64,000 nucleotides of DNA from Methanobacteriota archaeon. GTDB taxonomy: Archaea; Thermoplasmatota; E2; DHVEG-1. The notes beneath the pieces were generated by a model. The model was not told where the DNA came from. It made no database searches and worked only from the letters and a program-made list of their open reading frames with translations. A program made the translations under genes and the position numbers. Below, piece by piece: positions 1 to 64,000 of the stretch (position 1 is the stretch's first letter; every line of letters begins with the position of its first letter). Where the stretch lies: positions 416,001 to 480,000 of the forward strand of contig CAVYNH010000007.1 of the NCBI GenBank assembly GCA_963769885.1, written 5' to 3'.

Positions 1-36
1 CCGCTTGAGCAGGTTTTGATAATCAGCGTCGGTCAT
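1..36 (-). CDS. N-terminus of a gene running off the window edge (MTDADYQNLLKR...), possibly translation initiation factor aIF-2 beta
   Basis: ATG at 36 on the minus strand. The 12 visible residues resemble the M..DY..LL.RA start of archaeal IF-2beta, but this is too short to be sure. Confidence 0.3.
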   Translation of the reverse strand, partial: MTDADYQNLLKR

Positions 37-109
37 ACGCAAGCGGCAGATATGCCCAAAGTTGTTAAAAAGCTTCCGAAGAGAGACTCCTGGGATTTTC
101 TCGGCTTTT

Positions 110-244
110 TTATTCGGGCTTCGGCTGCGGGGCCAGGATGCCGATGACCAGGTAGCCGGCGCGCAGGGCTTTTTCTGCGATGTCGGCCTTGGTCGTCGTA
201 ACCTTCATGGCACCATCAGACCATTGCCATAGAAACTCTGGCAT
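110..244 (-). CDS. Small hypothetical protein, 44 aa (MPEFLWQWSDGAMKVTTTKADIAEKALRAGYLVIGILAPQPKPE)
   Basis: Below the ORF-track size cutoff. GGAGGAG RBS upstream of ATG, C-ending codon bias like its neighbours, TAA at 110-112. Confidence 0.55.
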   Translation of the reverse strand: MPEFLWQWSDGAMKVTTTKADIAEKALRAGYLVIGILAPQPKPE

Positions 245-381
245 GACATTCTCCTCCCCACCACTAGTCCCCTTGTTCTCTCTGAAGACCAGGGTTAGAT
301 TCCAGCAGGCCTGGGAGGTTTAAAAATGTTGCGAAAAAAAAAGACCAGGTACCGTCTCCTGAAGATTCAGGATTAGGTTGG

Positions 382-1965
382 TTATACCGTGGATGTGGGG
401 AGGGTTTTGACGAGGTATGGCCCGCGGTCGGTGAACCCGAGGCGTCGGTAGTAGGGCTTGACACCGACGCCGCTGAGGACGAACAGCCGGTGGGCATCGT
501 AGTCTTCCCGGGCAATGCACTCGGCTTCGGCCAGCAGGCGTCGACCGAGTCCTCGGTGTTGATACGTTATTCCGAGCGCATGACCGGTCAGTGGGACTTC
601 GCGACCCAGTACGCGCAGCTCCCTAATCATGAAACATGGCCCGGGGCTGAGCTCCGCTCGATATGGGTCGGAGATGATGCGCAGGCGGAGGTAGGCGTAA
701 AGCACGTTCTGAGAGGAATCAGTGAGGCTGATGAAGCGTTCCTCTCCGCTGCTGGCTTGGTAGGTTTCTTCTTCAAGTCTGAGGGTAGCAGCGGGTCCGG
801 GGTGGTCAGTTGGTTGATGGCCGATCTCGCGGCAGCGGATGCAGTGGCAAGTCTGACCGGTATGGTGGAGTTCGGCGGCGACGAGTTGGCGGAGGTTGCT
901 TTTGGTGATGCCGCCGTGAAGGCGTTGGATGGGGATGTCGCGTTGAATACGTTGGATACGGATCCAAAGCGGAATCTCGGCTTTGACGGCGGCGAGGAGG
1001 CGGACTGCGGATTGGGTCGTGAGGGGTTCAAAGTCGGGGTCGCGTGCGAGATCTGCGCCGTCGACGACGAGGGTCGGGTAGATTTTGAGCATGTCGGGCT
1101 TAAACCGGTCATCGGTAAACACAGTGCGGAACATATTCTTGTCTGTGATGGGGGTGGAGCCGGGGAGGCCGGGCATGAGATGGTAGCAGACTTTGAGGCC
1201 GGCGTCTTTGGCGAGGCGGGTGGCGGTGATGGAGTCAGTGACGGTGTGACCACGGTCCATTTTCGTCAGCAGGGTATCGTCGGTGGATTGGACGCCGAGT
1301 TCGACGCGGGTCGCGCCGTACGATAAAATACTGTGGATGTGGTGGAGTCGGAGCCAATCTGGTCTGGTTTCGATGGTGAGGCCGATGCAGCGTGCGGGGG
1401 CAGATTCGTTGGTCTGTTTGGCCTTAGCGAGTGTTGGGGAGTGGGTGCCGTTCATGGCGTCGTAGCAGCGGGTGACGAACCATTCTTGGTACCAGGGTGA
1501 TCGTGCGGTGAAGGTGCCGCCCATGATGATGAAGTCGATCTTGTCGGTGTCGTGGCCGATGGTGCGGAGTTGTTTGAGTCGGTTGGCGGTCTGTTGGTAG
1601 GGGTCGCAGTGGCAACTGATGGCGCGCATGGCGGCGGGTTCGTCGCCGGTATAACTCTGGGGGGTGTTGGTGGTGGGGCCGCCGGGGCAGGGGAGGCAGC
1701 GGCCGTGGGGGCAGTCGGCGGGGCTGGTCATGACGGCGGTGACGGCGACCCCGGAGAGGGTGCGGGTGGATTTAAGTCTGAGGAGTTGGAGGAGGTTGTC
1801 GTTGTCGAGGAGGTCATCGGGGAGGGCGGCGAGGATGTCGCTGTCTTGGGGGATGGTCGTGAGGCGGTATTTTTTGCAGAGGCGTACTTTGGCTTGTTGG
1901 AGCTGGTTTTTGGTCGTGATTTGCTCAGTGCGGAGCAAGGCGATGATGTCCTCGAAGAAGGTCAT
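382..1965 (-). CDS. elp3: tRNA uridine(34) acetyltransferase Elp3 (radical SAM + KAT domain)
   Basis: RTLSGVAVTAVMTSPADCPHGRCLPCPGGP radical SAM motif, GGTF, GLTIETRPD, RVELGVQS, and C-terminal QHRGLGRRLL..AE / SGVGVKPYYRRLG acetyltransferase motifs. Confidence 0.96.
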   Translation of the reverse strand: MTFFEDIIALLRTEQITTKNQLQQAKVRLCKKYRLTTIPQDSDILAALPDDLLDNDNLLQLLRLKSTRTLSGVAVTAVMTSPADCPHGRCLPCPGGPTTNTPQSYTGDEPAAMRAISCHCDPYQQTANRLKQLRTIGHDTDKIDFIIMGGTFTARSPWYQEWFVTRCYDAMNGTHSPTLAKAKQTNESAPARCIGLTIETRPDWLRLHHIHSILSYGATRVELGVQSTDDTLLTKMDRGHTVTDSITATRLAKDAGLKVCYHLMPGLPGSTPITDKNMFRTVFTDDRFKPDMLKIYPTLVVDGADLARDPDFEPLTTQSAVRLLAAVKAEIPLWIRIQRIQRDIPIQRLHGGITKSNLRQLVAAELHHTGQTCHCIRCREIGHQPTDHPGPAATLRLEEETYQASSGEERFISLTDSSQNVLYAYLRLRIISDPYRAELSPGPCFMIRELRVLGREVPLTGHALGITYQHRGLGRRLLAEAECIAREDYDAHRLFVLSGVGVKPYYRRLGFTDRGPYLVKTLPTSTV

Positions 1966-2022
1966 AGGGTGACGGGGTGGTGATGGGTGGGGGTGCTACT
2001 AAAAACTATTGGTGGATGTGGG

Positions 2023-4869
2023 TTAGGTGTCCCAGAAGCCTCGGGTGCGGGCGTATTGGAGTTCGGCTTGGAGGATGTCGCGGAAGAATTTGACTTCGAG
2101 GTCCTCGGATTTTTTGAGTTCGAGTTTGGTGAAGCGGCTGAGGATGCGGGCGGCGGTGTCGGGGCCGACGCCGCGGGCGGCGAGGGCGTAGACCGCGTAT
2201 TTGCCGTAGGTGAGGATGAGGCTGGCGTTTTTGTTGAGGCGTTTGAGTTCTTTGAGGTCGGCGGTGGTGCGGTGGTGTTTGGTGAGGACGTGTGCTTGGT
2301 CGCCGTGGTAGCGGCGGAGCATGGCGATTTTGATGGCGCCGCAGCGGTGGCATTTGGGTTGGAGGGGGAGGCGGCCGACGAAGGTGTTCCATTGGTTGTG
2401 GCAGTTGAGGCAGACCATGGTGATGTCGGCGTCTTCGATGCGTTTTTTGAGGGCCATTAGGATGCTGCGGTCGGGGCGGAGGGGGACCATGAGGCCGCGG
2501 ATGGTTTCGAAGCCGGCGAGGCTCATGGGGGAGAGGCCGTGGTGGGTGTGGAGGGTGATGTCGCCGCGTTGGACAGCTTCGAGGATGTCTTTGGTGCGTG
2601 GGACGTCCATGTTTTCCCAGAGGATTTTTTCCATGGCTTCGTCGAGGACGAGGGAGTGTTCGAAGAGGCCGAAGAGGCGTTTGACGCCGATGTTTCTGTA
2701 GTCGAAGCCTTTGCGCAGCGCGCCGAATTTTCTGGCGACATGGATGAGCTGCCAGCGGAGGTATGTGGAGTTGCGCAGGACGGTTTCCATGAGATAGGGG
2801 AGGGTGCCGGGATGGGTGGTCTGCAGGAGTTCGATGATGCGGTCCGGGGGGAGCCGGGCGGGGATTTCGAGGTTGATGCGGTAGGCGTCGCTGTTGATGC
2901 CGATGCTTTCGCCGAGCATCTGGGCGAGGATGGCGCTGATGAGGCGGCCGAGGGTCTCGTTGACTTTGGTGCCGAGGCAGGCGTTGATGACGACGTTGTG
3001 GTCTTCGGCGTCGATGGTGATGGTGCGGTCGTCGGGGAGGAGGAAACCGAGGCGCTGTTGCGTCTGGGCGTAGTCTCGGATCTTGTCGATGAGGCCGGGG
3101 TCGCAGGGGTAGTTGGTGATGGGGGCGGTGCTGGCGGCTTGTCTGCGGAGTTGGCCGACTTCGTGGGCGACGTCGTAGGGGACGGGGATCTCTTCGCCGA
3201 TCCAGCTGGGGACGGAGCCGATTTCTTTGACTTGGGTGACGAGGATGGTGTCTTCTTCGCGTTTGACGATGACCCAGGGGCGGCCGCGGAGGATGAATTT
3301 CTCGCCTTCGAAGCCGGAGCTGAGGACGAAGCTTTCGTCCAGCGTACCGATGGCTTTACGCGTGCTGATGTCGATGACGGGGTAGGTGACCTCGTCGGGG
3401 ATCATGGAGATGTTGTCGAGGAAGTAGGTGCGGCTGTTCATCTTTTTGGCGAAGACGCGGGTGCCGGCCTCGTCCTCGATCCAGATGGTCCTGTGGTCTT
3501 TGAGCTGGGTGCTGAGCAGGGTGAACATCTCTTTCGTGAGGCTATGGAAGCTGTAAGCCCTTGTGATAATGTCGTAGGCTTTCTGTTCGGGGATGCGGCC
3601 GTATTCGAGGACGAGGCTAATGATTTGGTTGGTGAGAACGGTGAGGGGGTTTTGACGGACCGAGTAACGTTCGAGGTCGCCGGCGAGGGCGCGGCGGGCG
3701 ATGACGAGGCTTTCGGCGAGGTCTTCGGGGTTGGTGGCGAGGATGACGCCGGTGCTGGTGCGACCGACGCGGTGGCCACTGCGACCGACGCGTTGGACGA
3801 TGCGGGTGACCTCGCGGGGGGAGTTGTACTGGATCACGAAGTCGGTGTCGCCGACGTCGATGCCCAGCTCGAGTGAAGAGGTGCAGATGAGAGCTTTGAG
3901 CTGGCCTTTTTTGAAGGCGTCTTCGGCTTCGACTCTGGCGATTTTAGAGAGGGAGCCGTGGTGGACACCGATGGCGAGGCCGGGGTTCCATTGGTGGAAG
4001 CGGGAGGCGAGGATCTCGGCGCCGTCTCGGGTATTGATGAAGAGGAGGGTGCTGACGTGGGTGTCGATGAGCTCTTTACAGCGGCGGAGGAGCGCGGCGG
4101 AGGTGGGCTCAATGTGGAGGGTGTGGGCGAGGTGGTCGTCGGCGGTGGTGGGCTGGGGCATTTCGACGGTGAGGTCGATGTGTTTGGTAACGTCGACTTC
4201 AAGGATGGTGACAGGGCGGAAGCCTTTAGTGGTCTGGCCGCCGAGGAAGCGGGCGACCTCGTCGGGGAGTCCGACGGTGGCGGAGAGACCGACGCGCTGG
4301 AAGCCGTAGGTGGTGTCTTTGACGATTTCTTCGAGGCGTTCGAGGCCGACGGCGAGCTGGGCACCGCGTTCGTCGGTGGCGAGCTCATGGACTTCGTCGA
4401 CGACGACCCAACGGACGGCTTTGAGGTGGCTACGCAGTCGTTTGCCGGTGAAGAGGATCTGGAAAGTCTCCGGGGTGGTGATGAGCATGTCTGGAGGGCG
4501 CTGGGATTGTTTGAGACGTTCGGCTTGGGGGGTGTCGCCGTGGCGGACGGCGATGCTGATGCCCAGTGTCTTTGCTTCGTCGAATGTGCGGTGGAGCATG
4601 TCGCGGTTCAGTGCGCGCAGCGGTGTAATATAAAGAATGGAGATACCCTTGTGCCGTTCCGGGTCGTCCTTGATGGCGAGGAATTGATGGAAGATGGGGA
4701 GGAGCGCGGCCTCGGTTTTCCCAAGTCCGGTGGGGGCGATGAGGAGGATGTTGAGACCGTGGAGGATTTCGGGGATGGCCTTGATTTGGGGTTCCGTGGG
4801 TGCGCTGATGTGACGGGCGGAAAGGAGCGGGTGGATGCGGGGGTCGAGGAGGTCGAAGACGCTGGTCAT
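2023..4869 (-). CDS. lhr: ATP-dependent DEAD/DEAH-box helicase, Lhr family
   Basis: APTGLGKT Walker A, TPLRALNRD, DEVH, GLSAT, HHGSLS, TSSLELGIDVG, QRVGRSGH; C-terminal CxxC...CxxC zinc site. Confidence 0.94.
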   Translation of the reverse strand: MTSVFDLLDPRIHPLLSARHISAPTEPQIKAIPEILHGLNILLIAPTGLGKTEAALLPIFHQFLAIKDDPERHKGISILYITPLRALNRDMLHRTFDEAKTLGISIAVRHGDTPQAERLKQSQRPPDMLITTPETFQILFTGKRLRSHLKAVRWVVVDEVHELATDERGAQLAVGLERLEEIVKDTTYGFQRVGLSATVGLPDEVARFLGGQTTKGFRPVTILEVDVTKHIDLTVEMPQPTTADDHLAHTLHIEPTSAALLRRCKELIDTHVSTLLFINTRDGAEILASRFHQWNPGLAIGVHHGSLSKIARVEAEDAFKKGQLKALICTSSLELGIDVGDTDFVIQYNSPREVTRIVQRVGRSGHRVGRTSTGVILATNPEDLAESLVIARRALAGDLERYSVRQNPLTVLTNQIISLVLEYGRIPEQKAYDIITRAYSFHSLTKEMFTLLSTQLKDHRTIWIEDEAGTRVFAKKMNSRTYFLDNISMIPDEVTYPVIDISTRKAIGTLDESFVLSSGFEGEKFILRGRPWVIVKREEDTILVTQVKEIGSVPSWIGEEIPVPYDVAHEVGQLRRQAASTAPITNYPCDPGLIDKIRDYAQTQQRLGFLLPDDRTITIDAEDHNVVINACLGTKVNETLGRLISAILAQMLGESIGINSDAYRINLEIPARLPPDRIIELLQTTHPGTLPYLMETVLRNSTYLRWQLIHVARKFGALRKGFDYRNIGVKRLFGLFEHSLVLDEAMEKILWENMDVPRTKDILEAVQRGDITLHTHHGLSPMSLAGFETIRGLMVPLRPDRSILMALKKRIEDADITMVCLNCHNQWNTFVGRLPLQPKCHRCGAIKIAMLRRYHGDQAHVLTKHHRTTADLKELKRLNKNASLILTYGKYAVYALAARGVGPDTAARILSRFTKLELKKSEDLEVKFFRDILQAELQYARTRGFWDT

Positions 4870-4943
4870 TGTGGTGCTGGGTGGGTGCTATCTGGGTTGG
4901 TTTAATTGAATGTTTGCTCACTTTGGAGAAAAGAGGAGAAAGG

Positions 4944-4968
4944 ACCCCCGGTTGAACAACAGGGGGGT
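4944..4968 (-). terminator. Hairpin downstream of alba, terminator-like
   Basis: ACCCCC-G-GTTG-AA-CAAC-A-GGGGGGT inverted repeat followed on the minus strand by a pyrimidine tract. Confidence 0.5.
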
Positions 4969-4977
4969 GTTTGTTTT

Positions 4978-5289
4978 TTATGGTTTTTCGATGCTGAGGC
5001 AGATTTCGATGGAGGAGACGTTGGATTTTTTGCCGTCTTCGCTGACGACGGCTTCGGTGCCGATGTCGATGGTTTTGACGGTGGCGTTGGTAATGAAGCG
5101 GTTGCGGGCGATCTCGGCGGCGTCGACGGCGCGGCTGATGGCGTTGCCTCGTGCTTTCAGGAGGACTTCGGTGTGTTCACCGGAGTTGAGGACGGCCATG
5201 ATGGCGGAGACGTAGTTCATAGGCGGCTTGTTGCCGACGTAGATGACGTTTGAGTTGATGTCTTCCTCGGTTCTTTCGTGAGTGCTCAT
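4978..5289 (-). CDS. albA: DNA/RNA-binding chromatin protein Alba
   Basis: [39 protein letters not shown] signature. Confidence 0.97.
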
Positions 5290-5390
5290 TGGTCTCTCCC
5301 CTGGAGAATATTGCTCCTGGATTCAGATGTAAGTACGGGTGAAGAGGACTCTTCGTTATTTAAAGATTGTGATTTTTACAGGAGTGGGAG

Positions 5391-5675
5391 TTAGGTGTAG
5401 TAGTGGTCGGTGTCCTTTTTTTCTTCTTCTTTGGCGAAGTCTTTGTGGTCGTAGAGGTCGATGGCGAGGATGGCGTGGAGGGGGATGATGCGGAGTTTGC
5501 CTTTGTCTTGGCCGTGGGTCTCGCCGAGTTCCATGAGAAGACCGGCTTCTTCGATGCCGATGTTGGCGTACCCTTTGAAGATGCCTTCGGTCTCCAGGGC
5601 GCTATCTCGTGCACCGATGGAGGTGATCTTGTAGTGGGATTCTTCGACGAGTTTTAACTCTTCTCTCTTGGTCAT
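5391..5675 (-). CDS. Conserved hypothetical protein, possibly Sm/SH3-like beta fold with acidic/basic tail
   Basis: Coding-like codon bias, ATGA overlap with the upstream HTH gene, beta-rich pattern (EGIFKGY...RIIPLHAILAID). Confidence 0.7.
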   Translation of the reverse strand: MTKREELKLVEESHYKITSIGARDSALETEGIFKGYANIGIEEAGLLMELGETHGQDKGKLRIIPLHAILAIDLYDHKDFAKEEEKKDTDHYYT

Positions 5676-6124
5676 GGTGTCCCTTTCCGCTGTTGTTCTA
5701 AGAGCGTCTGGAGGTGTTCGACGGTTTTGCCGTAATTCTCCACCGCTACTTTAATGTGTGCTTCGACGAAGTTCCAGGCTTTCTGGAGGTTGCCGTACCG
5801 GAGTCGGTAGCCTTTCTTCTGCTGCTGGGTGGCGTCGTCGTAGACGCTGAGTTCTTCGAGGATGTCCAGGCCTTTGAGCTTGTTGAGGTGACGATAGACT
5901 GTAGGCCGGGAGGTTTTGAGTGCGCCGGCGATGTCGTCGACGAACCAGGCCTTAGTGGGTTGCTTAAGGAAGAAGTCGACGAAAATCTTGTAGGGCAGGG
6001 TCGGGTCCGAGCCTTTACTGAGGTATCCTATCTGTTCGAAGAACATGCGTGCGGCGATGTCGAAGTCCTCTTCCCCATTTAATGGGGTGTTGCTAACGAC
6101 TTGAAGTTCAAACGGCATTCCCAC
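5672..6124 (-). CDS. Winged helix-turn-helix transcriptional regulator (ArsR/TrmB-like)
   Basis: VDDIAGALKTSRPTVYRHLNKLKGLDIL HTH followed by a wing (KKGYRL). Confidence 0.85.
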   Translation of the reverse strand: MGMPFELQVVSNTPLNGEEDFDIAARMFFEQIGYLSKGSDPTLPYKIFVDFFLKQPTKAWFVDDIAGALKTSRPTVYRHLNKLKGLDILEELSVYDDATQQQKKGYRLRYGNLQKAWNFVEAHIKVAVENYGKTVEHLQTLLEQQRKGTP

Positions 6125-6219
6125 TCCTCACCGGAAGGGAATAGTTTGAGGAGTTAAATAGGTTTCGTGACGTAGAAAAGGTCGGGGGATGAATCGCCCC
6201 TAGGTAGGATGGGGAGAAT

Positions 6220-7581
6220 TTAGAGGACGTGGAAGTACCGCGCGGTCTCCCAGGCGGTGACCTGCATTTGGTACTCCTCCCATTCCGTGCGCTTGATTGC
6301 TATGAAGTTTTCGAAGACGTTGCTGCCTAGGGCGTCCCTGATGAAAGTGCTCTTCTGCATGATCTCCAGGGCATGGCCGAGGCTTTCGGGGAGCTGGCCG
6401 ATGCCGTACGATGCCCGTTCCTTGGGGGTCAGTGCGTAGATGTTACGTTCGACGGGTTCCGGGGCTTTGAGTTTGCGTTTGATACCGTCAAGGCCGGCGG
6501 CGATCATGACGGTGTAGGCGAGGTAGGGGTTGCAGGCGACGTCTGGGTTGCGCAGTTCGATACGCGTCGCCTGTCCACGGTTCGCTGGGATGCGGATGAG
6601 GGAGCTGCGGTTGCGGTTCGCCCAGCAGATATAGGTGGGGGCTTCGTAGCCGGGGACGAGGCGTTTGAAGGAGTTCACGGTCGGGTTGAGGACGGCGCAC
6701 ATCTCCCGGGAATGGGTGAGGAGCCCGGCGAGGAATGAGTACGCAAGCGGGCTGAGTTTGTGCTTGTCTCCTGGGTCATAGAAGGCGTTCTTGCCGGCTG
6801 GCGTGCACATCGAAATGTGGGTATGCATCCCTGAGCCGTTCGTCCCAAAGAGGGGCTTGGGCATGAACGAGGCGTACAAACCATGGCTGTCAGCGATGAT
6901 TTTACTCACGTATTTCAAGGTGATGACGCGCTCCGCTGTCGTGAGTGGGTCGGCGTAGTTGAAGTTGATCTCCTGCTGTCCGGGGGCGACCTCATGGTGC
7001 GTGGTGTAGATCTCGAGGCCGAGCTGCTGCAATGCCATGGCGATGTCCGCCCGGACGGTTTCTGCCAGGTCACGGTGGGAGAGGTCGAAGTAGCCGGCGT
7101 TGTCATGCGGCAGCAAGGTCGGACCGTCGCTGTTTCGCTGGAAGAGGAAGAATTCGCATTCAGAGCCGGTATTGCAGCGGTACCCGAGTTTGTCCGCCTT
7201 TTGCAATATCTGTTGTAGTACGTATCGGACGTCGCCGGGGAAGCGTTGTTTTCCGTCCTGTTCATAGATGTCGCAGCTGATTTTCGCGGTCTTCCGTGGC
7301 TCGATGCTCTCAGGGATGATGCTGAAGCTGGCGGGGATTGGGCGGATGACCTTGTCTGATTCTTCGATGTTGGCACAGCCGATGATGGACGAGGCGTCGA
7401 ACGGGATCCCGTTGTCCAACGCGTCCTTGAGGAGTCCTGAGGGGATGACGAGGTTGCGCGGCATCCCGAGAAGGTCGACGAACTGGAGGCGGATGAACCG
7501 GATGTTCTCATGGGCAACAGTCGATAGGATAGAGTCCGCAGTCCAGAATTCAGCCGATTTCGTCGACGTTACGTTTTTCAT
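6220..7581 (-). CDS. glnA: Glutamine synthetase type I
   Basis: IRFIRLQFVD, ECEFFLF, HHEVAPGQQEINF, GSGMHTHIS, NSFKRLVPGYEAP, NRSSLIRIP, RIELRNPD. Confidence 0.96.
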   Translation of the reverse strand: MKNVTSTKSAEFWTADSILSTVAHENIRFIRLQFVDLLGMPRNLVIPSGLLKDALDNGIPFDASSIIGCANIEESDKVIRPIPASFSIIPESIEPRKTAKISCDIYEQDGKQRFPGDVRYVLQQILQKADKLGYRCNTGSECEFFLFQRNSDGPTLLPHDNAGYFDLSHRDLAETVRADIAMALQQLGLEIYTTHHEVAPGQQEINFNYADPLTTAERVITLKYVSKIIADSHGLYASFMPKPLFGTNGSGMHTHISMCTPAGKNAFYDPGDKHKLSPLAYSFLAGLLTHSREMCAVLNPTVNSFKRLVPGYEAPTYICWANRNRSSLIRIPANRGQATRIELRNPDVACNPYLAYTVMIAAGLDGIKRKLKAPEPVERNIYALTPKERASYGIGQLPESLGHALEIMQKSTFIRDALGSNVFENFIAIKRTEWEEYQMQVTAWETARYFHVL

Positions 7582-7774
7582 CTATAAAACCTCCACCCGA
7601 AAGAGCATACTTCATCCCGTATGGACGCACGCCCTTTTTTAATTTCCGAAACAGCTGATTCCCCCCCTGCTTCGTCGCCTCCTCGCGTACGGACATTTTT
7701 CGAGGAAAAAATGACGAAGAGGACAGGAGGAGGGCCCCCGTTGCTCGAAATTACAATCCTTCGCAAACTATTAA

Positions 7775-9160
<1,386 letters not shown>

Positions 9161-9298
9161 ACCCCTCTCCCTTCTTTTTCCCCTTTTTTCCCTTTTATTT
9201 TAATCTTCCTACCCTTATCCTGGCGCAACAAGCGATTGTTTTATATCGGAGTCTAAGATATCGGTTCATCCCATTCAACCACAAGGAGTGGATGATTT

Positions 9299-10621
9299 AT
9301 GGCAACAAAAACTGTGACTGTCCCAAAGGCGCCCAAACCCGAAGGGTTCAACCCTTTCAAAATGGCCCAGCAGCAATTCGACCGCATCGCAGATAAACTC
9401 GGCTTAGACCAACCAACACGGGATCTCCTCCGCGAGCCTCTCCGTGAATATCATTTCTCGATCCCAATCCGAATGGACGACGGTACCATGAAAGTCTTCC
9501 ATGGCTTCCGCGTCCAACACAACGACGCCCGCGGCCCCTGCAAGGGCGGCATCCGCTTCCACCCCCAAGAGACCATCGACACCGTCAAAGCCCTGGCCAT
9601 GTGGATGACCTGGAAATGCTCCGTCGCGGACATACCGCTGGGCGGCGGCAAGGGCGGCGTCATCTGCGACCCGCACAACCTCTCCGAAAAAGAGCAGGAA
9701 CGCATCTGCCGCGGTTGGGTCCGTCAGATTGCTCGCGACATTGGGCCTTACCAAGATGTACCAGCCCCTGACGTCATGACCAGCGGCCAGCACATGATCT
9801 GGATCATGGACGAGTTCCAGACCCTCTCCCACGGGGAGTTCCAACCTGGCGTCATCACCGGCAAGCCCGTCGGGCTCGGCGGCTCCCGAGGCCGGACCGA
9901 GGCGACCGGGTACGGTTTAATCTACATCCTTCGTGAAGTCCTCAAAGAGCTGAAGATGGACGTCACTAAGACCACCGCCTCCGTGCAGGGCTTCGGTAAC
10001 GTCGCCCGCTACGCCGCGGAGCTGTACTCGCAGTACGGCGGTACGGTCTTCTCCGTTTCCTGCTGGGACCAAAACGACGCCACCAGCTACGGCTTCTACA
10101 AGAAAAACGGCATCAACCTCGAGGAGCTCTTGAAAATCACGGACCGCTTTGGCACCATCGACAAGGATAAGGCGCAGAAACTCGGCTATCAGATCACCCC
10201 CGGCGACGACTGGCTCACCCATGACGTCGACATCCTCATCCCCGCGGCACTTGAAAACTCCATCACCGCGGAGAACGTCGGCAAGATCAGCCCCAAAGTC
10301 AAAATCGTCATCTGCGGCGCGAACGGCCCCGTCACCCCCGAAGCAGAGGACGCCCTCGACAAACGCGGCGTCACCGTCATCCCCGACTTCCTCGCCAACG
10401 CCGGCGGCGTCGTCTGCAGCTACTTCGAACAAGTCCAAAACAACCAAAACTACTACTGGACCAAGGAAGAAGTCCTCGGCAAACTCGACAACAAGATGAC
10501 CGACGCCTTCTACCACGTCTGGGACCTCTCCCAGCGCAAAAAAGTCCGCATCAGCGACGCAGCCTACATGATCGCCATAAACCGTGTCGCCGAAGCCTGC
10601 AAGATGCGCGGCTGGGTCTAA
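9299..10621 (+). CDS. Second glutamate dehydrogenase (Glu/Leu/Phe/Val dehydrogenase family)
   Basis: HNDARGPCKGGIRFHP, MTWK, GGGKGG, DVPAPDV, ITGKPVGLGGS.GRTEATGYG, QGFGNVA, PDFLANAGGV. Confidence 0.94.
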   Translation: MATKTVTVPKAPKPEGFNPFKMAQQQFDRIADKLGLDQPTRDLLREPLREYHFSIPIRMDDGTMKVFHGFRVQHNDARGPCKGGIRFHPQETIDTVKALAMWMTWKCSVADIPLGGGKGGVICDPHNLSEKEQERICRGWVRQIARDIGPYQDVPAPDVMTSGQHMIWIMDEFQTLSHGEFQPGVITGKPVGLGGSRGRTEATGYGLIYILREVLKELKMDVTKTTASVQGFGNVARYAAELYSQYGGTVFSVSCWDQNDATSYGFYKKNGINLEELLKITDRFGTIDKDKAQKLGYQITPGDDWLTHDVDILIPAALENSITAENVGKISPKVKIVICGANGPVTPEAEDALDKRGVTVIPDFLANAGGVVCSYFEQVQNNQNYYWTKEEVLGKLDNKMTDAFYHVWDLSQRKKVRISDAAYMIAINRVAEACKMRGWV

Positions 10622-10634
10622 AACAACCGCGACT

Positions 10635-13600
10635 ATGCTGTCCCGTGACCGAGAACAACAAATCCGTACCACTATCCACGACATCACCGGGGTCACCCCC
10701 CCGGAACCCCCACAAGAACCAGGCTCACGGGAACCGGATCACCGCTCCTACACGGTGACCCGCATCCTCCTTTTTTCATCCTCCTACGACTACTTCCTCC
10801 TCACCGAAGAAAACAGACTCGACAGCCTCCTCGCCGAAACACCCCCCTACCGCTACTACCACGACCAACCCCCCAAGATCGCCCACGTTGAAACCACCAC
10901 CGACCTCATTGAACACCTCAAAAAACGCCGCTGCGACCTCCTCATCCTCTTCAACCCAGCCAAAGACCTCGACGCCCTCACCCTCACCCAAACCATCCAC
11001 ACCATCTCCAACGAAACCAAGATCATGGTCCTCGCCAACAACACCGCTGACCTCGCCGCCCTCCAACACCGCGACCACGCCCACACCATCGATGGCCTCT
11101 TCACCTGGAACGGCGATGGCAAAATCATCCTCACCATGATCGCCTACCTCGAGGACAAACACAACGCCACCACTCTCACCCCGACCGAGGACTACGACGC
11201 CCTCCTCCTCGTCGAAGACTCCATCCAAGCCTACTCCGAATACCTCACCGAAGCCTACGACGAAATCCGCAGACACCACCACGCCATCACCCCCGACGAC
11301 GCCACGAACGACGAAAACCTCGACACCTGGCGCAAACGACCCCTCGTCCTCCACGCCACCACCCTCGCCGACGCCCAGACCCTCATCACCCGGCACCAAG
11401 CTCACCTCATCGGCGTCATCACCGACAACCACCTCCCCGGCTCCCCCCCACACCACGACGACGGCATCCTCCTCGCCACCCAACTCCGGACCACCGCCCC
11501 CGGCATCCCCATCCTCCTGCAGTCCTCAGACCCCATCAAAACCAAGATCCCACCCAACATCACAACCATCCAAAAACACGACCCACACCTCACCACCACC
11601 CTCCGCCACTTCCTCCAAGACTGCCTCGGCCCCACCAACCTGCCTACTACCAACGACCACAATCCCATCCGCACCATGCGCGAATTCGAAGACGCCGTCG
11701 TCACCCTCCCCCCCGCCGCCCTGCGAAGTATCTCCAAGAATCACCAACTCTCCCGCTGGCTCCGCGCCCGCGGCGACCGCACCCTCGCCGACCGCATCAC
11801 CACCATCGAAAACGAGGACCTCGACGACGACGCCTTCAAACAACGCCTCGTCGACACCATCGAAGAACACCGCTACGCCAGCAACCAAATCCAAATCACC
11901 AAATTCCTGCGAGAAAACCAAGGCCCCGCCAGACAGATCAGCCGTATCGGAGACGGCGCCCTCGGCGGCAAAGCACGCGGCCTCGCCTTCCTCTCCAAAC
12001 TCCTCACCACCTACCTCACCGACGAGATGACCCCGGGCATCCACATCACCCTGCCCCGCAGCATCGTCCTCACCACAGACATCTTCGACGCCTTCATCAC
12101 CCAAAACCACCTCCTCACCCCCGAGCTCTTCACCCTCCCCGACGAACGCATCACCGCCCGCTTCATGGACGCCAGCCTCCCTCCTACCATCCTCGGCGAC
12201 CTCAGAGCTTTCATCCGCGGCAGCCGCAAACCCCTCATCATCCGCAGCAGCGGCATGCTCGAAGACAGCCTCATGCAGCCCTTCGCCGGCATCTACGCCT
12301 CCATCCTCCTCCCCAACGAATCCTGGGAAACCGACTTCCGCTTCCAAGACGTCTGCAACGCCGTTAAATACGTCTACAGCTCAACCTACAGCCAACGCGC
12401 CCGCACCTACATCCGCAACACCCCCAAAAACATCCGCGACGAAAAAATGGCAGTCCTCATCCAAGAAGTCGTCGGCGAACGCCACGGCCCCTACTTCTAC
12501 CCCGCCCTCTCCGGCGTCGCCAAATCCTACAACTACTACCCCACAGGCGGCTGCACCCACGAAGACGGCATCGTCTACCTCGCCGTCGGCCTCGGCAAAG
12601 CCATCGTCGACGGCGGCAGCAGCTTCTGCTTCTGCCCCCAACACCCCCGCGTCCCCCTCTTCGGCACCCCCAAAGACTTCATCAAATACAGCCAGACCCA
12701 CTTCTACGCCCTCACCCTCCAATCCATCTACCGCATCGTCGAAAAAAACGAAGACACCACCCTCAAAAGCCTCGACATCACCATCGCCCGCGACGAAGGC
12801 CTCCTCAACCAGTTCGCCTCCACCTACCTCCCCCGCGACGACACCCTCTACCCCGGCCTCTCCCCCGACGGCATCATGGTCCTCGACTTCGGCCCCATCC
12901 TCTCCTACGACGCTCTCCCCCTCGCCAACGCCCTCCGACTCCTCCTGCGCATCAGCGAACTCGCCCTCGGCTACCCCGTCGAAATCGAATTCGCCCTCAA
13001 CCTCCCCACCACCTCAGACGCCCCTGCGGAGCTCGTCATCCTCCAAGTCCGCAACATGCGGCCCAAAGGAAAACAAACAGAAGTCAACCTCCACGACTAT
13101 GATCAAAACCTCGACCTCTGCTTCAGCGCCAACGCCCTCGGCAACGGCATCATCGACGGCCTCACCGACATCGTCTATATCACCCCCGAAGGTTTCGACC
13201 TCGCCAACTCCCAGCGCGCCGTCGGCCAGCTCCGCACCATTAACGCCAAACTCATGGATCAGGCACGGCCCTACATTCTCATCGGCCCAGGCCGCTGGGG
13301 CTCCGCAGACCCTTGGCTCGGCATCCCTGTCCAATGGAGCGACATCGCTGGCGCCCGAGTTATCCTCGAGACCCCCGTCAAAGCCAGGATCATCGAGCCA
13401 TCCCAAGGCTCCCACTTCTTCCACGACATGATGGCAGGCCAGGTCGGCTACCTCATGACCAAAGACGGCCCCGCCAACATCCGCTACAACTGGCTCGACT
13501 CCCTCCCAGTCCTAGAGACCACCCAGGACGTCAGGTACGTCCGGTCACCGGAGCCGCTCATGGTCCTCATCGACGGCAAGACTGGGAAGGCAGCCCTGCG

Positions 13601-13670
13601 CAAACAGACAACCCTTAAAAACCCGCAACACCATGCAGACCCACAGGAGCCAACTGAGGGGACCATCTAG
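10635..13670 (+). CDS. Receiver-domain-containing PEP synthase/PPDK-type ATP-grasp protein, no pyruvate-binding barrel; function unknown
   Basis: N-terminal receiver-like segments (LLLVEDS...GVITD...PILLQSS); PPDK_N motifs (GGKARGL, IIRSSGMLED, FAGIY, KMAVLIQEVVG, EIEFA, ILQVR); C-terminal GPGRWGS and SQGSHFF. Start moved to ATG 10635. Confidence 0.85.
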   Translation: MLSRDREQQIRTTIHDITGVTPPEPPQEPGSREPDHRSYTVTRILLFSSSYDYFLLTEENRLDSLLAETPPYRYYHDQPPKIAHVETTTDLIEHLKKRRCDLLILFNPAKDLDALTLTQTIHTISNETKIMVLANNTADLAALQHRDHAHTIDGLFTWNGDGKIILTMIAYLEDKHNATTLTPTEDYDALLLVEDSIQAYSEYLTEAYDEIRRHHHAITPDDATNDENLDTWRKRPLVLHATTLADAQTLITRHQAHLIGVITDNHLPGSPPHHDDGILLATQLRTTAPGIPILLQSSDPIKTKIPPNITTIQKHDPHLTTTLRHFLQDCLGPTNLPTTNDHNPIRTMREFEDAVVTLPPAALRSISKNHQLSRWLRARGDRTLADRITTIENEDLDDDAFKQRLVDTIEEHRYASNQIQITKFLRENQGPARQISRIGDGALGGKARGLAFLSKLLTTYLTDEMTPGIHITLPRSIVLTTDIFDAFITQNHLLTPELFTLPDERITARFMDASLPPTILGDLRAFIRGSRKPLIIRSSGMLEDSLMQPFAGIYASILLPNESWETDFRFQDVCNAVKYVYSSTYSQRARTYIRNTPKNIRDEKMAVLIQEVVGERHGPYFYPALSGVAKSYNYYPTGGCTHEDGIVYLAVGLGKAIVDGGSSFCFCPQHPRVPLFGTPKDFIKYSQTHFYALTLQSIYRIVEKNEDTTLKSLDITIARDEGLLNQFASTYLPRDDTLYPGLSPDGIMVLDFGPILSYDALPLANALRLLLRISELALGYPVEIEFALNLPTTSDAPAELVILQVRNMRPKGKQTEVNLHDYDQNLDLCFSANALGNGIIDGLTDIVYITPEGFDLANSQRAVGQLRTINAKLMDQARPYILIGPGRWGSADPWLGIPVQWSDIAGARVILETPVKARIIEPSQGSHFFHDMMAGQVGYLMTKDGPANIRYNWLDSLPVLETTQDVRYVRSPEPLMVLIDGKTGKAALRKQTTLKNPQHHADPQEPTEGTI

Positions 13671-13676
13671 GAGGCC

Positions 13677-16600
13677 ATGGCTATCGCAGAAAAAACCGAG
13701 TTCCAAAAAGCGACCCAACACGAACCCAGCATGTCCTCGTACCACACCATCAACGAGCTGAAAGAACGCGTCAAAGAACTCAACTGCCTTTACGGCCTCA
13801 CCAAGATCGTCAAGAACACTAAATACACCGTGGACGAGGCCATCCAGAACATCATCGCCCTCATCCCGCCCGCCTGGCAGTACCCAGATATCACTTGCGC
13901 CCGCATCTCCTTCGAAGGCGGCAAAGAATACGTCACCAAGAACTTCCGAGAATCCAAATGGAGCCAAATCAGCAACATCATCGCCGACGAGAAAAAAATC
14001 GGCGTCCTCGAAGTCTACTACACCGAGGAACGCCCCATGCAACATGAAGGCCCCTTCCTCAAAGAAGAACGCCGCCTTATCGACGCCATCGCCACCCTCA
14101 TCGGCCAATTCTTCGAAGAACGCCGCGTCAAAGAAGAACTCAGGAAAAAGAAGATCGCCCCCTACGTCAAACCCGTCTCCACCAAAAAAGCGGGCGAGAC
14201 CCCCACCCAGAAGAAACAAGACTGGGAAGTCATCATCGACCTCCTCATCAAGACCGACCCCCGGACCCTCCTGCGGATCACCCGCAAGATGACCTACTAC
14301 CTCTACCGCCACAACAACGAGAAGATCACGGACCTGCAGAACCAGATCACCCCTATCGACAGCACATCCACGGCCCGCGGCATCAACATGCCCAACCCCC
14401 GCACCGACCTGCAAAGCCTCGTCACCTTCCAAAAACACGTCTTTGACATCGCCAAGGAAAGCATCCCCTCCCAGGTCATCTCCGAACTCTTCCAGGACTG
14501 GCTGCGCTCAGACAAGGCTCGACCGCTCCTCCTCACCTCCCAGAAGACCGGTGTCCCCCTCAGCGAGATCCGCGAAGAACTCACCCGCTTCATGGAAAAA
14601 ACCGACATTGAAACCTCCCTCTCCGAAGAAGACACCATCGGCATCAAGACCGCGATGATCCGACGGTTCGTCACCGACCGACTCGAATACGTCAACGTCG
14701 CCAAGTCCTACTTCGAACTCGAAGACTTCGTCCAACTCCTCTCCTGCATCATCGGCCCCGCCCAAGGCGCCGGCAAACTCGGCGGCAAAACCGGGGGCGT
14801 CATCCTCGCAGAAAAAATCCTGCGCACCGAAATGAAAAACGACGCCCTCCTCAAAGACATCGACTTCCCCCGCAGCTGGTACATCACTTCAGACACCGTC
14901 GCTGCCTTCGTCCATCACAACGACCTCGACGACGTCTTCCACATCAAATACCTCGACCCCGGCGAGATCCGCCAAGAACAACCCTTCCTCGAACAAATCT
15001 TCAAAAACGCCTTCTTCCCTTACGAAATCGTCGAAGGACTCCGCGGCATCATCACCGCGGTCAAAGACAAGCCCATCATCGTCCGATCCTCAAGCCTCCT
15101 CGAAGACAGCTACGGCGCCGCCTTCTCCGGGAAATACAAAAGCCTCTTCGTCCCCAACCTCGGCTCCGAAGAAGAACGCCTCAAAGCCCTCATGGACGCC
15201 ATCGCCGAAGTCTACGCCTCTACCTTCGGCCCTGACCCCATCGAATACCGCCGCGAACGCGGCCTCCTCGACTTCAACGAAGAAATGGGCATCCTCGTCC
15301 AAGAGGTCGTCGGCACCCGCATCGGACCCTACTACATGCCCTCTTACGCCGGCGTCGCCTTCAGCCGCAACGAATTCCGCTGGTCGCCCCGCATCCGCCG
15401 CGAAGACGGCATGATCCGCCTCGTCCCAGGCCTCGGCACCCGCGCCGTCGATCGCGTCGGCAATGACTACCCCATCCTCATCTCGCCGTTCCGCCCAGAG
15501 CTCCAAGTCAACACCCTCATCGAAGAACGCATCAAATACTCACCACGCTACATGGACGTCATCAACATGCAGACGGGGCTCATCGAAACCGTCGAAATCG
15601 AAGACCTCCTCAGGAACTACGGCGACCAAATCCCCCTCTTCGACAACATCGTCTCCGTCCACGAACAAGGACGTCTCATCGCCCCCAACGTCATATGCGA
15701 CCTCGCCACAGCAGACCTCGTCGTCACCTTCCAAAATCTTTTCGATAAGAGCGACTTCCTCCCGAAAATGAAACGGATCCTCTCCATCCTTGAAGAGAAG
15801 ATTGGCTCACCGGTCGACATCGAATTCGCCTGCGACGGCCACAGGTTCTACTTCCTCCAATGCCGACCTCAAAGTCAATCCCGCGGCATGGAACGCGTCC
15901 CCGTCCCCAAGGACATCCCCCGAGAACAGAAGCTCTTCACCGCCCGCCGCTTCATCACCACCGGCCAGATTGAAAACATCGAGTACATCGTGTACGTCAA
16001 CCCTGAAGCGTACGGTGCCCTTGAAAGCCGAGAAAAAATGCTGCGAATCGCCCGTATCGTCGGCGACTTAAACAACAAGCTGCCGCGGCGGAAATTCATT
16101 CTCATGGGCCCAGGCCGCTGGGGCAGCCGTGGAGACATTAAGCTTGGTGTCCCCGTCCGCTATGCGGACATTAACAACACCTCGCTCCTGGTTGAGATCG
16201 CAAAGGAAAAAGGCGATTATACTCCCGAGCTTTCGTTCGGCACCCACTTCTTCCAGGACCTCGTCGAAGCCAACATCCGCTACCTCCCGTTATACCCCGA
16301 TCAGCCGGATATCATCTTCAACGAAGACATCCTCATGGCTGCCGAGAATCACATGGCTGAGATTATCAATAGCGGCGCTCAGAATGAGACGACGATTCGT
16401 CTGATCAAGGTCTCTGATATTGTCCCTGGTGGCTCGCTGCGCGTCATTATGGACGGTGATGCGGGTGAAGCCCTCGGGTATTTCAAACCCCCTGACCATT
16501 GGGACTGGCGGGTCCAGAAAGTGAAGCAGATTGCAAAATCCCTTGACCCGGAGCTGTACGGCATCCATGCAATGTACGTCATTGGCAGTACCAAGGACGG

Positions 16601-16868
16601 CGGCGCGGGGCCGGCAAGCGACATTGATTTGCTTGTGCATTTCCGAGGCACTGAGGAGCAGAAGGAAAAACTCCTGGAGTGGTTCGCTTCCTGGGGCAAG
16701 AAGTTTGACGATGAAAACAAGGAGCGTACCGGAATCAGGACCGGGGGGCTGCTTGATGTCCATATCATCACCGACGAGGATATTAAGAACAAGACGTCCT
16801 GGGCAACGCATCTGACGTCCCCATACTTGACTGCGTTGAAAGTGCCGTTGGAGAAAGAGCAACTCTAG
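13677..16868 (+). CDS. GAF-like sensor + PPDK-type ATP-grasp + His-motif domain + C-terminal nucleotidyltransferase protein; function unknown
   Basis: N-terminal ERVKELNCLY...PPAWQYP...EGPFLKEER sensor segment; GKLGGK, IVRSSSLLED, FSGKY, MGILVQEVVG, DIEFA, FLQCRP; GPGRWGS, SFGTHFF; C-terminal IGSTKDGGAGPASDIDLLV (GS...DxD). Confidence 0.85.
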   Translation: MAIAEKTEFQKATQHEPSMSSYHTINELKERVKELNCLYGLTKIVKNTKYTVDEAIQNIIALIPPAWQYPDITCARISFEGGKEYVTKNFRESKWSQISNIIADEKKIGVLEVYYTEERPMQHEGPFLKEERRLIDAIATLIGQFFEERRVKEELRKKKIAPYVKPVSTKKAGETPTQKKQDWEVIIDLLIKTDPRTLLRITRKMTYYLYRHNNEKITDLQNQITPIDSTSTARGINMPNPRTDLQSLVTFQKHVFDIAKESIPSQVISELFQDWLRSDKARPLLLTSQKTGVPLSEIREELTRFMEKTDIETSLSEEDTIGIKTAMIRRFVTDRLEYVNVAKSYFELEDFVQLLSCIIGPAQGAGKLGGKTGGVILAEKILRTEMKNDALLKDIDFPRSWYITSDTVAAFVHHNDLDDVFHIKYLDPGEIRQEQPFLEQIFKNAFFPYEIVEGLRGIITAVKDKPIIVRSSSLLEDSYGAAFSGKYKSLFVPNLGSEEERLKALMDAIAEVYASTFGPDPIEYRRERGLLDFNEEMGILVQEVVGTRIGPYYMPSYAGVAFSRNEFRWSPRIRREDGMIRLVPGLGTRAVDRVGNDYPILISPFRPELQVNTLIEERIKYSPRYMDVINMQTGLIETVEIEDLLRNYGDQIPLFDNIVSVHEQGRLIAPNVICDLATADLVVTFQNLFDKSDFLPKMKRILSILEEKIGSPVDIEFACDGHRFYFLQCRPQSQSRGMERVPVPKDIPREQKLFTARRFITTGQIENIEYIVYVNPEAYGALESREKMLRIARIVGDLNNKLPRRKFILMGPGRWGSRGDIKLGVPVRYADINNTSLLVEIAKEKGDYTPELSFGTHFFQDLVEANIRYLPLYPDQPDIIFNEDILMAAENHMAEIINSGAQNETTIRLIKVSDIVPGGSLRVIMDGDAGEALGYFKPPDHWDWRVQKVKQIAKSLDPELYGIHAMYVIGSTKDGGAGPASDIDLLVHFRGTEEQKEKLLEWFASWGKKFDDENKERTGIRTGGLLDVHIITDEDIKNKTSWATHLTSPYLTALKVPLEKEQL

Positions 16869-17698
16869 CCGATCAGCTGACGAGACGCCTGAGTGAGGCA
16901 CGCTGGGTCGAAGGTGATGAGAGACAGCTTCGGTTTGTCGGTTGATCCGTTGAAGCAGACGGTGTTCCCTATCCTGATTCTCCAGTGTTTGGTGAGTCGA
17001 GTCGCCTCATGCACATGGCCATGCATCGTGAGGAGCGGCTGATGGCGTTCGATGAACCGCCTGACTGCGATGCTGCCGACGTGGACATCCAGGGGCGCGA
17101 AATCAACTTTCTTTCCATCTAAGGCGGCCCGGTCAAGCGCCGTCTGGTAGGGCGGTGAATGGAAGAGAACTATGGTTTTTTTCATGGGAAGGTTTTCCGC
17201 GAGTTTTTCGAGATCCTCTGTGATGTACCCATGGAGGATGTGGTCCACAGAAAAGGGGACGGTATGTGTGCCTTCGATGGGGGGGATGGTTCCGACGTCG
17301 TCGTGGGAGGATACGTCGTAGCGTTCCCAGTCTTTCAGGAGGAAGGGAGTCGGTGGCACATAGGCGTACCCGGCGACTGTGTAGGGGGGGAGTTGCGTGG
17401 ACCGTTCATGGAGGTAGGTGAGGATGCCGTCGTGGTCTGCTGCTTGAAAGGCGGCTTCATGAATTCGGGGGTTGTCGTTTCCAAGGATGAGGAAGAATCG
17501 GGTGCGTTTTGCGTGGGCGCGGATGGGTGTGAGCAGGTAGGTGGTGATGAAGTCGTGAATCGGGAGTTGGCTGTGGTGGGTGGGAAGGAGGTCGCCTCCG
17601 ATGAAGACGGCGTCGGGGTGGTCGGTCTCAATGGCGTGGAAGAGGGCCGCGTATCGGGTGATGCTGCCGTGAAGATCTGAGGTGAAGAAGCAGTGCAC
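16865..17698 (-). CDS. Calcineurin-like metallophosphoesterase (Icc-related)
   Basis: SDLHG, GGDL, GNDN, FHSPP, HGHVHE motifs. Likely GTG start at 17698 with a GAGGT RBS; the ORF-track extension to 18283 is spurious. Confidence 0.88.
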   Translation of the reverse strand: MHCFFTSDLHGSITRYAALFHAIETDHPDAVFIGGDLLPTHHSQLPIHDFITTYLLTPIRAHAKRTRFFLILGNDNPRIHEAAFQAADHDGILTYLHERSTQLPPYTVAGYAYVPPTPFLLKDWERYDVSSHDDVGTIPPIEGTHTVPFSVDHILHGYITEDLEKLAENLPMKKTIVLFHSPPYQTALDRAALDGKKVDFAPLDVHVGSIAVRRFIERHQPLLTMHGHVHEATRLTKHWRIRIGNTVCFNGSTDKPKLSLITFDPACLTQASRQLIG

Positions 17699-18031
17699 AG
17701 CGGAAACCTCTGGGGATAGTGGTATCAACCCTGGGCTGTTAATAAAGATTTGGCAGAGGTGAGGCTGCGTTTTTTTGTGTGTACTGGTTCTTGATAGGGT
17801 GTGGGATGGATTTGCATATTTTTTTATTGCGAGATGGGGGTTAGTTCTACTAGTTGAGGCTCGTTTTTGCTTTTGTGGTTGGGGAATGAGATTTATAAAG
17901 CACGAGGCGTTATCACGCTTGTGGGGGCTTAGCGCGTGGAAACCCGGATACAGCGTGCCGAACACGTACCGAGGAGGATAGTGAGGTTCGTTGCCGGGAT
18001 GGACAGAGTCGCCTTTGCTTCCTAGGAAGGG

Positions 18032-18598
18032 ATTGTTCTGCTCTACTTCCTTCATGGCTACAACTCTTCCCCGAGCGGGGAGAAAGCGCTTCTTTTTCAA
18101 AAAACCTTGCAGGCTATCCCGCTTGCCTACCGGAATGGTCCGCCGGAGGATCTTAATGTGGGTGATGCGCTTCGGCGTGTGGCGGATGCCATTCGTGACG
18201 ATAAGAAGGTCGGCTTGATTGGGTTGTCGCTTGGTGGGTACCTCGCGGCGACGACGGCGCTGGATAACGTGCGGGTGACGCACGTCGCGTTGCTTAACCC
18301 GTCGATCATCCCCCCGGGGACAGATTTGTCTGGGGAGACGACGATGCCGCAGCGTATCTTGCGTGCGATGATTAACCCGAACCTGTTTTCAAGGGTTCTG
18401 CCTGCGCGGCTCATCATCTTGCGGGGGACGCAGGATACGGTGGTGCCTGATGCGTGGGTGCAGCCGTTTGCGCGGGCGCAGCATGCGAAGATTTTTTGTT
18501 TCAATGATGATCATCGGTTCACGCATTCCATGCATAAGTTCCCGGAGATCCTTGCGCATTTTTTTGCGGAAACGCCTCGGGTGACTGACCAGCAGTAA
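18032..18598 (+). CDS. YqiA-like alpha/beta hydrolase (esterase), probably with a non-canonical start (ATT 18032 or CTG 18038)
   Basis: In-frame LYFLHGYNSSP oxyanion motif lies upstream of the first TTG; GLSLGG nucleophile elbow; D(TVVP) and DH(RF) catalytic residues. Confidence 0.8.
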   Translation: MVLLYFLHGYNSSPSGEKALLFQKTLQAIPLAYRNGPPEDLNVGDALRRVADAIRDDKKVGLIGLSLGGYLAATTALDNVRVTHVALLNPSIIPPGTDLSGETTMPQRILRAMINPNLFSRVLPARLIILRGTQDTVVPDAWVQPFARAQHAKIFCFNDDHRFTHSMHKFPEILAHFFAETPRVTDQQ

Positions 18599-18806
18599 TC
18601 AGCGGCGGGTGTTGGAGTCGCGAGAGTTTTTTTAAGATTACCACACCGAATCTTCGTATTGATTCTTCTCTACTCGTATTTTATGGTTGAGAGCAACGAA
18701 TACGTTTCCTTAAAGAAAAATAGTTTCCTTAGAGATGATTCGCCCAAAAGCTTTAAAGAGGGCAAAAATTACCCTTGTTCAGCATCCTCACGGGGCAGGA
18801 ATGGTC

Positions 18807-19637
18807 ATGTTTGAGATTCTTGAGAAGAAGATCCTCTCGCCGAATGAGAAGTTGATGAAGATCCGGGCGCCGCTCATCGCCCGGAAGGCGCAGGCCGGCC
18901 AGTTCGTCATTCTCCGCATCAACGAGCAGGGAGAACGGATCCCGCTGACCATCGCAGACTACGATAGAGACGACGGCACCATCACCATCATCTTCCTCGA
19001 AGTCGGCAAATCCACGAAACAGCTAGGAAGGCTTGAAGTGGGAGACTCGCTCTTGAACCTCGCCGGGCCCCTCGGCATGCCCTCCGACATCAAAAACTAC
19101 GGCACCGTCGTCCTCATCGGCGGCGGCGTCGGCATCGCCCCCCTCTATCCCATCGTCCGCGCGATGAAAGCCGCCGGCAACCACGTCATCTCCATCCTCG
19201 GCGCACGATCAAAGGACCTCATCATCCTCGAAGAAGAGATCTCCGAATATAGCGACGAGTTCTACATCACCACCGACGATGGATCCAAAGGGTCAAAAGG
19301 CTTCGTCAGCGACCTCCTCGACAAAATCATCCAACAGAAGGAAAAGAAGATCGATCTGGTCATGGCCATCGGCCCCGTCATCATGATGAAGGTCGTCTCC
19401 GACCTCACCAAGAAATACAACATCCGGACCCTGGTCAGTCTGAACCCGATCATGGTAGACGGCACTGGGATGTGCGGCGGCTGCCGCGTCTCGGTCGGCG
19501 GCAAGACGAAGTTCGCCTGTGTCGACGGCCCCGAATTCGACGGCCACCTCGTCGACTACCAGAACCTCATGCTTAGAAACCAACGATTCATCGGTCATGA
19601 GAAAGACGCCTGCAAGCTCCTGGAGGAGACGAAATGA
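18807..19637 (+). CDS. nfnA: Electron-bifurcating transhydrogenase small subunit NfnA / sulfide dehydrogenase SudB
   Basis: AGQFVILR, GERIPLTI, GPLG, GGGVGIAP, IGPVIMM, MVDGTGMCGGCRV...CVDGPEFDG. Confidence 0.92.
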   Translation: MFEILEKKILSPNEKLMKIRAPLIARKAQAGQFVILRINEQGERIPLTIADYDRDDGTITIIFLEVGKSTKQLGRLEVGDSLLNLAGPLGMPSDIKNYGTVVLIGGGVGIAPLYPIVRAMKAAGNHVISILGARSKDLIILEEEISEYSDEFYITTDDGSKGSKGFVSDLLDKIIQQKEKKIDLVMAIGPVIMMKVVSDLTKKYNIRTLVSLNPIMVDGTGMCGGCRVSVGGKTKFACVDGPEFDGHLVDYQNLMLRNQRFIGHEKDACKLLEETK

Positions 19638-21019
19638 GCGTGCAGAAGACGAAGCATCCGATGCCGCAGCAGCGGCCGGAGGAACGGATCCATAACTTCC
19701 GGGAAGTCCCACTCGGATACGAACGAGATGTCGCAATCGCAGAGGCAAAACGCTGCCTGCAATGCAAGAACCGCCCGTGCATGAAAGGCTGCCCCGTCGA
19801 AATCGACATCCCCGGGTTCCTCCACTGCATCACGCTCGGTAAGTTCGAGAAGGCCGCGGAAATCATCCGGGCCAAGAACAACCTGCCGGCGGTCTCTGGC
19901 CGGGTTTGCCCGTATGAGGATCAATGCGAAGGAGAATGCACATTGAAGAAGGCAGGGGAGCCGGTCGGCATCGGGCGGCTCGAGAGGTTCATTGCGGATT
20001 ATGAGCGGACGAAGGGGGCCGTGGTGCCGCCGCGGCCGCCATCGAACGGGAGACGGGTTGCGGTCGTCGGCTCAGGGCCGGCAGGATTGACGTGCGCGGG
20101 AGATCTCGCAAAGATGGGCTACGAAGTTGTCGTCTTTGAGGCACTGCATGCCCCAGGCGGGGTCCTTATGTACGGCATCCCGGAGTTCCGGCTGCCGAAG
20201 GCTATCGTCCATTCCGAGGTCGATTATATCAAGAAGTTGGGCGTCCAGATCGACTATGATATGGTCGTCGGCAAGTCCATCACCGTCCCGGAACTACTGC
20301 AGGAGTTCGATGCGGTGTTCCTGGGAACCGGGGCTGGATTGCCGAACTGGTTGAACATCCCTGGTGAGAATCTGGATGGGGTATATTCAGCGAACGAGTT
20401 TCTGACGCGGGTGAATATGATGAGGGCATACGAGTTCCCTCGGTCGGATACCCCGGTGAAGATCGGCCGGATCGTGGCGACATTTGGCGCAGGCAACGTC
20501 GCAATGGACTGCGCGCGGACCGCGCTACGGCTAGGAGCAGAAAAGTCCTATATTCTGTACCGGCGGACAGAGGCGGAGATGCCGGCGCGGGTGGAGGAGA
20601 TTGAGCACGCGAAAGAAGAAGGCGTAGTCTTTAGGCTCTTGACCAACCCTGTCCGATTCATTGGGACGGAGAAAGGACTCCTCAAATCAGTCGAGTTTTT
20701 GAAAATGAAGCTCGGGGAGCCTGATGAGTCTGGTCGGCGTCGTCCCGTGCCGATTCCCGGCTCGGAGGAGATTTTGGATATCGACACCGCGGTGGTGGCG
20801 ATCGGGCAGAGTCCGAACCCGCTCGTCCCGCGATCCCTACCTGGTCTGAAGCTAGGGAAGCACGGGAATATCATCACGGATGAGGATGGCCGGACGTCAA
20901 TCCCTGGCGTGTTCGCGGGTGGTGACATCGCGACCGGGGCGGCGACCGTGATCCTGGCGATGGGGGCGGGAAAGAAGGCCGCCCGAGCAATCGACCAGTA
21001 CATCAAGGAGAAAAAATAG
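19634..21019 (+). CDS. nfnB: NfnB / SudA (glutamate synthase small-subunit homolog)
   Basis: EAKRCLQC..PC..GCPV, GRVCPYEDQCE, GSGPAGL, YGIPEFRLPK, GAGNVAMD, FAGGDIATGAATVILAMGAG; ATGA overlap with nfnA. Confidence 0.93.
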   Translation: MSVQKTKHPMPQQRPEERIHNFREVPLGYERDVAIAEAKRCLQCKNRPCMKGCPVEIDIPGFLHCITLGKFEKAAEIIRAKNNLPAVSGRVCPYEDQCEGECTLKKAGEPVGIGRLERFIADYERTKGAVVPPRPPSNGRRVAVVGSGPAGLTCAGDLAKMGYEVVVFEALHAPGGVLMYGIPEFRLPKAIVHSEVDYIKKLGVQIDYDMVVGKSITVPELLQEFDAVFLGTGAGLPNWLNIPGENLDGVYSANEFLTRVNMMRAYEFPRSDTPVKIGRIVATFGAGNVAMDCARTALRLGAEKSYILYRRTEAEMPARVEEIEHAKEEGVVFRLLTNPVRFIGTEKGLLKSVEFLKMKLGEPDESGRRRPVPIPGSEEILDIDTAVVAIGQSPNPLVPRSLPGLKLGKHGNIITDEDGRTSIPGVFAGGDIATGAATVILAMGAGKKAARAIDQYIKEKK

Positions 21020-21030
21020 GAGTTTTTTTC

Positions 21031-22054
21031 TTAGGTCGGCGGGGCTGGTTTCAGGAACCGTTGGAATTTGAATTCACAGTTGGACTGGATCTGGGAGCCG
21101 ATGAGGTAGCCGCCGATGAGGTAGACAGCGAGGAGGAGGATGGGGATAACGCCGGTTTTCCCATAGATCGTGGAGTAGGCGAGGATTCCAGCGAAGGTGA
21201 CGTCTAGCAGGATCGTCGTGCGGTGGTCTAGGGGTTTTTCTTTGGTGGCGAACCGGTACATGATGAAGGCTTGGGTGGTGATGCCATATATGAGGACGAA
21301 GACGAGGTAGGCGTAGTTCCAGGTGATGACGAAAGCGGAGAGAGCGCAGAGGAGGAAGCCGATCTTGAGGGCAACGCCGTAGAGGAAGTAGGGGTGCTTG
21401 ACTGTGAGTTTTTGGTTGTTGCGCACACCGGTGAGGACGGCGATGCTGCGGACGCCGGCATAGCGGTCCGCGTCCGCGTCTTTGAGTCCGTTTTCCCATT
21501 GGGCGAAGGCGGTGGCGGCGAAGACGACGGCGCCGATGAAGATCCAGGTGTAGACCGTGGGGTTACCGCCGACGGCATAGACGCCGAAGAGGACGAGGAA
21601 GCCGTAGGAGATGGAGAAGGAGAAGTCGTAAGAGAGGGGGACTTTTTTGCCGCGCCAGCCGTACCAGATGAGGAAGCCGTATGAGGGGATGAAGCAGAAG
21701 AAGGCGAGCAGCACGGACGTGAGATTGACTTTCAGGGGAAGGATTCCGATGAGGAGGATGCAGGAGGCGGTGCCAGCGTAGACGAAGCTGAGGGCCTCTT
21801 TTTTGGAGAGGATACCGGCGGAGACGGGGTTGCGGGAGGGGACGTAGGTCTGGGCATCGAGTATGACGTCGCCGATGGCGATATAGGTGTTCAGCGCCAT
21901 GTGCGCCATGATCGCCAGAAGGGTAAAGAAGATGAGATGGTACCAGGAAACGGGGGCGGTGGAGGTTAAGGCGCCGACGATGGCGATGGAGCCGGTGGTG
22001 GTGATGCCTTGGGTGCGGCCGATATCGGCGAATGCCTGGTATCTTGTTCAGCAT
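21031..22054 (-). CDS. UbiA-family prenyltransferase with a +1 frameshift after codon 3-4 (sequencing error or pseudogene)
   Basis: Removing one base from ATG CTG AAC AAG A TAC gives MLN(R/K)YQAFADIGRTQG..., in frame with the 21031-21909 ORF. Motifs: RNPVSAGILS, NGLKDADADRYAGVRS; multiple TM helices. Confidence 0.75.
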
Positions 22055-22144
22055 CCTACAAAAACATGGGTTCATCGTATAAAAAACCATTGGGTCGGGA
22101 ACGATGACTATTTATGGCTGTTATGGGTTCCGGAGTCTGGAGAT

Positions 22145-23161
22145 ATGCTTCGGGACTATCTGGAGATTAGCCGGTTTTTCAACATGGGTCTAACCGGCGT
22201 GGCCCCTGTTCTGGGTGCATTCAGCATGTATCCTGGGGCACTTTCCCTGTGGCAATATGGGATATTGTTCTTTATCGGGTGCATGGCGCACACCTATGGG
22301 TTCGTCCTCAACGATGTCTTTGACGTCAAGATCGATATGCTCTCCAAGGATCTGACGCGCCGGCCGCTGGTTAGTGGTAGCATCACGCGGCGTCAGGCGA
22401 CGGCGTTCGCGCTCGTCTGCTTGCTCCTTTCCTTTGTGCTGACGGTGTTCTTCTACACGTCGCTATCGCGACAATTCGCGTTATTAATAGACTTGACGCT
22501 TGCCTTTGCTCTTGCAACTTTATACAATATCCTGAGCAAGCGGTATCCCGGGATGGACATCTTCGTGGCGGCTGCGATCTTCTTCTTGATTTTGTTTGGC
22601 GCCGCGTCGGTCGGAAAGGTGATGGACAGGCCACTGGCGTGGATGGTGGCACTCATCGGCGGCCTGCAAGTCCTATTCATGAACATGATCAACGGCGCAA
22701 TCAAGGACATCGACCATGACAAGGACGGGAAGGCGCGGACGATCGCCATCTGGATGGGCGCGAAGGTCCACGCGGGGGTCATCGCCCTGCCGCTGTCGTT
22801 CAAGACCACTGGGTATCTCATCGAGGTTGCTCGGACGCTGCTTGTGTTTGCTCCCTTGGTATTCTTCTTCCAGCCGCTGGACCGCTGGCCAATCTCAATG
22901 TGGGTAATGCTGCCGGTCCTTGGGCTCTTCACAGTGCTGACGTTTGTGTCTATCTATCGACTATATTCCATCAAGACCTTTGACCGGGCGAAGATCCGCC
23001 GGGGCATCGGCATCACCGTCATCTGCATGTACGCGACGACGCCGATCATGCTGAGCTACCTGAATCCCTGGTTCCTCATCGCGGCGTTGATCCCGCCGGT
23101 ATGGTTCCTGTTCAGCAACATATGCTTGCACAATACGTTCCTTGAGCCCAAGACCATGTGA
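22145..23161 (+). CDS. UbiA-family prenyltransferase (DGGGP-synthase-like motifs)
   Basis: MLRDYLEISR start, NDVFDVKID and RRPLVSGSI motif 1, IKDIDHDKDGKARTI motif 2, multiple TM helices. Confidence 0.88.
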   Translation: MLRDYLEISRFFNMGLTGVAPVLGAFSMYPGALSLWQYGILFFIGCMAHTYGFVLNDVFDVKIDMLSKDLTRRPLVSGSITRRQATAFALVCLLLSFVLTVFFYTSLSRQFALLIDLTLAFALATLYNILSKRYPGMDIFVAAAIFFLILFGAASVGKVMDRPLAWMVALIGGLQVLFMNMINGAIKDIDHDKDGKARTIAIWMGAKVHAGVIALPLSFKTTGYLIEVARTLLVFAPLVFFFQPLDRWPISMWVMLPVLGLFTVLTFVSIYRLYSIKTFDRAKIRRGIGITVICMYATTPIMLSYLNPWFLIAALIPPVWFLFSNICLHNTFLEPKTM

Positions 23162-23185
23162 TAAAAAAAGGTCCGTGGGTTTTGC

Positions 23186-24805
23186 TTAGGCTTTTTTCTT
23201 GGCTGCCTTGACGAGTCCGTCGAAGAGGGGCGCGGGTTTCATCGGTCGGGATTTGAACTCCGGGTGGGCCTGCGTGCCGACGAAATAGGGATGGCCGGGC
23301 AATTCCATGAACTCCATGAGGATCCCGTCCGGGGACCGCCCACTGAATTTGAGGCCATGCTGCTCGATCGTCTCGACGTATGCCGGGTTGACCTCGTAGC
23401 GGTGGCGGTGCCGCTCCGAGACTTTGGTCTCGCCGTACAGCTTGGCGATGAGAGAGTCCTTCTGGAGGTTCGCAGGATAGGCGCCCAGCCTCATGGTCGC
23501 GCCATACCGAGAATCCCGGATGATTTTCACCTGCTCAGGGATGAAATCGATTACGGGGAAGGGTGTGTCTTTCTCTACCTCAGAGGAATTCGCACCCTTC
23601 ATCCCGCAGACGTCTCTGGCGTATTCGACGACCGCAAGCTGCATGCCGAGGCAGAGACCGAGGTACGGGATGTTGTGCTCACGGACATATTTGATGGCCG
23701 CAATCTTGCCCTCGATGCCGGAGAGGCCGAACCCGCCGGGGACGATGATGCCGTTGAAGCTGCCCAGGAATTTGAGTCGGGCGGGTTTCTGCTCGAAGAG
23801 CTTGGAGTCGATCCATTCGATCTTCGGTTTGCACTTGTTGTTCCAGGCTGCGTGCTTGACGGCTTCGATGACCGAGATGTAGGAGTCTGAGAGTTTGAAG
23901 GCGCCGATGTCGAAGTATTTGCCGACGATCCCGATCTTGATTTTGTTGTCGTACGTCTTGATTCGGTTGATGTATGTCTTCCAGGTTTTTAGATCGATAG
24001 CTTCTTTGCGCCGCCCCAGTTTCTTGAGAATCTTCTTGCAGAGCTGCTGCTCCTCAAACAGCAGCGGGACCGCGTAGACATTGTTGATGTCAGAGTCGGA
24101 GATGACATCCTCGGCGCTGACGTTACAGAATAAGGCGATCTTCTCTTTGCGGACGTCGTCGATGGGCTTCTCCGAGCGGGCGACGATGAAGTCCGGCTGA
24201 ATCCCGATCTCGCGGAGCAGCTTGACGGAATGCTGCGTTGGCTTGGTCTTCGCCTCACCCAAAGACCCGAGGACTGGGACGTAGGTGACATGGACGTAAA
24301 GGACCTTTTCCCCCTCGTGCTTCATCTGCCGGACGGCTTCGAGGAAGAGGACGTTTTCGTAGTCGCCGACCGTGCCGCCGATCTCGACCATGACGAAATC
24401 GTAGCCATTATCGGTAGCAGGCTGGCGGATCCGGGCCTTGATCTCGTCGGTGACGTGCGGGATGGGCTGGACGGTCTTGCCGAGGTATTTGCCGCTGCGT
24501 TCCTTGTCGATGACCGCGCCGTAGACCTGGCCGGTGGTGATGTTCTGGCATTTGGGGATGTTCACATCCAGGAACCGCTCGTAGTGCCCGAGGTCTTGGT
24601 CGATCTCCCCGCCGTCCTCGGTGACCCAGACCTCGCCGTGCTCCGTCGGCCGCAGGGTGCCGGCGTCGCAGTTGATGTAGGGGTCGATCTTGATCGCGGT
24701 GACCTTGTAGCCATGAAGTTTGAGAATCTTCCCGATAGAGGCGGTGGTTATCCCCTTTCCTAGCCCAGAAATGACGCCCCCTGTAACAATAATATAATTT
24801 ACCAT
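23186..24805 (-). CDS. pyrG: CTP synthase
   Basis: IIVTGGVISGLGKG, KIDPYIN, EIGGTVGD, KTKPTQHSV, GLCLGMQ, ERHRHRYEVN, QAHPEFKSRP. Confidence 0.98.
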   Translation of the reverse strand: MVNYIIVTGGVISGLGKGITTASIGKILKLHGYKVTAIKIDPYINCDAGTLRPTEHGEVWVTEDGGEIDQDLGHYERFLDVNIPKCQNITTGQVYGAVIDKERSGKYLGKTVQPIPHVTDEIKARIRQPATDNGYDFVMVEIGGTVGDYENVLFLEAVRQMKHEGEKVLYVHVTYVPVLGSLGEAKTKPTQHSVKLLREIGIQPDFIVARSEKPIDDVRKEKIALFCNVSAEDVISDSDINNVYAVPLLFEEQQLCKKILKKLGRRKEAIDLKTWKTYINRIKTYDNKIKIGIVGKYFDIGAFKLSDSYISVIEAVKHAAWNNKCKPKIEWIDSKLFEQKPARLKFLGSFNGIIVPGGFGLSGIEGKIAAIKYVREHNIPYLGLCLGMQLAVVEYARDVCGMKGANSSEVEKDTPFPVIDFIPEQVKIIRDSRYGATMRLGAYPANLQKDSLIAKLYGETKVSERHRHRYEVNPAYVETIEQHGLKFSGRSPDGILMEFMELPGHPYFVGTQAHPEFKSRPMKPAPLFDGLVKAAKKKA

Positions 24806-24868
24806 CCCGATCAACTGCAGCTGAGAATCAGTTCACTCATTTAAACCATTTCGCTTCTGTACAAAGCA

Positions 24869-25045
24869 TTAGGCTGGTGCGACGATGCTATAGAAGATGA
24901 TCCCCGCGCCGATCCAGATGATAATGAGGAACAGAATCCAGACGTTGAAGAAAGCGACTGCGAGGACGGCGATGAGAGCGGCCCAGGGGAGGATAAGCAG
25001 CAGCAAGATTTGTAGGATTTTCTTGACGAGGTCTGACAATTCCAT
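24869..25045 (-). CDS. Small two-TM membrane protein
   Basis: MELSDLVKKILQILLLLILPW..., two hydrophobic stretches, co-oriented with its neighbours. Confidence 0.6.
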   Translation of the reverse strand: MELSDLVKKILQILLLLILPWAALIAVLAVAFFNVWILFLIIIWIGAGIIFYSIVAPA

Positions 25046-25095
25046 AGACGCATCCGGCCTGAACGGTTTTTTGGCGTTATCAAACACGTATTATA

Positions 25096-25863
25096 TTAAG
25101 TTGTTTGAGCAAGATCGGCGATTGTCCCCAGGGCGGTGCCGTCCAGAAGGTAAACTTCGGCGCGGCTGGTGTCAAGCAGCGAGGGGACCGGGCCGAGGAG
25201 CGGATCTTTGTTGACCGGGATGCCGCCGCACAAAGGGTTGAATGCAGGCAGGATAACGAGCTGCTCACAGGCGGTTTCAGAGGTCCTTTCTTTCACTTTT
25301 TCAATGAGACAGGGACCACGAAGCCAACAGGGCTCGATGCTCTTATAACCGAGGCGATCAGTGAATTGGACAATGGGATGGGTGTGGGCGATAATGAGCC
25401 GCTGGCAGGTGAAGAGCTCGGCGCTGGGCCAGCGATGTCCGTGGAGCAGGCCGGTGTCGTCAAGGATGATGCCGCTGGAGGGATGGATCTGGACGGCGGG
25501 GGAAGCGAGGCGGTCGATGTTGCCGTCGTGGTTGCCGGGGAGGATGTGGACCGTGGCTTTCGCGGTGAGGCGTTCGAGGAAAAAGCGGACGTCGGTCCGT
25601 TCTTGGATCGTGGAGGTCGGGATGTTGTGTTTGACGTCGCCGAGGAGGTAGATATCCTGGATGTGATACGTGGTGATGAGGGCGTGGAGTCTGGCCTCCA
25701 TCATGCAGGTCTGCGAGGGGACGCTGAGGCCGGCGTCGCGCAGTTCCTGTTCGATACCGATGTGGAGGTCCGCGACGACCATCGCAGATTGGTCGCCGAG
25801 CAGCAGGGCTGCCTCGTTGGGCGCTGGCTGGATGGTTGTTTGCGATGTTCCCTGAGGGAACAT
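25096..25863 (-). CDS. Metallophosphoesterase (MJ0037/SbcD-like nuclease family)
   Basis: VADLHIGIE, LGDVKH, PGNHDG, LHGH, AHTHP, LPAFNPL motifs. Confidence 0.9.
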   Translation of the reverse strand: MFPQGTSQTTIQPAPNEAALLLGDQSAMVVADLHIGIEQELRDAGLSVPSQTCMMEARLHALITTYHIQDIYLLGDVKHNIPTSTIQERTDVRFFLERLTAKATVHILPGNHDGNIDRLASPAVQIHPSSGIILDDTGLLHGHRWPSAELFTCQRLIIAHTHPIVQFTDRLGYKSIEPCWLRGPCLIEKVKERTSETACEQLVILPAFNPLCGGIPVNKDPLLGPVPSLLDTSRAEVYLLDGTALGTIADLAQTT

Positions 25864-26093
25864 CCGTTGTCGAGGGAGCGGCACTGCCGTCTTCTTCCTT
25901 GTATCTGCACGCTGTCTGCGTGGTCGTCGAGGGTCGTGAGAAGGTGCGTGTTCCGTCAGTACAATCACCCGGTGTCTTCGAGGCAGAGCCAGGAGAGCCG
26001 TGTTTTTGAAGGTTTCGGTTCATGGTTTTTTGCTTTTTCGCCGAGGTTGTGAGAAAAGTGTTTTATCCTGTATTGCGTTGCAGAGGGGCAAGG

Positions 26094-26396
26094 ATGGTTT
26101 GCATGAGAGAGCGAACTGACTTAAGTGGGTATGTGAAGACGACGGAGAAGGCGTTCCGTAAAATCGCGCAGGAGAAGCAGGGACGCATCGATCAGACCGC
26201 GCTGTGGATGAAGAAGTACCTCTATGCGGAGTGGCCGCAGGACCCGGCGGCGAAGGAGACCGCGATTAAGAACAAGATTATCCCGATTCTATCGTTGCCG
26301 GAGTGCGAAGATCAGGCGTTCACGGCATGGGTCTTGTTTCAGATGGCGAGCGACCTGGTGGAGCATCTGCCGGTGACGCCCATCTGGAAGCAGTGA
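26094..26396 (+). CDS. Hypothetical protein
   Basis: Plausible helical globular composition; fills the gap between a divergent and a convergent gene. Confidence 0.55.
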   Translation: MVCMRERTDLSGYVKTTEKAFRKIAQEKQGRIDQTALWMKKYLYAEWPQDPAAKETAIKNKIIPILSLPECEDQAFTAWVLFQMASDLVEHLPVTPIWKQ

Positions 26397-26435
26397 GTGG
26401 ATTAATAAAACGCTCATTCCAAATTCGTGAATTTT

Positions 26436-27905
26436 CTAGAGGTACTTGCGCAGGATCGTCGGGATCTCCTCAACGAGGTCGGACGCCAACAGCCCATAGG
26501 ACTTCTTGGCGAACACCTCGTTACCCGCGGCCCCATTCAAAAACAAGCCGGCCCGCGCCGCCTCAAACGGCGAGGCCCCCTTCGACATCAACGCCGCGAT
26601 AATCCCCGTGAGGACATCGCCGGTCCCGCCCACACTCATGCCGACGTTATGGACCCGGTTAAGCTTCGTGGACGTCCCATCGCTGACGATGTCTGTCGGC
26701 CCCTTTAAACAAATCGTAACCCCGAGTTTCTTCGCCTGTGCTTGCACCCGCTCGACCCGACTCGACACCTCTACCGGGAGAATCTCCCCGGTGAGCTTCG
26801 TGAACTCACCGGCATGCGGCGTGGCGACCAACGGACCATGAGCAGCTGGAAGGAGGTCCCGCAGGACAGCAATCGCGTCGGCGTCCACGACCAGCGGGAC
26901 TTTGTGCTTGAACAGCTCCTGGAACAAACCGGCGACGGCTTTCATGGTCTGTGGATGAGACCCAAGCCCCGGGCCGACCGCAACAGTGGTCGCCCTGGGG
27001 ACGAGCTCCATAATCGTGGGGAGATCCTCGGGGACTAGCATGTCGCTGCCGAGGTCGTGGACGATGAGATTAGGCGAAAACGAGGCCACCACCTGCCATG
27101 CTCTCCTGGGGGTGGCGACGAAGGCGAGGTCGGCTCCCGTCCGGAGCGCGGCGAGGCTGGTGAGCGCGGGGGCGCCGGTGTAGGGGCCGCCGCTGATGAC
27201 GAGGACTACGCCGTTGTCCCCTTTATGAGAAGTGGGTTTCGGCCGCGGGTAGTACACGTTCAGGTCGCCTGGCCCGGCATAGGCGTTGGCATCAGCAGGG
27301 ATGCCAATATCGACGACCTGGATGATGCCGCTGTTCTTCGGGGTCATGCCTTCTTTGGCGTCGTGGAAGGTGACGGTGGCGCGGGCGGCGACCGCAAGCG
27401 AGGTCCCAAGGCCGCTGGGAACATCCACAGACACGACGGCGGGGTGACGGGCGGCGTTAATGCTCTTCACGACGGCGGCGAACGGCTCACGCAGTTCCCC
27501 CGCAAGGCCCACACCGAGGAGTGCGTCAATGATGACATCAGCATCCTTGATGAGCCCTGCAACGGCCGCTGGATCCTTAATGATGGTCGCCGAGGTGCGG
27601 GTGAGTTTGTCATAGGTGGCTCGGGTAAGGGGCGATTGTTTTTCGGTCAGGAGAGGCAGGACCGTGACCTTGTGGTGAGCGGTGAGGAGCTGTGCGGCGA
27701 CGAAGCCGTCGCCGCCGTTGTTGCCGGGCCCGCAGACAGCGAGGATCTTTCGCGCCTTCGGAAACGTGGTTTGAATGAAATCGGCGACGGCACGCCCCGC
27801 GTTCTCCATGAGGTCGCTGGTGGGGACGCCGATGTACGCCGCATTCTGGTCGAGGATATGGACATCCCGGGGGGTCAACATACGAAATCTGGTTAACTCA
27901 CTCAT
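26436..27905 (-). CDS. nnr: Bifunctional NAD(P)H-hydrate epimerase/dehydratase (YjeF/Nnr)
   Basis: LMENAGRAV, CGPGNNGGDG, IDALLGVG, SVDVPSG, HKGDNG, GPGLG, VVDADA, TPHAGEF, GGTGDVLTG. Confidence 0.95.
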   Translation of the reverse strand: MSELTRFRMLTPRDVHILDQNAAYIGVPTSDLMENAGRAVADFIQTTFPKARKILAVCGPGNNGGDGFVAAQLLTAHHKVTVLPLLTEKQSPLTRATYDKLTRTSATIIKDPAAVAGLIKDADVIIDALLGVGLAGELREPFAAVVKSINAARHPAVVSVDVPSGLGTSLAVAARATVTFHDAKEGMTPKNSGIIQVVDIGIPADANAYAGPGDLNVYYPRPKPTSHKGDNGVVLVISGGPYTGAPALTSLAALRTGADLAFVATPRRAWQVVASFSPNLIVHDLGSDMLVPEDLPTIMELVPRATTVAVGPGLGSHPQTMKAVAGLFQELFKHKVPLVVDADAIAVLRDLLPAAHGPLVATPHAGEFTKLTGEILPVEVSSRVERVQAQAKKLGVTICLKGPTDIVSDGTSTKLNRVHNVGMSVGGTGDVLTGIIAALMSKGASPFEAARAGLFLNGAAGNEVFAKKSYGLLASDLVEEIPTILRKYL

Positions 27906-28065
27906 TGCCTATATATTTATGTCCGCATGTCGGAAACGACATACAAAAAAACGGAGGAAAATAAGGAAGGCAGCGTTCCATCTGGGAAAAACGCTTGGGT
28001 GGACAAACCTCAAATAAGTTGACTGCATTCTCCCACCCAGGAGTTACTGAGAGGAGTCATTTTCT

Positions 28066-28413
28066 ATGATGCCTGGCCGAATCAACCCCCGCCAACTCAA
28101 CCAGATGATGAAACGCATGGGGATCAACGTCAAGACCATCGACAACGTCAAAAAAGTCATCATCCAGACCGACACCAAGGAATACGTCTTCGACGACGCC
28201 GACGTCAGCCTCATGGAGGCCCAAGGCCAAAAGACCTGGCAGATCATCGGCGAACCCACCATCAGACCCCTCCAACCACAAAAACAAGACACCCTCAATG
28301 ACGACATCAAGCTCGTTATGGAGCAGACCGGTAAATCCGCGGACGAAGCGCGCAAGGCCCTCAAAGAAACCAACGGCGATATCGCCGAAGCCATCCTCAA
28401 ACTCAGCCAATAA
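28066..28413 (+). CDS. nac: Archaeal nascent polypeptide-associated complex protein
   Basis: NPRQLNQMMKRMGI N-terminus; C-terminal UBA domain DIKLVMEQTG...ARKALKETNGDIAEAI. Confidence 0.95.
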   Translation: MMPGRINPRQLNQMMKRMGINVKTIDNVKKVIIQTDTKEYVFDDADVSLMEAQGQKTWQIIGEPTIRPLQPQKQDTLNDDIKLVMEQTGKSADEARKALKETNGDIAEAILKLSQ

Positions 28414-28414
28414 G

Positions 28415-28747
28415 ATGCCCGCCTCCCGCCTCATCACCACCACCAGCGACGGCATCCTCCTCAGAATCCACGTTACGCCAGGCGCCACCGCGACCCAGTT
28501 CCCCGCCGGCTACAACCCCTGGCGCCACGACCTTGAAGCACGTCTCCACGCCACCGCACAGGAGAACAAAGCCAACGACGAACTCCTCAAGGTGCTCGCC
28601 AGCTTCTTCCACCTCCGACCGCAAGATTTAAGAATCACCACCGGTCACTCTTCTCGAGAAAAAACCGTACTCCTCCAACACATAAGCCAATCTCAAATCA
28701 TCAAAAAAATCACGGACGCAGGCTATGAACTACCAAGAGACCCTTGA
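28415..28747 (+). CDS. DUF167/YggU family protein
   Basis: LRIHVTPGA, ENKANDELLKVLASFF, ITTGHSSREK. Real start at ATG 28415. Confidence 0.85.
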   Translation: MPASRLITTTSDGILLRIHVTPGATATQFPAGYNPWRHDLEARLHATAQENKANDELLKVLASFFHLRPQDLRITTGHSSREKTVLLQHISQSQIIKKITDAGYELPRDP

Positions 28748-29120
28748 AAACCTCGAAACCACCCTCACCGAACTCATCCACGACAACCACGACATCCCCA
28801 TCATCGTCGAAGGCGACCGCGACGTCCAAGCCCTCAGAAAACTCAACCTCACCGGCCCCATCATCCAATACAACCAAGGCCTCTCCGCCCCCGACTTCTG
28901 CGACCAAATCACCCACAAACACAAAGCCGTCATCCTCCTCACCGACTGGGACCGCCGTGGCGGCCGCCTCCACTTCACCCTCAAACGCCACCTCGAAAAC
29001 CGCGTCACCTGCATCACCAAATACCGCGAGGCTTTCGCCACCCACTGCTCCGTCCGCACCGTCGAAAGCCTCCCTGCATGGCTCACCACCCTCAAAGCCA
29101 AAGCCCTTGCCCAACTCTAA
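28725..29120 (+). CDS. Small TOPRIM-domain protein (UPF0292 / RNase M5-like)
   Basis: IIVEGDRDVQALRKL and ILLTDWDRRG motifs. Confidence 0.88.
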   Translation: MNYQETLENLETTLTELIHDNHDIPIIVEGDRDVQALRKLNLTGPIIQYNQGLSAPDFCDQITHKHKAVILLTDWDRRGGRLHFTLKRHLENRVTCITKYREAFATHCSVRTVESLPAWLTTLKAKALAQL

Positions 29121-29187
29121 ACAAACAGAATACTTTCACCCCACCCGTTCACGCTTAAAAGACACCACCACATTCACTTAGGGGGAG

Positions 29188-30447
29188 ATGGTGCAAAAAA
29201 CAATCCAAAAAAAAGAAAAAACAACCGGCCCTGGCCTGTGCGCCCTCTGCCGCGGCACCAAATTCCTCTGCGGCAAAGACCGCTGCCCCGTCATGGTCCG
29301 CTACTTCTCCAAAACCAAGGTCAAACCATTCCTCGACACCACGCATCTCGGCGGCGCCTCGCCCCCCAGCGTCTTCGTCGGCCGCTACGGCTACCCCAAA
29401 ATCACCATCGGCCCCATGATCCCACCGACCATGGGCGACACCACCATCATCGACACCCCCGAGCTCTGGCTGCCCAAGAGCCTCGACGAAATCGTCGACT
29501 TCCGCTCCCAGCTCGTCCGCGGGAAATACTCCGTTAACGTCACCGACGTGGAAAACTCCGCGAAGGTCGTCCAATACACCCGGGAGCTCGCCTTGGCGAA
29601 GAACTCGGTCTTCGCCGAAGCCTGGTTCTCCAAGAAACCCTACGGCAGGATCGCCTTCTACGACGAGGTCCAGCCACACGGGCCCTCCGCCCCGATCTCC
29701 GCCCTCGACATCACCAATCCCAAGTACGACCAGCGGATAGAGAAAGCCTACTACGACACGGACCTCAAGGCCCGAGACGCGATCCTCTCCATCTACAAGG
29801 ATGGCACACTGGTGTCCAAGATCCAGCGGGCGTTCTCCGTTGGTGCCTTTGGAGAACGACGCCGGCGACGGTTCGTCCCAACACGTTGGAGCATTACCGC
29901 TGTGGACTCGACCCTTGGCCTTGAACTCTTGAAAAACACAAAGACGTACCCGATCATTAACGAATACCGTGTGTATTATCATAACCAGTACGACAACCGC
30001 TGGGTAATTCTGCTGACGCCGACCGAGTGGCAGTACGAGCTCATCGAAGCCTGGTACCCCAAGACCACCTGGAACCCGTATGGCAATGAAATCTCAATAA
30101 TTAGCAGCCATGAGTTCTACGAGGGCAGGACAACGTACGCTGAGATTGGGGGGTGCTACTATGCGGCCCGTCTGGCGACCAATGAAGTCCTCAGTAAAGA
30201 AAGGCGGCAAGCGGGGGCGGTCATCATGCGTGAGGCGCACCCCGGCTATATCATGCCCATCGGCGTCTGGAACGTCCGCGAGAGCGTCCGGCATGCCTAT
30301 ACGCTGCCGTACGAGAAGTTCGAGACGCTGCAGCAAGCGCTCGTCCATGCCCAAGAGTTCTTTGAAATCCCCCTCGCCCGGTGGATCCGCAGTAGTGCCG
30401 TGTTAAAAAACCAGTTGTTCCAGCGGCGGTTGGAGGATTTCATATGA
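29188..30447 (+). CDS. nreA: Nre family PCNA-interacting DNA repair protein
   Basis: N-terminal CxxCxG...LCG..RCP, SPPSVFVGRYGYPK, RRFVPTRWSITAVD, GGCYYAARL, GVWNVRE; C-terminal PIP-box-like QRRLEDFI. Confidence 0.92.
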   Translation: MVQKTIQKKEKTTGPGLCALCRGTKFLCGKDRCPVMVRYFSKTKVKPFLDTTHLGGASPPSVFVGRYGYPKITIGPMIPPTMGDTTIIDTPELWLPKSLDEIVDFRSQLVRGKYSVNVTDVENSAKVVQYTRELALAKNSVFAEAWFSKKPYGRIAFYDEVQPHGPSAPISALDITNPKYDQRIEKAYYDTDLKARDAILSIYKDGTLVSKIQRAFSVGAFGERRRRRFVPTRWSITAVDSTLGLELLKNTKTYPIINEYRVYYHNQYDNRWVILLTPTEWQYELIEAWYPKTTWNPYGNEISIISSHEFYEGRTTYAEIGGCYYAARLATNEVLSKERRQAGAVIMREAHPGYIMPIGVWNVRESVRHAYTLPYEKFETLQQALVHAQEFFEIPLARWIRSSAVLKNQLFQRRLEDFI

Positions 30448-31238
30448 CGCTGGTGACGGTGACCTGCAAATCCGCGCTCTCCGCGACTCGCCTGCCGGGG
30501 CTTGATTACTCGTTGAACCCGTACCGCGGCTGTTTGCACAACTGCGCGTACTGCTATGCCCCGTGTATCCTGCGTATCCCCCGGGGTGAGTGGGGAACGC
30601 GGATAGAGGCGAAGGAGAATATCGCAACTGTGCTTGCTAAGGAATTGATACGGAAGACGCCTGGGGTGGTCGGCCTCTCGACGGTCACGGATCCCTACCA
30701 GCCCATCGAAAATGAACTCAGGTTGACACGTCAATGTCTCGAACGGTTCCTGAATTCGGAATTCCCGGTCCATGTCCAGACGAAATCGTCGCTGGTCTCC
30801 CGTGACCGGGATCTTCTCTCGAAGCTTGGAAAGGCTCAGGTCATGATGACAATCACAACGTTGCATGACGAGGAACGCAAGATGCTGGAGCCGGGGGCAT
30901 CACCGATTCAGGATCGAATCACGACGCTGAAGACGCTTGCAGATCACGGCATCTCAACCTCCGTCTTCCTCGGTCCGCTGTACCCCACCACGACGCCGGA
31001 AGACGTGACCAGGTTGTTTGACTGTTTCCGTATCATTGACGTGCGCGAAGTCTGGGTGGATAAACTGAACAACAAACCAGGCATCGAGGAAGAAATTTCT
31101 GCCCGGCTCACAACAACCCCCGACCTTCTTCCGAGTTTTCAGAAGGCCTTGTCTTCATCTGCCTATTTTATGCCCCTACGCAGGCACATCCATGCGTGCG
31201 GGAAGACGCAAGGCATTCGGGTCATCGACGCGTTTTAA
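30444..31238 (+). CDS. Radical SAM protein, spore photoproduct lyase-like (Rv2578c family)
   Basis: YSLNPYRGCLHNCAYCYA, STVTDPYQPIE, TKSSLVSRD, LEPGASP; ATGA overlap with nreA. Confidence 0.9.
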   Translation: MTLVTVTCKSALSATRLPGLDYSLNPYRGCLHNCAYCYAPCILRIPRGEWGTRIEAKENIATVLAKELIRKTPGVVGLSTVTDPYQPIENELRLTRQCLERFLNSEFPVHVQTKSSLVSRDRDLLSKLGKAQVMMTITTLHDEERKMLEPGASPIQDRITTLKTLADHGISTSVFLGPLYPTTTPEDVTRLFDCFRIIDVREVWVDKLNNKPGIEEEISARLTTTPDLLPSFQKALSSSAYFMPLRRHIHACGKTQGIRVIDAF

Positions 31239-31315
31239 TCAAAGAAAAAGAAGGCGATTCATCGTTGTGGAAAAAGTCTTAAAAGAAGGAATTGCCTTCT
31301 AAAATCGGTTATATT

Positions 31316-31504
31316 ATGGATAAATATGAGACGGTGATGGCGACTATCAGTCCTTTCTTGGGGCTCGGGCTTGGGTTATGGTCTAGTTCTTTCTTTGAGA
31401 AGACAATGGATGTCCTGGTCGGCGTTTTGATTGTTTTTGCATGCGCTGTCTTGGGTAGTATTGTCATGTTTCTTCGGAATCGGGCGGTGGCGAGAGGGAA
31501 ATAG
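31316..31504 (+). CDS. Small two-TM membrane protein
   Basis: Two hydrophobic helices and a basic C-terminus. Confidence 0.5.
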   Translation: MDKYETVMATISPFLGLGLGLWSSSFFEKTMDVLVGVLIVFACAVLGSIVMFLRNRAVARGK

Positions 31505-31757
31505 ACGAGGACAGCACCGCGGTTGTATTGAGAGGTGGACTATAGCCCTCTTTAGGAACGGCTCCTTCCCCCGGCGTTCTTGTAACGTTGCATGTTGATA
31601 GAAGTTCGGTGATGTTTTTTCTACGACAGCCAAACAACGCACTTCGGTCTTTTCTGTATAAAAACCCTGAGAAGTTACAGAACCCAATGTTCCAAACATT
31701 TAAATGAATCCACAGGATAATAAGTGATGCACTGATTAACCGGGGGAGGAACACAAA

Positions 31758-32552
31758 ATGCGAAACAGTTTTTGGAAAAAAGAAGTAGCAATTGGGATAA
31801 TATTTTTACTGCTTGGAACAGGCGTTCTGCCTCAAATTTCTGGAGGAATTGAAAATAAAAAGGATTTACCTCAACATAATAGGCAACAATATACAATTGT
31901 AAGGGACGACTACGGTGTTCCCCATGTATTCGCGAACACGACGGAAGACCTCGCCTTTGGGGCAGGCTATGCTATCGCCGAGGATCGACTCTGGCAGGCG
32001 GACCTGTTCAGACGAGAGGCGACCGGCCGATTATCCGAATTTGGACTTGCGTCCCTCGAATATGATTACAATGTCAGGCGAATAGGATACACGAAGGCGG
32101 AGAACACCGAACTCTTCGAATCGATTGCTTCCCCATATAAAGAGATGATCATTGCGTACGCCCAAGGGATGAACCAGTACATCGCTGAAGCAGTCGCTGA
32201 TCCTCTCCATAAGATGCCCATCGAATACCTTCAGAAGGGGTTGACCCCTGAACCGTGGACCGTCGAGGATTCTCTTGCGATCGCTCAAATGATGGTCCGG
32301 CGCTGGGGGGAGGGCGGAGGAAACGAGATGATTTTCACGCTCGTGCTTTTTATGCTCATGCAGAAGAATGGCGTTATCTCGGGCTGGAAGATTTTCAATG
32401 ACGCCTGTCCTCAGGTGGACCCCGGGTCCACGACCACGCTGAATTCCAGGTACCAGTTCTCAGACACCGAGCATCTCTCGCCTTCCGCCAATTCTCCCCG
32501 TAGAAATCATTCCTTTAGCAAAAGAGATTGTTGCGATGAAGCAGATGGATAA
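31758..32552 (+). CDS. Penicillin acylase family (Ntn hydrolase S45), N-terminal/alpha part with signal peptide
   Basis: Signal peptide (KKEVAIGIIFLLLG), IVRDDYGVPHVFA, GYAIAEDRLWQAD..RR..TGRLSE. Reading frame changes somewhere between 32443 and 32535. Confidence 0.88.
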   Translation: MRNSFWKKEVAIGIIFLLLGTGVLPQISGGIENKKDLPQHNRQQYTIVRDDYGVPHVFANTTEDLAFGAGYAIAEDRLWQADLFRREATGRLSEFGLASLEYDYNVRRIGYTKAENTELFESIASPYKEMIIAYAQGMNQYIAEAVADPLHKMPIEYLQKGLTPEPWTVEDSLAIAQMMVRRWGEGGGNEMIFTLVLFMLMQKNGVISGWKIFNDACPQVDPGSTTTLNSRYQFSDTEHLSPSANSPRRNHSFSKRDCCDEADG

Positions 32553-34179
32553 GGAGATTTCAGAGGCGAATGGCCTGCTCTACCATTTCGGGAGCAATGG
32601 ATGGGTGGTGGCCCCAAACAAATCTGCCTCAGGCAACGCACTCCTGTTGGGCGGGCCTCAGATGGGACACTCGATCCCCCAAATAGTGGTCGAGATTGGA
32701 CTCCATGGCGCCGGCATCAACGCGACCGGGATGACATTCCCTGGGGTCGGTCCTGCGGTCGCCATCGGTGTGAGCGAGTGGGGCGCCTGGACCACGACGT
32801 CAGGGCTTTCCGATGGCGTTGACACCTACATCGAGATTCTGCATCCACTCAACCGCACGAAGTACCTCTTCAACCACCGCTGGTGTACCATGGAGCGCAG
32901 AATCGAAACAATCTACGATGTGAATGGCACCCCTCATGAGTTCGAGTGTCTCCGGACGGTGCATGGTCCGGTGCTTTCCATCAACTGGACGCAACGGCAC
33001 GGTGGGTTTGCAATAAGCCAGCGGATGACCTTCTGGAAGGAGGAACAGCACACCCTCGAGGGGGTCCTCAGCTTTCAGCAGTGCCACAACATCACGGAGT
33101 TCGAACAAGGAGTCAGCAAGATTGTCTCCTCTCATAACTGGTTCTGGGTAGACCGGAACGGTGACGTTGGGTACTACCATGCCGGGTGGTACCCCATCCG
33201 GCCGAGGTACGGGTTCTTCCACCGCCTGATTGACGATCGGTTTCCCCTCGTAGGAACCGGGGAGGAGGAGTGGCTCGGCATCGTCCCCTTCAGCGAACTT
33301 CCACAGGGGAGAAATCCAGATTGTGGATTCTATGCCAACTGGAACAACAAACCTCGGGCAGACTGGCCGTACGCGGAGGCCGAGGTCGGTCCGATGTGGG
33401 GTGAGGGCCACATCGTCGTACGAATTCAGGAGCTGCTTGCAGCTGACGATTCCATCACGTTTGATGATATGAAAGAGATTTGTCATAACGTCGCCTACCA
33501 CGACGCCTATGGGACCTACTTCAAACCGTTTCTGCTCGAGGCAATCGCCCACGTTGGTGGTATTCCATCTGAAGTCACAAACGCTCTCGAGAGCTGGGAC
33601 TGCTACCTCAACGACACGAATGAAGACGGATTCTACGACGACCCTGGCTACACCATCTTTTCCGCGTGGTACGACGCCATCTTCGCCGAGATTCTAGAGG
33701 ACGAACTCGACCCCTTGGTGAAAGACTACTGTCACAGTCTGCTCCTCCACATCTTCCAGGGAAAGGATTCGAAGCTGCACCTCCGCTACCACCGCTACCT
33801 CGATGGGGTCTGTCGAGACACCGCAATCGTGAACGCGCTGCATGATGCACTCACGACGTTATCGATTCAGTATGGGACAAATGTCTCTGCCTGGCTCTCC
33901 CCTGTCGATATGAAGGATTTCACTGAACTGGGAGCGCTCCCTTCGCCAGTCATGCCCTACATGAACCGAGGAACGTATAATCAGATCGCTGAGTTGCCGC
34001 GGTGGCGAAGCGGCACAGAATCCACATCCCCCCATGCCGCCAATGTTCTTCCGCCAGGCCAGAGCGGGTTCGTGGACTCATTCGGCACCCCAAGCCCTCA
34101 CGCCTACGACCAACTCAGTCTTTATACCAGCTGGCAGTTCAAACCAATGCTGTTCACTCTCAGCGATTTCCTCTCGTAG
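32536..34179 (+). CDS. Penicillin acylase family, beta part (catalytic Ser in GSNGWVV)
   Basis: GSNGWVVAPNKSASGNALLLGGPQ, RTVHGPV, NWNNKP, NRGTYNQ, PPGQSG. Confidence 0.9.
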   Translation: MKQMDKEISEANGLLYHFGSNGWVVAPNKSASGNALLLGGPQMGHSIPQIVVEIGLHGAGINATGMTFPGVGPAVAIGVSEWGAWTTTSGLSDGVDTYIEILHPLNRTKYLFNHRWCTMERRIETIYDVNGTPHEFECLRTVHGPVLSINWTQRHGGFAISQRMTFWKEEQHTLEGVLSFQQCHNITEFEQGVSKIVSSHNWFWVDRNGDVGYYHAGWYPIRPRYGFFHRLIDDRFPLVGTGEEEWLGIVPFSELPQGRNPDCGFYANWNNKPRADWPYAEAEVGPMWGEGHIVVRIQELLAADDSITFDDMKEICHNVAYHDAYGTYFKPFLLEAIAHVGGIPSEVTNALESWDCYLNDTNEDGFYDDPGYTIFSAWYDAIFAEILEDELDPLVKDYCHSLLLHIFQGKDSKLHLRYHRYLDGVCRDTAIVNALHDALTTLSIQYGTNVSAWLSPVDMKDFTELGALPSPVMPYMNRGTYNQIAELPRWRSGTESTSPHAANVLPPGQSGFVDSFGTPSPHAYDQLSLYTSWQFKPMLFTLSDFLS

Positions 34180-34440
34180 AGAGAGGAGTGGATGTCAAGG
34201 AAAAAACAACCGGCGTTCGTAGCAATCAGTGTACATCGTTTGTCCTAGTTAAGGGACAATTGTACGGTGACATCCGTCATGAAATTCACGTTTTTGCAAG
34301 TATTTAAATGGATTCACGGGGAATACACTCTCCAGGAGTTTAGGAGCGATTACTCTTCCAAAGGTCATCCCTAGCGTCTCGTAGCCTTTAAGTATAAGAA
34401 CTCTATTACAGCAAAATCCCTTAGGGATATATAATTAGTG

Positions 34441-35361
34441 ATGAGTATGGCTAAAGCACGTGCACGGACCACGACCCGCAAGACCAAGGATAAGTGGAAG
34501 GCGAAGACGTGGTACCAGATCGCCGCCCCCTCCCTCTTCAACAACGTCCTCGTCGCCGAGACCCTCGCCGAGACGCCCGACTCGCTCGTCGGCCGCATCA
34601 CCCAGGTCTCCCTGCAGGACCTCACCAACGATTTCCGGAAGTCCCACATCAAGCTCCTCTTCAAGGTCGACTCGGTCGAGCAGACCACCGCGCACACCCA
34701 GTTCAAAGGCCACGTCCTCACCTCAGACTACCTCCGACGGATGGTCCGCCGCCGCAAATCCCGCGTCGACGGCACCTTCACGGTCGAGACCCGGGACGGC
34801 GCCATCCTGCACGTCAAGCCCTTCGCCATCACCGAGAAACGCATCCAAAGCTCGCAGAAGAAACTTATCCGCGAGGTCATGAAAAACACGATCAACAAAG
34901 AAGGCAAAGCGAAGACCATGAACGCCTTCATCCGCGACTGTCTCGACGGCAAGATCGGCAGCGAGATCTACAAGCACTGCAAGATCTACTACCCCGTCAA
35001 ACGCATCGAGATCAACAAGACCGAGGTCGAACGCCTGCCCACCGTCGTCATCGAAGAAGAACCACCCAAGCCGCCGGAAGACCAAGCACCAGAAGCCGCG
35101 GCCCCCGCCCAGACGCCACAGGAGGCGGCCCCCGCCGAACCCGAACTCCCACCGGAGAGCGCCGAGTCCGAGCTGCCCCCGCAGACCCCGGAGCCCAAGC
35201 TCCCCGAGCCGGCCCCGGAATCCGAGGTCCCCCCCGGCCCCGCCGAAGAAGAACTCCCCCCGGGAGAAGAACGCGAGGAGCCGAAGAAAAAGGCGAAAAA
35301 ACCTAAAGCCAAGAAGGCGAAGAAAAAAGAAGAAGGCGCAACCGAACAGCCCGAAGCCTAA
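34441..35361 (+). CDS. rps3ae: 30S ribosomal protein S3Ae (eS1) with long Pro/Glu-rich, Lys-tailed C-terminal extension
   Basis: KDKWKAKTWY.IAAP..F, DLTNDF, DYLRRMVRRRKSRVD, KIYYPVKRIEI. Confidence 0.96.
   Translation: MSMAKARARTTTRKTKDKWKAKTWYQIAAPSLFNNVLVAETLAETPDSLVGRITQVSLQDLTNDFRKSHIKLLFKVDSVEQTTAHTQFKGHVLTSDYLRRMVRRRKSRVDGTFTVETRDGAILHVKPFAITEKRIQSSQKKLIREVMKNTINKEGKAKTMNAFIRDCLDGKIGSEIYKHCKIYYPVKRIEINKTEVERLPTVVIEEEPPKPPEDQAPEAAAPAQTPQEAAPAEPELPPESAESELPPQTPEPKLPEPAPESEVPPGPAEEELPPGEEREEPKKKAKKPKAKKAKKKEEGATEQPEA
35128..35262 (+). repeat. Five tandem 27-bp (9-aa) degenerate repeats in the rps3ae tail
   Basis: APAEPELPP / ESAESELPP / QTPEPKLPE / PAPESEVPP / GPAEEELPP. Confidence 0.75.
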
Positions 35362-35416
35362 AGCCCTCCCACTATTTTTATATATTATTTCATTTATAAG
35401 TTAGACTAGAGTACCC

Positions 35417-37156
35417 ATGAGCCGAAAGGCACGCCTCCTTCCCCTCGCCATCCTCACTCTCCTTCTCTGCCTCCCCATAGGCCAGTGCTGCAAAGACCTC
35501 GTCGCCAGAGGCGACGCCACCGCAGGCGACTACACCCTCCTCCTCAAAGTCCGCGACCCCAGCCGCCCCGGCCCCCAAGTCCTCATCAAAGTCCCCACCG
35601 GCTACCAGTATACCTACCACGCCCCTTGGACCGGCAGACCCCTCCCCTTCACTATCACCCACCGCCTCATCGCCGTCGCAAGCGCAAATGACACCCCACC
35701 CCACATCATCAAAGCCGGCATGGCCCTCACCGACGCCGGCATCGCCTACGGCGACGCCGACACCGGATCAGGTTGGACCAACCCCACCCAGAACGCCTGG
35801 GACGACTTCGACTGGCTTCGCTACGCCTACCAGACCGCCAACACCACCACCGACGCCCTCACCCTCCTCACCCACGCCACCACCGCGCTGCATGCCACCG
35901 CCGTCAGCGAAAACCTCTTCACCATCGGACCCACCGACGCCTACCTCACCGAAGCCGACGCCCTCCACACCCACACCACCCCCATCACCAGCCTCCTCGC
36001 CAAATCCAACTACCCCACCGCCCTCTGGCCCACCCAATGGCTCAACACCCGCCCCCTCGCCTGGACCTACAACGCCACCGCCACCGCCTGGCTCCACCGC
36101 GGCCAGACCCTCCGCCTCGGCAGCCTCTGCGGCATCAGACTCACCAGCATCGGACCGACCAGTATCCGAGTCAAGCCCGTCCCCGCCGCCTACTTCCGCC
36201 TCCGCAACCACATCACCAATGCCACCACCATCACCCTTCACGACAGCGCCGTCATCGCCGGCTACCACATCACCCTCGAAAACCTCACGACAAACACCGC
36301 CCAGATCCGCCTCCGCTACAAATTCGCAGACTGGGAAGACACTCTCCTCGCCATTATGAACGCCCGCTACGGCGCCATCACCACCGAGGACTTCATGAAC
36401 TGGTCCCGACTCCACACCCAAGACCTTGACGGCCTCAGACCCATGTGCGAAGACGCCTACCCCGACGAAGGCAGCATGATCTTCCAGATTCCCACCCACA
36501 ACGCCTCCTTCCTCAGCAGCGGCTGGTTCGCCGCCAACCACGCCTGCACCAGCATCTACGTCCCCATCCACGTCTGCGACACCGACATCGACCCCCTCTA
36601 TACCACCCCCGAGGCCGCCAACCTCTCATACTCCCTGCTTACCACCTATGGCCACGGGACATTGAGCACCATCTTTCATCAGACTGAACACGTCTTCCTC
36701 CAAGAAAACAGCAGACTCGAAGCCCTCGCTACAACCCTCCCGACCGCTAACGCTACCAGAATCCTTACCGTCGCAGACACCGGCGCCCAACACCAAGCCT
36801 TCCAAACCGAATACCTTTGGAGCATCCTCGCATCCTACATCCACAACCCAGCCTACGCCCTCCTCCGCCAGGACATCGAACGCCTCTGGAACTCCACCTA
36901 CCTCGAAACTCTCACCCGTATGAATAATACCGTCAACCACATCATAGACTACTACCCCCTCACCCTACAAATTGGGTTCCTCGCCATCAACATCGTCAAC
37001 ACCACGCTTTGCACCACTAGCTGCCAAGGAATCACCATCCCTCAATACCTGGTCGATCTCTACCAACAAGGAGTCTACGAAATCTATCATCACGAAATCC
37101 CCACCGGCGTCGCCCTTCTCCTCCAAGTCTACACACAGCTGCAGGAACTCCCCTGA
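35417..37156 (+). CDS. Secreted protein, probable Cys-nucleophile Ntn hydrolase (C69/C45-like)
   Basis: Signal peptide followed directly by CKDLVARGDATAGDYTLLLKVRD, which resembles the C69/C45 N-terminal C.....G..T.DG..L..K.RD pattern. Confidence 0.6.
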   Translation: MSRKARLLPLAILTLLLCLPIGQCCKDLVARGDATAGDYTLLLKVRDPSRPGPQVLIKVPTGYQYTYHAPWTGRPLPFTITHRLIAVASANDTPPHIIKAGMALTDAGIAYGDADTGSGWTNPTQNAWDDFDWLRYAYQTANTTTDALTLLTHATTALHATAVSENLFTIGPTDAYLTEADALHTHTTPITSLLAKSNYPTALWPTQWLNTRPLAWTYNATATAWLHRGQTLRLGSLCGIRLTSIGPTSIRVKPVPAAYFRLRNHITNATTITLHDSAVIAGYHITLENLTTNTAQIRLRYKFADWEDTLLAIMNARYGAITTEDFMNWSRLHTQDLDGLRPMCEDAYPDEGSMIFQIPTHNASFLSSGWFAANHACTSIYVPIHVCDTDIDPLYTTPEAANLSYSLLTTYGHGTLSTIFHQTEHVFLQENSRLEALATTLPTANATRILTVADTGAQHQAFQTEYLWSILASYIHNPAYALLRQDIERLWNSTYLETLTRMNNTVNHIIDYYPLTLQIGFLAINIVNTTLCTTSCQGITIPQYLVDLYQQGVYEIYHHEIPTGVALLLQVYTQLQELP

Positions 37157-37233
37157 ATTTTCTATTGGCCTCGCACCTCGCACAATGTTTTTAAAAACCC
37201 ACCCTATAACTCCACGATGGGGGTGCTCAGTTC

Positions 37234-38616
37234 ATGAACGAGCAGAAAATCGCCATCATCGGCTGCGGAGCAGGAGGAGGCACCGCCGCCCAGTTCGCCA
37301 GGAAAACCGACCGAAAAGCCACCATCACCATCTACGAACAATCACCGTACGCCCAATACTCCCGCTGCGGGCTCCCCTACGTCATCGCCGGGAAGATCCC
37401 CAGCGTCAACCACCTTCTCGAATACTCCCAAGACTGGTTCGCCAAAGAACACATCACCGTCCACCTCCAGACCACCGTCGAATCCATCGATATCTCCACA
37501 AAGACCCTCGTCGCCGTCCAGAACGGAACACCAACGCCGCATTCATTCGACAGGCTCATCATCGCCACCGGGTCACGGCCCCAGATCCCGCCAATCCACG
37601 GCATCCCCAAGGAAGGCCCGCTCCCCCCACACGTCTACTGTCTCCGATCCATCGATGACGCGGTGAAAATCCAGGATGAGATGCGCCATGCGAAACGCGT
37701 CTGTATCGTCGGCGCTGGCTTCATCGGCCTTGAGCTCGCCGAGGCCTTCACCGAACGAGGACTCTCAGTCACCGTGGTCGAGGCACTCCCTCACATCCTC
37801 GCCAACAGCCTGGACACCGATCTCTGCGACGAAGTTGCCGCTTCCTTCCCCAGTGAGGTCACAATTCGACCAAACCATTTTGTAGTGAAGATTTCGCCGG
37901 CAGGGAAAGCAATCACAGTCCAGATGAAGGATCGGGCGACTAACAAGGAATCCAGCTTCGAGACCGACTTCGTTGTGCTCGCCACAGGGACTCGCCCCGA
38001 GGTTCATCTTGCAAAGAATCTTGGTTGTACTATCGGTGTTACCGGAGGAATCCTCGTTGATAGCCATGCACGGACTTCTCTGCCTGACGTATACGCGGTT
38101 GGGGACTGCACCGAGTACAAGGATTTTGTCACGGGACAACCAGTCTGTGCCGGCTTGGGGACCATCGCGGTCCGGCAAGGTATCACGTCGGGGATCAACG
38201 CGGCTGGTGGCAACTATGAGATGCCAAAGGGCGTGCTCCTGTCTCGGACGTCAACATTTTTTGGCATCCAAATCGCCGCAGTGGGCCCGCTATTGACCCC
38301 TGAGTATCCTCGGCCGCTGGTCCATGGGAAAATCGCTGGGTCTTCGCTGCCGACATATTTCCCTGGCGGGAAGCCCATCACCGTAAAGGTCTTTGCTGAG
38401 GAGGAGTCCGGGCGGATCGTCGCTGCTCAAGCGATTGGGAGCAATGCCTCACAACGGATGAACGTCTTTGCGGCCGCAATCCTGCGGGGGACCACGGTAG
38501 AGGAGTTGCAGAAGCTGGAGACGACCTATGCGCCGCCGCTTGCGCCGACGCTAGATGTAATCACCCTTGCCTGCGATGTGGCGCAGTTGAAGCGCCAGCG
38601 GAAGAAACGGGTATGA
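37234..38616 (+). CDS. FAD-dependent pyridine nucleotide-disulfide oxidoreductase (CoA-disulfide reductase / NADH oxidase family)
   Basis: IIGCGAGG, YSRCGLPY single active Cys, ATGS, GAGFIGLE, TSLPDVYAVGDC, YAPPL. Confidence 0.92.
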   Translation: MNEQKIAIIGCGAGGGTAAQFARKTDRKATITIYEQSPYAQYSRCGLPYVIAGKIPSVNHLLEYSQDWFAKEHITVHLQTTVESIDISTKTLVAVQNGTPTPHSFDRLIIATGSRPQIPPIHGIPKEGPLPPHVYCLRSIDDAVKIQDEMRHAKRVCIVGAGFIGLELAEAFTERGLSVTVVEALPHILANSLDTDLCDEVAASFPSEVTIRPNHFVVKISPAGKAITVQMKDRATNKESSFETDFVVLATGTRPEVHLAKNLGCTIGVTGGILVDSHARTSLPDVYAVGDCTEYKDFVTGQPVCAGLGTIAVRQGITSGINAAGGNYEMPKGVLLSRTSTFFGIQIAAVGPLLTPEYPRPLVHGKIAGSSLPTYFPGGKPITVKVFAEEESGRIVAAQAIGSNASQRMNVFAAAILRGTTVEELQKLETTYAPPLAPTLDVITLACDVAQLKRQRKKRV

Positions 38617-39761
38617 TGAAGCTGCTGCATCTGGCGGATACGCATCTGGGGTTTTCTGCGTACCGAAAGGTCACTGGGGAGGGGGTGAATCAGCGCGAGA
38701 TGGACGTGTATTCGTCGTTTCGGCAGTGTGTTGATTATGCGGTGAAGACGCGGCCGGACCTGGTGGTGCATGCGGGGGATTTGTTTGATTCGGTGCGGCC
38801 GACGAACCGGGCGATTAGTGTGGCGGTGGAGCAGCTGCTGCGGTTGTCGGAGGCGAAGATCCCGGTTGTCGTGGTGTCGGGGAATCATGAGACGCCGCGG
38901 CTGCGGGAGACGGGGAGTATTTTCACGGTGTTGGATCATCTTGAGTCTGTGTTCCCGGTGTACCGCAATCGATATGAGACGGTGACGGTGGCTGTGCGGG
39001 GGAAGGAGGTGGCGGTGCATTGCATCCCTCAGTGCATGACGAAGGAGTCGTTTGAGCAGGATATGCTGGGGGTGGCGCCGTCTAGCGTTGCTGATGTGAA
39101 TGTGCTGGTGGCGCATGGGGCGGTGAAGGGGATCGCGGAGTTTCGGATGAATGAGTGCAATGAGCAGTTCCTGCCGGTGGCGATGCTGGGGGAACAGTTC
39201 GATTATATCGCGTTGGGGCATTATCATCGGTTTACGCGGCTTCGTGAGAACGCGTTTTATGTGGGGTCGACGGAGCGGTTTTCGTTTGCTGAGGCGGGGG
39301 ATGAGAAGGGGTTCCTTGAGGTCGGCCTGGGGAAGAAGGTGTCGACGAAGTTCATCGCGTTGGAGACGCGGGGGATGGTGGATGCGCCGGTGGTTGAGTG
39401 TGAGGGGAAATCGGTGGAGGATGTCCATCGCGAGGTTCGTGACGCTTTGCGGCTGATTGATCCTGCGGGGAAGATCGTGCGGGTGTCGCTTGCTGGTCTT
39501 CCGATGCATCTGGCACGGGTCTTGGATAGCCGTGGGATCCGTGAGTTGTGTAAAAGTGCGGTGCATTTTGAGTTGAAGCTTGGGACTGAGCGGTCGGTGG
39601 AGGCTACGGTGTCGTCGGGCCCTGGGTCGTCGTTGGCGGTGGAGTTTGAGCGGTTCGTGCACGGTCAGGGGCTCCAGGAGAAGGAGGCGATTGTGTCGTT
39701 GGGGTTGCGGTATTTGCGGGCGGTGGGTGAGACGGAGGCGGTGAAGGAGGTCGTGGTGTGA
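38613..39761 (+). CDS. mre11: Mre11/SbcD DNA double-strand break repair nuclease
   Basis: HLADTHLG, HAGDLFD, SGNHE, AHG, ALGHYH, GSTER; directly upstream of rad50. Confidence 0.92.
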   Translation: MMKLLHLADTHLGFSAYRKVTGEGVNQREMDVYSSFRQCVDYAVKTRPDLVVHAGDLFDSVRPTNRAISVAVEQLLRLSEAKIPVVVVSGNHETPRLRETGSIFTVLDHLESVFPVYRNRYETVTVAVRGKEVAVHCIPQCMTKESFEQDMLGVAPSSVADVNVLVAHGAVKGIAEFRMNECNEQFLPVAMLGEQFDYIALGHYHRFTRLRENAFYVGSTERFSFAEAGDEKGFLEVGLGKKVSTKFIALETRGMVDAPVVECEGKSVEDVHREVRDALRLIDPAGKIVRVSLAGLPMHLARVLDSRGIRELCKSAVHFELKLGTERSVEATVSSGPGSSLAVEFERFVHGQGLQEKEAIVSLGLRYLRAVGETEAVKEVVV

Positions 39762-41863
39762 TTTTGAAGTCGCTGCGTCTGCGGAATTTCCGGCGGTTTG
39801 CGGATGTGTCGGTGGAGTTCCCGGATGGGGTGACGGGGGTGTTGGGGTTGAACGGGGTGGGGAAGTCGTCGCTGTTTGAGGCGATGGCGTGGGCGTTGTA
39901 CGGTCCGGTAGCGGCGCGGACGTCGGTGGATGAGATTAAACGGCAGGGGGCTGGCGGCGGGGAGCCGTGCCGGGTGGAGTTCGAGTTCGAGTTTGATGAC
40001 CATCTGTTTCGGGTGGTCCGGGAGATGGCGGGGAAGCATCTAGTGGCGTCGGCGTCGGTGACGGTGGATGGGGCGTTGGCGGCATCTGGTGCGGATGCGG
40101 TGTCACGGTTTATTCAGGGTCGTCTGGGGATGGATTGTAAGTCGTTTTATACGTCGATTTTTGCGAAGCAGAAAGAGTTGAATGCGTTGTCGTCGATGAA
40201 TCCGAGTGAGCGGCGTCCGTTGATCTTGCGGATGCTGGGGATTAGTCTGCTGGATGTGGTGATTGGGCAGATTCGGTCTGATGCGCGTGACCGGGAGCAT
40301 CGGATGGAGGCGGTTTCTCGTGAGCTGGTGGATGAGTCCGGTGGGAAGGTGCTTGATGGGCTGTTGTCGTTGCGCCGGGAGTTGGCTGGGAAACGGGGGT
40401 CGTTGCAGTCGAGGGTTGCGGCTGAGACGAAGGCGGTGCGGGATGCGGAGGGGCAGCATGCGGAGTCGGTGGCGGCCTCTCAAGAGTCGAAACTGAGGTA
40501 TGAGGAGGGCCAGCGACAGCGGGAGGTGTGCGAGCAGCAGAAGCATGCGTTTGAGCGGCTGCAGCGGTTGAAGGATGAGGAGAAGTCGTTGACCGGGCTG
40601 ATTGCGGAGCGGCAGCAGAAGCAGCAGGTGGCGGTCGGGCAGCTGTTGAGGCTCAAGACCTTGGATCATGATGTCGCTGAGGTCGATCGCAGCCTGGAGG
40701 CGAGTCGTGGGAAGCGTGAGCAGCTGGTGAGGGCGGTCGAGGAGAAAAAGACCCTGATTCGCCGCTGCGAGCAAGATATCCAGGAGGCGGGGAAGCGGCG
40801 TGGGGAGATCCAGCGGCTCGGGCCGACCGCGAAGTGTCCGACGTGCGAGCGAGAACTCGGGAAGCAGTACCACATGCTCATGCAGCATTATGACGACGCG
40901 GTGAAGTCCGCGGAGGCGCAGATTGGGGAGTATCGGAAGGAGTCCGGTGTGCTTGAGCGTGAGCATGCGCTGGCGGAGAAGCAGCGGGAGGCGCTGGAGA
41001 AGAAGCTGCAGTATCTCCGCGGGCAGCGGCTTGAGTCCGAGGGCTTCAAGGCGACCATCCGCACCATGGAGCTGGAGATCAAGCGTGAGCAGCAGCGGCT
41101 TGCGACGGTGGTGAACGAGGTTGCTGGGCTGGGCACGGTGTCGTACAAGGAACGGGACTATCTCGCGGTGGTGAAGAAGGCGAAGGCGGCCTATGAGCAG
41201 TATCAGCAGGCGCTGGGCCAGCAGAACGTGTGCCGGGGCCTGCTGGAGAAAGCGCGGCTGCAGCTCCGGGGCACGGAGGGAGAGGCTCGGGTGCTGGCGG
41301 AGCAGGAAAAATCGAACGAGGAGCGGATCGCTCATCAAGAGTTGCTGCAGCGTCAGCTCGCGGAGATGACGGCGGAGCGGCAGCGGCTGTCGCTGCTGGG
41401 GGAGGTCATGGGCAGTTTCCGCACGCATCTGATCTCCCAGGTCCGTCCGACGCTTTCCGCCTATGCCTCGGACCTGCTCAGTCAGCTGTCGGACGGGAAG
41501 TACACAATGATTGAGTTCGACGATGATTACAACATCTCGGTGTATGACAACGGCGAGGCGTTCGACATTGAGCGGTTTTCGGGTGGGGAGGAGGACCTGG
41601 CGAACCTCTGTACGCGGATCGCGATTTCTGAGATCATCACGGAGCGCGCGGGCAGCGACTTCAATTTCATCGTGTTGGACGAGATCTTCGGCTCGCAGGA
41701 CAGCGGTCGGCGTCAGAACATCCTGAAGGCATTAGCGGGGTTCTCCGCGAAGTTCCGGCAGATCTTCCTCATCACGCACATCGAGGACATCAAGAACTCG
41801 GTGGAGCACGTCATCTCCATCACTGAAGGTGAGGATGGCGTCAGCACCCTGACCATGGAATGA
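39758..41863 (+). CDS. rad50: Rad50/SbcC SMC-type ATPase
   Basis: LRNFRRF, GLNGVGKSS, coiled coil with CPTC zinc hook, FSGGE signature, VLDEIFGSQD, LITH. Confidence 0.93.
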   Translation: MILKSLRLRNFRRFADVSVEFPDGVTGVLGLNGVGKSSLFEAMAWALYGPVAARTSVDEIKRQGAGGGEPCRVEFEFEFDDHLFRVVREMAGKHLVASASVTVDGALAASGADAVSRFIQGRLGMDCKSFYTSIFAKQKELNALSSMNPSERRPLILRMLGISLLDVVIGQIRSDARDREHRMEAVSRELVDESGGKVLDGLLSLRRELAGKRGSLQSRVAAETKAVRDAEGQHAESVAASQESKLRYEEGQRQREVCEQQKHAFERLQRLKDEEKSLTGLIAERQQKQQVAVGQLLRLKTLDHDVAEVDRSLEASRGKREQLVRAVEEKKTLIRRCEQDIQEAGKRRGEIQRLGPTAKCPTCERELGKQYHMLMQHYDDAVKSAEAQIGEYRKESGVLEREHALAEKQREALEKKLQYLRGQRLESEGFKATIRTMELEIKREQQRLATVVNEVAGLGTVSYKERDYLAVVKKAKAAYEQYQQALGQQNVCRGLLEKARLQLRGTEGEARVLAEQEKSNEERIAHQELLQRQLAEMTAERQRLSLLGEVMGSFRTHLISQVRPTLSAYASDLLSQLSDGKYTMIEFDDDYNISVYDNGEAFDIERFSGGEEDLANLCTRIAISEIITERAGSDFNFIVLDEIFGSQDSGRRQNILKALAGFSAKFRQIFLITHIEDIKNSVEHVISITEGEDGVSTLTME

Positions 41864-41864
41864 A

Positions 41865-42556
41865 ATAGGGGCTGCGCCCCTATGACCCCGTTCCGCCTTC
41901 GTTCCTCGGCAAGCCCTCTTGGGCATTGCCGTATCTCACTCGGCGGTCAGGCGTTGTTGTCGGTCGTCGATGATGGTCACGTTGTGATGGTGTTGCTGAT
42001 CGCGTAGGTAGGCTGAGGATTCATCAAGGCTGGTCAATCCGGTGGACTCGTGGTGCTCGTACCCGCTCCAGAATCCCCCGCGGGGGTAGCGTTTGTGGAA
42101 CCCGGGGTGAGCCTGGAACATTCTCCGGGAGGTGTAAGACTTGAGAATAATCTCAGCGGTTTCAATGGAGTACCGCTTGGGAACGTTGACCTGGAGATGT
42201 ACATGGGTTTCGGCGAATCCGAATTCGCCGAACTCGAACCCAAGGCGTTCCAGGTCGTGGAACGTCTGGGTGCAGGTGTCGATGTGGCTTTGTTTTCGGA
42301 AGTTCCGGTACCTTTTGTGTGTCGGGAACATCATGGTCACCCAGTTGTTGCGGGTGTCACCCGCAACCTTTTTAGAGCTGCCGCTCGATACACTCTCCAT
42401 AAGTTTTTGTACTCCTGTCGCGCGGTAAAGGGGCAGGCGGACGCCTGCCCGCCGCGACAAAAAATGTAACGAGTGTTGTGAGAAAAAGACGACGAGCGGC
42501 CTCTCATCTGCGGGTCTTCACTGCGGTTCAGACCACGCAGTATTCCCGGCCGCTAC
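41865..42556 (-). mobile_element. IS200-like element (TnpA only, no TnpB) with hairpin-rich ends; boundaries approximate
   Basis: Y1 transposase flanked by hairpins at 41865-41883 (ATAGGGGC-TGC-GCCCCTAT), 41907-41931, 42416-42459 and 42495-42554; sits between convergent genes. Confidence 0.7.
41936..42400 (-). CDS. tnpA: IS200/IS605 family Y1 (HUH) transposase
   Basis: MFPTHKRY, HVH (HUH) motif, LKSYTSRRMF, FWSGY, catalytic Y..Q in AYLRDQ; AGGAG RBS before ATG 42400. Confidence 0.88.
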   Translation of the reverse strand: MESVSSGSSKKVAGDTRNNWVTMMFPTHKRYRNFRKQSHIDTCTQTFHDLERLGFEFGEFGFAETHVHLQVNVPKRYSIETAEIILKSYTSRRMFQAHPGFHKRYPRGGFWSGYEHHESTGLTSLDESSAYLRDQQHHHNVTIIDDRQQRLTAE

Positions 42557-42611
42557 TGATAAAAATAAAGAAAAAAAGGGGTTGGGGGGAGGGCTTGTGT
42601 CCTTCCTGGGT

Positions 42612-43574
42612 TTATTTTCTTAAGTGGAGTCGGCGCTTGCGCCGGGACTCGGGGCTTTCGGGCATCGGCTGGGAGGCAGCGGGGGGCTCAATCTCGGTGA
42701 GTTCCGGCATCTCCACCGTACTCGTCGGCTTCTTCTGCCGCAGGGTTTCCACGGAGGTGGACAGGCGGGTGAAAAGGTCTTCGTTGGCCGTGAACCAATC
42801 CTGCCATTTCATGACCTCGGATTTCAGCTCCTTGTTCTCCGACTCGGTCTCCTCGTAGAGGTGGAAGAGCTTGGTGAGCCGTTCCTTCTCCTTTTCGAGT
42901 TCGGCGGCGGTGTCCTCGAACCTGGCCTTGAAGCCGGCGAACTGCTCGAGTTCCTTGAGATCATTGACTCGGCGTTCGAGGCTGCGGATGACGTCGTCCT
43001 TGGAGGTGAGCTCGCTGCGCATGTGTTCGACGTTCTCCTCGAACTGGTGGCGGATCGTGTCGAACTTGAGTGCCTGTGCTCGGAGGTCTTCAATCTGCTG
43101 GACGTCGCGCTCACGGTCTTCGAGCTTGTGCGTCAGGGTCTGGAGGCGCGAGTTCGCGTCGCGTTCGAAGGCCACGTGGCGCTGCTGGGCGTCATGCATC
43201 TGGGTCTCGAGCTCGGCGATGTGGCGTTCGCTGGCGGCGAGGTTCTCTTCCTGGCCCTTGTAGGCGTCCCAGAGTTTGACGAGGCGTTCTTTTTCCTTGT
43301 CGAGCTCTTGGCTAAAGCGGCGAGCTCCTTCGGTGGCTTCCTCGCGGCGGCGTTCGGCGTCAGAGAGCTGCTCTTCGAATGATTGGAGCATCGAGGTCAT
43401 CCTGGTGATGCCGTCGACGCTGAGCATGCTCTGGACCCGGGACAGTTCCTCCATGCCTTTGCTGAAGGAAGTCTTAATCGAGTCGATCTCGCCGGATGCC
43501 TGTTGCAAGCGTTCGATGAAGTTATCCTTAGGGGCTCTGATTTTCACGTTCTCCTCAAATCTTTCGTCCACCAT
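42612..43574 (-). CDS. Long coiled-coil protein of unknown function
   Basis: Heptad-rich E/K/R/L/Q sequence with a repeated ELxKEKERLxKL(W/F)xxY motif and a basic C-terminal tail. Confidence 0.8.
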   Translation of the reverse strand: MVDERFEENVKIRAPKDNFIERLQQASGEIDSIKTSFSKGMEELSRVQSMLSVDGITRMTSMLQSFEEQLSDAERRREEATEGARRFSQELDKEKERLVKLWDAYKGQEENLAASERHIAELETQMHDAQQRHVAFERDANSRLQTLTHKLEDRERDVQQIEDLRAQALKFDTIRHQFEENVEHMRSELTSKDDVIRSLERRVNDLKELEQFAGFKARFEDTAAELEKEKERLTKLFHLYEETESENKELKSEVMKWQDWFTANEDLFTRLSTSVETLRQKKPTSTVEMPELTEIEPPAASQPMPESPESRRKRRLHLRK

Positions 43575-43863
43575 TTTCACATGCCTTCCCATTAGTTGTA
43601 TGTCTGGGACTAGACAACTGGTCGTGGCTATTTAATTGTTGTTCTTTTATTTGAACGAGCCTATAACTGTAAATAAATTGTACACACATTTGAGCATGAG
43701 AAAAAAAAGAAGAGAAGATGGAATAGGGAGAACGATTGCTTGCCTTGACCCTATACAGGGCACGTCAGGTTCTTTGAAACTCGGTTTCTCGTAATTTATT
43801 AAAAGGTGGTAGCAGATATCGGTGCAATAGCGTTCCGTTTTGCCTTAGGAGGGCTGAGCTGGG

Positions 43864-44529
43864 ATGGGACTCTTCGACCGCATACGAGAGAGTAAGTTTT
43901 CACTAATGATCCAACGGGTGTTCGGCAAGCGTCACGCCAAGATCGGCATCTACGGGCCCCCGAATGTCGGCAAGACCACGCTTGCCAACCGGATTTTGCG
44001 TGACTGGACCGGCGACATCATGGGCAGCGTCAGCGAAATCCCGCACGAGACCCGTCGCGCCAAATGCAAAACCAACATCAAGATCAACACCGGCGGCTCC
44101 TCCCTCAACATCGACCTCGTCGACACCCCAGGCATCACCACCAAGATCGACTACAAGGAATTCATGACGATGTACGGCCTGGACAAAGACGAGTCCCGCA
44201 CCCGCGCCAAAGAGGCCACCGAGGGCGTCATCGAGGCCATCAAATGGCTCGACGACATCGACGGCGTCGTCCTCGTCATGGACGCCACCCAGGACCCCTT
44301 CACCCAGGTCAACGTCACCATCATCGGCAACCTCGAAGCCCGCAACCTCCCCGTCCTCATCGCCGCCAACAAGATCGACGTAGAGAACGCCAGCCCCGCG
44401 ACCCTGAAATCCGCGTTCCCCCAGCACCCCGTCATCCCCATCAGCGCCCTCACCGGCTACAACACCGGCAGCCTCTACAGCACCATGATCAAGGAGTTCA
44501 GCAAGAAACGCAAGCGGCGAGGCACCTGA
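43864..44529 (+). CDS. oapA: Era-like GTPase OapA (origin-associated protein A)
   Basis: IGIYGPPNVGKTTLANRI, PHETR, DTPG, DPFTQVN, ANKID, ISAL; followed by DUF2073 and DUF2072 genes. Confidence 0.9.
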   Translation: MGLFDRIRESKFSLMIQRVFGKRHAKIGIYGPPNVGKTTLANRILRDWTGDIMGSVSEIPHETRRAKCKTNIKINTGGSSLNIDLVDTPGITTKIDYKEFMTMYGLDKDESRTRAKEATEGVIEAIKWLDDIDGVVLVMDATQDPFTQVNVTIIGNLEARNLPVLIAANKIDVENASPATLKSAFPQHPVIPISALTGYNTGSLYSTMIKEFSKKRKRRGT

Positions 44530-44530
44530 G

Positions 44531-44908
44531 ATGATCAAAAAAGAACCTCACGGGATCCCCTTCCACCTCATCAGCAAAGACACCCTCGCCCACCTCACCA
44601 CCCAAGAAAAGCTCACCTACATCATCAACGAAGTCAAACACGGCCGGATCCTCGTCCTGGAATCAGGTCTCTCCTCCACCGAACAAGCACAGCTCATCGA
44701 GCAGACCATGCGCGAGATCAACCACGACAGCTTCATCGGCATCGAAATCGGCGGCTACGAACCAGAAAAAACCAGCCTCCTCCACCGGATGCTGGGCGTC
44801 AGCCGCAAACCCCGCATGACCGTCGTCGGCCCCGCCCACCTCCTCAGACTCATCAAAAAAGACGACCACCGCATCGAAACCACCATCACCGCCAAAGGAG
44901 CAGGATAA
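44531..44908 (+). CDS. oapB: DUF2073 protein OapB
   Basis: EKL.YII.EVK.G.ILVLE.GL...EQ..LIE.TM..I, MTVVGPA. Confidence 0.88.
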   Translation: MIKKEPHGIPFHLISKDTLAHLTTQEKLTYIINEVKHGRILVLESGLSSTEQAQLIEQTMREINHDSFIGIEIGGYEPEKTSLLHRMLGVSRKPRMTVVGPAHLLRLIKKDDHRIETTITAKGAG

Positions 44909-44913
44909 CCACT

Positions 44914-45369
44914 ATGCCCCACCAATGCCTCCACTGCGGCCACATCATGGAGGATAACGACAACAAATACCTCCGCGGCTGCCCCAAATGCCAAGGCCAC
45001 CGCTTCTTCTACACCAAAACACCGCCCCCCACACCACCACCAACCAAGACCGCCGATGTCAACGAAAAAGTCATGAACCTCATCATCGAAAAACACGAGA
45101 CCATCAAAAACGGTAAGAATAATCATATCCGCCTCACCCCCAAAGAGCTCCGCGACCTCATCGAGCAAAAAATCGACCAAAAAACCAACAACACCGCCCC
45201 ACCCGACCCCGACCCACACCCCGAAACCATCGACATCGAACACAACGGCAAATACCGCATCGACCTCAAAGGCCTCCTCGAAAAAGAACCCATCGTCATC
45301 CAAAAAGACGGCATCTATACTATCCACCTCCCAAGCGCCTTCCAGACTTTGCGAAAAAAACACGACTAA
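44914..45369 (+). CDS. oapC: Zn-ribbon protein OapC (DUF2072)
   Basis: MPHQCLHCG...LRGCPKCQG..FFY; C-terminal ETI.I...GKY.IDL..LL...GIY.IHL. Confidence 0.9.
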   Translation: MPHQCLHCGHIMEDNDNKYLRGCPKCQGHRFFYTKTPPPTPPPTKTADVNEKVMNLIIEKHETIKNGKNNHIRLTPKELRDLIEQKIDQKTNNTAPPDPDPHPETIDIEHNGKYRIDLKGLLEKEPIVIQKDGIYTIHLPSAFQTLRKKHD

Positions 45370-45441
45370 TCCCCATTCTCCCCTCAACAGAAAAAGAAGG
45401 CAAATAGATTTTTATCAATCCTCCTCATACACACCCCCAGC

Positions 45442-46743
45442 GTGACCGCCATGAGATACATCAGAGACGCCGAGTACATCCGCACCCAAGCGAAAAACAA
45501 CAACGACCTCTTCGCCCACTCCCTCCCCATGATCGCCAGCGAAAACGTCCTCTCCCCCCTCTGCCGCGAAATGCTTATCTCCGACTTCCACGGCCGCTAC
45601 GCCGAAGGCACCCCCGGCAACCGCTACTACGAAGGCTGCCAATACTTCGACTTAGTCGAAGAAAAAGCCATGGAACTCGCCAGAACACTCTTCAACGCCA
45701 CCTACGCCGACGTCCGCCCCACCGCCGGCACCACCGCCAACCTGGCCGTCCTCAAAGCCCTCATCAAACCCGGCGAAACAGCGACAGTCTTAGACACCGC
45801 CAACGGCGCCCACATCAGCTTCGGCAAATGGGGCGCAGCCGGCGTCAGAGGCATCAACCTCGTCAGCTACCCCTTCAACGACGACCAGATGAACATCGAC
45901 GTCGACGGCGCCGTCAAACTCATCCGCGAAGTCAAACCCAAGCTCGCCCTCTGCGGCCAATCCGTCTACCTCTTCCCCACGCCCCTCAAGCCCATCGCCG
46001 ACGCCGCCCACGAGGTCGGCGCCGCCGTCGTCTACGACGCCGCACATGTCCTTGGCCTCATCGGCGGGAAACGCTTCCAAGACCCACTCCGAGAAGGCGC
46101 GGACGTCATGACCGGCAGCACCCACAAAACCCTCCCCGGTCCCCAAGGCGGCATGATCCTCTCCAACCGCGGTACCACGGAAGAAGATAAATCCTTCCTC
46201 CGCAAACTCGGCTTCGGCGTCTTCCCCGGCGTCACCAGCTCCTACCACCTCCACCACGTCGCCGCCAAAGGCATCGCCTACGCCGAACACCTCGACTTCG
46301 GCGAAGCCTACGCCGACCAAATCATCAAAAACGCCCAACGCCTCGCCCAAGCCCTCCACGACCGCGGCTTCACCGTCTTCGGCGAACACCTCGGCTTCAC
46401 CAAATCCCACCAAGTCCTCGTCAACATCGGACCAGGCAAAGGCAAAGAAGCCTCCAAAACCCTCATCGACAGCGGCATCGTCACTAACATGAACATGATC
46501 CCCGGCGACGCCGACCCCCTCAACCCCTCCGGCCTCAGACTCGGCACCCCCGAACTCACCAGACTCGGCATGAAAGAACAAGAAATGGACGACGTCGCAG
46601 GCTTCTACGAACGCGCCCTCCTCAAACACGACAACCCCAAAAAAATCAGAGACGACATCAAAACCTTCCGCAAAGACTACCAAGAACTCCACTACTGCTA
46701 CACCAAAGGCTTCCGCGGCTACGACTACCACTACCTCGTCTAA
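45442..46743 (+). CDS. glyA: Serine hydroxymethyltransferase
   Basis: MIASEN, RYAEG.PG.RYYEGC, YDAAHVLGLI, GSTHKTLPGPQGG (PLP Lys), PSGLRLGT. Confidence 0.97.
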   Translation: MTAMRYIRDAEYIRTQAKNNNDLFAHSLPMIASENVLSPLCREMLISDFHGRYAEGTPGNRYYEGCQYFDLVEEKAMELARTLFNATYADVRPTAGTTANLAVLKALIKPGETATVLDTANGAHISFGKWGAAGVRGINLVSYPFNDDQMNIDVDGAVKLIREVKPKLALCGQSVYLFPTPLKPIADAAHEVGAAVVYDAAHVLGLIGGKRFQDPLREGADVMTGSTHKTLPGPQGGMILSNRGTTEEDKSFLRKLGFGVFPGVTSSYHLHHVAAKGIAYAEHLDFGEAYADQIIKNAQRLAQALHDRGFTVFGEHLGFTKSHQVLVNIGPGKGKEASKTLIDSGIVTNMNMIPGDADPLNPSGLRLGTPELTRLGMKEQEMDDVAGFYERALLKHDNPKKIRDDIKTFRKDYQELHYCYTKGFRGYDYHYLV

Positions 46744-46757
46744 CCCCCCAGGCTATT

Positions 46758-47300
46758 ATGTGGATCGGGCTTACCGGCACCCCCGGCACAGGCAAAACCA
46801 CCATCGCAGACATCCTCCGCACCCACCATCACACCGTCGTCAACCTCTTCTCCTTCGCCACAGACCACCACTGCATCGACGGCGAAGACCCCACTCGACA
46901 CACCAAACTCATCGACATCGACCGCCTCACCCACGCCATTATCACCACCTACGACCCAGACCACACCATCCTCTTCGAAGGCCACTTCGCCCACCTCCTC
47001 CCCCTCGACAACGTCATCATCCTCCGCTGCCACCCCGCCACCCTCCGCCACCGCCTCCAACAACGACACTACCCTCCAGAAAAAATCAACGAAAACGTCG
47101 ACGCCGAAACCCTCGACATCATCCTCTGCGAAACCACAGAACTCCACCCCGCCGACCACATCTACGAAATCGACACCACCCACCGCACCCCCGACGAAAC
47201 CGCCGCCATCATCCAAGACCTCATCACCACCAACTTCCCCACCGAGACAAACTATAAAATAGGAACCATCGATTGGTCAGACGAAATCCTCAAAAAATAG
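46758..47300 (+). CDS. Adenylate kinase, AK6/Fap7 family
   Basis: GLTGTPGTGKTT, EGHFAH, LRCHP..L..RL..R.Y..EKI.EN..AE. Confidence 0.92.
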   Translation: MWIGLTGTPGTGKTTIADILRTHHHTVVNLFSFATDHHCIDGEDPTRHTKLIDIDRLTHAIITTYDPDHTILFEGHFAHLLPLDNVIILRCHPATLRHRLQQRHYPPEKINENVDAETLDIILCETTELHPADHIYEIDTTHRTPDETAAIIQDLITTNFPTETNYKIGTIDWSDEILKK

Positions 47301-47315
47301 CCTGGAGCCCCCCCC

Positions 47316-47951
47316 ATGGTCCTCGACAAAACCCGCAAACCACTGGATCCCCTCCTCACCGCGCTCGCCCGCCCCTTCCGTAGCCTCCCCCCCGACATCC
47401 TCACCGCCGTCGCCCTTTTCTTCGCCCTCGCCGCCGGCGCCCTCTTCTACTTCAGCACCCCCCAAGCCGAACCCACCACCCCACTCCTCCTTATCGCCGC
47501 CCTCTGCATCCTCCTCAACGGCCTCTTCGACGCCATCGACGGCAAAGTCGCCCACCTCTCGCAAACCGCCACCGCGCGCGGCGACTTCCTCGACCATGCC
47601 CTCGACCGCTACGCCGACGTCTTCATCATCGGCGGCCTCGCCCTCAGCCCGTGGTGCCGCCCCAGCATCGGCCTCCTCGCCCTTATCGGCGTCCTTCTCA
47701 CCAGCTACATGGGCACCCAAGCCCAAGCCGTCGGCTGCCGACGCGACTACTCCGGCCTCCTCGGCCGCGCCGACCGCATCACCATCCTCATCATCTTCCC
47801 CATCATCCAACACGCCTTCCTCCTGACCTCCTACACCCTCCCCTACCAGCTCACTATCCTCGAAATCGCCATGATCATCTTCGCTATCATTGGCAACATC
47901 ACCGCCCTCCAACGCTTCTTCGGCGCCCTCAGGTGGTTCTCGCAACAATGA
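47316..47951 (+). CDS. CDP-alcohol phosphatidyltransferase (archaetidylinositol-phosphate synthase-like)
   Basis: DAIDGKVA....T..GDFLDHALDRYAD motif, SYMGTQAQAVG, GLLGRADR. Confidence 0.92.
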   Translation: MVLDKTRKPLDPLLTALARPFRSLPPDILTAVALFFALAAGALFYFSTPQAEPTTPLLLIAALCILLNGLFDAIDGKVAHLSQTATARGDFLDHALDRYADVFIIGGLALSPWCRPSIGLLALIGVLLTSYMGTQAQAVGCRRDYSGLLGRADRITILIIFPIIQHAFLLTSYTLPYQLTILEIAMIIFAIIGNITALQRFFGALRWFSQQ

Positions 47952-49261
47952 AAACATCCACAAAACACGCCATCATCCTCTCCCTCATCGAGAACATCAC
48001 CGAGCTCACCCAACTCGCCGAAACCCTTGGCTACCAGATCCAAAAAACTTTCATCCAGAACAGGACCACCCCTGATGCGAACACCTACGTCGGCACCGGC
48101 AAGGTCGAAGAAGTCCACGACTACCTCGACGACGCCGACCCCACGATTGACCTTGTCATCGTCAACGGGGAACTAAAGCCCTCACAATGGTTTACCCTGG
48201 AAAAAGAGCTCGAAACCGAGGTCTACGATCGCATTCGGCTCATCCTCGAGATTTTTGAGGAGCACGCGGACCGCAAGGAGGCACGCCTGCAGGTCCGCCT
48301 CGCCCAGCTCCAATATGAACGCCCGCACGTCCGCGAACTCATCCACCGGGCACGCGCCGGAGAACACCCCGGGCTCATGGCAGGCGGCGAATACCAGGTC
48401 GACGACTATTACGAGATGATTAAACGGCAGGTCAAAAAAATCCGCGATGAGCTCGAAAAGATCCGTGAGAACCGAGAACTGCAACGCCGCACGCGCCACC
48501 AGAGCGGTTTTTACGCCGTCTCATTGGCAGGGTACACCAACGCTGGTAAAAGCAGCCTCATGAACGCACTGTCTGGCGGGTCGGTCAAAGTTGAGGAACG
48601 TCTCTTCTCAACACTCTCCACAACCACACGGAACATCACCGAAAAGACCGAGGGAAAAAGCCCGCCAATTCTGCTGACGGATACCGTCGGGTTTATCGAG
48701 AACCTCCCCTCCTGGGTAGTGGATGCCTTCCATTCGACTCTGGAGGAAATCGAGCTTGCGGACATTGTCATCGTCGTGGTGGACGGCAGCGAAGAACCAT
48801 CAATAGTGGCGCGCAAGCTACAGGTATCGTTGTCCGAGTTGCGTGAGCTGGGAGCGGAAGCGCCGATTGTCATCGCGGTCAACAAGGTGGATTTGCTGTC
48901 CAGCGAGACTCTGGCAGGGTTGATGGAATACCTGTTCAGGCATGAGGTCTGCGCTGGTCATGTGTGCATCGCGATTTCGGCGAAGCAGCGGCTGCATATC
49001 GATCGGCTCTTGGGGGCGGTGACGTCGCTGCTGCCGCATCAAGTGGAGTTGGTGATGCACCTGCCGGCGTCGAAGGCTGGAAACGCGTTCGTCTCTGAGT
49101 TGTATCATAAGGCGAGGGTCATATCGGTGTCGTATAGTGATGGGATCACAGTGCAGTTCTCGTGTCATGAGGCGATCAAGGGGCGTCTGGTGTCGCGGTG
49201 TCAGCGGCTCCATGGGTGTGTGGTTGAGGAAAAGGCTAAAAGTTTTATACAGCAACCTTGA
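47948..49261 (+). CDS. hflX: GTPase HflX
   Basis: YVGTGKVEE, DRIRLILEIF..HA, EARLQVRLAQLQY, AGYTNAGKSS, LFSTLSTTTR, DTVGFI, NKVD. Real start at ATG 47948. Confidence 0.95.
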   Translation: MKTSTKHAIILSLIENITELTQLAETLGYQIQKTFIQNRTTPDANTYVGTGKVEEVHDYLDDADPTIDLVIVNGELKPSQWFTLEKELETEVYDRIRLILEIFEEHADRKEARLQVRLAQLQYERPHVRELIHRARAGEHPGLMAGGEYQVDDYYEMIKRQVKKIRDELEKIRENRELQRRTRHQSGFYAVSLAGYTNAGKSSLMNALSGGSVKVEERLFSTLSTTTRNITEKTEGKSPPILLTDTVGFIENLPSWVVDAFHSTLEEIELADIVIVVVDGSEEPSIVARKLQVSLSELRELGAEAPIVIAVNKVDLLSSETLAGLMEYLFRHEVCAGHVCIAISAKQRLHIDRLLGAVTSLLPHQVELVMHLPASKAGNAFVSELYHKARVISVSYSDGITVQFSCHEAIKGRLVSRCQRLHGCVVEEKAKSFIQQP

Positions 49262-49293
49262 TTCCTCGTCCACATATAAGGGAGGTTAGGTCA

Positions 49294-50328
49294 ATGGATG
49301 AGCCGCGAACGCTTCGCATGGAAATTTTTCTTGGAATAAGCCTGCTTGTTGTCGGGATTGTTGGTCGATACATGTTTGTCGGCCGAGGTATTCAGCCCTT
49401 CCCGAATTTTGAGATTATCATGGTCGTGACGTTTATTGGGATGATGGTGCTGCGGCCATGGGTCGCGTTCCTGCTCCCACTTGGGTGTATGATCGGCAGC
49501 GATGTCTTGATTGGGAACCCGATTTTTATAGGGGCGGAGATGAACCGGATTGTATTGTTCACGTATTCGGGGTTTGCGATTCTTGCTGCGGTGAGTTTCC
49601 TGCTGCGAAATCGGCTGCAGCCGATATATCGATCGTTGCGTGTGAAGACGGTGGGAGCTACCCTTGGTCTTGGTGTCGGGTTCGTGCTCCTGTATGATTG
49701 TTGGACGAACCTGGGGTGGTGGTACCTGCTGTATCCGCATACAGCTGGAACGCTGGGGATGGTGTTTACCGCGGGGTTGCCGTTCATGGTGTATCATCTG
49801 ATCTCGGGTCTGGTGACGTTTGGGTGTGTGGGCCTGCCGGTGTTGTTGGTTGCGTCGCGTCGGATTGGGATGCCGTCGCTACGACCGTTGCGTCGGCGGC
49901 AGCTGGTGCCCATCGTCTGCCTGGTCCTCGGGTTGGTCGTGCTGTCGTTCACCGGGATGGCCGCGCGGGTGCCGGAGCAGCACAGCGACATCTGGTTGAC
50001 GAGGGCAGATGCGACGAGCGTGTCGGTGACGGTGCAGGGCGAGGGCTGGAGCGTCGCGGACCATCTCATTGCCTATGAGGGTGACACGGCGTATAGTCTG
50101 TTGCAACGTCTTGCCTCGTCGCATGGCCTGTCGGTGCAGGCGACGTACTATGCGTCGTTCGATTCGTGGCTGGTGCAGGGCATCGGTCCTGATGCTGGGC
50201 ATGATGCGACGTACTGGCAGTATTATGTGGATGGCGTGCTGCCGTCGGTGGGTGCAGATCACTGCCCGGTGGTGAATGGGCAGAGCCTGGTGTGGCGGTT
50301 CGAGGTCGTCTCCTCCGAGATGGGTTAG
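49294..50328 (+). CDS. Membrane protein: ECF S-component-like (DUF6580-like) domain fused to a C-terminal DUF4430 (transcobalamin-like beta-grasp) domain
   Basis: PNFE motif, SD.LIG, TN.GWW...YPHT..GL..F.AGLPF over ~6 TM helices; C-terminal TAYSLL...V.GIG...YWQYYVDG....VGAD...V..G..L.W.F. Confidence 0.7.
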   Translation: MDEPRTLRMEIFLGISLLVVGIVGRYMFVGRGIQPFPNFEIIMVVTFIGMMVLRPWVAFLLPLGCMIGSDVLIGNPIFIGAEMNRIVLFTYSGFAILAAVSFLLRNRLQPIYRSLRVKTVGATLGLGVGFVLLYDCWTNLGWWYLLYPHTAGTLGMVFTAGLPFMVYHLISGLVTFGCVGLPVLLVASRRIGMPSLRPLRRRQLVPIVCLVLGLVVLSFTGMAARVPEQHSDIWLTRADATSVSVTVQGEGWSVADHLIAYEGDTAYSLLQRLASSHGLSVQATYYASFDSWLVQGIGPDAGHDATYWQYYVDGVLPSVGADHCPVVNGQSLVWRFEVVSSEMG

Positions 50329-51041
50329 ATCTCGCAGTTCTGCTGGTCCAGCGTCTTGATTTTTCCTCGGACGAGGCTGATGGTGAGTGCGACGACGAGG
50401 AGGGCGGTGCCGAGCCCGATGGCGGTGCCGGTGACGTCGAGGGAGACCAAGAGGTTGTAGGATGAGTGGAGGATGATGGCGAGTGCGTAGTAGGGGAGGA
50501 CGAGGAGGAGGGAGGTTTTTTTCAGCAGGGTTTTTCCGTAGCCGTAGCCGGTGAGGGCGGTGGCGGAGGCGTGGAGGAGGCAGGCGCCGAAGCTGCGGAT
50601 GGCGATGAGGAGGAAGAATGCGCCGAGGTCCGGGGTGAGGTTGTCGAGACCGTAGAAGAGGTTCTCGGTGGCGCTGAAGCCGAGGCCGGCGACGGCGCCG
50701 TAGATGAGGCCGTCTTCAAGTTCGGTGAGTTGACTGCGAACGGAGCGGGCGCCGAGGATGAGGGGTTTGGCGAATTCTTCGACGATGGGGGCGATGACGA
50801 TGACCATGAGGAGTGAGACCGTCTCGGCGTTCTGCAGCGAGGCGAAGAGGGAGATCTCGAGTCCGAATTCCAGGATGAAGGCGGCGATGATGGCGAGGCT
50901 GGCTCCCCAGAGGAAGCAGATGAAGATGGATGCCCATCGTTGGCGGTGGCAGCGTTCGGTGTCGCGGATCCACCAGGCGTAGACGATGGGGACGAGGAAG
51001 GCGGTTCCGAGGAGGAGAATGAGTCTGACGTCGAAGTCCAT
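50325..51041 (-). CDS. prsW: PrsW-family intramembrane metalloprotease
   Basis: APIVEEFAK, DGLIYG, GFSATEN, LLHASAT, LHSSYN. Confidence 0.92.
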   Translation of the reverse strand: MDFDVRLILLLGTAFLVPIVYAWWIRDTERCHRQRWASIFICFLWGASLAIIAAFILEFGLEISLFASLQNAETVSLLMVIVIAPIVEEFAKPLILGARSVRSQLTELEDGLIYGAVAGLGFSATENLFYGLDNLTPDLGAFFLLIAIRSFGACLLHASATALTGYGYGKTLLKKTSLLLVLPYYALAIILHSSYNLLVSLDVTGTAIGLGTALLVVALTISLVRGKIKTLDQQNCEI

Positions 51042-51151
51042 TAAGTGGGGGTAGTTTGCTTGTGTTTAATTATTTAATGCATTGATTGTTCAAGTCTGTG
51101 TTTTACTCAGGGAGTGTCCAGGGGAAGTAGTCTTGGGTGTAGATGGTCTTC

Positions 51152-52924
51152 TTAGAGTTTGTAGTAGTACTCGCCGCTTTCTTTCTGCTGGCGTTCGAGG
51201 TAGGAGTCCGGTTTGTTGACGCGAGGCCGCTGGGTGTCTTCGTCGCGGCGGAAGGTGACGTCGACGTTGCGGAGGAACCGGTTCATGCCTTCGTGGAGGC
51301 TGTAGGGGCCGGTGGCGACGCCGCGTACTCCTGAGGTGCCGTCGAAGACGATGAGGCCGTCGCTGACCATGTCGATGAAGTAGACGTCGTGGTCGACGAC
51401 GAGGGCGGATTTGCCTGATTTTTCGACGATGCGGCGGATCATCCTTGAGACGACCATGCGTTGTTCGCTGTCCAGGTACGCAGAAGGCTCGTCGAAGAGG
51501 TAAATGTCGGCCTCGCGCATGATCGCGGAGGCGATGGCGACGCGCTGCAGCTCGCCGCCGGAGAGCGTGTCCAGGGAGCAGTCCAGCAGGGTTTTGAGAT
51601 GGAGGGGCTCGAAGACCTCCGCCTGATACAGTGAAGCGGAGAACAGCTGGGGGGCTGTGGTTTCGTACAGTTCGCGGACGGTGCCTTGGTAGTCGGGGGA
51701 GATGTATTGGGGTTTGTAGCTGATCTTGAGGTCGTATTCTATCTCGCCGGTGGTTGGTTTCTGGACGCCGGCGAGCATCCTGACGAAGGTGGTTTTGCCG
51801 ATGGCGTTGGGGCCGACGACGCCGATGATCTCTCCCTCGCGGATGATGCCAGGTTCGACTTCGAGGCTGAAGTCGTCGAAGTCTTTGGTGAGCCGGCCGT
51901 AGGAGACGTAGACGCGGAGGTCCTGGCGTTGTTTGGGGGGATGGGCGACGAACTCGATTTTTTCGCCGAACTTGAGGTTCTCTTCTTTAAGGTAGCCGGA
52001 GAGGTAGGTGTTGATGGCGTGGCGGACGGCTCTGGGAAAAGTGGTGACGCCGTAGGCGCCCTCGGTGCCGTACATGATGTGGGCGTTGTCGCACATGAAG
52101 TCGAGGATGGCGAGGTCGTGTTCGACGACGATGACCTTCTTGGTTTTAGAGAGGGCTTGGATGATGCGAGCGACCTTGAGGCGCTGGTAAATGTCGAGGT
52201 AGCTGGTCGGTTCGTCGAAGAAGTAGAAGTCGACGTCTTTGATGAGGGCGGCGGCGATGGCGGTCAGTTGGAGTTCGCCGCCGGAGAGGGTGCCTCGGCT
52301 GATGTCCTTGCTGAGGAGGTTGTGGATCCCGAGTGTATTGACGATATCGTTGTAGGCTTTGGTGGTCCCATTTTTTTGGAGGACGTCGGCGACGGTGCCG
52401 GTGAGAATCTTGGGGAGTTGGTCGACGTATTGTGGTTTGAAGACGGCGGTGAGGGTACCTCCAGAGAGGCCCTTGAAGTGGTCGTAGAGTTCGGTGCCGC
52501 TGTAGGCGTCGAGGACGGGGGTCCAGCTTGGCTTGGTGGTGTAGTCGCCGAGGTTGGGGATGATCTGGCCGGCGAGGATCTTGATGGCGGTGGTCTTGCC
52601 GATGCCGTTTTGGCCCAGGACGCCGAGGCAGGTGCCGGCTTGGGGGATGGGGAGGCGGTAGAGGCGGAAGCCGTTTCTGCCGAATTGGTGGACAAGGTCT
52701 TCGGCGAGTTCTTCGGCGAGGCCGATGATCTTGATGGCTTCGAAGGGGCATTTGTGGACGCAGATGCCGCAGCCGGCGCAGAGGTCTTCAGAGATGACGG
52801 GTCTGCCGTCTTCGCCTTTGGTGACGGTTTCGTCGCCAGCGCGTACTCTAGGGCAGAACTTGATGCACTCGTAAGCACAGTTCTTGGGTTTGCATCGGTC
52901 TTTGATAAGGACGGCGATCCGCAT
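51152..52924 (-). CDS. rli: Ribosome recycling ATPase ABCE1/RLI
   Basis: N-terminal Fe-S motifs (CKPKNC..EC..FCP; CAGCGICVHKCPF), two ABC domains (GQNGIGKT, LSGGEL, DEP), TFRRD...RPRVNK. Confidence 0.97.
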   Translation of the reverse strand: MRIAVLIKDRCKPKNCAYECIKFCPRVRAGDETVTKGEDGRPVISEDLCAGCGICVHKCPFEAIKIIGLAEELAEDLVHQFGRNGFRLYRLPIPQAGTCLGVLGQNGIGKTTAIKILAGQIIPNLGDYTTKPSWTPVLDAYSGTELYDHFKGLSGGTLTAVFKPQYVDQLPKILTGTVADVLQKNGTTKAYNDIVNTLGIHNLLSKDISRGTLSGGELQLTAIAAALIKDVDFYFFDEPTSYLDIYQRLKVARIIQALSKTKKVIVVEHDLAILDFMCDNAHIMYGTEGAYGVTTFPRAVRHAINTYLSGYLKEENLKFGEKIEFVAHPPKQRQDLRVYVSYGRLTKDFDDFSLEVEPGIIREGEIIGVVGPNAIGKTTFVRMLAGVQKPTTGEIEYDLKISYKPQYISPDYQGTVRELYETTAPQLFSASLYQAEVFEPLHLKTLLDCSLDTLSGGELQRVAIASAIMREADIYLFDEPSAYLDSEQRMVVSRMIRRIVEKSGKSALVVDHDVYFIDMVSDGLIVFDGTSGVRGVATGPYSLHEGMNRFLRNVDVTFRRDEDTQRPRVNKPDSYLERQQKESGEYYYKL

Positions 52925-52984
52925 AGGGGTTGTCTCATCCTGAAGAAATCAGCGCTTCATAATGTTTATTGTCCAGGGATGTTG

Positions 52985-53941
52985 TTAGGAGGGTTTGGTA
53001 GCGGTGATGACGTAGTAGCCGTAGCGGGCGTTGTAGTTGTAGAGGAGTTGGAGGAAGGCTCTGGGGAGGAGGATGGCTTTGGTCATGGAACGCTGAAGTC
53101 TGGTGGATCGTGTGTTGGGTGCCGAGGCTTTTTGTTGGTCGGCGAAGAGGAGGCCGAAGCGGAGGACTTGGAGGCGGCTGACGGTGCGGTTTTTGAAAAG
53201 ATTGTCGACGGTGTGGATGGTGAATCCTGCGTCGCGGAGGTGTGTCAGGAGTTGGGTGAGGGTGGTGGTGTTGCGTTGGAGGAGGGAGGGGGCGGGGGCT
53301 TGGCGTGGGATGCGCTTGGTGGGGAGGAGGTCGAGGATGAGCAAGGTCCCATGTGGTTTGAGGAGGCGATGCATTTCGTTGGCGAAGGCGCGTTTGTCTT
53401 CGGCGTGGTTGGCGGATTCGAGGGCGTAGGCGGCGTGGAAGGAGGCGTCTGGGAAGGTGGTCTTGAGGAAGGAGCCTTGGAGGAATCGGACGTTTTCTTG
53501 GTTGGCGGTGGTTTGGTGGTGTCGTGCGATGTGGACCTCGTTTGGGGCGAGGGTGAGGCCGATGAATGAGCAGGTGGGGTGTTGGCTGGCGAGGTAGAGG
53601 GTGGTGGTGCCGATGCCGCAGCCGGCGTCGAGGACGAGGGACTTGGGGGCGAGGTTGAGTCGGCGGTCGATGTAGGCGTCCATGCGGTGGTGCGGTGGGG
53701 CGGGGGTGGTGTCGTGGTAGTCGAAGTGCCAGCCGTTGTCTCGTTGCGCCCGGCGGAGGGAGCTCTGGGGGTTGGTCCAGAGGGAGTCGTAGTAGTCAGC
53801 GAGGGTGGTTTCGTAGTCGCTGAGTCGTTTGGCGTCCTGAGGTGTGGGTGTGGTGGTGGGTCCCATGCCGGTGGGTACGAACGGGGGTAGGTGTTTTAAT
53901 TGTTCTGGTGGTGATTCGATGGGGTTTTTCCGTGGTATCAA
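52985..53941 (-). CDS. Class I SAM-dependent methyltransferase (tocopherol/sterol MT-like); start uncertain
   Basis: VLDAGCGIG, GLTLAP, FPDASF..AYALES..H..DK......RLLKP.G. Confidence 0.85.
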   Translation of the reverse strand: MIPRKNPIESPPEQLKHLPPFVPTGMGPTTTPTPQDAKRLSDYETTLADYYDSLWTNPQSSLRRAQRDNGWHFDYHDTTPAPPHHRMDAYIDRRLNLAPKSLVLDAGCGIGTTTLYLASQHPTCSFIGLTLAPNEVHIARHHQTTANQENVRFLQGSFLKTTFPDASFHAAYALESANHAEDKRAFANEMHRLLKPHGTLLILDLLPTKRIPRQAPAPSLLQRNTTTLTQLLTHLRDAGFTIHTVDNLFKNRTVSRLQVLRFGLLFADQQKASAPNTRSTRLQRSMTKAILLPRAFLQLLYNYNARYGYYVITATKPS

Positions 53942-54143
53942 TGATGGTGTGTTCGCATGCCCGGAGGGCAGTCGTGGTTTTAAGAGTGATGAGGAGTTGC
54001 GTCGGCATCGGTAAGGGTATCAGGAGGAGGATTGGCTACCCCTCCTGGAGATAGGTCATTGGTAAGGTTTCATCCCGGGCCGGTGCGGTAGGCTTATGAG
54101 GGGTGTGCCTGATGAGGGGGGAAATCTTCGAGTCGTGGTTGTG

Positions 54144-54752
54144 ATGAATCAGATGAGTGAGGCGAAGAAGCCGGTGTCGGTGGTGGCTGAGCCGGCGCCG
54201 TTGGGGTTGATTGGGTTGGCGGTCGCGGCGCTGGTGTTGGCGTCGACGGATCTGCGTCTGGCGTCGGCGGCGGCGAAGTCGTTGATGATCCCGTGGGCGA
54301 TGTTCATGGGGGCGAGCGCGCAGTTGATCGCGGGGTTGATGGAGTTCCGGCGCAACAACGTGTTTGGGGCGACGACGTTTACCACGTATAGTTTCCTGTG
54401 GTTTTCGGTGGCGATTACGTTGGTGATTACGGTGTTTACGCATGTGACGTTCGATCTGACGCATTATGCGTATGGGTTGTTGGGGTTCTTTGTGTTCAGC
54501 GTGATTCTGACGGTGGCGTCGTTGATGACGAATGTGACGTTTGTGTTGATTTTGGTGGGTATCGACGGGGCGTTGGGGAGTCTGGTGGCGAACCTACTGG
54601 TGAAGTCCCCGTCGGAGGTTGTAGGCGGGTTCTTGGTGTTGGTGTCGGTGCTGTCGTTTTATGGGGCGGCCGCGATCCTGCTGAATAGTATGACGGGCCG
54701 TGTGGTGCTACCGGTGGGGCGTGCGTTGTGGCGTCCGCGGGGCGGCGGGTAG
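54144..54752 (+). CDS. satP: GPR1/FUN34/YaaH (SatP) acetate/succinate uptake transporter
   Basis: AEPAPLGLIGLA, AQLIAGLMEF.RNNVFGATTF..YS..W; six TM helices. Confidence 0.88.
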   Translation: MNQMSEAKKPVSVVAEPAPLGLIGLAVAALVLASTDLRLASAAAKSLMIPWAMFMGASAQLIAGLMEFRRNNVFGATTFTTYSFLWFSVAITLVITVFTHVTFDLTHYAYGLLGFFVFSVILTVASLMTNVTFVLILVGIDGALGSLVANLLVKSPSEVVGGFLVLVSVLSFYGAAAILLNSMTGRVVLPVGRALWRPRGGG

Positions 54753-54975
54753 AGTATATTATTATGTACAAGATATTTTTTCTGGGCAAGAACGGGGATG
54801 CTTTTGGCTTTCGTTTTTTCTATTTTGTATTGGTATCAGGGTTTTTTTTCTTTCCTGCTGCGGGCAGGGGCGGCATCTTTCATCCAATCTGTTAAAATAA
54901 TATATTCTTTATTTCTATATATTTAACAAAGTACAAATGATACGACTTCATTTCGAACCCATAAGAAGGGGAAAA

Positions 54976-55165
54976 ATGAAGCACAACATCAGAATTGGAA
55001 GGCCAGTGAAAACCACGGTATTCTTGACACTGCTCATCGCGGCATCTATGCTACTATCTCGCTTCCCTGCTGTAATATCACAGAGCACGATGTTTAAAAA
55101 AAAGATAGACTTCGCAGAATCGCGGCACTCTGGGAGGGCACCCTCCTCCCTTCTTTTTTTCCCTG
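54976..55165 (+). pseudogene. Remnant of a secreted-protein gene: signal peptide followed almost directly by its terminator
   Basis: VKTTVFLTLLIAASMLLSRFPAVISQ matches the leaders at 58706 and 63812 (VKTTAFLTLLVT.SML.SSVPA...QN). The GGGAGG...CCTCC + T-tract at ~55132-55160 resembles the terminator at ~61930-61970. Confidence 0.6.
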
Positions 55166-55240
55166 CTCCCCCCTGGACCATACCGAAAGACAGAAATAGA
55201 CAAAGCAACCTTACCGTATATTATTAGAAGGCGTATATTA

Positions 55241-57895
55241 ATGAACCCAGTAAAATCCTCATTAGTGAATAGAAGGCTACTCACACGAGGTCTCGCGGTG
55301 GTACTATGCCTTATCATGTGTTTTACCGCCATTCCGATCCATCGAATCGCGAGCGCGGCTCCCACCTCTGCCTCGTCGCTCACCTATACCTTTTCCTATG
55401 CACAGCCGGCAGTATCCAACCAAATCCTCTCTTCTCGTTCCTTCACCAAGATCTCCATGCCGAACAGTCTGACCATGAGCAAGGAGGCCGGTCTTCCCGC
55501 ACTCCCAGTCTCATTCCTGAAGATCGCGCTCCCGGCCCAAACCACTGTTGACAAGATCTCCGTCGCGGGCGCCTCGCACGAGGTCCAGACCTCGATCAAC
55601 CTCAATGACCACCCCATCACGCCGTACCAACACCCGATTCCCTTCGGCGACCCGCTGCCGGCGGACATCAATTATAACCAGGGCGTGTACCAATCCACGA
55701 CTCCGTACCCGGCTTCCTGCTACGACGGGGCCTATGACATCGGCTACTGCCGCGGCTACGCCATCCTCTCCCTCGCCCTCATGCCCGTACAGTATGTCCC
55801 CGGCACCGGCAGGCTTCTGTTCACCCCGGATCTGACGGTCACGGTGAGCCTCAAGCCCGCTCCCCTGAACCCGCTGCTCCGCAACGATGCGGACGATGAG
55901 GCCTGGGTCCAGGCGCTGGTCTGCAACCCTGACGTCGTCACCAGCTACCGGAACCGTGGAGCCCCGCTGGGGTACCCCGGCGGCCTCTGCGACCCCGGTC
56001 AACAATATACATATGTTATTATTACAACAACACAGAATGGGCTGTCTGACTGGCAAACCGGCGGCTCACTCACCTACAATTTGACGAGCTTACTGCAGCA
56101 TCACAGCGCCACCGGCATGACCAGTGTAAAGGTCACCAAACAGACCATCGATGCCTGCCATGACTACTACAACACCACCTCGCTCTTCAACGACAGCCAG
56201 GCTCACATCCGCCAGTTCTGTAGAGACGCCTACCAGGATTGGGGGACGGAGTACGTCCTGATCATCGGTGATGCGGACACCATGCCCGCGCGCCTCATGA
56301 GCTCATCGGCGGAAAGCAACGTTGACGCCGATCTCTATTGGAGCAACCTGGATAACTCCTTCAACGCCGACCACGACAGCCAATGGGGCGAGGAAGGCGA
56401 CTCAGGCTTCGACCTCTACAGCGAGCTGTACGTCGGTCGGCTCACCGCCGATACCCCTCAGGATGTCTCGAACTGGATGACCAAGAGCTTCCGCTATGAT
56501 GCAGAGGGTAACCCTGACGTTCTTGATAACGCCTGCTTCTACGGCGGCGACACAACCTGGAACTGCCAGGGAGACGACTTCGAGGACTACAGCGGCGTCA
56601 AGGGAACCCACAACTACCTCGGGCCCAGCCCCGGCGCCTCAGGCCCATACCCGAGCTGGATGGGCTTCGAGTACGGCTTCGAGACCTGGAACCAGGTCTA
56701 CAGCGGCATCTCCTATAACATGAGCAACAAGTGGACCGAGGAGCCGCCGAACCCCGGTTGGCACGGCGGCGCAGGACAAGGCGTCCCCGGACTTCGCAAC
56801 GCCATCAATAACAACCAAGCCTCCGTCATTTCCGGCATCGCCCACGCCAACGAACACATGTCCCTTGATGTCACGGACACAACCTGGGAGACCCAGTACC
56901 ACAACACCCACCCGTTCGTCCTCCATGACTACGGCTGCCACTGCGGCGACTTCTCCGCCTCCGATGATGGAGTCCTCGACTCTATGCTCTTCCGGTCCAG
57001 CACCTACCTTGCCTTCGCGTGTTTCTTCAACACGGGGCTCGGCTGGGGGGCCTTCGACGATACCAACTCCTCCAGCGCGATCCAGCAGAAGATGTTCTGG
57101 GACTACTTCTTTGACATGGCCAACAATTCGGGGAGTGTCATGAATTGGCAGCTCGGGAAGGGCAATGCCTTCTCTAAGGATGAGATGGCCCCGACCATCA
57201 ATTGGGATGGGTCAAACCGGGAGACAATCCAGTGCCTCCTCCTCTTCGGAGACCCCGCGCAGTTGTTCAAACCCGCGCGGTCCAACGCCCCGCCCGCTGA
57301 TCCTGCGGCGCCGCAAGGGCCGACGAACGGTGTTGTGGCCTTCCAGTATGACTTCACCGCGACTACCACCGACCCCGACAACGACTCCATCTTCTATCTC
57401 TTCGACTGGGGCGATGGGACCAACAGCGGATGGGTCGGGTCGTTCGTTTCTGGTGAGACTGGTACCGCAAACCATGTCTGGACCGCGGGAGGCACCTACA
57501 GTGTGACCGTGAAGGCCAAGGATACGGTAGGGGCGATCACGAATGTCTCGCCGCCCGCCTCAATCACAATTGGCGCGCCGAACATGACGTGCAAGATTAG
57601 GGGCGGACTAGGCGCTAAGGTGATCCTCGAGAACTCCGGGGATGGCAATGCCACGCAGATTCACTGGAAGATTAGGATAAATGGTGGTATCGCCAGTGGG
57701 ATCCTTCGGGAGGTGGTTGGATCCATCACGGATCTGCCCGCGGGTGAGAAGACGACGATCAAGCCCTTTGGACACGAGATCGTCGGTTTTGGACGCATCA
57801 CCTTCGAGATGACTGCGACCGCGGCCTATACGAAGAATCTCGATATTACCAAGTTCGGGATGATCGTGGGACCCTTGATGGTGTTCCTCCCGTGA
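55241..57895 (+). CDS. Secreted gingipain-like cysteine peptidase (family C25): propeptide, catalytic domain, PKD domain, C-terminal Ig-like domain
   Basis: Signal peptide; propeptide (G.PALP, RGY.IL.L...PVQY.P..G.L); YVIIT, IRQF.RDAYQDWGTEYVLIIGD, DLY.ELYVGR; His in GIAHAN and Cys in YGCHCG; LFGDP; PKD motif FDWGDGTNSGW. Confidence 0.9.
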   Translation: MNPVKSSLVNRRLLTRGLAVVLCLIMCFTAIPIHRIASAAPTSASSLTYTFSYAQPAVSNQILSSRSFTKISMPNSLTMSKEAGLPALPVSFLKIALPAQTTVDKISVAGASHEVQTSINLNDHPITPYQHPIPFGDPLPADINYNQGVYQSTTPYPASCYDGAYDIGYCRGYAILSLALMPVQYVPGTGRLLFTPDLTVTVSLKPAPLNPLLRNDADDEAWVQALVCNPDVVTSYRNRGAPLGYPGGLCDPGQQYTYVIITTTQNGLSDWQTGGSLTYNLTSLLQHHSATGMTSVKVTKQTIDACHDYYNTTSLFNDSQAHIRQFCRDAYQDWGTEYVLIIGDADTMPARLMSSSAESNVDADLYWSNLDNSFNADHDSQWGEEGDSGFDLYSELYVGRLTADTPQDVSNWMTKSFRYDAEGNPDVLDNACFYGGDTTWNCQGDDFEDYSGVKGTHNYLGPSPGASGPYPSWMGFEYGFETWNQVYSGISYNMSNKWTEEPPNPGWHGGAGQGVPGLRNAINNNQASVISGIAHANEHMSLDVTDTTWETQYHNTHPFVLHDYGCHCGDFSASDDGVLDSMLFRSSTYLAFACFFNTGLGWGAFDDTNSSSAIQQKMFWDYFFDMANNSGSVMNWQLGKGNAFSKDEMAPTINWDGSNRETIQCLLLFGDPAQLFKPARSNAPPADPAAPQGPTNGVVAFQYDFTATTTDPDNDSIFYLFDWGDGTNSGWVGSFVSGETGTANHVWTAGGTYSVTVKAKDTVGAITNVSPPASITIGAPNMTCKIRGGLGAKVILENSGDGNATQIHWKIRINGGIASGILREVVGSITDLPAGEKTTIKPFGHEIVGFGRITFEMTATAAYTKNLDITKFGMIVGPLMVFLP

Positions 57896-57913
57896 TGAGT
57901 CCGTAATGGGAAG

Positions 57914-57965
57914 GCTCTCTATAGGGAGCCGGCCCTTCTTCTTTTTTCCTTTTATCATTTTTTTT
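57914..57965 (+). terminator. Hairpin plus T-tract after the C25 gene
   Basis: GGCTCTCT-AT-AGGGAGCC followed by a long T-rich run. Confidence 0.55.
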
Positions 57966-58494
57966 ACCCGCGTCGTCTGCTGTGGTATTCTGAGATTACT
58001 TTCTTTTGGAAAAAGAAGCGGAGTCGACGGAAGGTGAGGTTGGTTCCTCCCAGTTCTTCACTGGATGCGCGTGTTCCGTACTGTTGTATTCCAAATCGCG
58101 ATCAGCGTGTTCGCATAGGTCTTCCCGATCTTTGGAATCCCAAAGGCGATGACCGATTATGGCTCTCACACAATATAGAGGTGCCCCCCATCAAGGCTTT
58201 GGTGAAGAAACTGCAGACAAAGGGGTAGGTGGATTGGGTTGGACAAATGATTGAACGGCTTCGCATGCATTTCTTCAACTAAGGGGAATAGCTTCAAACG
58301 GTTACATAGCAGTGCTGATGATGGCCGTTTGCGAATGCTTTTCAGGCGTTCATTGAGAAGTCGAGGGAAAAGGAGAAAAGAGTGGGGTGAGATGATGAAA
58401 TCAGAAAAAAAAGGAGAATGTTAATTCGTGATATTTTACTGTTCTCTTGTTGCAGGTGTGTTGGTCTCTCTGTGGATTTGTCTGTCTCCCCTTT

Positions 58495-58831
58495 TTTTAT
58501 CAAAAAGAGCCTTCAGAGGAGCGATAATACGTCTCGTAACAGATGTGTTTTTGGTGTTTCATCGACATTTTACAGTTTTTAATATATATGTATTTTAATA
58601 CATTCCTTATTTATATAATTCATTTGTAATTTTTTATTTTTATTCTGTTGATATAATTAAGTTTATAAGGATTGACATCATTCTAATACATTGGAGGAGG
58701 TATACTTGAAACAAGAAACAAAGCAAAGAACTCTATCTAAAAATAGGCTGGTTAAAACAACAGCGTTCTTGACACTGCTTGTCACGGTATCGATGCTGTT
58801 TTCTAGCGTCCCCGCCGCAGTGACACAGAAC
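58495..58831 (+). repeat. Copy A of a ~335-bp direct repeat (AT-rich promoter + RBS + signal-peptide coding region)
   Basis: Near-identical to 63601-63937; contains a TTTATAA box, a GGAGGAGG RBS and the TTG start. Confidence 0.93.
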
Positions 58832-61800
58832 AAGGCGACACAAAATTTAACCGCGGGAGCAGCGCACGACTTCGCCGTGACCGCCATCACCTCACCCGTC
58901 AGCGGCACCGGCAGCGGTTCCATCATCCCCGCCGCCACGGTGCAGAACCTGGGCACGAACCAATGAGACCAATGTTCCCATCAACATGAAAATCGGCAAA
59001 TACGGCTCACCGACCACCCTCTGGAGCAACGGCTTCGAAGTCTGGTCTCAATGGACCGCCCAAATCGTTTCTGGGACCTATAACTGGGCGCAATCCAGCA
59101 GCGGAACCTCTCCGACCTGCACGCCGCACGGCGGCACCTACATGGCCTACTACAACTCGTATTCGGCCAGTTCGGGATACCAAGCCCGGCTCTACAGCGG
59201 CAACCTGAGCTACAATAATGCGAACATGAAACTGCGATTCTGGATGTTCCATGACACCGGCTACTTGACGAACGCAGAAACAATCGCCGTCCAGGTCTCC
59301 ACGAATGGAGTCAACTGGGTGACGCTCGCCACCTTCTACCGGTCCACCCAGCTGCAGGGACTACCGGCCGTCAACCAATGGGTCCAACACCAGGTCAGCC
59401 TCGGAGCCTATGGGACATCACCAACACTGCGCATCGGGTTCCTGGCGACAAGCCAATTCGGCGACAACATGTTCATTGACGACGCTAGCCTGATCGACCC
59501 CGGCCTCATTTATATATACAACCAGAACGTGACCGTCTCCCTCAACTCGGGGCAGACCACGACCGTCAACTTCCCGGCCTGGACAAACACCGACTGGCTC
59601 AACGCTACAACCCAGGGCACCAACATCGATTACGATTGCATTGCGACCAGCATGCTCGCCAACGACTCAGACCCCAGTAACAACGTCACCGTTAAAACCG
59701 TGACCCTGTACTACCCGTACCTGCATGACTTCGCCGTGACCGCCATCACCTCACCCGTCAGCGGCACCGGCAGCGGTTCCATCATCCCCGCCGCCACTGT
59801 GCAGAACCTGGGCCAGAATAATGAGACTAATGTTCCCGTCAACATGCGGATTAAAACCAACGGCACACTCTGGGCCAATGGCTTCGAAGTCTGGTCGACA
59901 TGGACCGCCGTCATCCTTTCTGGGTCTTATAACTGGATACAAGCCAGCAGCGGAACCTCTCCGACCTGCTCGCCGCATTCCGGCACCTACATGGCCGAAT
60001 ACCAATCGTACTCGGCCTCCACGGGTTCAGCCCGGGTCTACAGCGGCATCCTGAACTACAATAACGCGAATATGAATCTGATGTTCTGGATGTACCATGA
60101 CACCGGCTACTTGACAACCGCAGACACAGTCACTGTCCAGGTCTCCACAAATGGAGTCAACTGGGTAAACCTCACCACCTACTACCGGTCCACCCAGCTG
60201 CAGGGACTACCGGCCGTCAACGGTTGGTACCAACACTCGGTCAGCCTCGGATCCTACGGGGCATCACCAACACTGCGCATCGCGTTCCTGGCGACCAGTG
60301 CCTACGGCGACAACATGTTCATTGACGACGCTAGCTTGTTTGATTCAACCCTCGGTACTGTTGTATACAACCAAAACGTGAACGTCTCCCTCACCGCCGG
60401 ACAGACCATGAGCGTCAACTTCCCGGCCTGGACAAACACCGCCTGGAACAACGCTTCGATTCAGGGCGTCAACATCGTCTACGATTGCAAGGCGACCAGC
60501 ATGCTCACCGGCGACTTAGCCCCCAGCAACAACGTCACCGTTAAGACCGTGACCCTGAACTACCCGTTCCTGCACGACGTGACGGTCACCGCCATCACCA
60601 GCCCCGTGAGCGGCAACGCGCGACCCCTGCCCGTCTCCCTCACCATTCAGAACATCGGGCAGAACTCCGAGCGTGGATTCTTCATTAAAGCCCAGATCAA
60701 AACGTCCACCTTGGTCCTGGAGTTCGACGAGCTGGCTGCGGTGGCCACCTGGATGGCTCCGGGAGAGACCCGCACATTTAACTACGGGAACTGGACCCCA
60801 GCGGGCATCGCGGCAGGCATCTCCGGTGACATAGGCTACAGCGCCATCGGGACGACGCTGCTGGCCAACGACACCCACACCGCGAACGACCAGAGATACA
60901 GCAACTTCACGCTGCACTACTTCCACGACGTCAGCGTGAGCGCGATCACCTCCCCAAGCTTGAAAGCCCTAAGCTTGAAAGCCGTCCTCTACAAGGCAAT
61001 CGGGCCTCAGAGCATCGCGGCCACCGTTGTGGACCTCGGGACGTTCCCCGAGTCTGGCCTGAACAGGTACCTGCGGTCGTGACCAACTACACCGGTGTCT
61101 ACTACACGTACACAACCGACGGCATCAGCCTCACTCCACTGGGTGGAACACAGTCTGTTGCTCTGGGCACCTGTAACTTCAACGCGGAAGGCGCCTACAC
61201 CCTGAACGTGAGCATCGCGCTTGGCACCGACAACATCCTCACCAACAACTGGAAGCTCCTAAGCCTGGGCATCGACAACACACCGGCGGTCACAACCCTA
61301 GCGATGAACCCAGCCACACCTAACGGAGAGCACAACTGGTACATCACGAACCCCACGGTCACCCTCACCGCAAGCGACCCAATCCTCGGCGGTGGCGGCT
61401 CCACTCCGGGATCCGGCGTCGCCAGCATCAAGTACAAGATCGACTCCGGCTCTGAGATGACCTACACCAACACGCCGTTCACGGTCTCCGGTGACGGCAC
61501 ACACACGGTCACCTACTGGTCCATCGACAAGGTCGGCAACATCGAGATACAAAAGACCACGCTGCCCTTCAAGATCGACACAACCCCACCGCTCGTGAAC
61601 ATCACGAAGGAGAAGCATCTCAACTCGATGATCTTCACCGCCAACGCCACCGACGCAACCAGCGGCATAAACCGGGTCGAGTTCTACCTGCAAGGCGTCC
61701 TGGAGTTCACGGACACCGAGGCCCCTTACCAGTGGACCCTGAGCCCCGTGCCCAACGCGAACCTGACGGTCAAGGTCATCGCCTACGACAACGCCGGCTT

Positions 61801-61915
61801 CAGCGCTACGTCTTCGACGAGTTCGGTCGTCTCACAGCCAACCCGGCAGACCCAGCCCGCCCAGCAACAGACCCAGGGGACAGTCACGCAGCGACAAGCC
61901 AGTAGGGCGAACTAA
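58706..61915 (+). CDS. Large secreted adhesin-like protein (CARDB/Ig domains with inserted cleaved-adhesin/MAM-like domains, OmpL47-type and Ig C-terminus), broken by frameshifts at ~58961 and ~61065
   Basis: ORFs 58691-58966, 58986-61082 and 61079-61915 join into one protein. Repeat 2 reads GGC CAG AAT AAT GAG; repeat 1 reads GGC ACG AAC C AAT GAG (one extra C). C-terminal NGEHNWY..NPTVTLTASD...SGVASIKYKID...THTVTYWSIDKVGNIE. Confidence 0.8.
58865..60572 (+). repeat. Intragenic tandem duplication of a ~850-bp module (58865-59723 and 59724-60572)
   Basis: Both units start HDFAVTAITSPVSGTGSGSIIPAATVQNLG and share SSGTSPTC.PH.GTYMA, HDTGYLT, YRSTQLQGLPAVN, GDNMFIDDA, SNNVTVKTVTL. Confidence 0.93.
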
Positions 61916-62054
61916 GGAACCCCAACTTTGGGAGGAATCCATCCTCCCTCCCCCCTCTTTTTTTTCTTTCTTACATTTTCCCTGAACTATGCCGATAGTA
62001 AGAAACGGATAGCGCGAGCGTACCGTATGTCATTGGAAGGGCATATTTAGAAAC

Positions 62055-63270
62055 ACAGTAAAATCCTCTGTAGTCAGAGTAGAAGGCTACTCATCCGAGG
62101 TCTCGTGGTGGTACTTTGCTTTAATCATATGTATTACCTCGTTCCCATTGATCGAACTGCGAGCGCAGCTCCCACCTTTGCCTCGTTACTCACTGATACC
62201 TTTTCCTATGTCCGACCTGAACAGCCCAAGTGACTCCTTCTCTCCCGTTGTTTTATCAATATTTCCCTGGCTAGTTGCCTGACTATGAGCAAGGAGGACG
62301 GTCTCCTCGCACTCCCAGTCTCGTTCCTGAAGATCGCGCTCCCGGCCCAAACGACTGTTGACAAGATCACCGTCATGGGCGCCTCACACGAGATTCAGAC
62401 CTCAATTAACCTTAATGACCACCCATCACGCCGTACCAACAATCGATCCCCTTCGGCGACCCGCTGCCAGCCGACATCCACTATTACGAGCGTCTGTCCG
62501 AAACCACCAGCCCTGCCCGATATCCTGCCACGACAGGGGATTGTGACATCGGCTACCGCCGCGGCTGCGCCATTCTTTCCCAGGCGCCTGTATCCATCAA
62601 CTATATCGCAGGCACCATCAGGCTCCCATACACCTGTGGGGATTGAATAGTCACGGTGTTCCTCACGCCTGTCCCTCTGAACCTGCTACTCCAGAACGAT
62701 GAAGAGGACGGGGTCTTGGGCCAAGGTGCTGGTCTGCAACCCTAACGTTGTCACCGGCTATCAGAGCCACAGAATCCGGTTTTGGTATCCCAGCCACATC
62801 TGTAACCACAAGCCGACAGTATCTATCTATTATTATTGTAACCGCATAAAATAACCTGTCGGACTGGTGAATGAGTATAAACACGCCATATAGCTGTCCG
62901 ATTCAATTTATCAATCAAATGACAGCAGGTTGTCATGGATAGAGCGGTGACTATGCAGGATATTGAGACGTTCACTAGCTTGTGAAACGTTTACCTGCTC
63001 CTCAGCGGTTTCCAATCTTGTGTGTGGGAATCCTATAGGGGAGTAGATAAGGCTCTCCCATTCGTCCACCGTGTTTTCTCGCTGCCACTGCGATGATTTG
63101 GACGCCTCCGATGACGGCGTGCTGGATTCCAATGCTTACGTAATTAGATAATGACCTCTCATTCCCCTATATGCTGCGCGTGAGCTATGGCGGTGGAGCC
63201 TTCGACGACATCACCCCCTCTTGCGCCGTCTGGCAAAGGCTGATGAGAAAGGAACGCTTGTTCTCCGGCA
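62055..63270 (+). pseudogene. Decayed second copy of the C25 peptidase gene
   Basis: 62055-62870 aligns with 55248-56050 (e.g. TTCCTGAAGATCGCGCTCCCGGCCCAAAC). 63060-63135 matches the CHCGDFSASDDGVLDS region. Many stops, indels and internal deletions. Confidence 0.9.
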
Positions 63271-63600
63271 TCTGTCGTGAAACTGGGGGGATTAGCAAGC
63301 GATTTTCTGGCGGCTAGGAGAGTGGCGGCGCGGTCTTTCAAGCGCAGCTTTATCGTTTTTTGAGACGTACCATTCGCATGACCGCGACCGCGATATTCAC
63401 TGAGGATGCCGCTGTTGACTAGACTGGGTTTATTGTAGGGGTTATGATGTTCTTCCTTTCGGGGTGATCTCGATTGGAGAGTCTTCTGAGGATTGGCTAT
63501 CTGACCCGGTGAGAGTTCCTCTGTCCTTCTATTTTTATTTTTTCTCAGTCTACGGTAGTAAATGTGGTGGTCTTTCTATAGATTCGCCTGTTTCCTCTAT

Positions 63601-63937
63601 TTTTATCAAAAAGAGCCTTCAGAGGAGTGATAATGCGTCTCGTAACAGATGTGTTTTTGGTGTATCATCGACATTTTACGGTTTTTAATATATATGTCTA
63701 TAAATACATTGATTATTTATATAATTCATTTGTAATTTTTTATTTTTATCCTGTTGATATAATTAAGTTTATAAGGATTGACATCATTCTAATACATTGG
63801 AGGAGGTATACTTGAAACAAGAAACAAAGCAAAGAACTCTATTGAAAAATAGGCTGGTTAAGACAACAGCGTTCTTGACACTGCTTGTCACGGCATCGAT
63901 GCTGTTATCCAGCGTCCCCGCCACGATGCCTCAGAAC
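63601..63937 (+). repeat. Copy B of the ~335-bp promoter/leader direct repeat
   Basis: Near-identical to 58495-58831. Confidence 0.93.
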
Positions 63938-64000
63938 GCAGCGACAAAAATGAAGATTGCGACAATAGTGGATCCTAATCCTAATCCCTTAGACGGAGGA
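63812..64000 (+). CDS. N-terminus of a third secreted paralog (truncated by the window edge)
   Basis: TTG start after GGAGGAGG; leader nearly identical to the one at 58706, diverging just after QN (..QNAATKMKIATIVDPNPNPLDGG). Confidence 0.8.
   Translation, partial: MKQETKQRTLLKNRLVKTTAFLTLLVTASMLLSSVPATMPQNAATKMKIATIVDPNPNPLDGG

Follow-up and report, generated by a model that had tools for sequence, protein, structure and literature searches.

The chromosome of an uncultured sediment archaeon of the Thermoplasmatota carries a strand skew that is real, extreme and genome-wide. GC skew per 1 kb has a standard deviation of 0.24, against ~0.04 by chance, and unconstrained positions are almost all C or A on one strand and G or T on the other, with polarity changing every ~5 kb. 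Tracts of 2–8 kb, whose polarity often opposes gene direction, tile more than half of the chromosome. They are the footprint of a strong local process acting on one DNA strand, for which no description in archaea was found in the literature. The evidence below shows this process to be regional, at the level of DNA and long-lasting, and not codon selection.

Sites at 4-fold degenerate positions were 75% C in 397 genes and 70% G in 80 genes, and the compositions of these two classes (C.75, A.10, G.09, T.06 and G.70, T.12, C.125, A.055, respectively) were near-perfect complements. Skew at codon position 3 was far above that at positions 1 and 2, GC3 skew correlated with (A–T) skew at –0.85, and intergenic skew followed the third-position skew of flanking genes (r =.64–.83). 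Per-gene skew was distributed continuously, heavy-tailed at either end; GC4 was.61 where skew was zero and.88 where it fell below –0.8, GC climbing with skew in both polarities. The autocorrelation of + strand skew dipped to –0.23 at 5.5 kb, a negative lobe that was present within co-directional gene runs and absent for gene orientation. No replichore-scale skew trend was seen genome-wide. Translational codon selection was rejected, as there are two complementary codon dialects with ribosomal-protein genes in both, and intergenic DNA follows them.

The window, a 64,000-nucleotide stretch of this genome, was mapped with an HMM over third-position and intergenic sites; switches were also located by change-point analysis, and genes were identified by Pfam (Table 1). 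Alternating C/A- and G/T-rich blocks, as described in the initial annotation, were recovered: in the 1-kb profile, GC skew reached ±0.3 to 0.5 and AT skew took the opposite sign. Its base counts were exact (27 C and 8 G at 10801–10860; 10 C and 29 G at 39781–39840), and each stretch falls within a + strand gene verified by Pfam, the first encoding a PPDK_N protein and the second Rad50. The G-to-C switches that it listed were placed at ~7.5, 18.3–18.7, 27.9, 34.3, 43.9 and 54.9 kb by HMM and change points, and the C-to-G reversals within named genes at ~16.3, 19.8, 29.8, 37.9 and 48.8 kb; the periodicity it noted agrees with a switch spacing of 6–11 kb in the window and a genome-wide autocorrelation minimum at 5.5 kb. 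Calling the switch regions AT-rich was an overstatement (GC 0.40–0.51 against 0.55 for the genome), and four of the six switches (7.7, 18.7, 28.0 and 43.7 kb) coincide with ordinary pairs of divergent genes. The switch at 54.9 kb is flanked by two + genes, so gene direction cannot explain it.

Table 1. Skew tracts, polarity switches and associated features of the window
Position	Feature	Genes and composition	Basis
370..7504	G/T-rich + strand tract	genes all – (ELP3, Lhr helicase, glutamine synthetase), C/A-rich on sense strand; coding GC3 skew –0.38 to –0.80	HMM, Pfam
7582..7822	G-to-C switch	glnA/gdh divergent intergenic; GC 0.49	change point 7504
7972..16334	C/A-rich + strand tract	two GDH and two PPDK_N-domain genes, all +; GC3 skew –0.51 to –0.78	HMM, Pfam
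16334..17162	gradual C-to-G reversal	within 3' end of + gene 13677–16868	HMM neutral segment; 1-kb profile –0.30, 0.04, 0.35
17162..18035	short G/T-rich tract	over – metallophosphoesterase gene 16865–18283	HMM, Pfam
18284..18734	G-to-C switch	divergent intergenic upstream of nfnA	HMM
19834..27744	patchy G/T-rich region	both directions; + genes nfnB, 21887–23161 and 26022–26396 G3 > C3 (+0.15, +0.12, +0.47); – genes C3-rich	HMM, Pfam
27906..28297	G-to-C switch	divergent intergenic	change point 27933
34521..37851	C/A-rich tract	over + genes, including 35417–37156 (GC3 skew –0.80)	HMM
37851..38484	C-to-G reversal	within + pyridine-nucleotide oxidoreductase gene 37234–38616	change point 37875; Pfam
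38613..41863	mre11 and rad50, reversed class	+; G/T-rich on own sense strand; GC3 skew +0.73, +0.51; AT3 skew –0.86, –0.63	Pfam
41858..42569	IS200-like insertion sequence, Y1 transposase	–; weak skew, breaks G/T-rich tract	Pfam PF01797
43593..43863	G-to-C switch	divergent intergenic; GC 0.41	change point 43866
44010..48805	C/A-rich tract	GTPase, SHMT/glyA (GC3 skew –0.86), AAA_18 kinase (–0.92), 5' two-thirds of hflX	HMM
48805..48808	C-to-G reversal	within hflX (47651–49261), 450 nt ahead of stop codon	HMM, change point
48808..54740	G/T-rich tract	five genes, both directions; DUF6580 (+, +0.44) and satP (+, +0.69) reversed; PrsW, RLI/ABCE1 and methyltransferase (–) C3-rich, –0.71 to –0.82	HMM, Pfam
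54753..55240	G-to-C switch	488-bp intergenic between two + genes; GC 0.40	change point 54924
55498–57076, 58977–61804	weaker C/A-rich tracts	over + C25-peptidase/PKD/MAM genes; low-GC stretch without skew between them	HMM, 1-kb profile

Mre11, Rad50 and SatP proved G/T-rich on the sense strand and SHMT/GlyA and 'adk' (the AAA_18 kinase) C/A-rich, as had been proposed, and protein composition followed, with Thr, His and Pro raised in C/A-rich genes and Val, Gly and Arg in G/T-rich ones. When the window was searched against the genome by blastn, the only repeats were the IS200-like element (10 genome copies, 7 at 98–100% identity) and C25-peptidase paralogs of weak skew; each strongly skewed tract is present once. 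Low-GC skew-free islands and IS copies occur in the genome.

Independence from gene orientation, also claimed for the pattern, held in part: orientation accounts for only part of per-gene skew (R2 = 0.27), but in 74% of genes the sense strand is C-rich, and 26% are reversed. The reversed genes include Mre11, Rad50, SatP, MCM, UvrB and ribosomal proteins L30 and S2. Pfam matches lay in the called frame for 10 of 11 large reversed genes tested, including Rad50, MCM, UvrB and RtcB, and those of mre11 and rad50 were in + frames only, with none in antisense ORFs. Sense-strand skew of neighbouring genes correlated at r = –0.32 for opposite-direction and +0.57 for same-direction pairs. Polarity flips even within a co-directional ribosomal-protein operon, where skew is –0.79 for L3, –0.62 for L4, +0.24 for L14 and L24, about –0.67 for L6, L32e and L19e, and +0.39 for L30; thus skew sign does not track the transcribed strand in all genes. 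Within genes, skew weakens from 5' to 3', more so ahead of convergent neighbours, and no within-gene gradient was found in reversed genes (n = 48). All reversed genes of the window except satP sit upstream of a convergent gene; genome-wide there is no such enrichment, a convergent downstream neighbour being found for 36% of reversed genes versus 32%. Sense transcription cannot by itself account for the reversal of the ribosomal-protein, MCM and UvrB genes.

The pattern was also sought in related genomes. In an independently assembled short-read MAG of the same genus, per-gene skew over 114 orthologs correlated at r = 0.77, at a distance where 4-fold identity is just 8–16 points over chance and silent sites are nearly saturated; its mre11/rad50 ortholog is likewise reversed (+0.46/+0.28). 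Four metagenome contigs taken from other samples have the same pattern. In other genera the same operon genes are in a different phase (in one, G014, L4 and L23 at the operon head are at +0.72 and +0.74), so gene-intrinsic codon choice is not the cause. The process is strongest in this archaeon's own genus, which none of five repair and replication families tested distinguished from low-skew relatives.

G-to-C switches lie preferentially at intergenic DNA bearing putative promoters: jumps of this kind were found in 51% of intergenic regions between divergent genes, 24% of those between tandem genes and 13% of those between convergent genes. Downstream of divergent sites the skew extends past gene orientation. 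The sawtooth shape described initially is only modestly supported: at 250–500 bp resolution, large drops (G-to-C) are more frequent than large rises (58–61 versus 23–25, ~2.5:1), but at the 1-kb scale the two are equal in number and averaged transition profiles look symmetric, and HMM gap widths are alike for the two kinds of switch (1099 and 1166 bp). Tract amplitude does not decay cleanly from the anchor; the mre11–rad50 peak lies 3–5 kb from the 43.7-kb site, with weaker skew between, partly because of the IS insertion. No tract lies upstream of the 16S rRNA gene, and a search for k-mers at 126 switch regions returned none common to more than 30% of them.

The replication origin, oriC, lies at C6:261.8 kb next to orc1 and carries two mini-ORB repeats and an AT-rich stretch. 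A G-to-C switch like the others is found there, with – strand genes on both sides and a polarity opposite to the bacterial rule, and its tract is no longer than other tracts. Because the true oriC has the same switch across co-directional genes, a replication-like or DNA-synthesis-linked start is kept in consideration. Allowing at most one mismatch, the mini-ORB TTCCAGTGGAAA has just two intergenic locations, oriC and one other site, and only two Cdc6/Orc1 genes were found in the genome. With neither ORB nor another shared motif at the other switches, classical multi-origin replication, one form of the dispersed initiation suggested initially, is unsupported.

A strand-specific mutational process with many anchors, as first proposed, is supported by the complementary 4-fold classes, the intergenic follow-through, the flips within the ribosomal-protein operon, the persistence in a sister species and the bias of switches toward intergenic DNA with putative promoters. 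Our preferred account, held tentatively and at somewhat less than even confidence, is strand-asymmetric substitution in ~2–8-kb tracts that start at intergenic sites, through one-directional DNA resynthesis. Tracts would start in intergenic DNA, mostly putative promoter regions but also the orc1-adjacent oriC, and spread outward both ways. The strand reading 5' to 3' away from the start would be driven to C (and A) and its complement to G (and T), wherever constraint is weak and regardless of which way the crossed genes point; such a drive would raise GC and alter amino-acid usage. Since most genes point away from start sites, most would be C/A-rich on the sense strand, and those crossed 'backwards' would turn G/T-rich. 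The tracts may be footprints of one-directional resynthesis from easily opened or broken DNA, with origin-independent replication starts, or the synthesis that follows end resection in recombination or repair, as candidates, and a polymerase-error or single-strand-damage bias as an alternative. Our best guess is resynthesis, tract by tract, from easily opened DNA, and we rank all of these above ordinary sense transcription; any DNA-synthesis or break events at the switch sites are putative. A more specific version, which we regard as doubtful, is that the tracts constitute an evolution-integrated map of several hundred fixed starts of one-directional DNA synthesis. This could be recombination- or R-loop-primed origin-independent replication, or resection-and-refill repair between genome copies, in which the outward-made strand would gather C; if so, much chromosome maintenance would proceed via dispersed promoter-associated initiation.

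Anchoring at putative promoters and the 74% co-orientation are also compatible with a transcription-linked process. Bidirectional promoters and read-through might render the RNA-like strand of the dominant transcript C/A-rich, possibly through template-strand damage or error-prone repair, with reversed genes dominated by antisense or read-through transcripts. The contrast between divergent and convergent intergenic regions, the 5'-to-3' fading of skew, stronger ahead of convergent neighbours, and the placement of the reversed genes in the window, satP apart, would all suit it. We nonetheless consider this process unlikely, given the range among highly expressed co-directional ribosomal-protein genes, the positive L4 and L23 at an operon head in G014, the near-equal frequency of convergent downstream neighbours genome-wide, a polarity opposite to the known E. 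coli and human asymmetry, the same switch at oriC and a 16S rRNA gene without an upstream tract. Less probable still is a bistable, self-reinforcing skew, whereby structures of the G-rich strand (R-loops, G-rich single strands) expose that strand to damage and regions freeze in one of two states, selection favouring C-rich sense strands. Stability within the genus with another phase in other genera, the heavy-tailed continuum and the rise of GC in both polarities fit this idea, which leaves unexplained both the characteristic 5.5-kb anticorrelation and why G-to-C switches favour intergenic DNA.

If each abrupt switch were an Orc1/Cdc6-dependent origin, with N-domain-like skew between ~190 origins, the near-confinement of the mini-ORB to the orc1-adjacent site, the two Cdc6/Orc1 genes, the lack of a shared k-mer and the unexceptional length of the oriC tract would all be hard to accommodate, and known archaea have one to four replication origins. 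We hold this to be very improbable, although the sawtooth tendency and the polarity of the bona fide oriC favour it, as does Haloferax volcanii, in which third-position cumulative GC skew is maximal at ori3 with the same polarity (PMC12999951). Ordinary causes, namely gene orientation with codon-usage selection, inversion relics or foreign DNA, or assembly artefact, can draw on the 27% of variance due to orientation and on the skew-free islands and IS copies. They are scarcely credible in view of the complementary 4-fold compositions with matching intergenic skew, reversals within genes and operons, the lack of a large-scale replichore trend, recurrence in the short-read MAG and the four contigs, and retention of the pattern despite near-saturated silent sites.

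Among known systems, bacterial GRINS are by definition duplicated stretches of gene clusters (>80% identity, >500 bp); their GC and TA skews average >0.15 in absolute value over >500 bp and have been tied to gene conversion (PMC8256042, 2021). In both systems GC and TA skews are intense, correlate positively and peak at third codon positions (here the –0.85 correlation with A–T), a single strand shows both polarities inside one kilobase, and Gly and Val are favoured in positively skewed regions, with Pro, Thr and His in negative ones. Window tracts (0.9–7.1 kb; GC skew 0.3–0.5, AT skew 0.15–0.37 by 1-kb profile and HMM) exceed the GRINS size and skew thresholds but are not duplicated where strongly skewed; the archaeal tracts moreover span 2–8 kb, have intergenic anchors, tile over half the chromosome and keep their position between species. 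Should the map of synthesis starts be correct, GRINS might share the same chemistry.

Skew jumps at replication origins (bacterial GC/TA skew; yeast origins, PMC3459929; human N-domains) are alike in keto/amino (G+T versus C+A) asymmetry at neutral sites and in abrupt change at fixed sites, perhaps with a slower return; the true oriC here has such a jump. Their domains are replichores or hundreds of kb, against ~5 kb here; the bacterial and human rule is the opposite, the outward 5'-to-3' strand here being C/A-rich; and a sequence-defined origin accompanies the jump at oriC and not at each jump. The amplitude is 10–50 times the archaeal skew stated as 7–8 excess G per kb (PMC12999951). The tracts are comparable to vertebrate mitochondria in extreme G depletion and complementary usage. 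In those genomes, the sense strand of most genes is extremely poor in G at 4-fold sites, with complementary usage in the few other-strand genes, credited to single-strand exposure; they have a single polarity and one replication mode, against hundreds of alternating tracts here. Transcription-associated asymmetry makes the sense strand G+T-rich in E. coli and human genes. This asymmetry (also treated in PMC12999951) is likewise tied to promoters (putative ones here) and to gene direction for most genes; here the sign is opposite (sense strand C/A-rich), the amplitude far larger, and 26% of genes, ribosomal-protein genes among them, are reversed.

Genes were called with a six-frame codon-likelihood caller, which returned 1968 genes, and calls were checked against Pfam in 60-odd cases. 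Greedy longest-ORF calling was discarded because it chose antisense ORFs, for example over RLI. Across the window, the extreme skew gives rise to stop-free antisense ORFs of up to 627 amino acids without family matches, and length-based calling takes the wrong strand in places. The genome under study (G000; 2.09 Mb, 7 contigs, 55% GC), in which the window corresponds to C7:416001-480000, has an archaeal gene content (ELP3, Lhr, RLI/ABCE1, Mre11-Rad50, Nre, and Cdc6/Orc1), and the best matches of its RLI in public genomes were all to uncultured, sediment-derived Thermoplasmatota. Scans of the window with Rfam and for tRNA found nothing.

At 1-kb resolution, GC skew in the window swings from approximately +0.4 to −0.5 and AT skew runs opposite to it; the axis is thus G+T versus C+A. 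Tracts of either polarity were delimited by an HMM run over third codon positions together with intergenic sites. The base counts with which the initial annotation had illustrated alternating C/A-rich and G/T-rich blocks proved exact, its switch points agree with the HMM tract borders, and the reversals that it had placed inside hflX, an oxidoreductase gene, and the second PPDK_N gene were recovered there by HMM and change-point analysis. Pfam confirms Mre11, Rad50, DUF6580, SatP, and NfnB as genuine + strand genes within G/T-rich tracts, and the antisense ORFs competing with these five gave no Pfam matches.

Coordinates and properties of the features discussed (C4, C6, and C7 are contigs of the genome under study)
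Feature	Location	Detail
G/T-rich tracts (HMM)	window 0.4-7.5, 17.2-18.0, 21-27.7 (patchy), 38.5-41.4, 48.8-54.7 kb	
C/A-rich tracts (HMM)	window 8.0-16.3, 18.9-19.8, 28.4-29.8, 34.5-37.9, 44.0-48.8, 55.5-57.1, 59.0-61.8 kb	
Probable oriC	C6:261700-261950 (locus L214:6700-6950)	mini-ORB TTCGAGTGGAAA and TTCCAGTGGAAA, 158 bp apart, flanking A/T run
Cdc6/Orc1 gene	C6:260359-261630, − strand	one full gene
Ribosomal-protein operon	C4:271.8-284.4 kb	co-directional
L3	operon	GC3 skew −0.79
L4	operon	GC3 skew −0.62
L14, L24	operon	GC3 skew +0.24
L6, L32e, L19e	operon	GC3 skew ~−0.67
S5	operon	GC3 skew +0.09
L30	operon	GC3 skew +0.39
S2	farther along than operon genes	GC3 skew +0.35
Antisense ORF (example)	window 51686-53569 (+)	opposite RLI
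Low-GC, skew-free stretches	window 31000-32000, 58000-59000, 63000-64000; C6:779000-783500	GC 0.27-0.46, amid skewed tracts
IS200-like element	window 41858-42569	174-aa Y1 transposase (PF01797), directly downstream of rad50
Two adjacent PPDK_N proteins	window 10584-16868	1028 and 1063 aa
Glutamine synthetase	window 6220-7581	
Glutamate-dehydrogenase paralogs	window 7823-10621	tandem; divergent from glutamine synthetase
Penicillin-amidase family gene	window 31758-34179	apparently two overlapping ORFs, 264 and 547 aa
Secreted-type protein cluster	window 55141-63950, extending to 68.4 kb	peptidase C25 with PKD, MAM-domain protein, 1533-aa ORF

Genome-wide, sense-strand GC3 skew varies broadly and continuously between −0.9 and +0.9 (mean −0.26) and is above zero in 26% of genes and above +0.3 in 10%. 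Compositions at 4-fold sites are complementary: C.75, A.10, G.094, T.056 in the 397 genes with the strongest C skew, and G.70, T.12, C.125, A.055 in the 80 with the strongest G skew. GC4 climbs from.61 where genes are unskewed to.88 where skew is greatest. Intergenic DNA shares the skew of its flanks (r.64–.83). Gene orientation accounts for only part of the per-gene + strand skew (R2 = 0.27). Sense-strand skew correlates at +0.57 between same-direction neighbours and at −0.32 between opposite-direction neighbours, the latter indicating a + strand polarity held in common over and above the average effect of orientation. Autocorrelation of + strand skew reaches a minimum of −0.23 at 5.5 kb, a dip also seen within co-directional runs, and is weakly positive again at 12–14 kb; gene orientation has no negative lobe. 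Skew therefore alternates with a half-period of ~5.5 kb, for which the arrangement of genes does not account. In 25-kb bins, no replichore-scale trend was found beyond gene-strand bias. Skew is absent from low-GC stretches. The rRNA genes lie at contig ends, with a low-GC, skew-free island upstream of the 16S gene and ordinary gene-direction skew only downstream of the 23S gene.

The ribosomal-protein operon changes polarity repeatedly along genes that all read in one direction. Other large reversed genes, that is, those G/T-rich on their own sense strand, include MCM, UvrB, RtcB, a CoA-transferase, and a Mur-ligase-like gene, all Pfam-matched in the called frame. Neither codon selection nor sense transcription alone accounts for the pattern. 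Read-through from convergent genes was also considered as a general cause of reversal and rejected, since a convergent gene lies downstream of 36% of reversed genes and of 32% of others.

The pattern is present in an independently assembled genome of the same genus (G001; lake-sediment MAG CAIRCU01, isolate AlinenSediments_bin-5223). Across 114 orthologs with a median protein identity of 75%, GC3 skew correlates at r = 0.77 (0.88 in the ribosomal operon), synteny is conserved across the window, and skew amplitude is ~0.6 of that in the genome under study. Kilobase tract positions are inherited between species. Identity at 4-fold sites is only 8–16 points above the composition-based expectation; the pattern is therefore actively maintained, beyond inheritance. 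Where C-rich genes of the two genomes differ in composition, the biggest contrast is G against C (1207 versus 219 sites). Among other genera, the ribosomal operon correlates at r = −0.11 in G014 (L4 +0.72, L23 +0.74) and r = 0.49 in G015 with that of G000 and is nearly flat in six more, so that polarity is regional and lineage-specific rather than a property of genes. By skew amplitude, this genus, G014, and G015 make up the high group of the family, and the other members are low. Extreme C3 skew in GlyA (−0.72 to −0.87) was confined to the four metagenome contigs nearest in sequence (at least 89% protein identity), and skew was approximately zero in all more distant relatives' contigs checked; relatives are mostly 30–45% GC. 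Silent sites are nearly saturated, and the closest further relative is a single 6-kb contig (93% protein identity). None of five gene families tested correlates with skew: Y-family polymerase was found in none of 21 family genomes, UDG, NucS, and RNase HII occur in the high-skew genus just as they do in most or all of the low-skew relatives covered, and RNase HI is sporadic among the genomes searched.

A sawtooth, with abrupt G-to-C switches and gradual reversals, had been described for the window. As a statistical tendency this is genuine though modest, with 58–61 large G-to-C drops versus 23–25 large rises at 250–500-bp resolution, but the window is clearer than average, and HMM transitions do not differ between the two kinds in gap width and are symmetric in their mean profiles. 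The share of intergenic regions crossed by a G-to-C jump is 51% between divergent genes, 24% between tandem genes, and 13% between convergent genes; for reverse jumps it is 6, 16, and 33%, respectively, with no strong reverse jump in any divergent region. At 3 kb downstream of divergent sites, skew remains at half amplitude, with gene orientation already randomised. In tandem contexts, change points lie a median of 17 bp from intergenic DNA for G-to-C switches (n = 22) versus 380 bp for the reverse (n = 33; p = 0.07). Steps between tandem genes within directons number 31 from C-rich to G-rich and 32 from G-rich to C-rich, an equality expected under any alternating model. Within genes, G+T skew climbs by 0.1–0.2 from 5′ to 3′ in C-rich and intermediate genes and is flat in reversed genes (−0.016 ± 0.048, n = 48), a comparison meant to separate a sawtooth from amplitude decay. 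The motif search suggested by the initial annotation yielded no k-mer common to more than ~30% of 126 switch regions.

Two direct mini-ORB repeats (GAkTTCsAGTGGAAA) lie upstream of Cdc6/Orc1 on either side of a long A/T run, marking a probable oriC; the ORB motif is found in comparable form nowhere else in the genome, including the other switch sites. This region has orc1/cdc6, with nucS just beyond, on one side and a PRC-barrel/CDC48 gene pair on the other. Skew of the + strand is toward G/T on its left (+0.6 to +0.78) and toward C/A for ~4 kb on its right, even though PRC-barrel and CDC48, on that side, are likewise encoded on the − strand. The probable origin thus bears the same switch as the tracts elsewhere: the strand running 5′→3′ outward is C/A-rich. 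This polarity runs counter to the bacterial rule and agrees in sense with the skew reported at Haloferax volcanii ori3 for third positions and non-coding DNA (PMC12999951).

We consider a regional, strand-asymmetric substitution process very probable. Within that reading, tract-wise resynthesis of DNA from easily opened intergenic DNA is tentatively favoured; a transcription-linked model, one main rival, seems unlikely, and a self-reinforcing model, the other, less likely still. All candidates share a geometry in which the strand polymerised 5′→3′ away from an anchor, the proposed tract start site, would become C/A-rich. Single-strand damage converts C to U and A to hypoxanthine and causes base loss on the exposed strand. 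Under such chemistry, the exposed strand would be the G/T-rich one, with its 3′ end toward the anchor, a pattern expected if a break were resected 5′→3′ and then filled in again. The opposite sign is predicted if the exposed strand is the lagging-strand template at an origin or the non-template strand in transcription. Alternatively, a polymerase might be biased to insert C during outward synthesis. The same compositional signature is known from GRINS, skewed duplicated regions within bacterial gene clusters that are tied to gene conversion (PMC8256042), which lends some added weight to a recombination or repair origin; unlike GRINS, the tracts here are non-repeat.

According to a 2026 survey, skews in archaea are weaker than those in bacteria by a factor of three to four, are mostly translation-driven, reflect gene direction and the genetic code for the most part, and involve little strand-specific mutation (PMC12999951). 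The present lineage departs sharply from that pattern, and a full-text literature search returned no account of extreme skew in archaea that is kilobase-scale and independent of orientation. A strand-specific process has here driven C to as much as 83% of silent 4-fold sites (top 198 genes), raised genome GC by 10–25 points relative to relatives, and reshaped protein composition. If tracts mark starts of DNA synthesis, breakage, or repair, such events could be mapped genome-wide in an uncultured archaeon by sequence alone, which would also give an entry point to origin-independent replication and gene conversion in archaea. Tools that locate origins by GC skew, predict expression from codon usage, call genes (where long antisense ORFs appear), or bin contigs by composition rest on assumptions that such skew breaks.

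Several other features of the window were recorded. The low-GC, skew-free stretches may be recently acquired DNA or DNA that the process has yet to reach. The IS200-like element is weakly skewed, unlike its flanking tract. Seven of its 10 genome copies are 98–100% identical and mostly on C7, which suggests recent activity; the orientation of all 10, taken as a probe for the strand exposed as single strand, splits 7:3, with most copies in skew-free DNA. The adjacent PPDK_N (pyruvate phosphate dikinase ATP-binding) proteins have an unusual architecture, one with a weak response-regulator match and the other with a nucleotidyltransferase domain. Of the two penicillin-amidase ORFs, one corresponds to the N-terminal and the other to the C-terminal portion of the Pfam model; they could be separate subunits or reflect a frameshift. 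The secreted-type cluster contains DNA-level internal duplications of 75–91% identity.

Follow-up and report, generated by a model that had tools for sequence, protein, structure and literature searches.

GDH connects carbon metabolism with nitrogen metabolism, and its known regulation in prokaryotes is mainly transcriptional and allosteric. GlnE and GlnD belong to the Pol-beta nucleotidyltransferase (NTase) superfamily, the same superfamily as the C-terminal tail of the protein described below. As a rule, a minimal NTase depends on another domain to bind the acceptor, for example HEPN or the helical domain of the ANT enzymes. The GAF domain of PtsP responds to glutamine and 2-oxoglutarate, and PDRP modifies PPDK by phosphorylating the Thr that neighbours its catalytic His.

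The MNT antitoxins AMPylate proteins, and MntA among them moves AMP to a Tyr of its partner protein (PMC7641770, PMC11586414), and fused MNT forms exist as well (PMC13000451). VadK (Rv1127c) of M. tuberculosis, a truncated PPDK, phosphorylates itself on His and associates with the metabolic enzymes under its control (PMC13400623).

The window, i.e., the whole stretch of 64,000 nucleotides that was analysed, encodes a protein, here called B, in which a GAF domain is followed by a helical domain, a PPDK_N ATP-grasp, a swivelling His-like domain and an MNT-type NTase. Its features are as follows.

13677..16868, plus strand: paralog B, whole gene (open reading frame and translation, 1063 aa)
13749..14156, plus strand: predicted GAF sensor domain, aa ~25-160 (AF2 model, pLDDT 84.9)
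14220..14750, plus strand: all-helical domain, aa ~182-358 (model secondary structure)
14778..15905, plus strand: PPDK_N ATP-grasp (AMP/ATP-binding), aa 368-743 (PF01326, E 7.7e-54, 183.6 bits)
15924..16493, plus strand: swivelling beta/beta/alpha phospho-His-carrier-like domain, aa 750-939 (predicted fold, comparison of paralogs)
16107-16127, plus strand: GPGRWGS motif in the His-like domain
16236-16253, plus strand: FGTHFF motif in the His-like domain, with His857 at 16245-16247
16494..16865, plus strand: minimal (MNT-type) Pol-beta NTase domain, aa 940-1063 (PF01909, AF2 fold)
16584..16589, plus strand: hG[GS] motif, G970-S971 (G in 60/62 and S in 61/62 rows of alignment A1)
16620..16628, plus strand: metal-binding DxD, D982-I-D984 (D in 61/62 and 60/62 rows of A1)
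16755..16757, plus strand: third catalytic carboxylate, D1027 in LDVH (D in 61/62 rows, E in one)

This architecture is common to more than 7600 homologs, and the GDH cassette that contains B was found in at least 589 species genomes. The carriers are mostly bacteria, from more than 15 phyla, together with Thermoplasmatota. The modelled GAF domain matches the GAF domain of DosP (Z 13.4), 3cit (Z 12.9) and the GAF domains of NifA (Z 11.9) and PtsP (3trc, Z 11.1), and Pfam recognised a GAF domain in 11 of 69 B orthologs. The helical domain matched no Pfam family, and a protein-atlas search with aa 175-362 returned no informative cluster. According to the Pfam search, B has no PEP/pyruvate-binding TIM barrel (PF02896) and the NTase forms its C-terminal end; the full-length protein scores far under the cut-offs of all PEPS, PPDK and Rph models. 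A GAF domain at the N-terminus and a His-carrier-like fold after the ATP-grasp fit a signal-transducing enzyme. In the RNA runs searched for the B gene, no RNA holder was listed.

Residues ~940-1063 of B are identified by family match, catalytic motif and predicted fold as an intact MNT-type Pol-beta NTase domain. PF01909 (NTP_transf_2), whose gathering cut-off is 21, scores 30.6 bits in full-length B and 34.1 bits when the tail is searched by itself, and Polbeta (PF18765) reaches 26.2 against a cut-off of 26.9. In an AF2 model of the His-like and NTase domains (pLDDT 88.9, pTM 0.73), the NTase (model residues 200-321) is best matched by the MNT protein 8xeh_E (Z 8.4, rmsd 2.9, 101 aligned; Foldseek E 8e-4, probability 1.00), with further matches to 1wot (Z 8.0), 2rff (Z 7.4) and 1no5 (Z 6.7). 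The ANT enzymes are also recognised, at E 3e-5 to 1e-3 in NCBIfam and at E 0.03 for PDB entry 7uy4. A GlnE (PF03710) or GlnD family match to the tail was not found at E up to 10.

The catalytic residues lie in a motif stretch at aa 967-988 (nt 16575-16640) and in LDVH at aa 1026-1029 (nt 16752-16763), where D1027 is followed by the conserved T1032-D1033-x-D1035. G970, S971, D982, D984 and D1027 are each conserved to at least 95% among 113 close orthologs and to at least 90% in alignment A1, whose 62 rows reach down to 28% identity. In the 80 loci, which come from more than 15 phyla of bacteria and from Thermoplasmatota, GS, DxD and the third Asp are retained without exception. Because this conservation coincides with a predicted MNT fold, the signature goes beyond chance. 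The first-pass annotation of this DNA had described a Pol-beta-type NTase, marked by hGS...DxD and a later LDVH, at the end of a dikinase-like protein, in a range (16495-16868) that corresponds to aa 940 through the stop, and had named fold prediction and conservation of DxD among orthologs as checks. Its description is borne out by the family match, the modelled fold and the PPDK_N domain of the same chain, and both checks came out in its favour.

Whether the domain is still an enzyme can be judged from the same residues. It might instead be non-catalytic, serving as a nucleotide-binding sensor or as a dimerisation element derived from MNT proteins, since MNT domains dimerise in the HEPN-MNT complexes matched by the fold search, and one representative, P0126, lacks the GS motif. 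The domain is moreover dispensable, having been lost or gained several times, and forms of B without it stay linked to GDH. On the other hand, the three carboxylates and GS are retained throughout the 80 loci, across two domains of life, and in at least 90% of the diverse alignment, as is typical of active NTases and not of pseudo-enzymes, and we therefore consider a purely structural or sensory role improbable.

The domain between the ATP-grasp and the NTase appears to resemble phospho-His carriers in fold. The matches of its model are EI 2wqd (Z 5.8), Rph 5hv1 residues 755-867 (Z 5.7), the C-terminal domain of pyruvate kinase 2e28 (Z 5.5), and the PPDK carrier in 2fm4 and 1vbg (Z 5.1), and its core is 29% identical between B and its paralog A (BLASTP). 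Pfam found no PEP-utiliser mobile phospho-His domain (PF00391) in B. A profile of the domain (A5) gave chance-level matches only against PDB sequences (E >= 0.1), so the putative phospho-His assignment derives from position and from fold at middling Z (5.1-5.8) only. In the AF2 model, the conserved Thr-His of B sits where a helix begins; T856 is kept in 58 and H857 in 56 of the 62 rows of A1.

This arrangement suggests another role for the tail. The NTase occupies the place of the PEP/pyruvate barrel in PEP synthase and PPDK, which run from ATP-grasp through His domain to C-terminal domain, and because of that position it could act on the Thr-His loop as a third catalytic station for the swivelling domain. 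Nucleotidylylation of Thr856 or His857 would then gate phosphotransfer, comparable to the action of PDRP on PPDK; the conserved Thr-His pair agrees with this, and the pTM of 0.73 suggests that the His-like domain and the NTase pack against each other in a defined way. In a related version, the NTase would make or consume a nucleotide-containing small molecule, in keeping with the small-molecule ANT enzymes being its nearest sequence families besides MNT. Both versions would accommodate the Pfam result for B, in which no acceptor-binding domain of the HEPN or ANT-helical kind was recognised beside the NTase, a result that weighs against the reading favoured below. Likewise, Pfam gave no HEPN family match in B, paralog A, both GDHs or the phosphoesterase, and no conserved Rx4-6H motif was found in the N-terminal alignment. 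However, the Thr-His loop and the GDH linkage are kept in NTase-less orthologs and in paralog A, so the loop is independent of the NTase, and ANT enzymes require a helical C-terminal domain that is absent in B. Taken together, the two versions form an account that we consider unlikely, though not remote.

The neighbours of B offer a further indication of what its NTase may serve.

9299..10621, plus strand: cassette-linked GDH, called GDH2, of the Thermococcus/Pyrococcus type (Pfam)
10584..13670, plus strand: paralog A, with a REC-like N-terminus, PPDK_N and a His-like domain, no NTase (Pfam)
16865..17698, minus strand: metallophosphoesterase, convergent (Pfam Metallophos)

GDH2 has 1euz and 1gtm as its nearest PDB entries, and its archaeal and bacterial forms share 62-76% identity. 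Of the 59 loci that are informative, 56 have the GDH2 gene upstream of B and in the same orientation. Paralog A, for which an alternative ATG start exists at 10635, is 29% identical to B over 531 aa (BLASTP) and stands between GDH and B in 48/56 loci. A and B also occur fused as single proteins of 1500-1650 aa, still behind a GDH, from which we infer that the two act together. The linkage of these genes to GDH2 does not identify the substrate of the NTase.

The metallophosphoesterase is often, though not obligatorily, a member of the cassette: in 50 of 69 loci its gene follows at a distance of up to 2.6 kb, with convergent orientation in 45. It would be tempting to regard it as the eraser of a mark set by the NTase. 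In raw counts that ignore kinship, it is present in 40/47 loci with paralog A versus 0/7 without it, all of them NTase-bearing; since it thus tracks the receiver paralog A and not the NTase, a simple writer/eraser pair is not indicated. Seven loci consist only of GDH and B with its NTase, with neither paralog A nor phosphoesterase, and therefore no partner other than GDH and B itself is encoded next to the NTase in every case. This simplest form, GDH plus B-NTase only, is carried by a cultured organism, Oligosphaera ethanolica DSM 24202.

The NTase is not a fixed part of the family. Orthologs of B without it exist and are still linked to GDH, and its presence changes about six times on the core tree, with at least three of these changes forced by well-supported branches; both observations fit a regulatory add-on rather than a core role, and the NTase is an optional module of B. 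A stand-alone NTase, P0266 (153 aa), was considered as a split form, but in all likelihood represents part of a complete gene: on its contigs of 1-2 kb it comes after an open end of 96 aa and before a phosphoesterase. When GDH2 of NTase-linked cassettes was compared with that of two NTase-less ones, no residue was found to be kept in the former and altered in the latter except for D311E and an aromatic swap. The swap involves Y385, which was examined as a target and rejected. Both GDHs that accompany a B without NTase have Phe at this position, but the change from NYFW to NFYW keeps a Tyr, and L031 and L088, which do bear the NTase, show the same swap. Residues of the B core that are conserved only when the NTase is present were not found, and both comparisons weigh against the reading favoured below.

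The first-pass annotation had also named GS as a partner, proposing that the NTase may NMPylate GS or GDH as a convergent GlnE analogue in an archaeon.

6220-7581, minus strand: GlnA (glutamine synthetase, GS), with Tyr382 of PVERNIYAL at codon 6436-6438

The motif and its Tyr codon are indeed present in GlnA, and adenylylation of GS at Tyr382 would gain from its position, as the gene lies divergently about 6 kb upstream in the window, and in L005 and L018, too, GlnA is found close to the cassette. Furthermore, a PII gene was not found in the 92%-complete source genome by a search whose control was positive in 13/14 genomes, so that an unconventional nitrogen control is conceivable. The absence of PII was also tried as a correlate of the cassette and dismissed, since most PII-less families of the phylum are also cassette-less; within the phylum, the PII-bearing family f8 (34/36) has no cassette, and PII is missing from the cassette-bearing families f1 and f21.

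Several observations speak against GS as the target. GlnA lies within 10 kb of B in 1/80 related loci, whereas GDH2 is linked in 56/59. By similarity, GlnA is a GSI-alpha enzyme: it matches archaeal and Firmicute GS at E 1e-133 to 1e-145, versus E 1e-70 for GSI-beta enzymes that can be adenylylated, namely those of E. coli, Salmonella and M. tuberculosis. The GSI-alpha class is not known to be controlled by adenylylation. Its Tyr is not diagnostic, because GSI-alpha enzymes generally have the same Tyr: it occurs in this motif in Firmicute and archaeal GSI-alpha structures, with Phe in one, which agrees with the earlier caveat that the residue is also conserved in GS that is not adenylylated. 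In addition, the tail gives no GlnE or GlnD family signal, and its nearest folds are MNT and ANT. A GS adenylyltransferase is thus not supported and seems highly improbable to us. Of the original proposal, the part concerning GS falls away, together with the idea of a GlnE analogue and of an archaeal peculiarity, most carriers being bacterial; the part concerning GDH stands as compatible with the gene order.

We favour the reading that the tail of B is an active NTase, an optional module of a GAF/ATP-grasp/His-like sensor enzyme, and that it nucleotidylylates a protein of the GDH/dikinase assembly, to which we assign a probability of roughly 45%. Since B travels with its own GDH gene, the NTase-bearing form more likely helps to control this GDH than glutamine synthetase. 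In the proposed sequence of events, the GAF domain would read a metabolite, and the ATP-grasp would phosphorylate the conserved Thr-His loop, as in dikinases and VadK. The NTase would then transfer a nucleotide from an NTP, which the analogy with MntA and ANT suggests to be ATP, to a hydroxyl group of one of the proteins in the assembly. GDH2 would be the favoured target and the swivel loop of B itself or of paralog A the alternative, and nucleotidylylation may thus form a second layer of covalent control over the GDH node. A complex prediction of GDH2 (A3) with B residues 740-1063 (A1) returned a score of 0.00 which, made without controls, carries no weight either way.

A bolder form of the favoured reading holds that a widespread and so far unrecognised covalent control of GDH exists, in which a GAF/ATP-grasp/phospho-His pair and an MNT-type NTase nucleotidylylate the GDH hexamer; this we regard as distinctly unlikely. 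Nevertheless, a cassette that combines a GDH with ATP-driven sensor enzymes, one of them bearing an intact domain of the protein-AMPylase type, suggests that GDH is under a form of post-translational control not studied before. If true, this control would be to GDH what GlnE is to GS, in more than 15 phyla of bacteria as well as in Thermoplasmatota, and the NTase of B would be the first MNT NTase outside toxin-antitoxin and resistance contexts to serve as the output of dikinase-like signalling. New here is the direct test of the NTase domain on the GDH-linked, dikinase-like protein B, whose family was the subject of no paper found in our literature searches. As Oligosphaera ethanolica DSM 24202 is in culture with the simplest form, the question is directly testable.

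Among known systems, the type VII HEPN-MNT antitoxins (8xeh, 7ae9, 7bxo) and the minimal NTases 1wot, 2rff and 1no5 share with the tail of B the fold of about 100-120 aa and the GS...DxD...D motifs, at a sequence identity of 12-19%. The cassette of B differs from HEPN-MNT pairs in that it contains no HEPN, and its NTase sits on a sensor/ATP-grasp enzyme of 940 aa that is linked to GDH, not to a toxin. ANT(9), ANT(3'')/AadA and ANT(4') are the nearest matches at the sequence level, and their N-terminal NTase lobe superposes at Z 6.1-6.5; however, they bind their substrate with an additional helical domain of about 130 aa, which B lacks, and B scores far under the family cut-offs. With GlnE and GlnD, the putative system would share the principle that nucleotidylylation controls an enzyme at the nitrogen node, but the cassette is linked to GDH instead of GS, and in the source genome the GS is not of the GSI-beta class and PII was not found.

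B shares PPDK_N with PEP synthase, PPDK, Rph and VadK, and the domain that follows it in B appears to have a phospho-His-carrier-like fold, whereas B has neither a PEP-utiliser Pfam match nor a TIM barrel, and none of those proteins carries an NTase. PtsP (EI-Ntr) combines an N-terminal GAF domain, which in 3trc matches that of B, with a His-phosphocarrier enzyme and is concerned with nitrogen/carbon status. The NTase and the GDH linkage of B have no counterpart in PtsP, and while PtsP takes its phosphoryl group from PEP via the EI barrel, B would putatively take it from ATP via its ATP-grasp.

Profile matches, residue conservation and structural modelling show that the C-terminal tail of a large protein, hereafter B, is a real and intact minimal nucleotidyltransferase (MNT)-type domain. 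The enzyme family to which B belongs is large, uncharacterised and tied to GDH, and a literature search found no papers on it. The features concerned are:

13677-16868, + strand: gene of B, an ORF of 1063 aa
B residues ~25-160, + strand: GAF domain, from a model of residues 1-365 (pLDDT 84.9)
B residues 182-358, + strand: helical domain of no known family, following the GAF domain
B residues 368-743, + strand: PPDK_N (Pfam, 183.6 bits)
Residues 1-200 of the model that starts at B residue 740, + strand: putative swivelling His-like domain, carrying GPGRWGS and FGTHFF
B residues 948-1000, + strand: NTP_transf_2 (Pfam, 30.6 bits in the full protein, 34.1 bits in the tail alone, cut-off 21)
B residues 967-988, + strand: nucleotidyltransferase (NTase) motif of the first-pass annotation, by translation
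B residues 1026-1029, + strand: LDVH, by translation
10584-13670, + strand: paralog A, related to the B core (29% identity over 531 aa)
16865-18283, - strand: metallophosphoesterase ORF, 472 aa from a GTG start
6220-7581, - strand: GlnA, a glutamine synthetase (GS), with PVERNIYAL (Tyr382, codon 6436-6438)

The first-pass annotation had read the NTase motif, the later LDVH and the GlnA PVERNIYAL from the DNA; all are placed as described, and NTP_transf_2 scores above its cut-off. When B residues 740-1063 served as query in a word-indexed search, more than 7600 proteins were retrieved. The 120 best share 63-90% identity, span ~1040-1090 aa and carry PPDK_N and NTP_transf_2 as B does; their source names are those of Thermoplasmatota MAG proteins, "PEP/pyruvate-binding domain-containing" or "nucleotidyltransferase domain-containing". 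Among 113 close orthologs, conservation of the IGS, SDID and LD.H..TD.DI motifs is 95% or higher. Conservation persists in a 62-row alignment including 21 representatives of 50%-identity clusters, with identity down to 28% (G970 60/62, S971 61/62, D982 61/62, D984 60/62, D1027 61/62). With one genome scanned per species, the His-like-plus-NTase module proved to be encoded in at least 589 genomes, and in the best 80, taken as loci, GS...DxD and the third Asp are kept in 80/80. The AlphaFold2 model of residues 740-1063 (pLDDT 88.9, pTM 0.73) predicts an MNT-like fold. Of the outcomes that the first pass had listed as refuting its proposal, the two computational ones, lack of an NTase fold and a DxD that varies among orthologs, thus did not occur. 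The top structural match to model residues 200-321 is the HEPN-MNT antitoxin 8xeh_E (Z 8.4, rmsd 2.9, 101 aligned), followed by the minimal nucleotidyltransferases 1wot (Z 8.0), 2rff (Z 7.4) and 1no5 (Z 6.7); ANT(4'), AAD(9), ANT(3'')(9) and LinB rank after these at Z ~6. Foldseek gave the identical ranking, MNT first.

Fold matches of the His-like domain are to the swivelling phospho-His domains of enzyme I (Z 5.8) and of rifampin phosphotransferase (residues 755-867, Z 5.7), to the Bacillus pyruvate kinase C-terminal domain (Z 5.5) and, at Z 5.1, to the carrier domain of PPDK. The fold search also found resemblance to RraA-like and putative-cyclase proteins, which we take to have the "swivelling beta/beta/alpha" fold common to the phospho-His domains matched by B. 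The place of the His-like domain after the ATP-grasp and a conserved Thr-His at a helix start make a swivelling phospho-His domain plausible; the assignment is not proven, given middling Z scores and no support from Pfam or a profile search of PDB sequences. For the GAF domain the top structural match scores Z 13.4, the GAF domains of NifA and PtsP are among the matches, and Pfam detects GAF in 11/69 B orthologs.

The order GDH, PPDK_N protein, PPDK_N-NTase protein recurs in three metagenomic loci, and a full NTase-bearing copy occurs in 40 of 301 genomes sampled from the phylum. The best 80 loci comprise Thermoplasmatota and many bacterial groups, including Acidobacteriota, Aminicenantes, Planctomycetota, Zixibacteria, Ignavibacteria, Bacteroidota, Cloacimonadota, Krumholzibacteria, Gemmatimonadota, Syntrophomonadaceae, Spirochaetes, Fibrobacterota relatives and Lentisphaerae, the last with a cultured carrier, Oligosphaera ethanolica DSM 24202. 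When the window proteins were compared with these loci by tblastn, a gene of the type of GDH2, the cassette-linked GDH, lay upstream on the same strand in 56/59 informative loci, with paralog A between it and B in 48 and GDH directly before B in 8. The linked GDHs, 62-76% identical between archaea and bacteria, are by similarity ordinary Thermococcus/Pyrococcus-type hexameric enzymes with intact catalytic motifs. Seven loci hold GDH and NTase-bearing B alone, and thus the only constant partners beside the NTase are GDH and the enzyme itself.

Paralog A has a receiver-like N-terminus and lacks the NTase; it and B are the only two copies of the core family in the genome. Fusions of A and B (1500-1650 aa), one again behind a GDH, argue that the two act jointly. 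The longest paralog A ORF starts at a GTG (10584) and overlaps the GDH2 end (10621) by 38 nt, its ~50 N-terminal residues being of low complexity; with the alternative ATG at 10635, the product would be 1011 aa long and a gap of 13 nt would follow GDH2.

Several other features accompany these loci. An NfnAB/GltD-like pair (18735-21019, + strand; DHODB-type FAD/NAD/Fe-S and Fer4_20/Pyr_redox_2 subunits) follows the cassette here and in three other loci (L003, L005, L011), lies upstream of GDH in L031 and on the opposite strand in L023; through this pair the cassette may be connected with NAD(P)H/ferredoxin balance. In L010, a bacterial locus with fused A, B and NTase, a SelO-family protein (L010:2347-3831, - strand) is encoded ~2.4 kb upstream of GDH. 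SelO is a known protein AMPylase family, and its presence there may be coincidence. GDH of the second type, GdhA-like and represented in the window at 7823-9160, has its own neighbours in L003:4-5530, L021, L022, L054 and L074, namely a ~1009-aa PPDK_N protein of the receiver type that matches DUF5752 weakly and a 352-aa protein of no family, so that GDH is paired with a dikinase-like protein in both types. Strand asymmetry is strong in the window (1-16000 and elsewhere): over the + strand genes at 10-16 kb the GC skew lies between -0.3 and -0.4 and the AT skew between +0.2 and +0.3, and both signs reverse over the - strand genes at 1-6 kb. C and A are thus enriched on the sense strands, an unusual pattern.

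The first-pass suggestion that the NTase is a GlnE analogue acting on GS found no support. The window GS is GSI-alpha by similarity, and its Tyr382 motif is common to Firmicute and archaeal GSI-alpha structures, with Phe at that position in one. GlnA lies outside the conserved cassette, being within reach of B in only one of the best 80 loci; a family profile search found no GlnE/GlnD signature in the B tail, and no PII gene was found in the 92%-complete genome. The GS reading is therefore unlikely; the NTase of the B family is worth an experiment. PII (GlnB/GlnK, PF00543) was found in 0/35 genomes of the taxonomic family to which this genome belongs and in 34/36 of another family of the phylum, which is without the cassette.

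The NTase itself seems to be an added module with a regulatory or output role. Several of the B orthologs that represent 50%-identity clusters are ~910-920 aa long and stop directly after the His-like domain, with 41-44% identity to B over their whole length; two lie directly behind GDH, with no paralog A, phosphoesterase or NTase gene nearby. A quick core tree places the NTase-bearing proteins in one clade together with nine NTase-less ones and implies about six changes of the trait, at least three forced by well-supported branches. The core function tying the family to GDH can thus do without the NTase. The metallophosphoesterase, within 2.6 kb downstream of B in 50/69 loci and convergent in 45, tracks paralog A and not the NTase (present in 40/47 loci with paralog A vs. 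0/7 without). Homologs of the phosphoesterase measure ~274-290 aa, a length matching 16865-17698, and within the 472-aa frame Pfam detects the domain at aa 200-426 only; translation probably begins inside the frame.

That the catalytic residues are fully conserved speaks for a catalytically active NTase. Considering this together with the MNT fold and the loci of GDH and B alone, we favour nucleotidylylation of a protein of the GDH/dikinase assembly, for which GDH2 would be the first choice and B's own swivel loop the second; the modification would add a second covalent layer beside an ATP-grasp-driven His-phosphorelay. Comparison of NTase-bearing and NTase-less proteins found no residues in GDH2 or the B core tied specifically to NTase presence, and no acceptor-binding domain was recognised in B. 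A serious rival starts from position: the NTase occupies the place of the PEP/pyruvate barrel in PEP synthase, and the Thr-His loop may swivel to it for cis-regulation or small-molecule chemistry. For nucleotidylylation of an assembly protein, the known counterparts are the MNT antitoxins, which have the same fold as the B NTase and move AMP from ATP onto a partner protein's Tyr (PMC7641770, PMC11586414); fused MNT forms likewise transfer AMP (PMC13000451). For B as a truncated dikinase with a regulatory role, the precedent is VadK, likewise a truncated dikinase, which regulates metabolic enzymes as a His kinase (PMC13400623).
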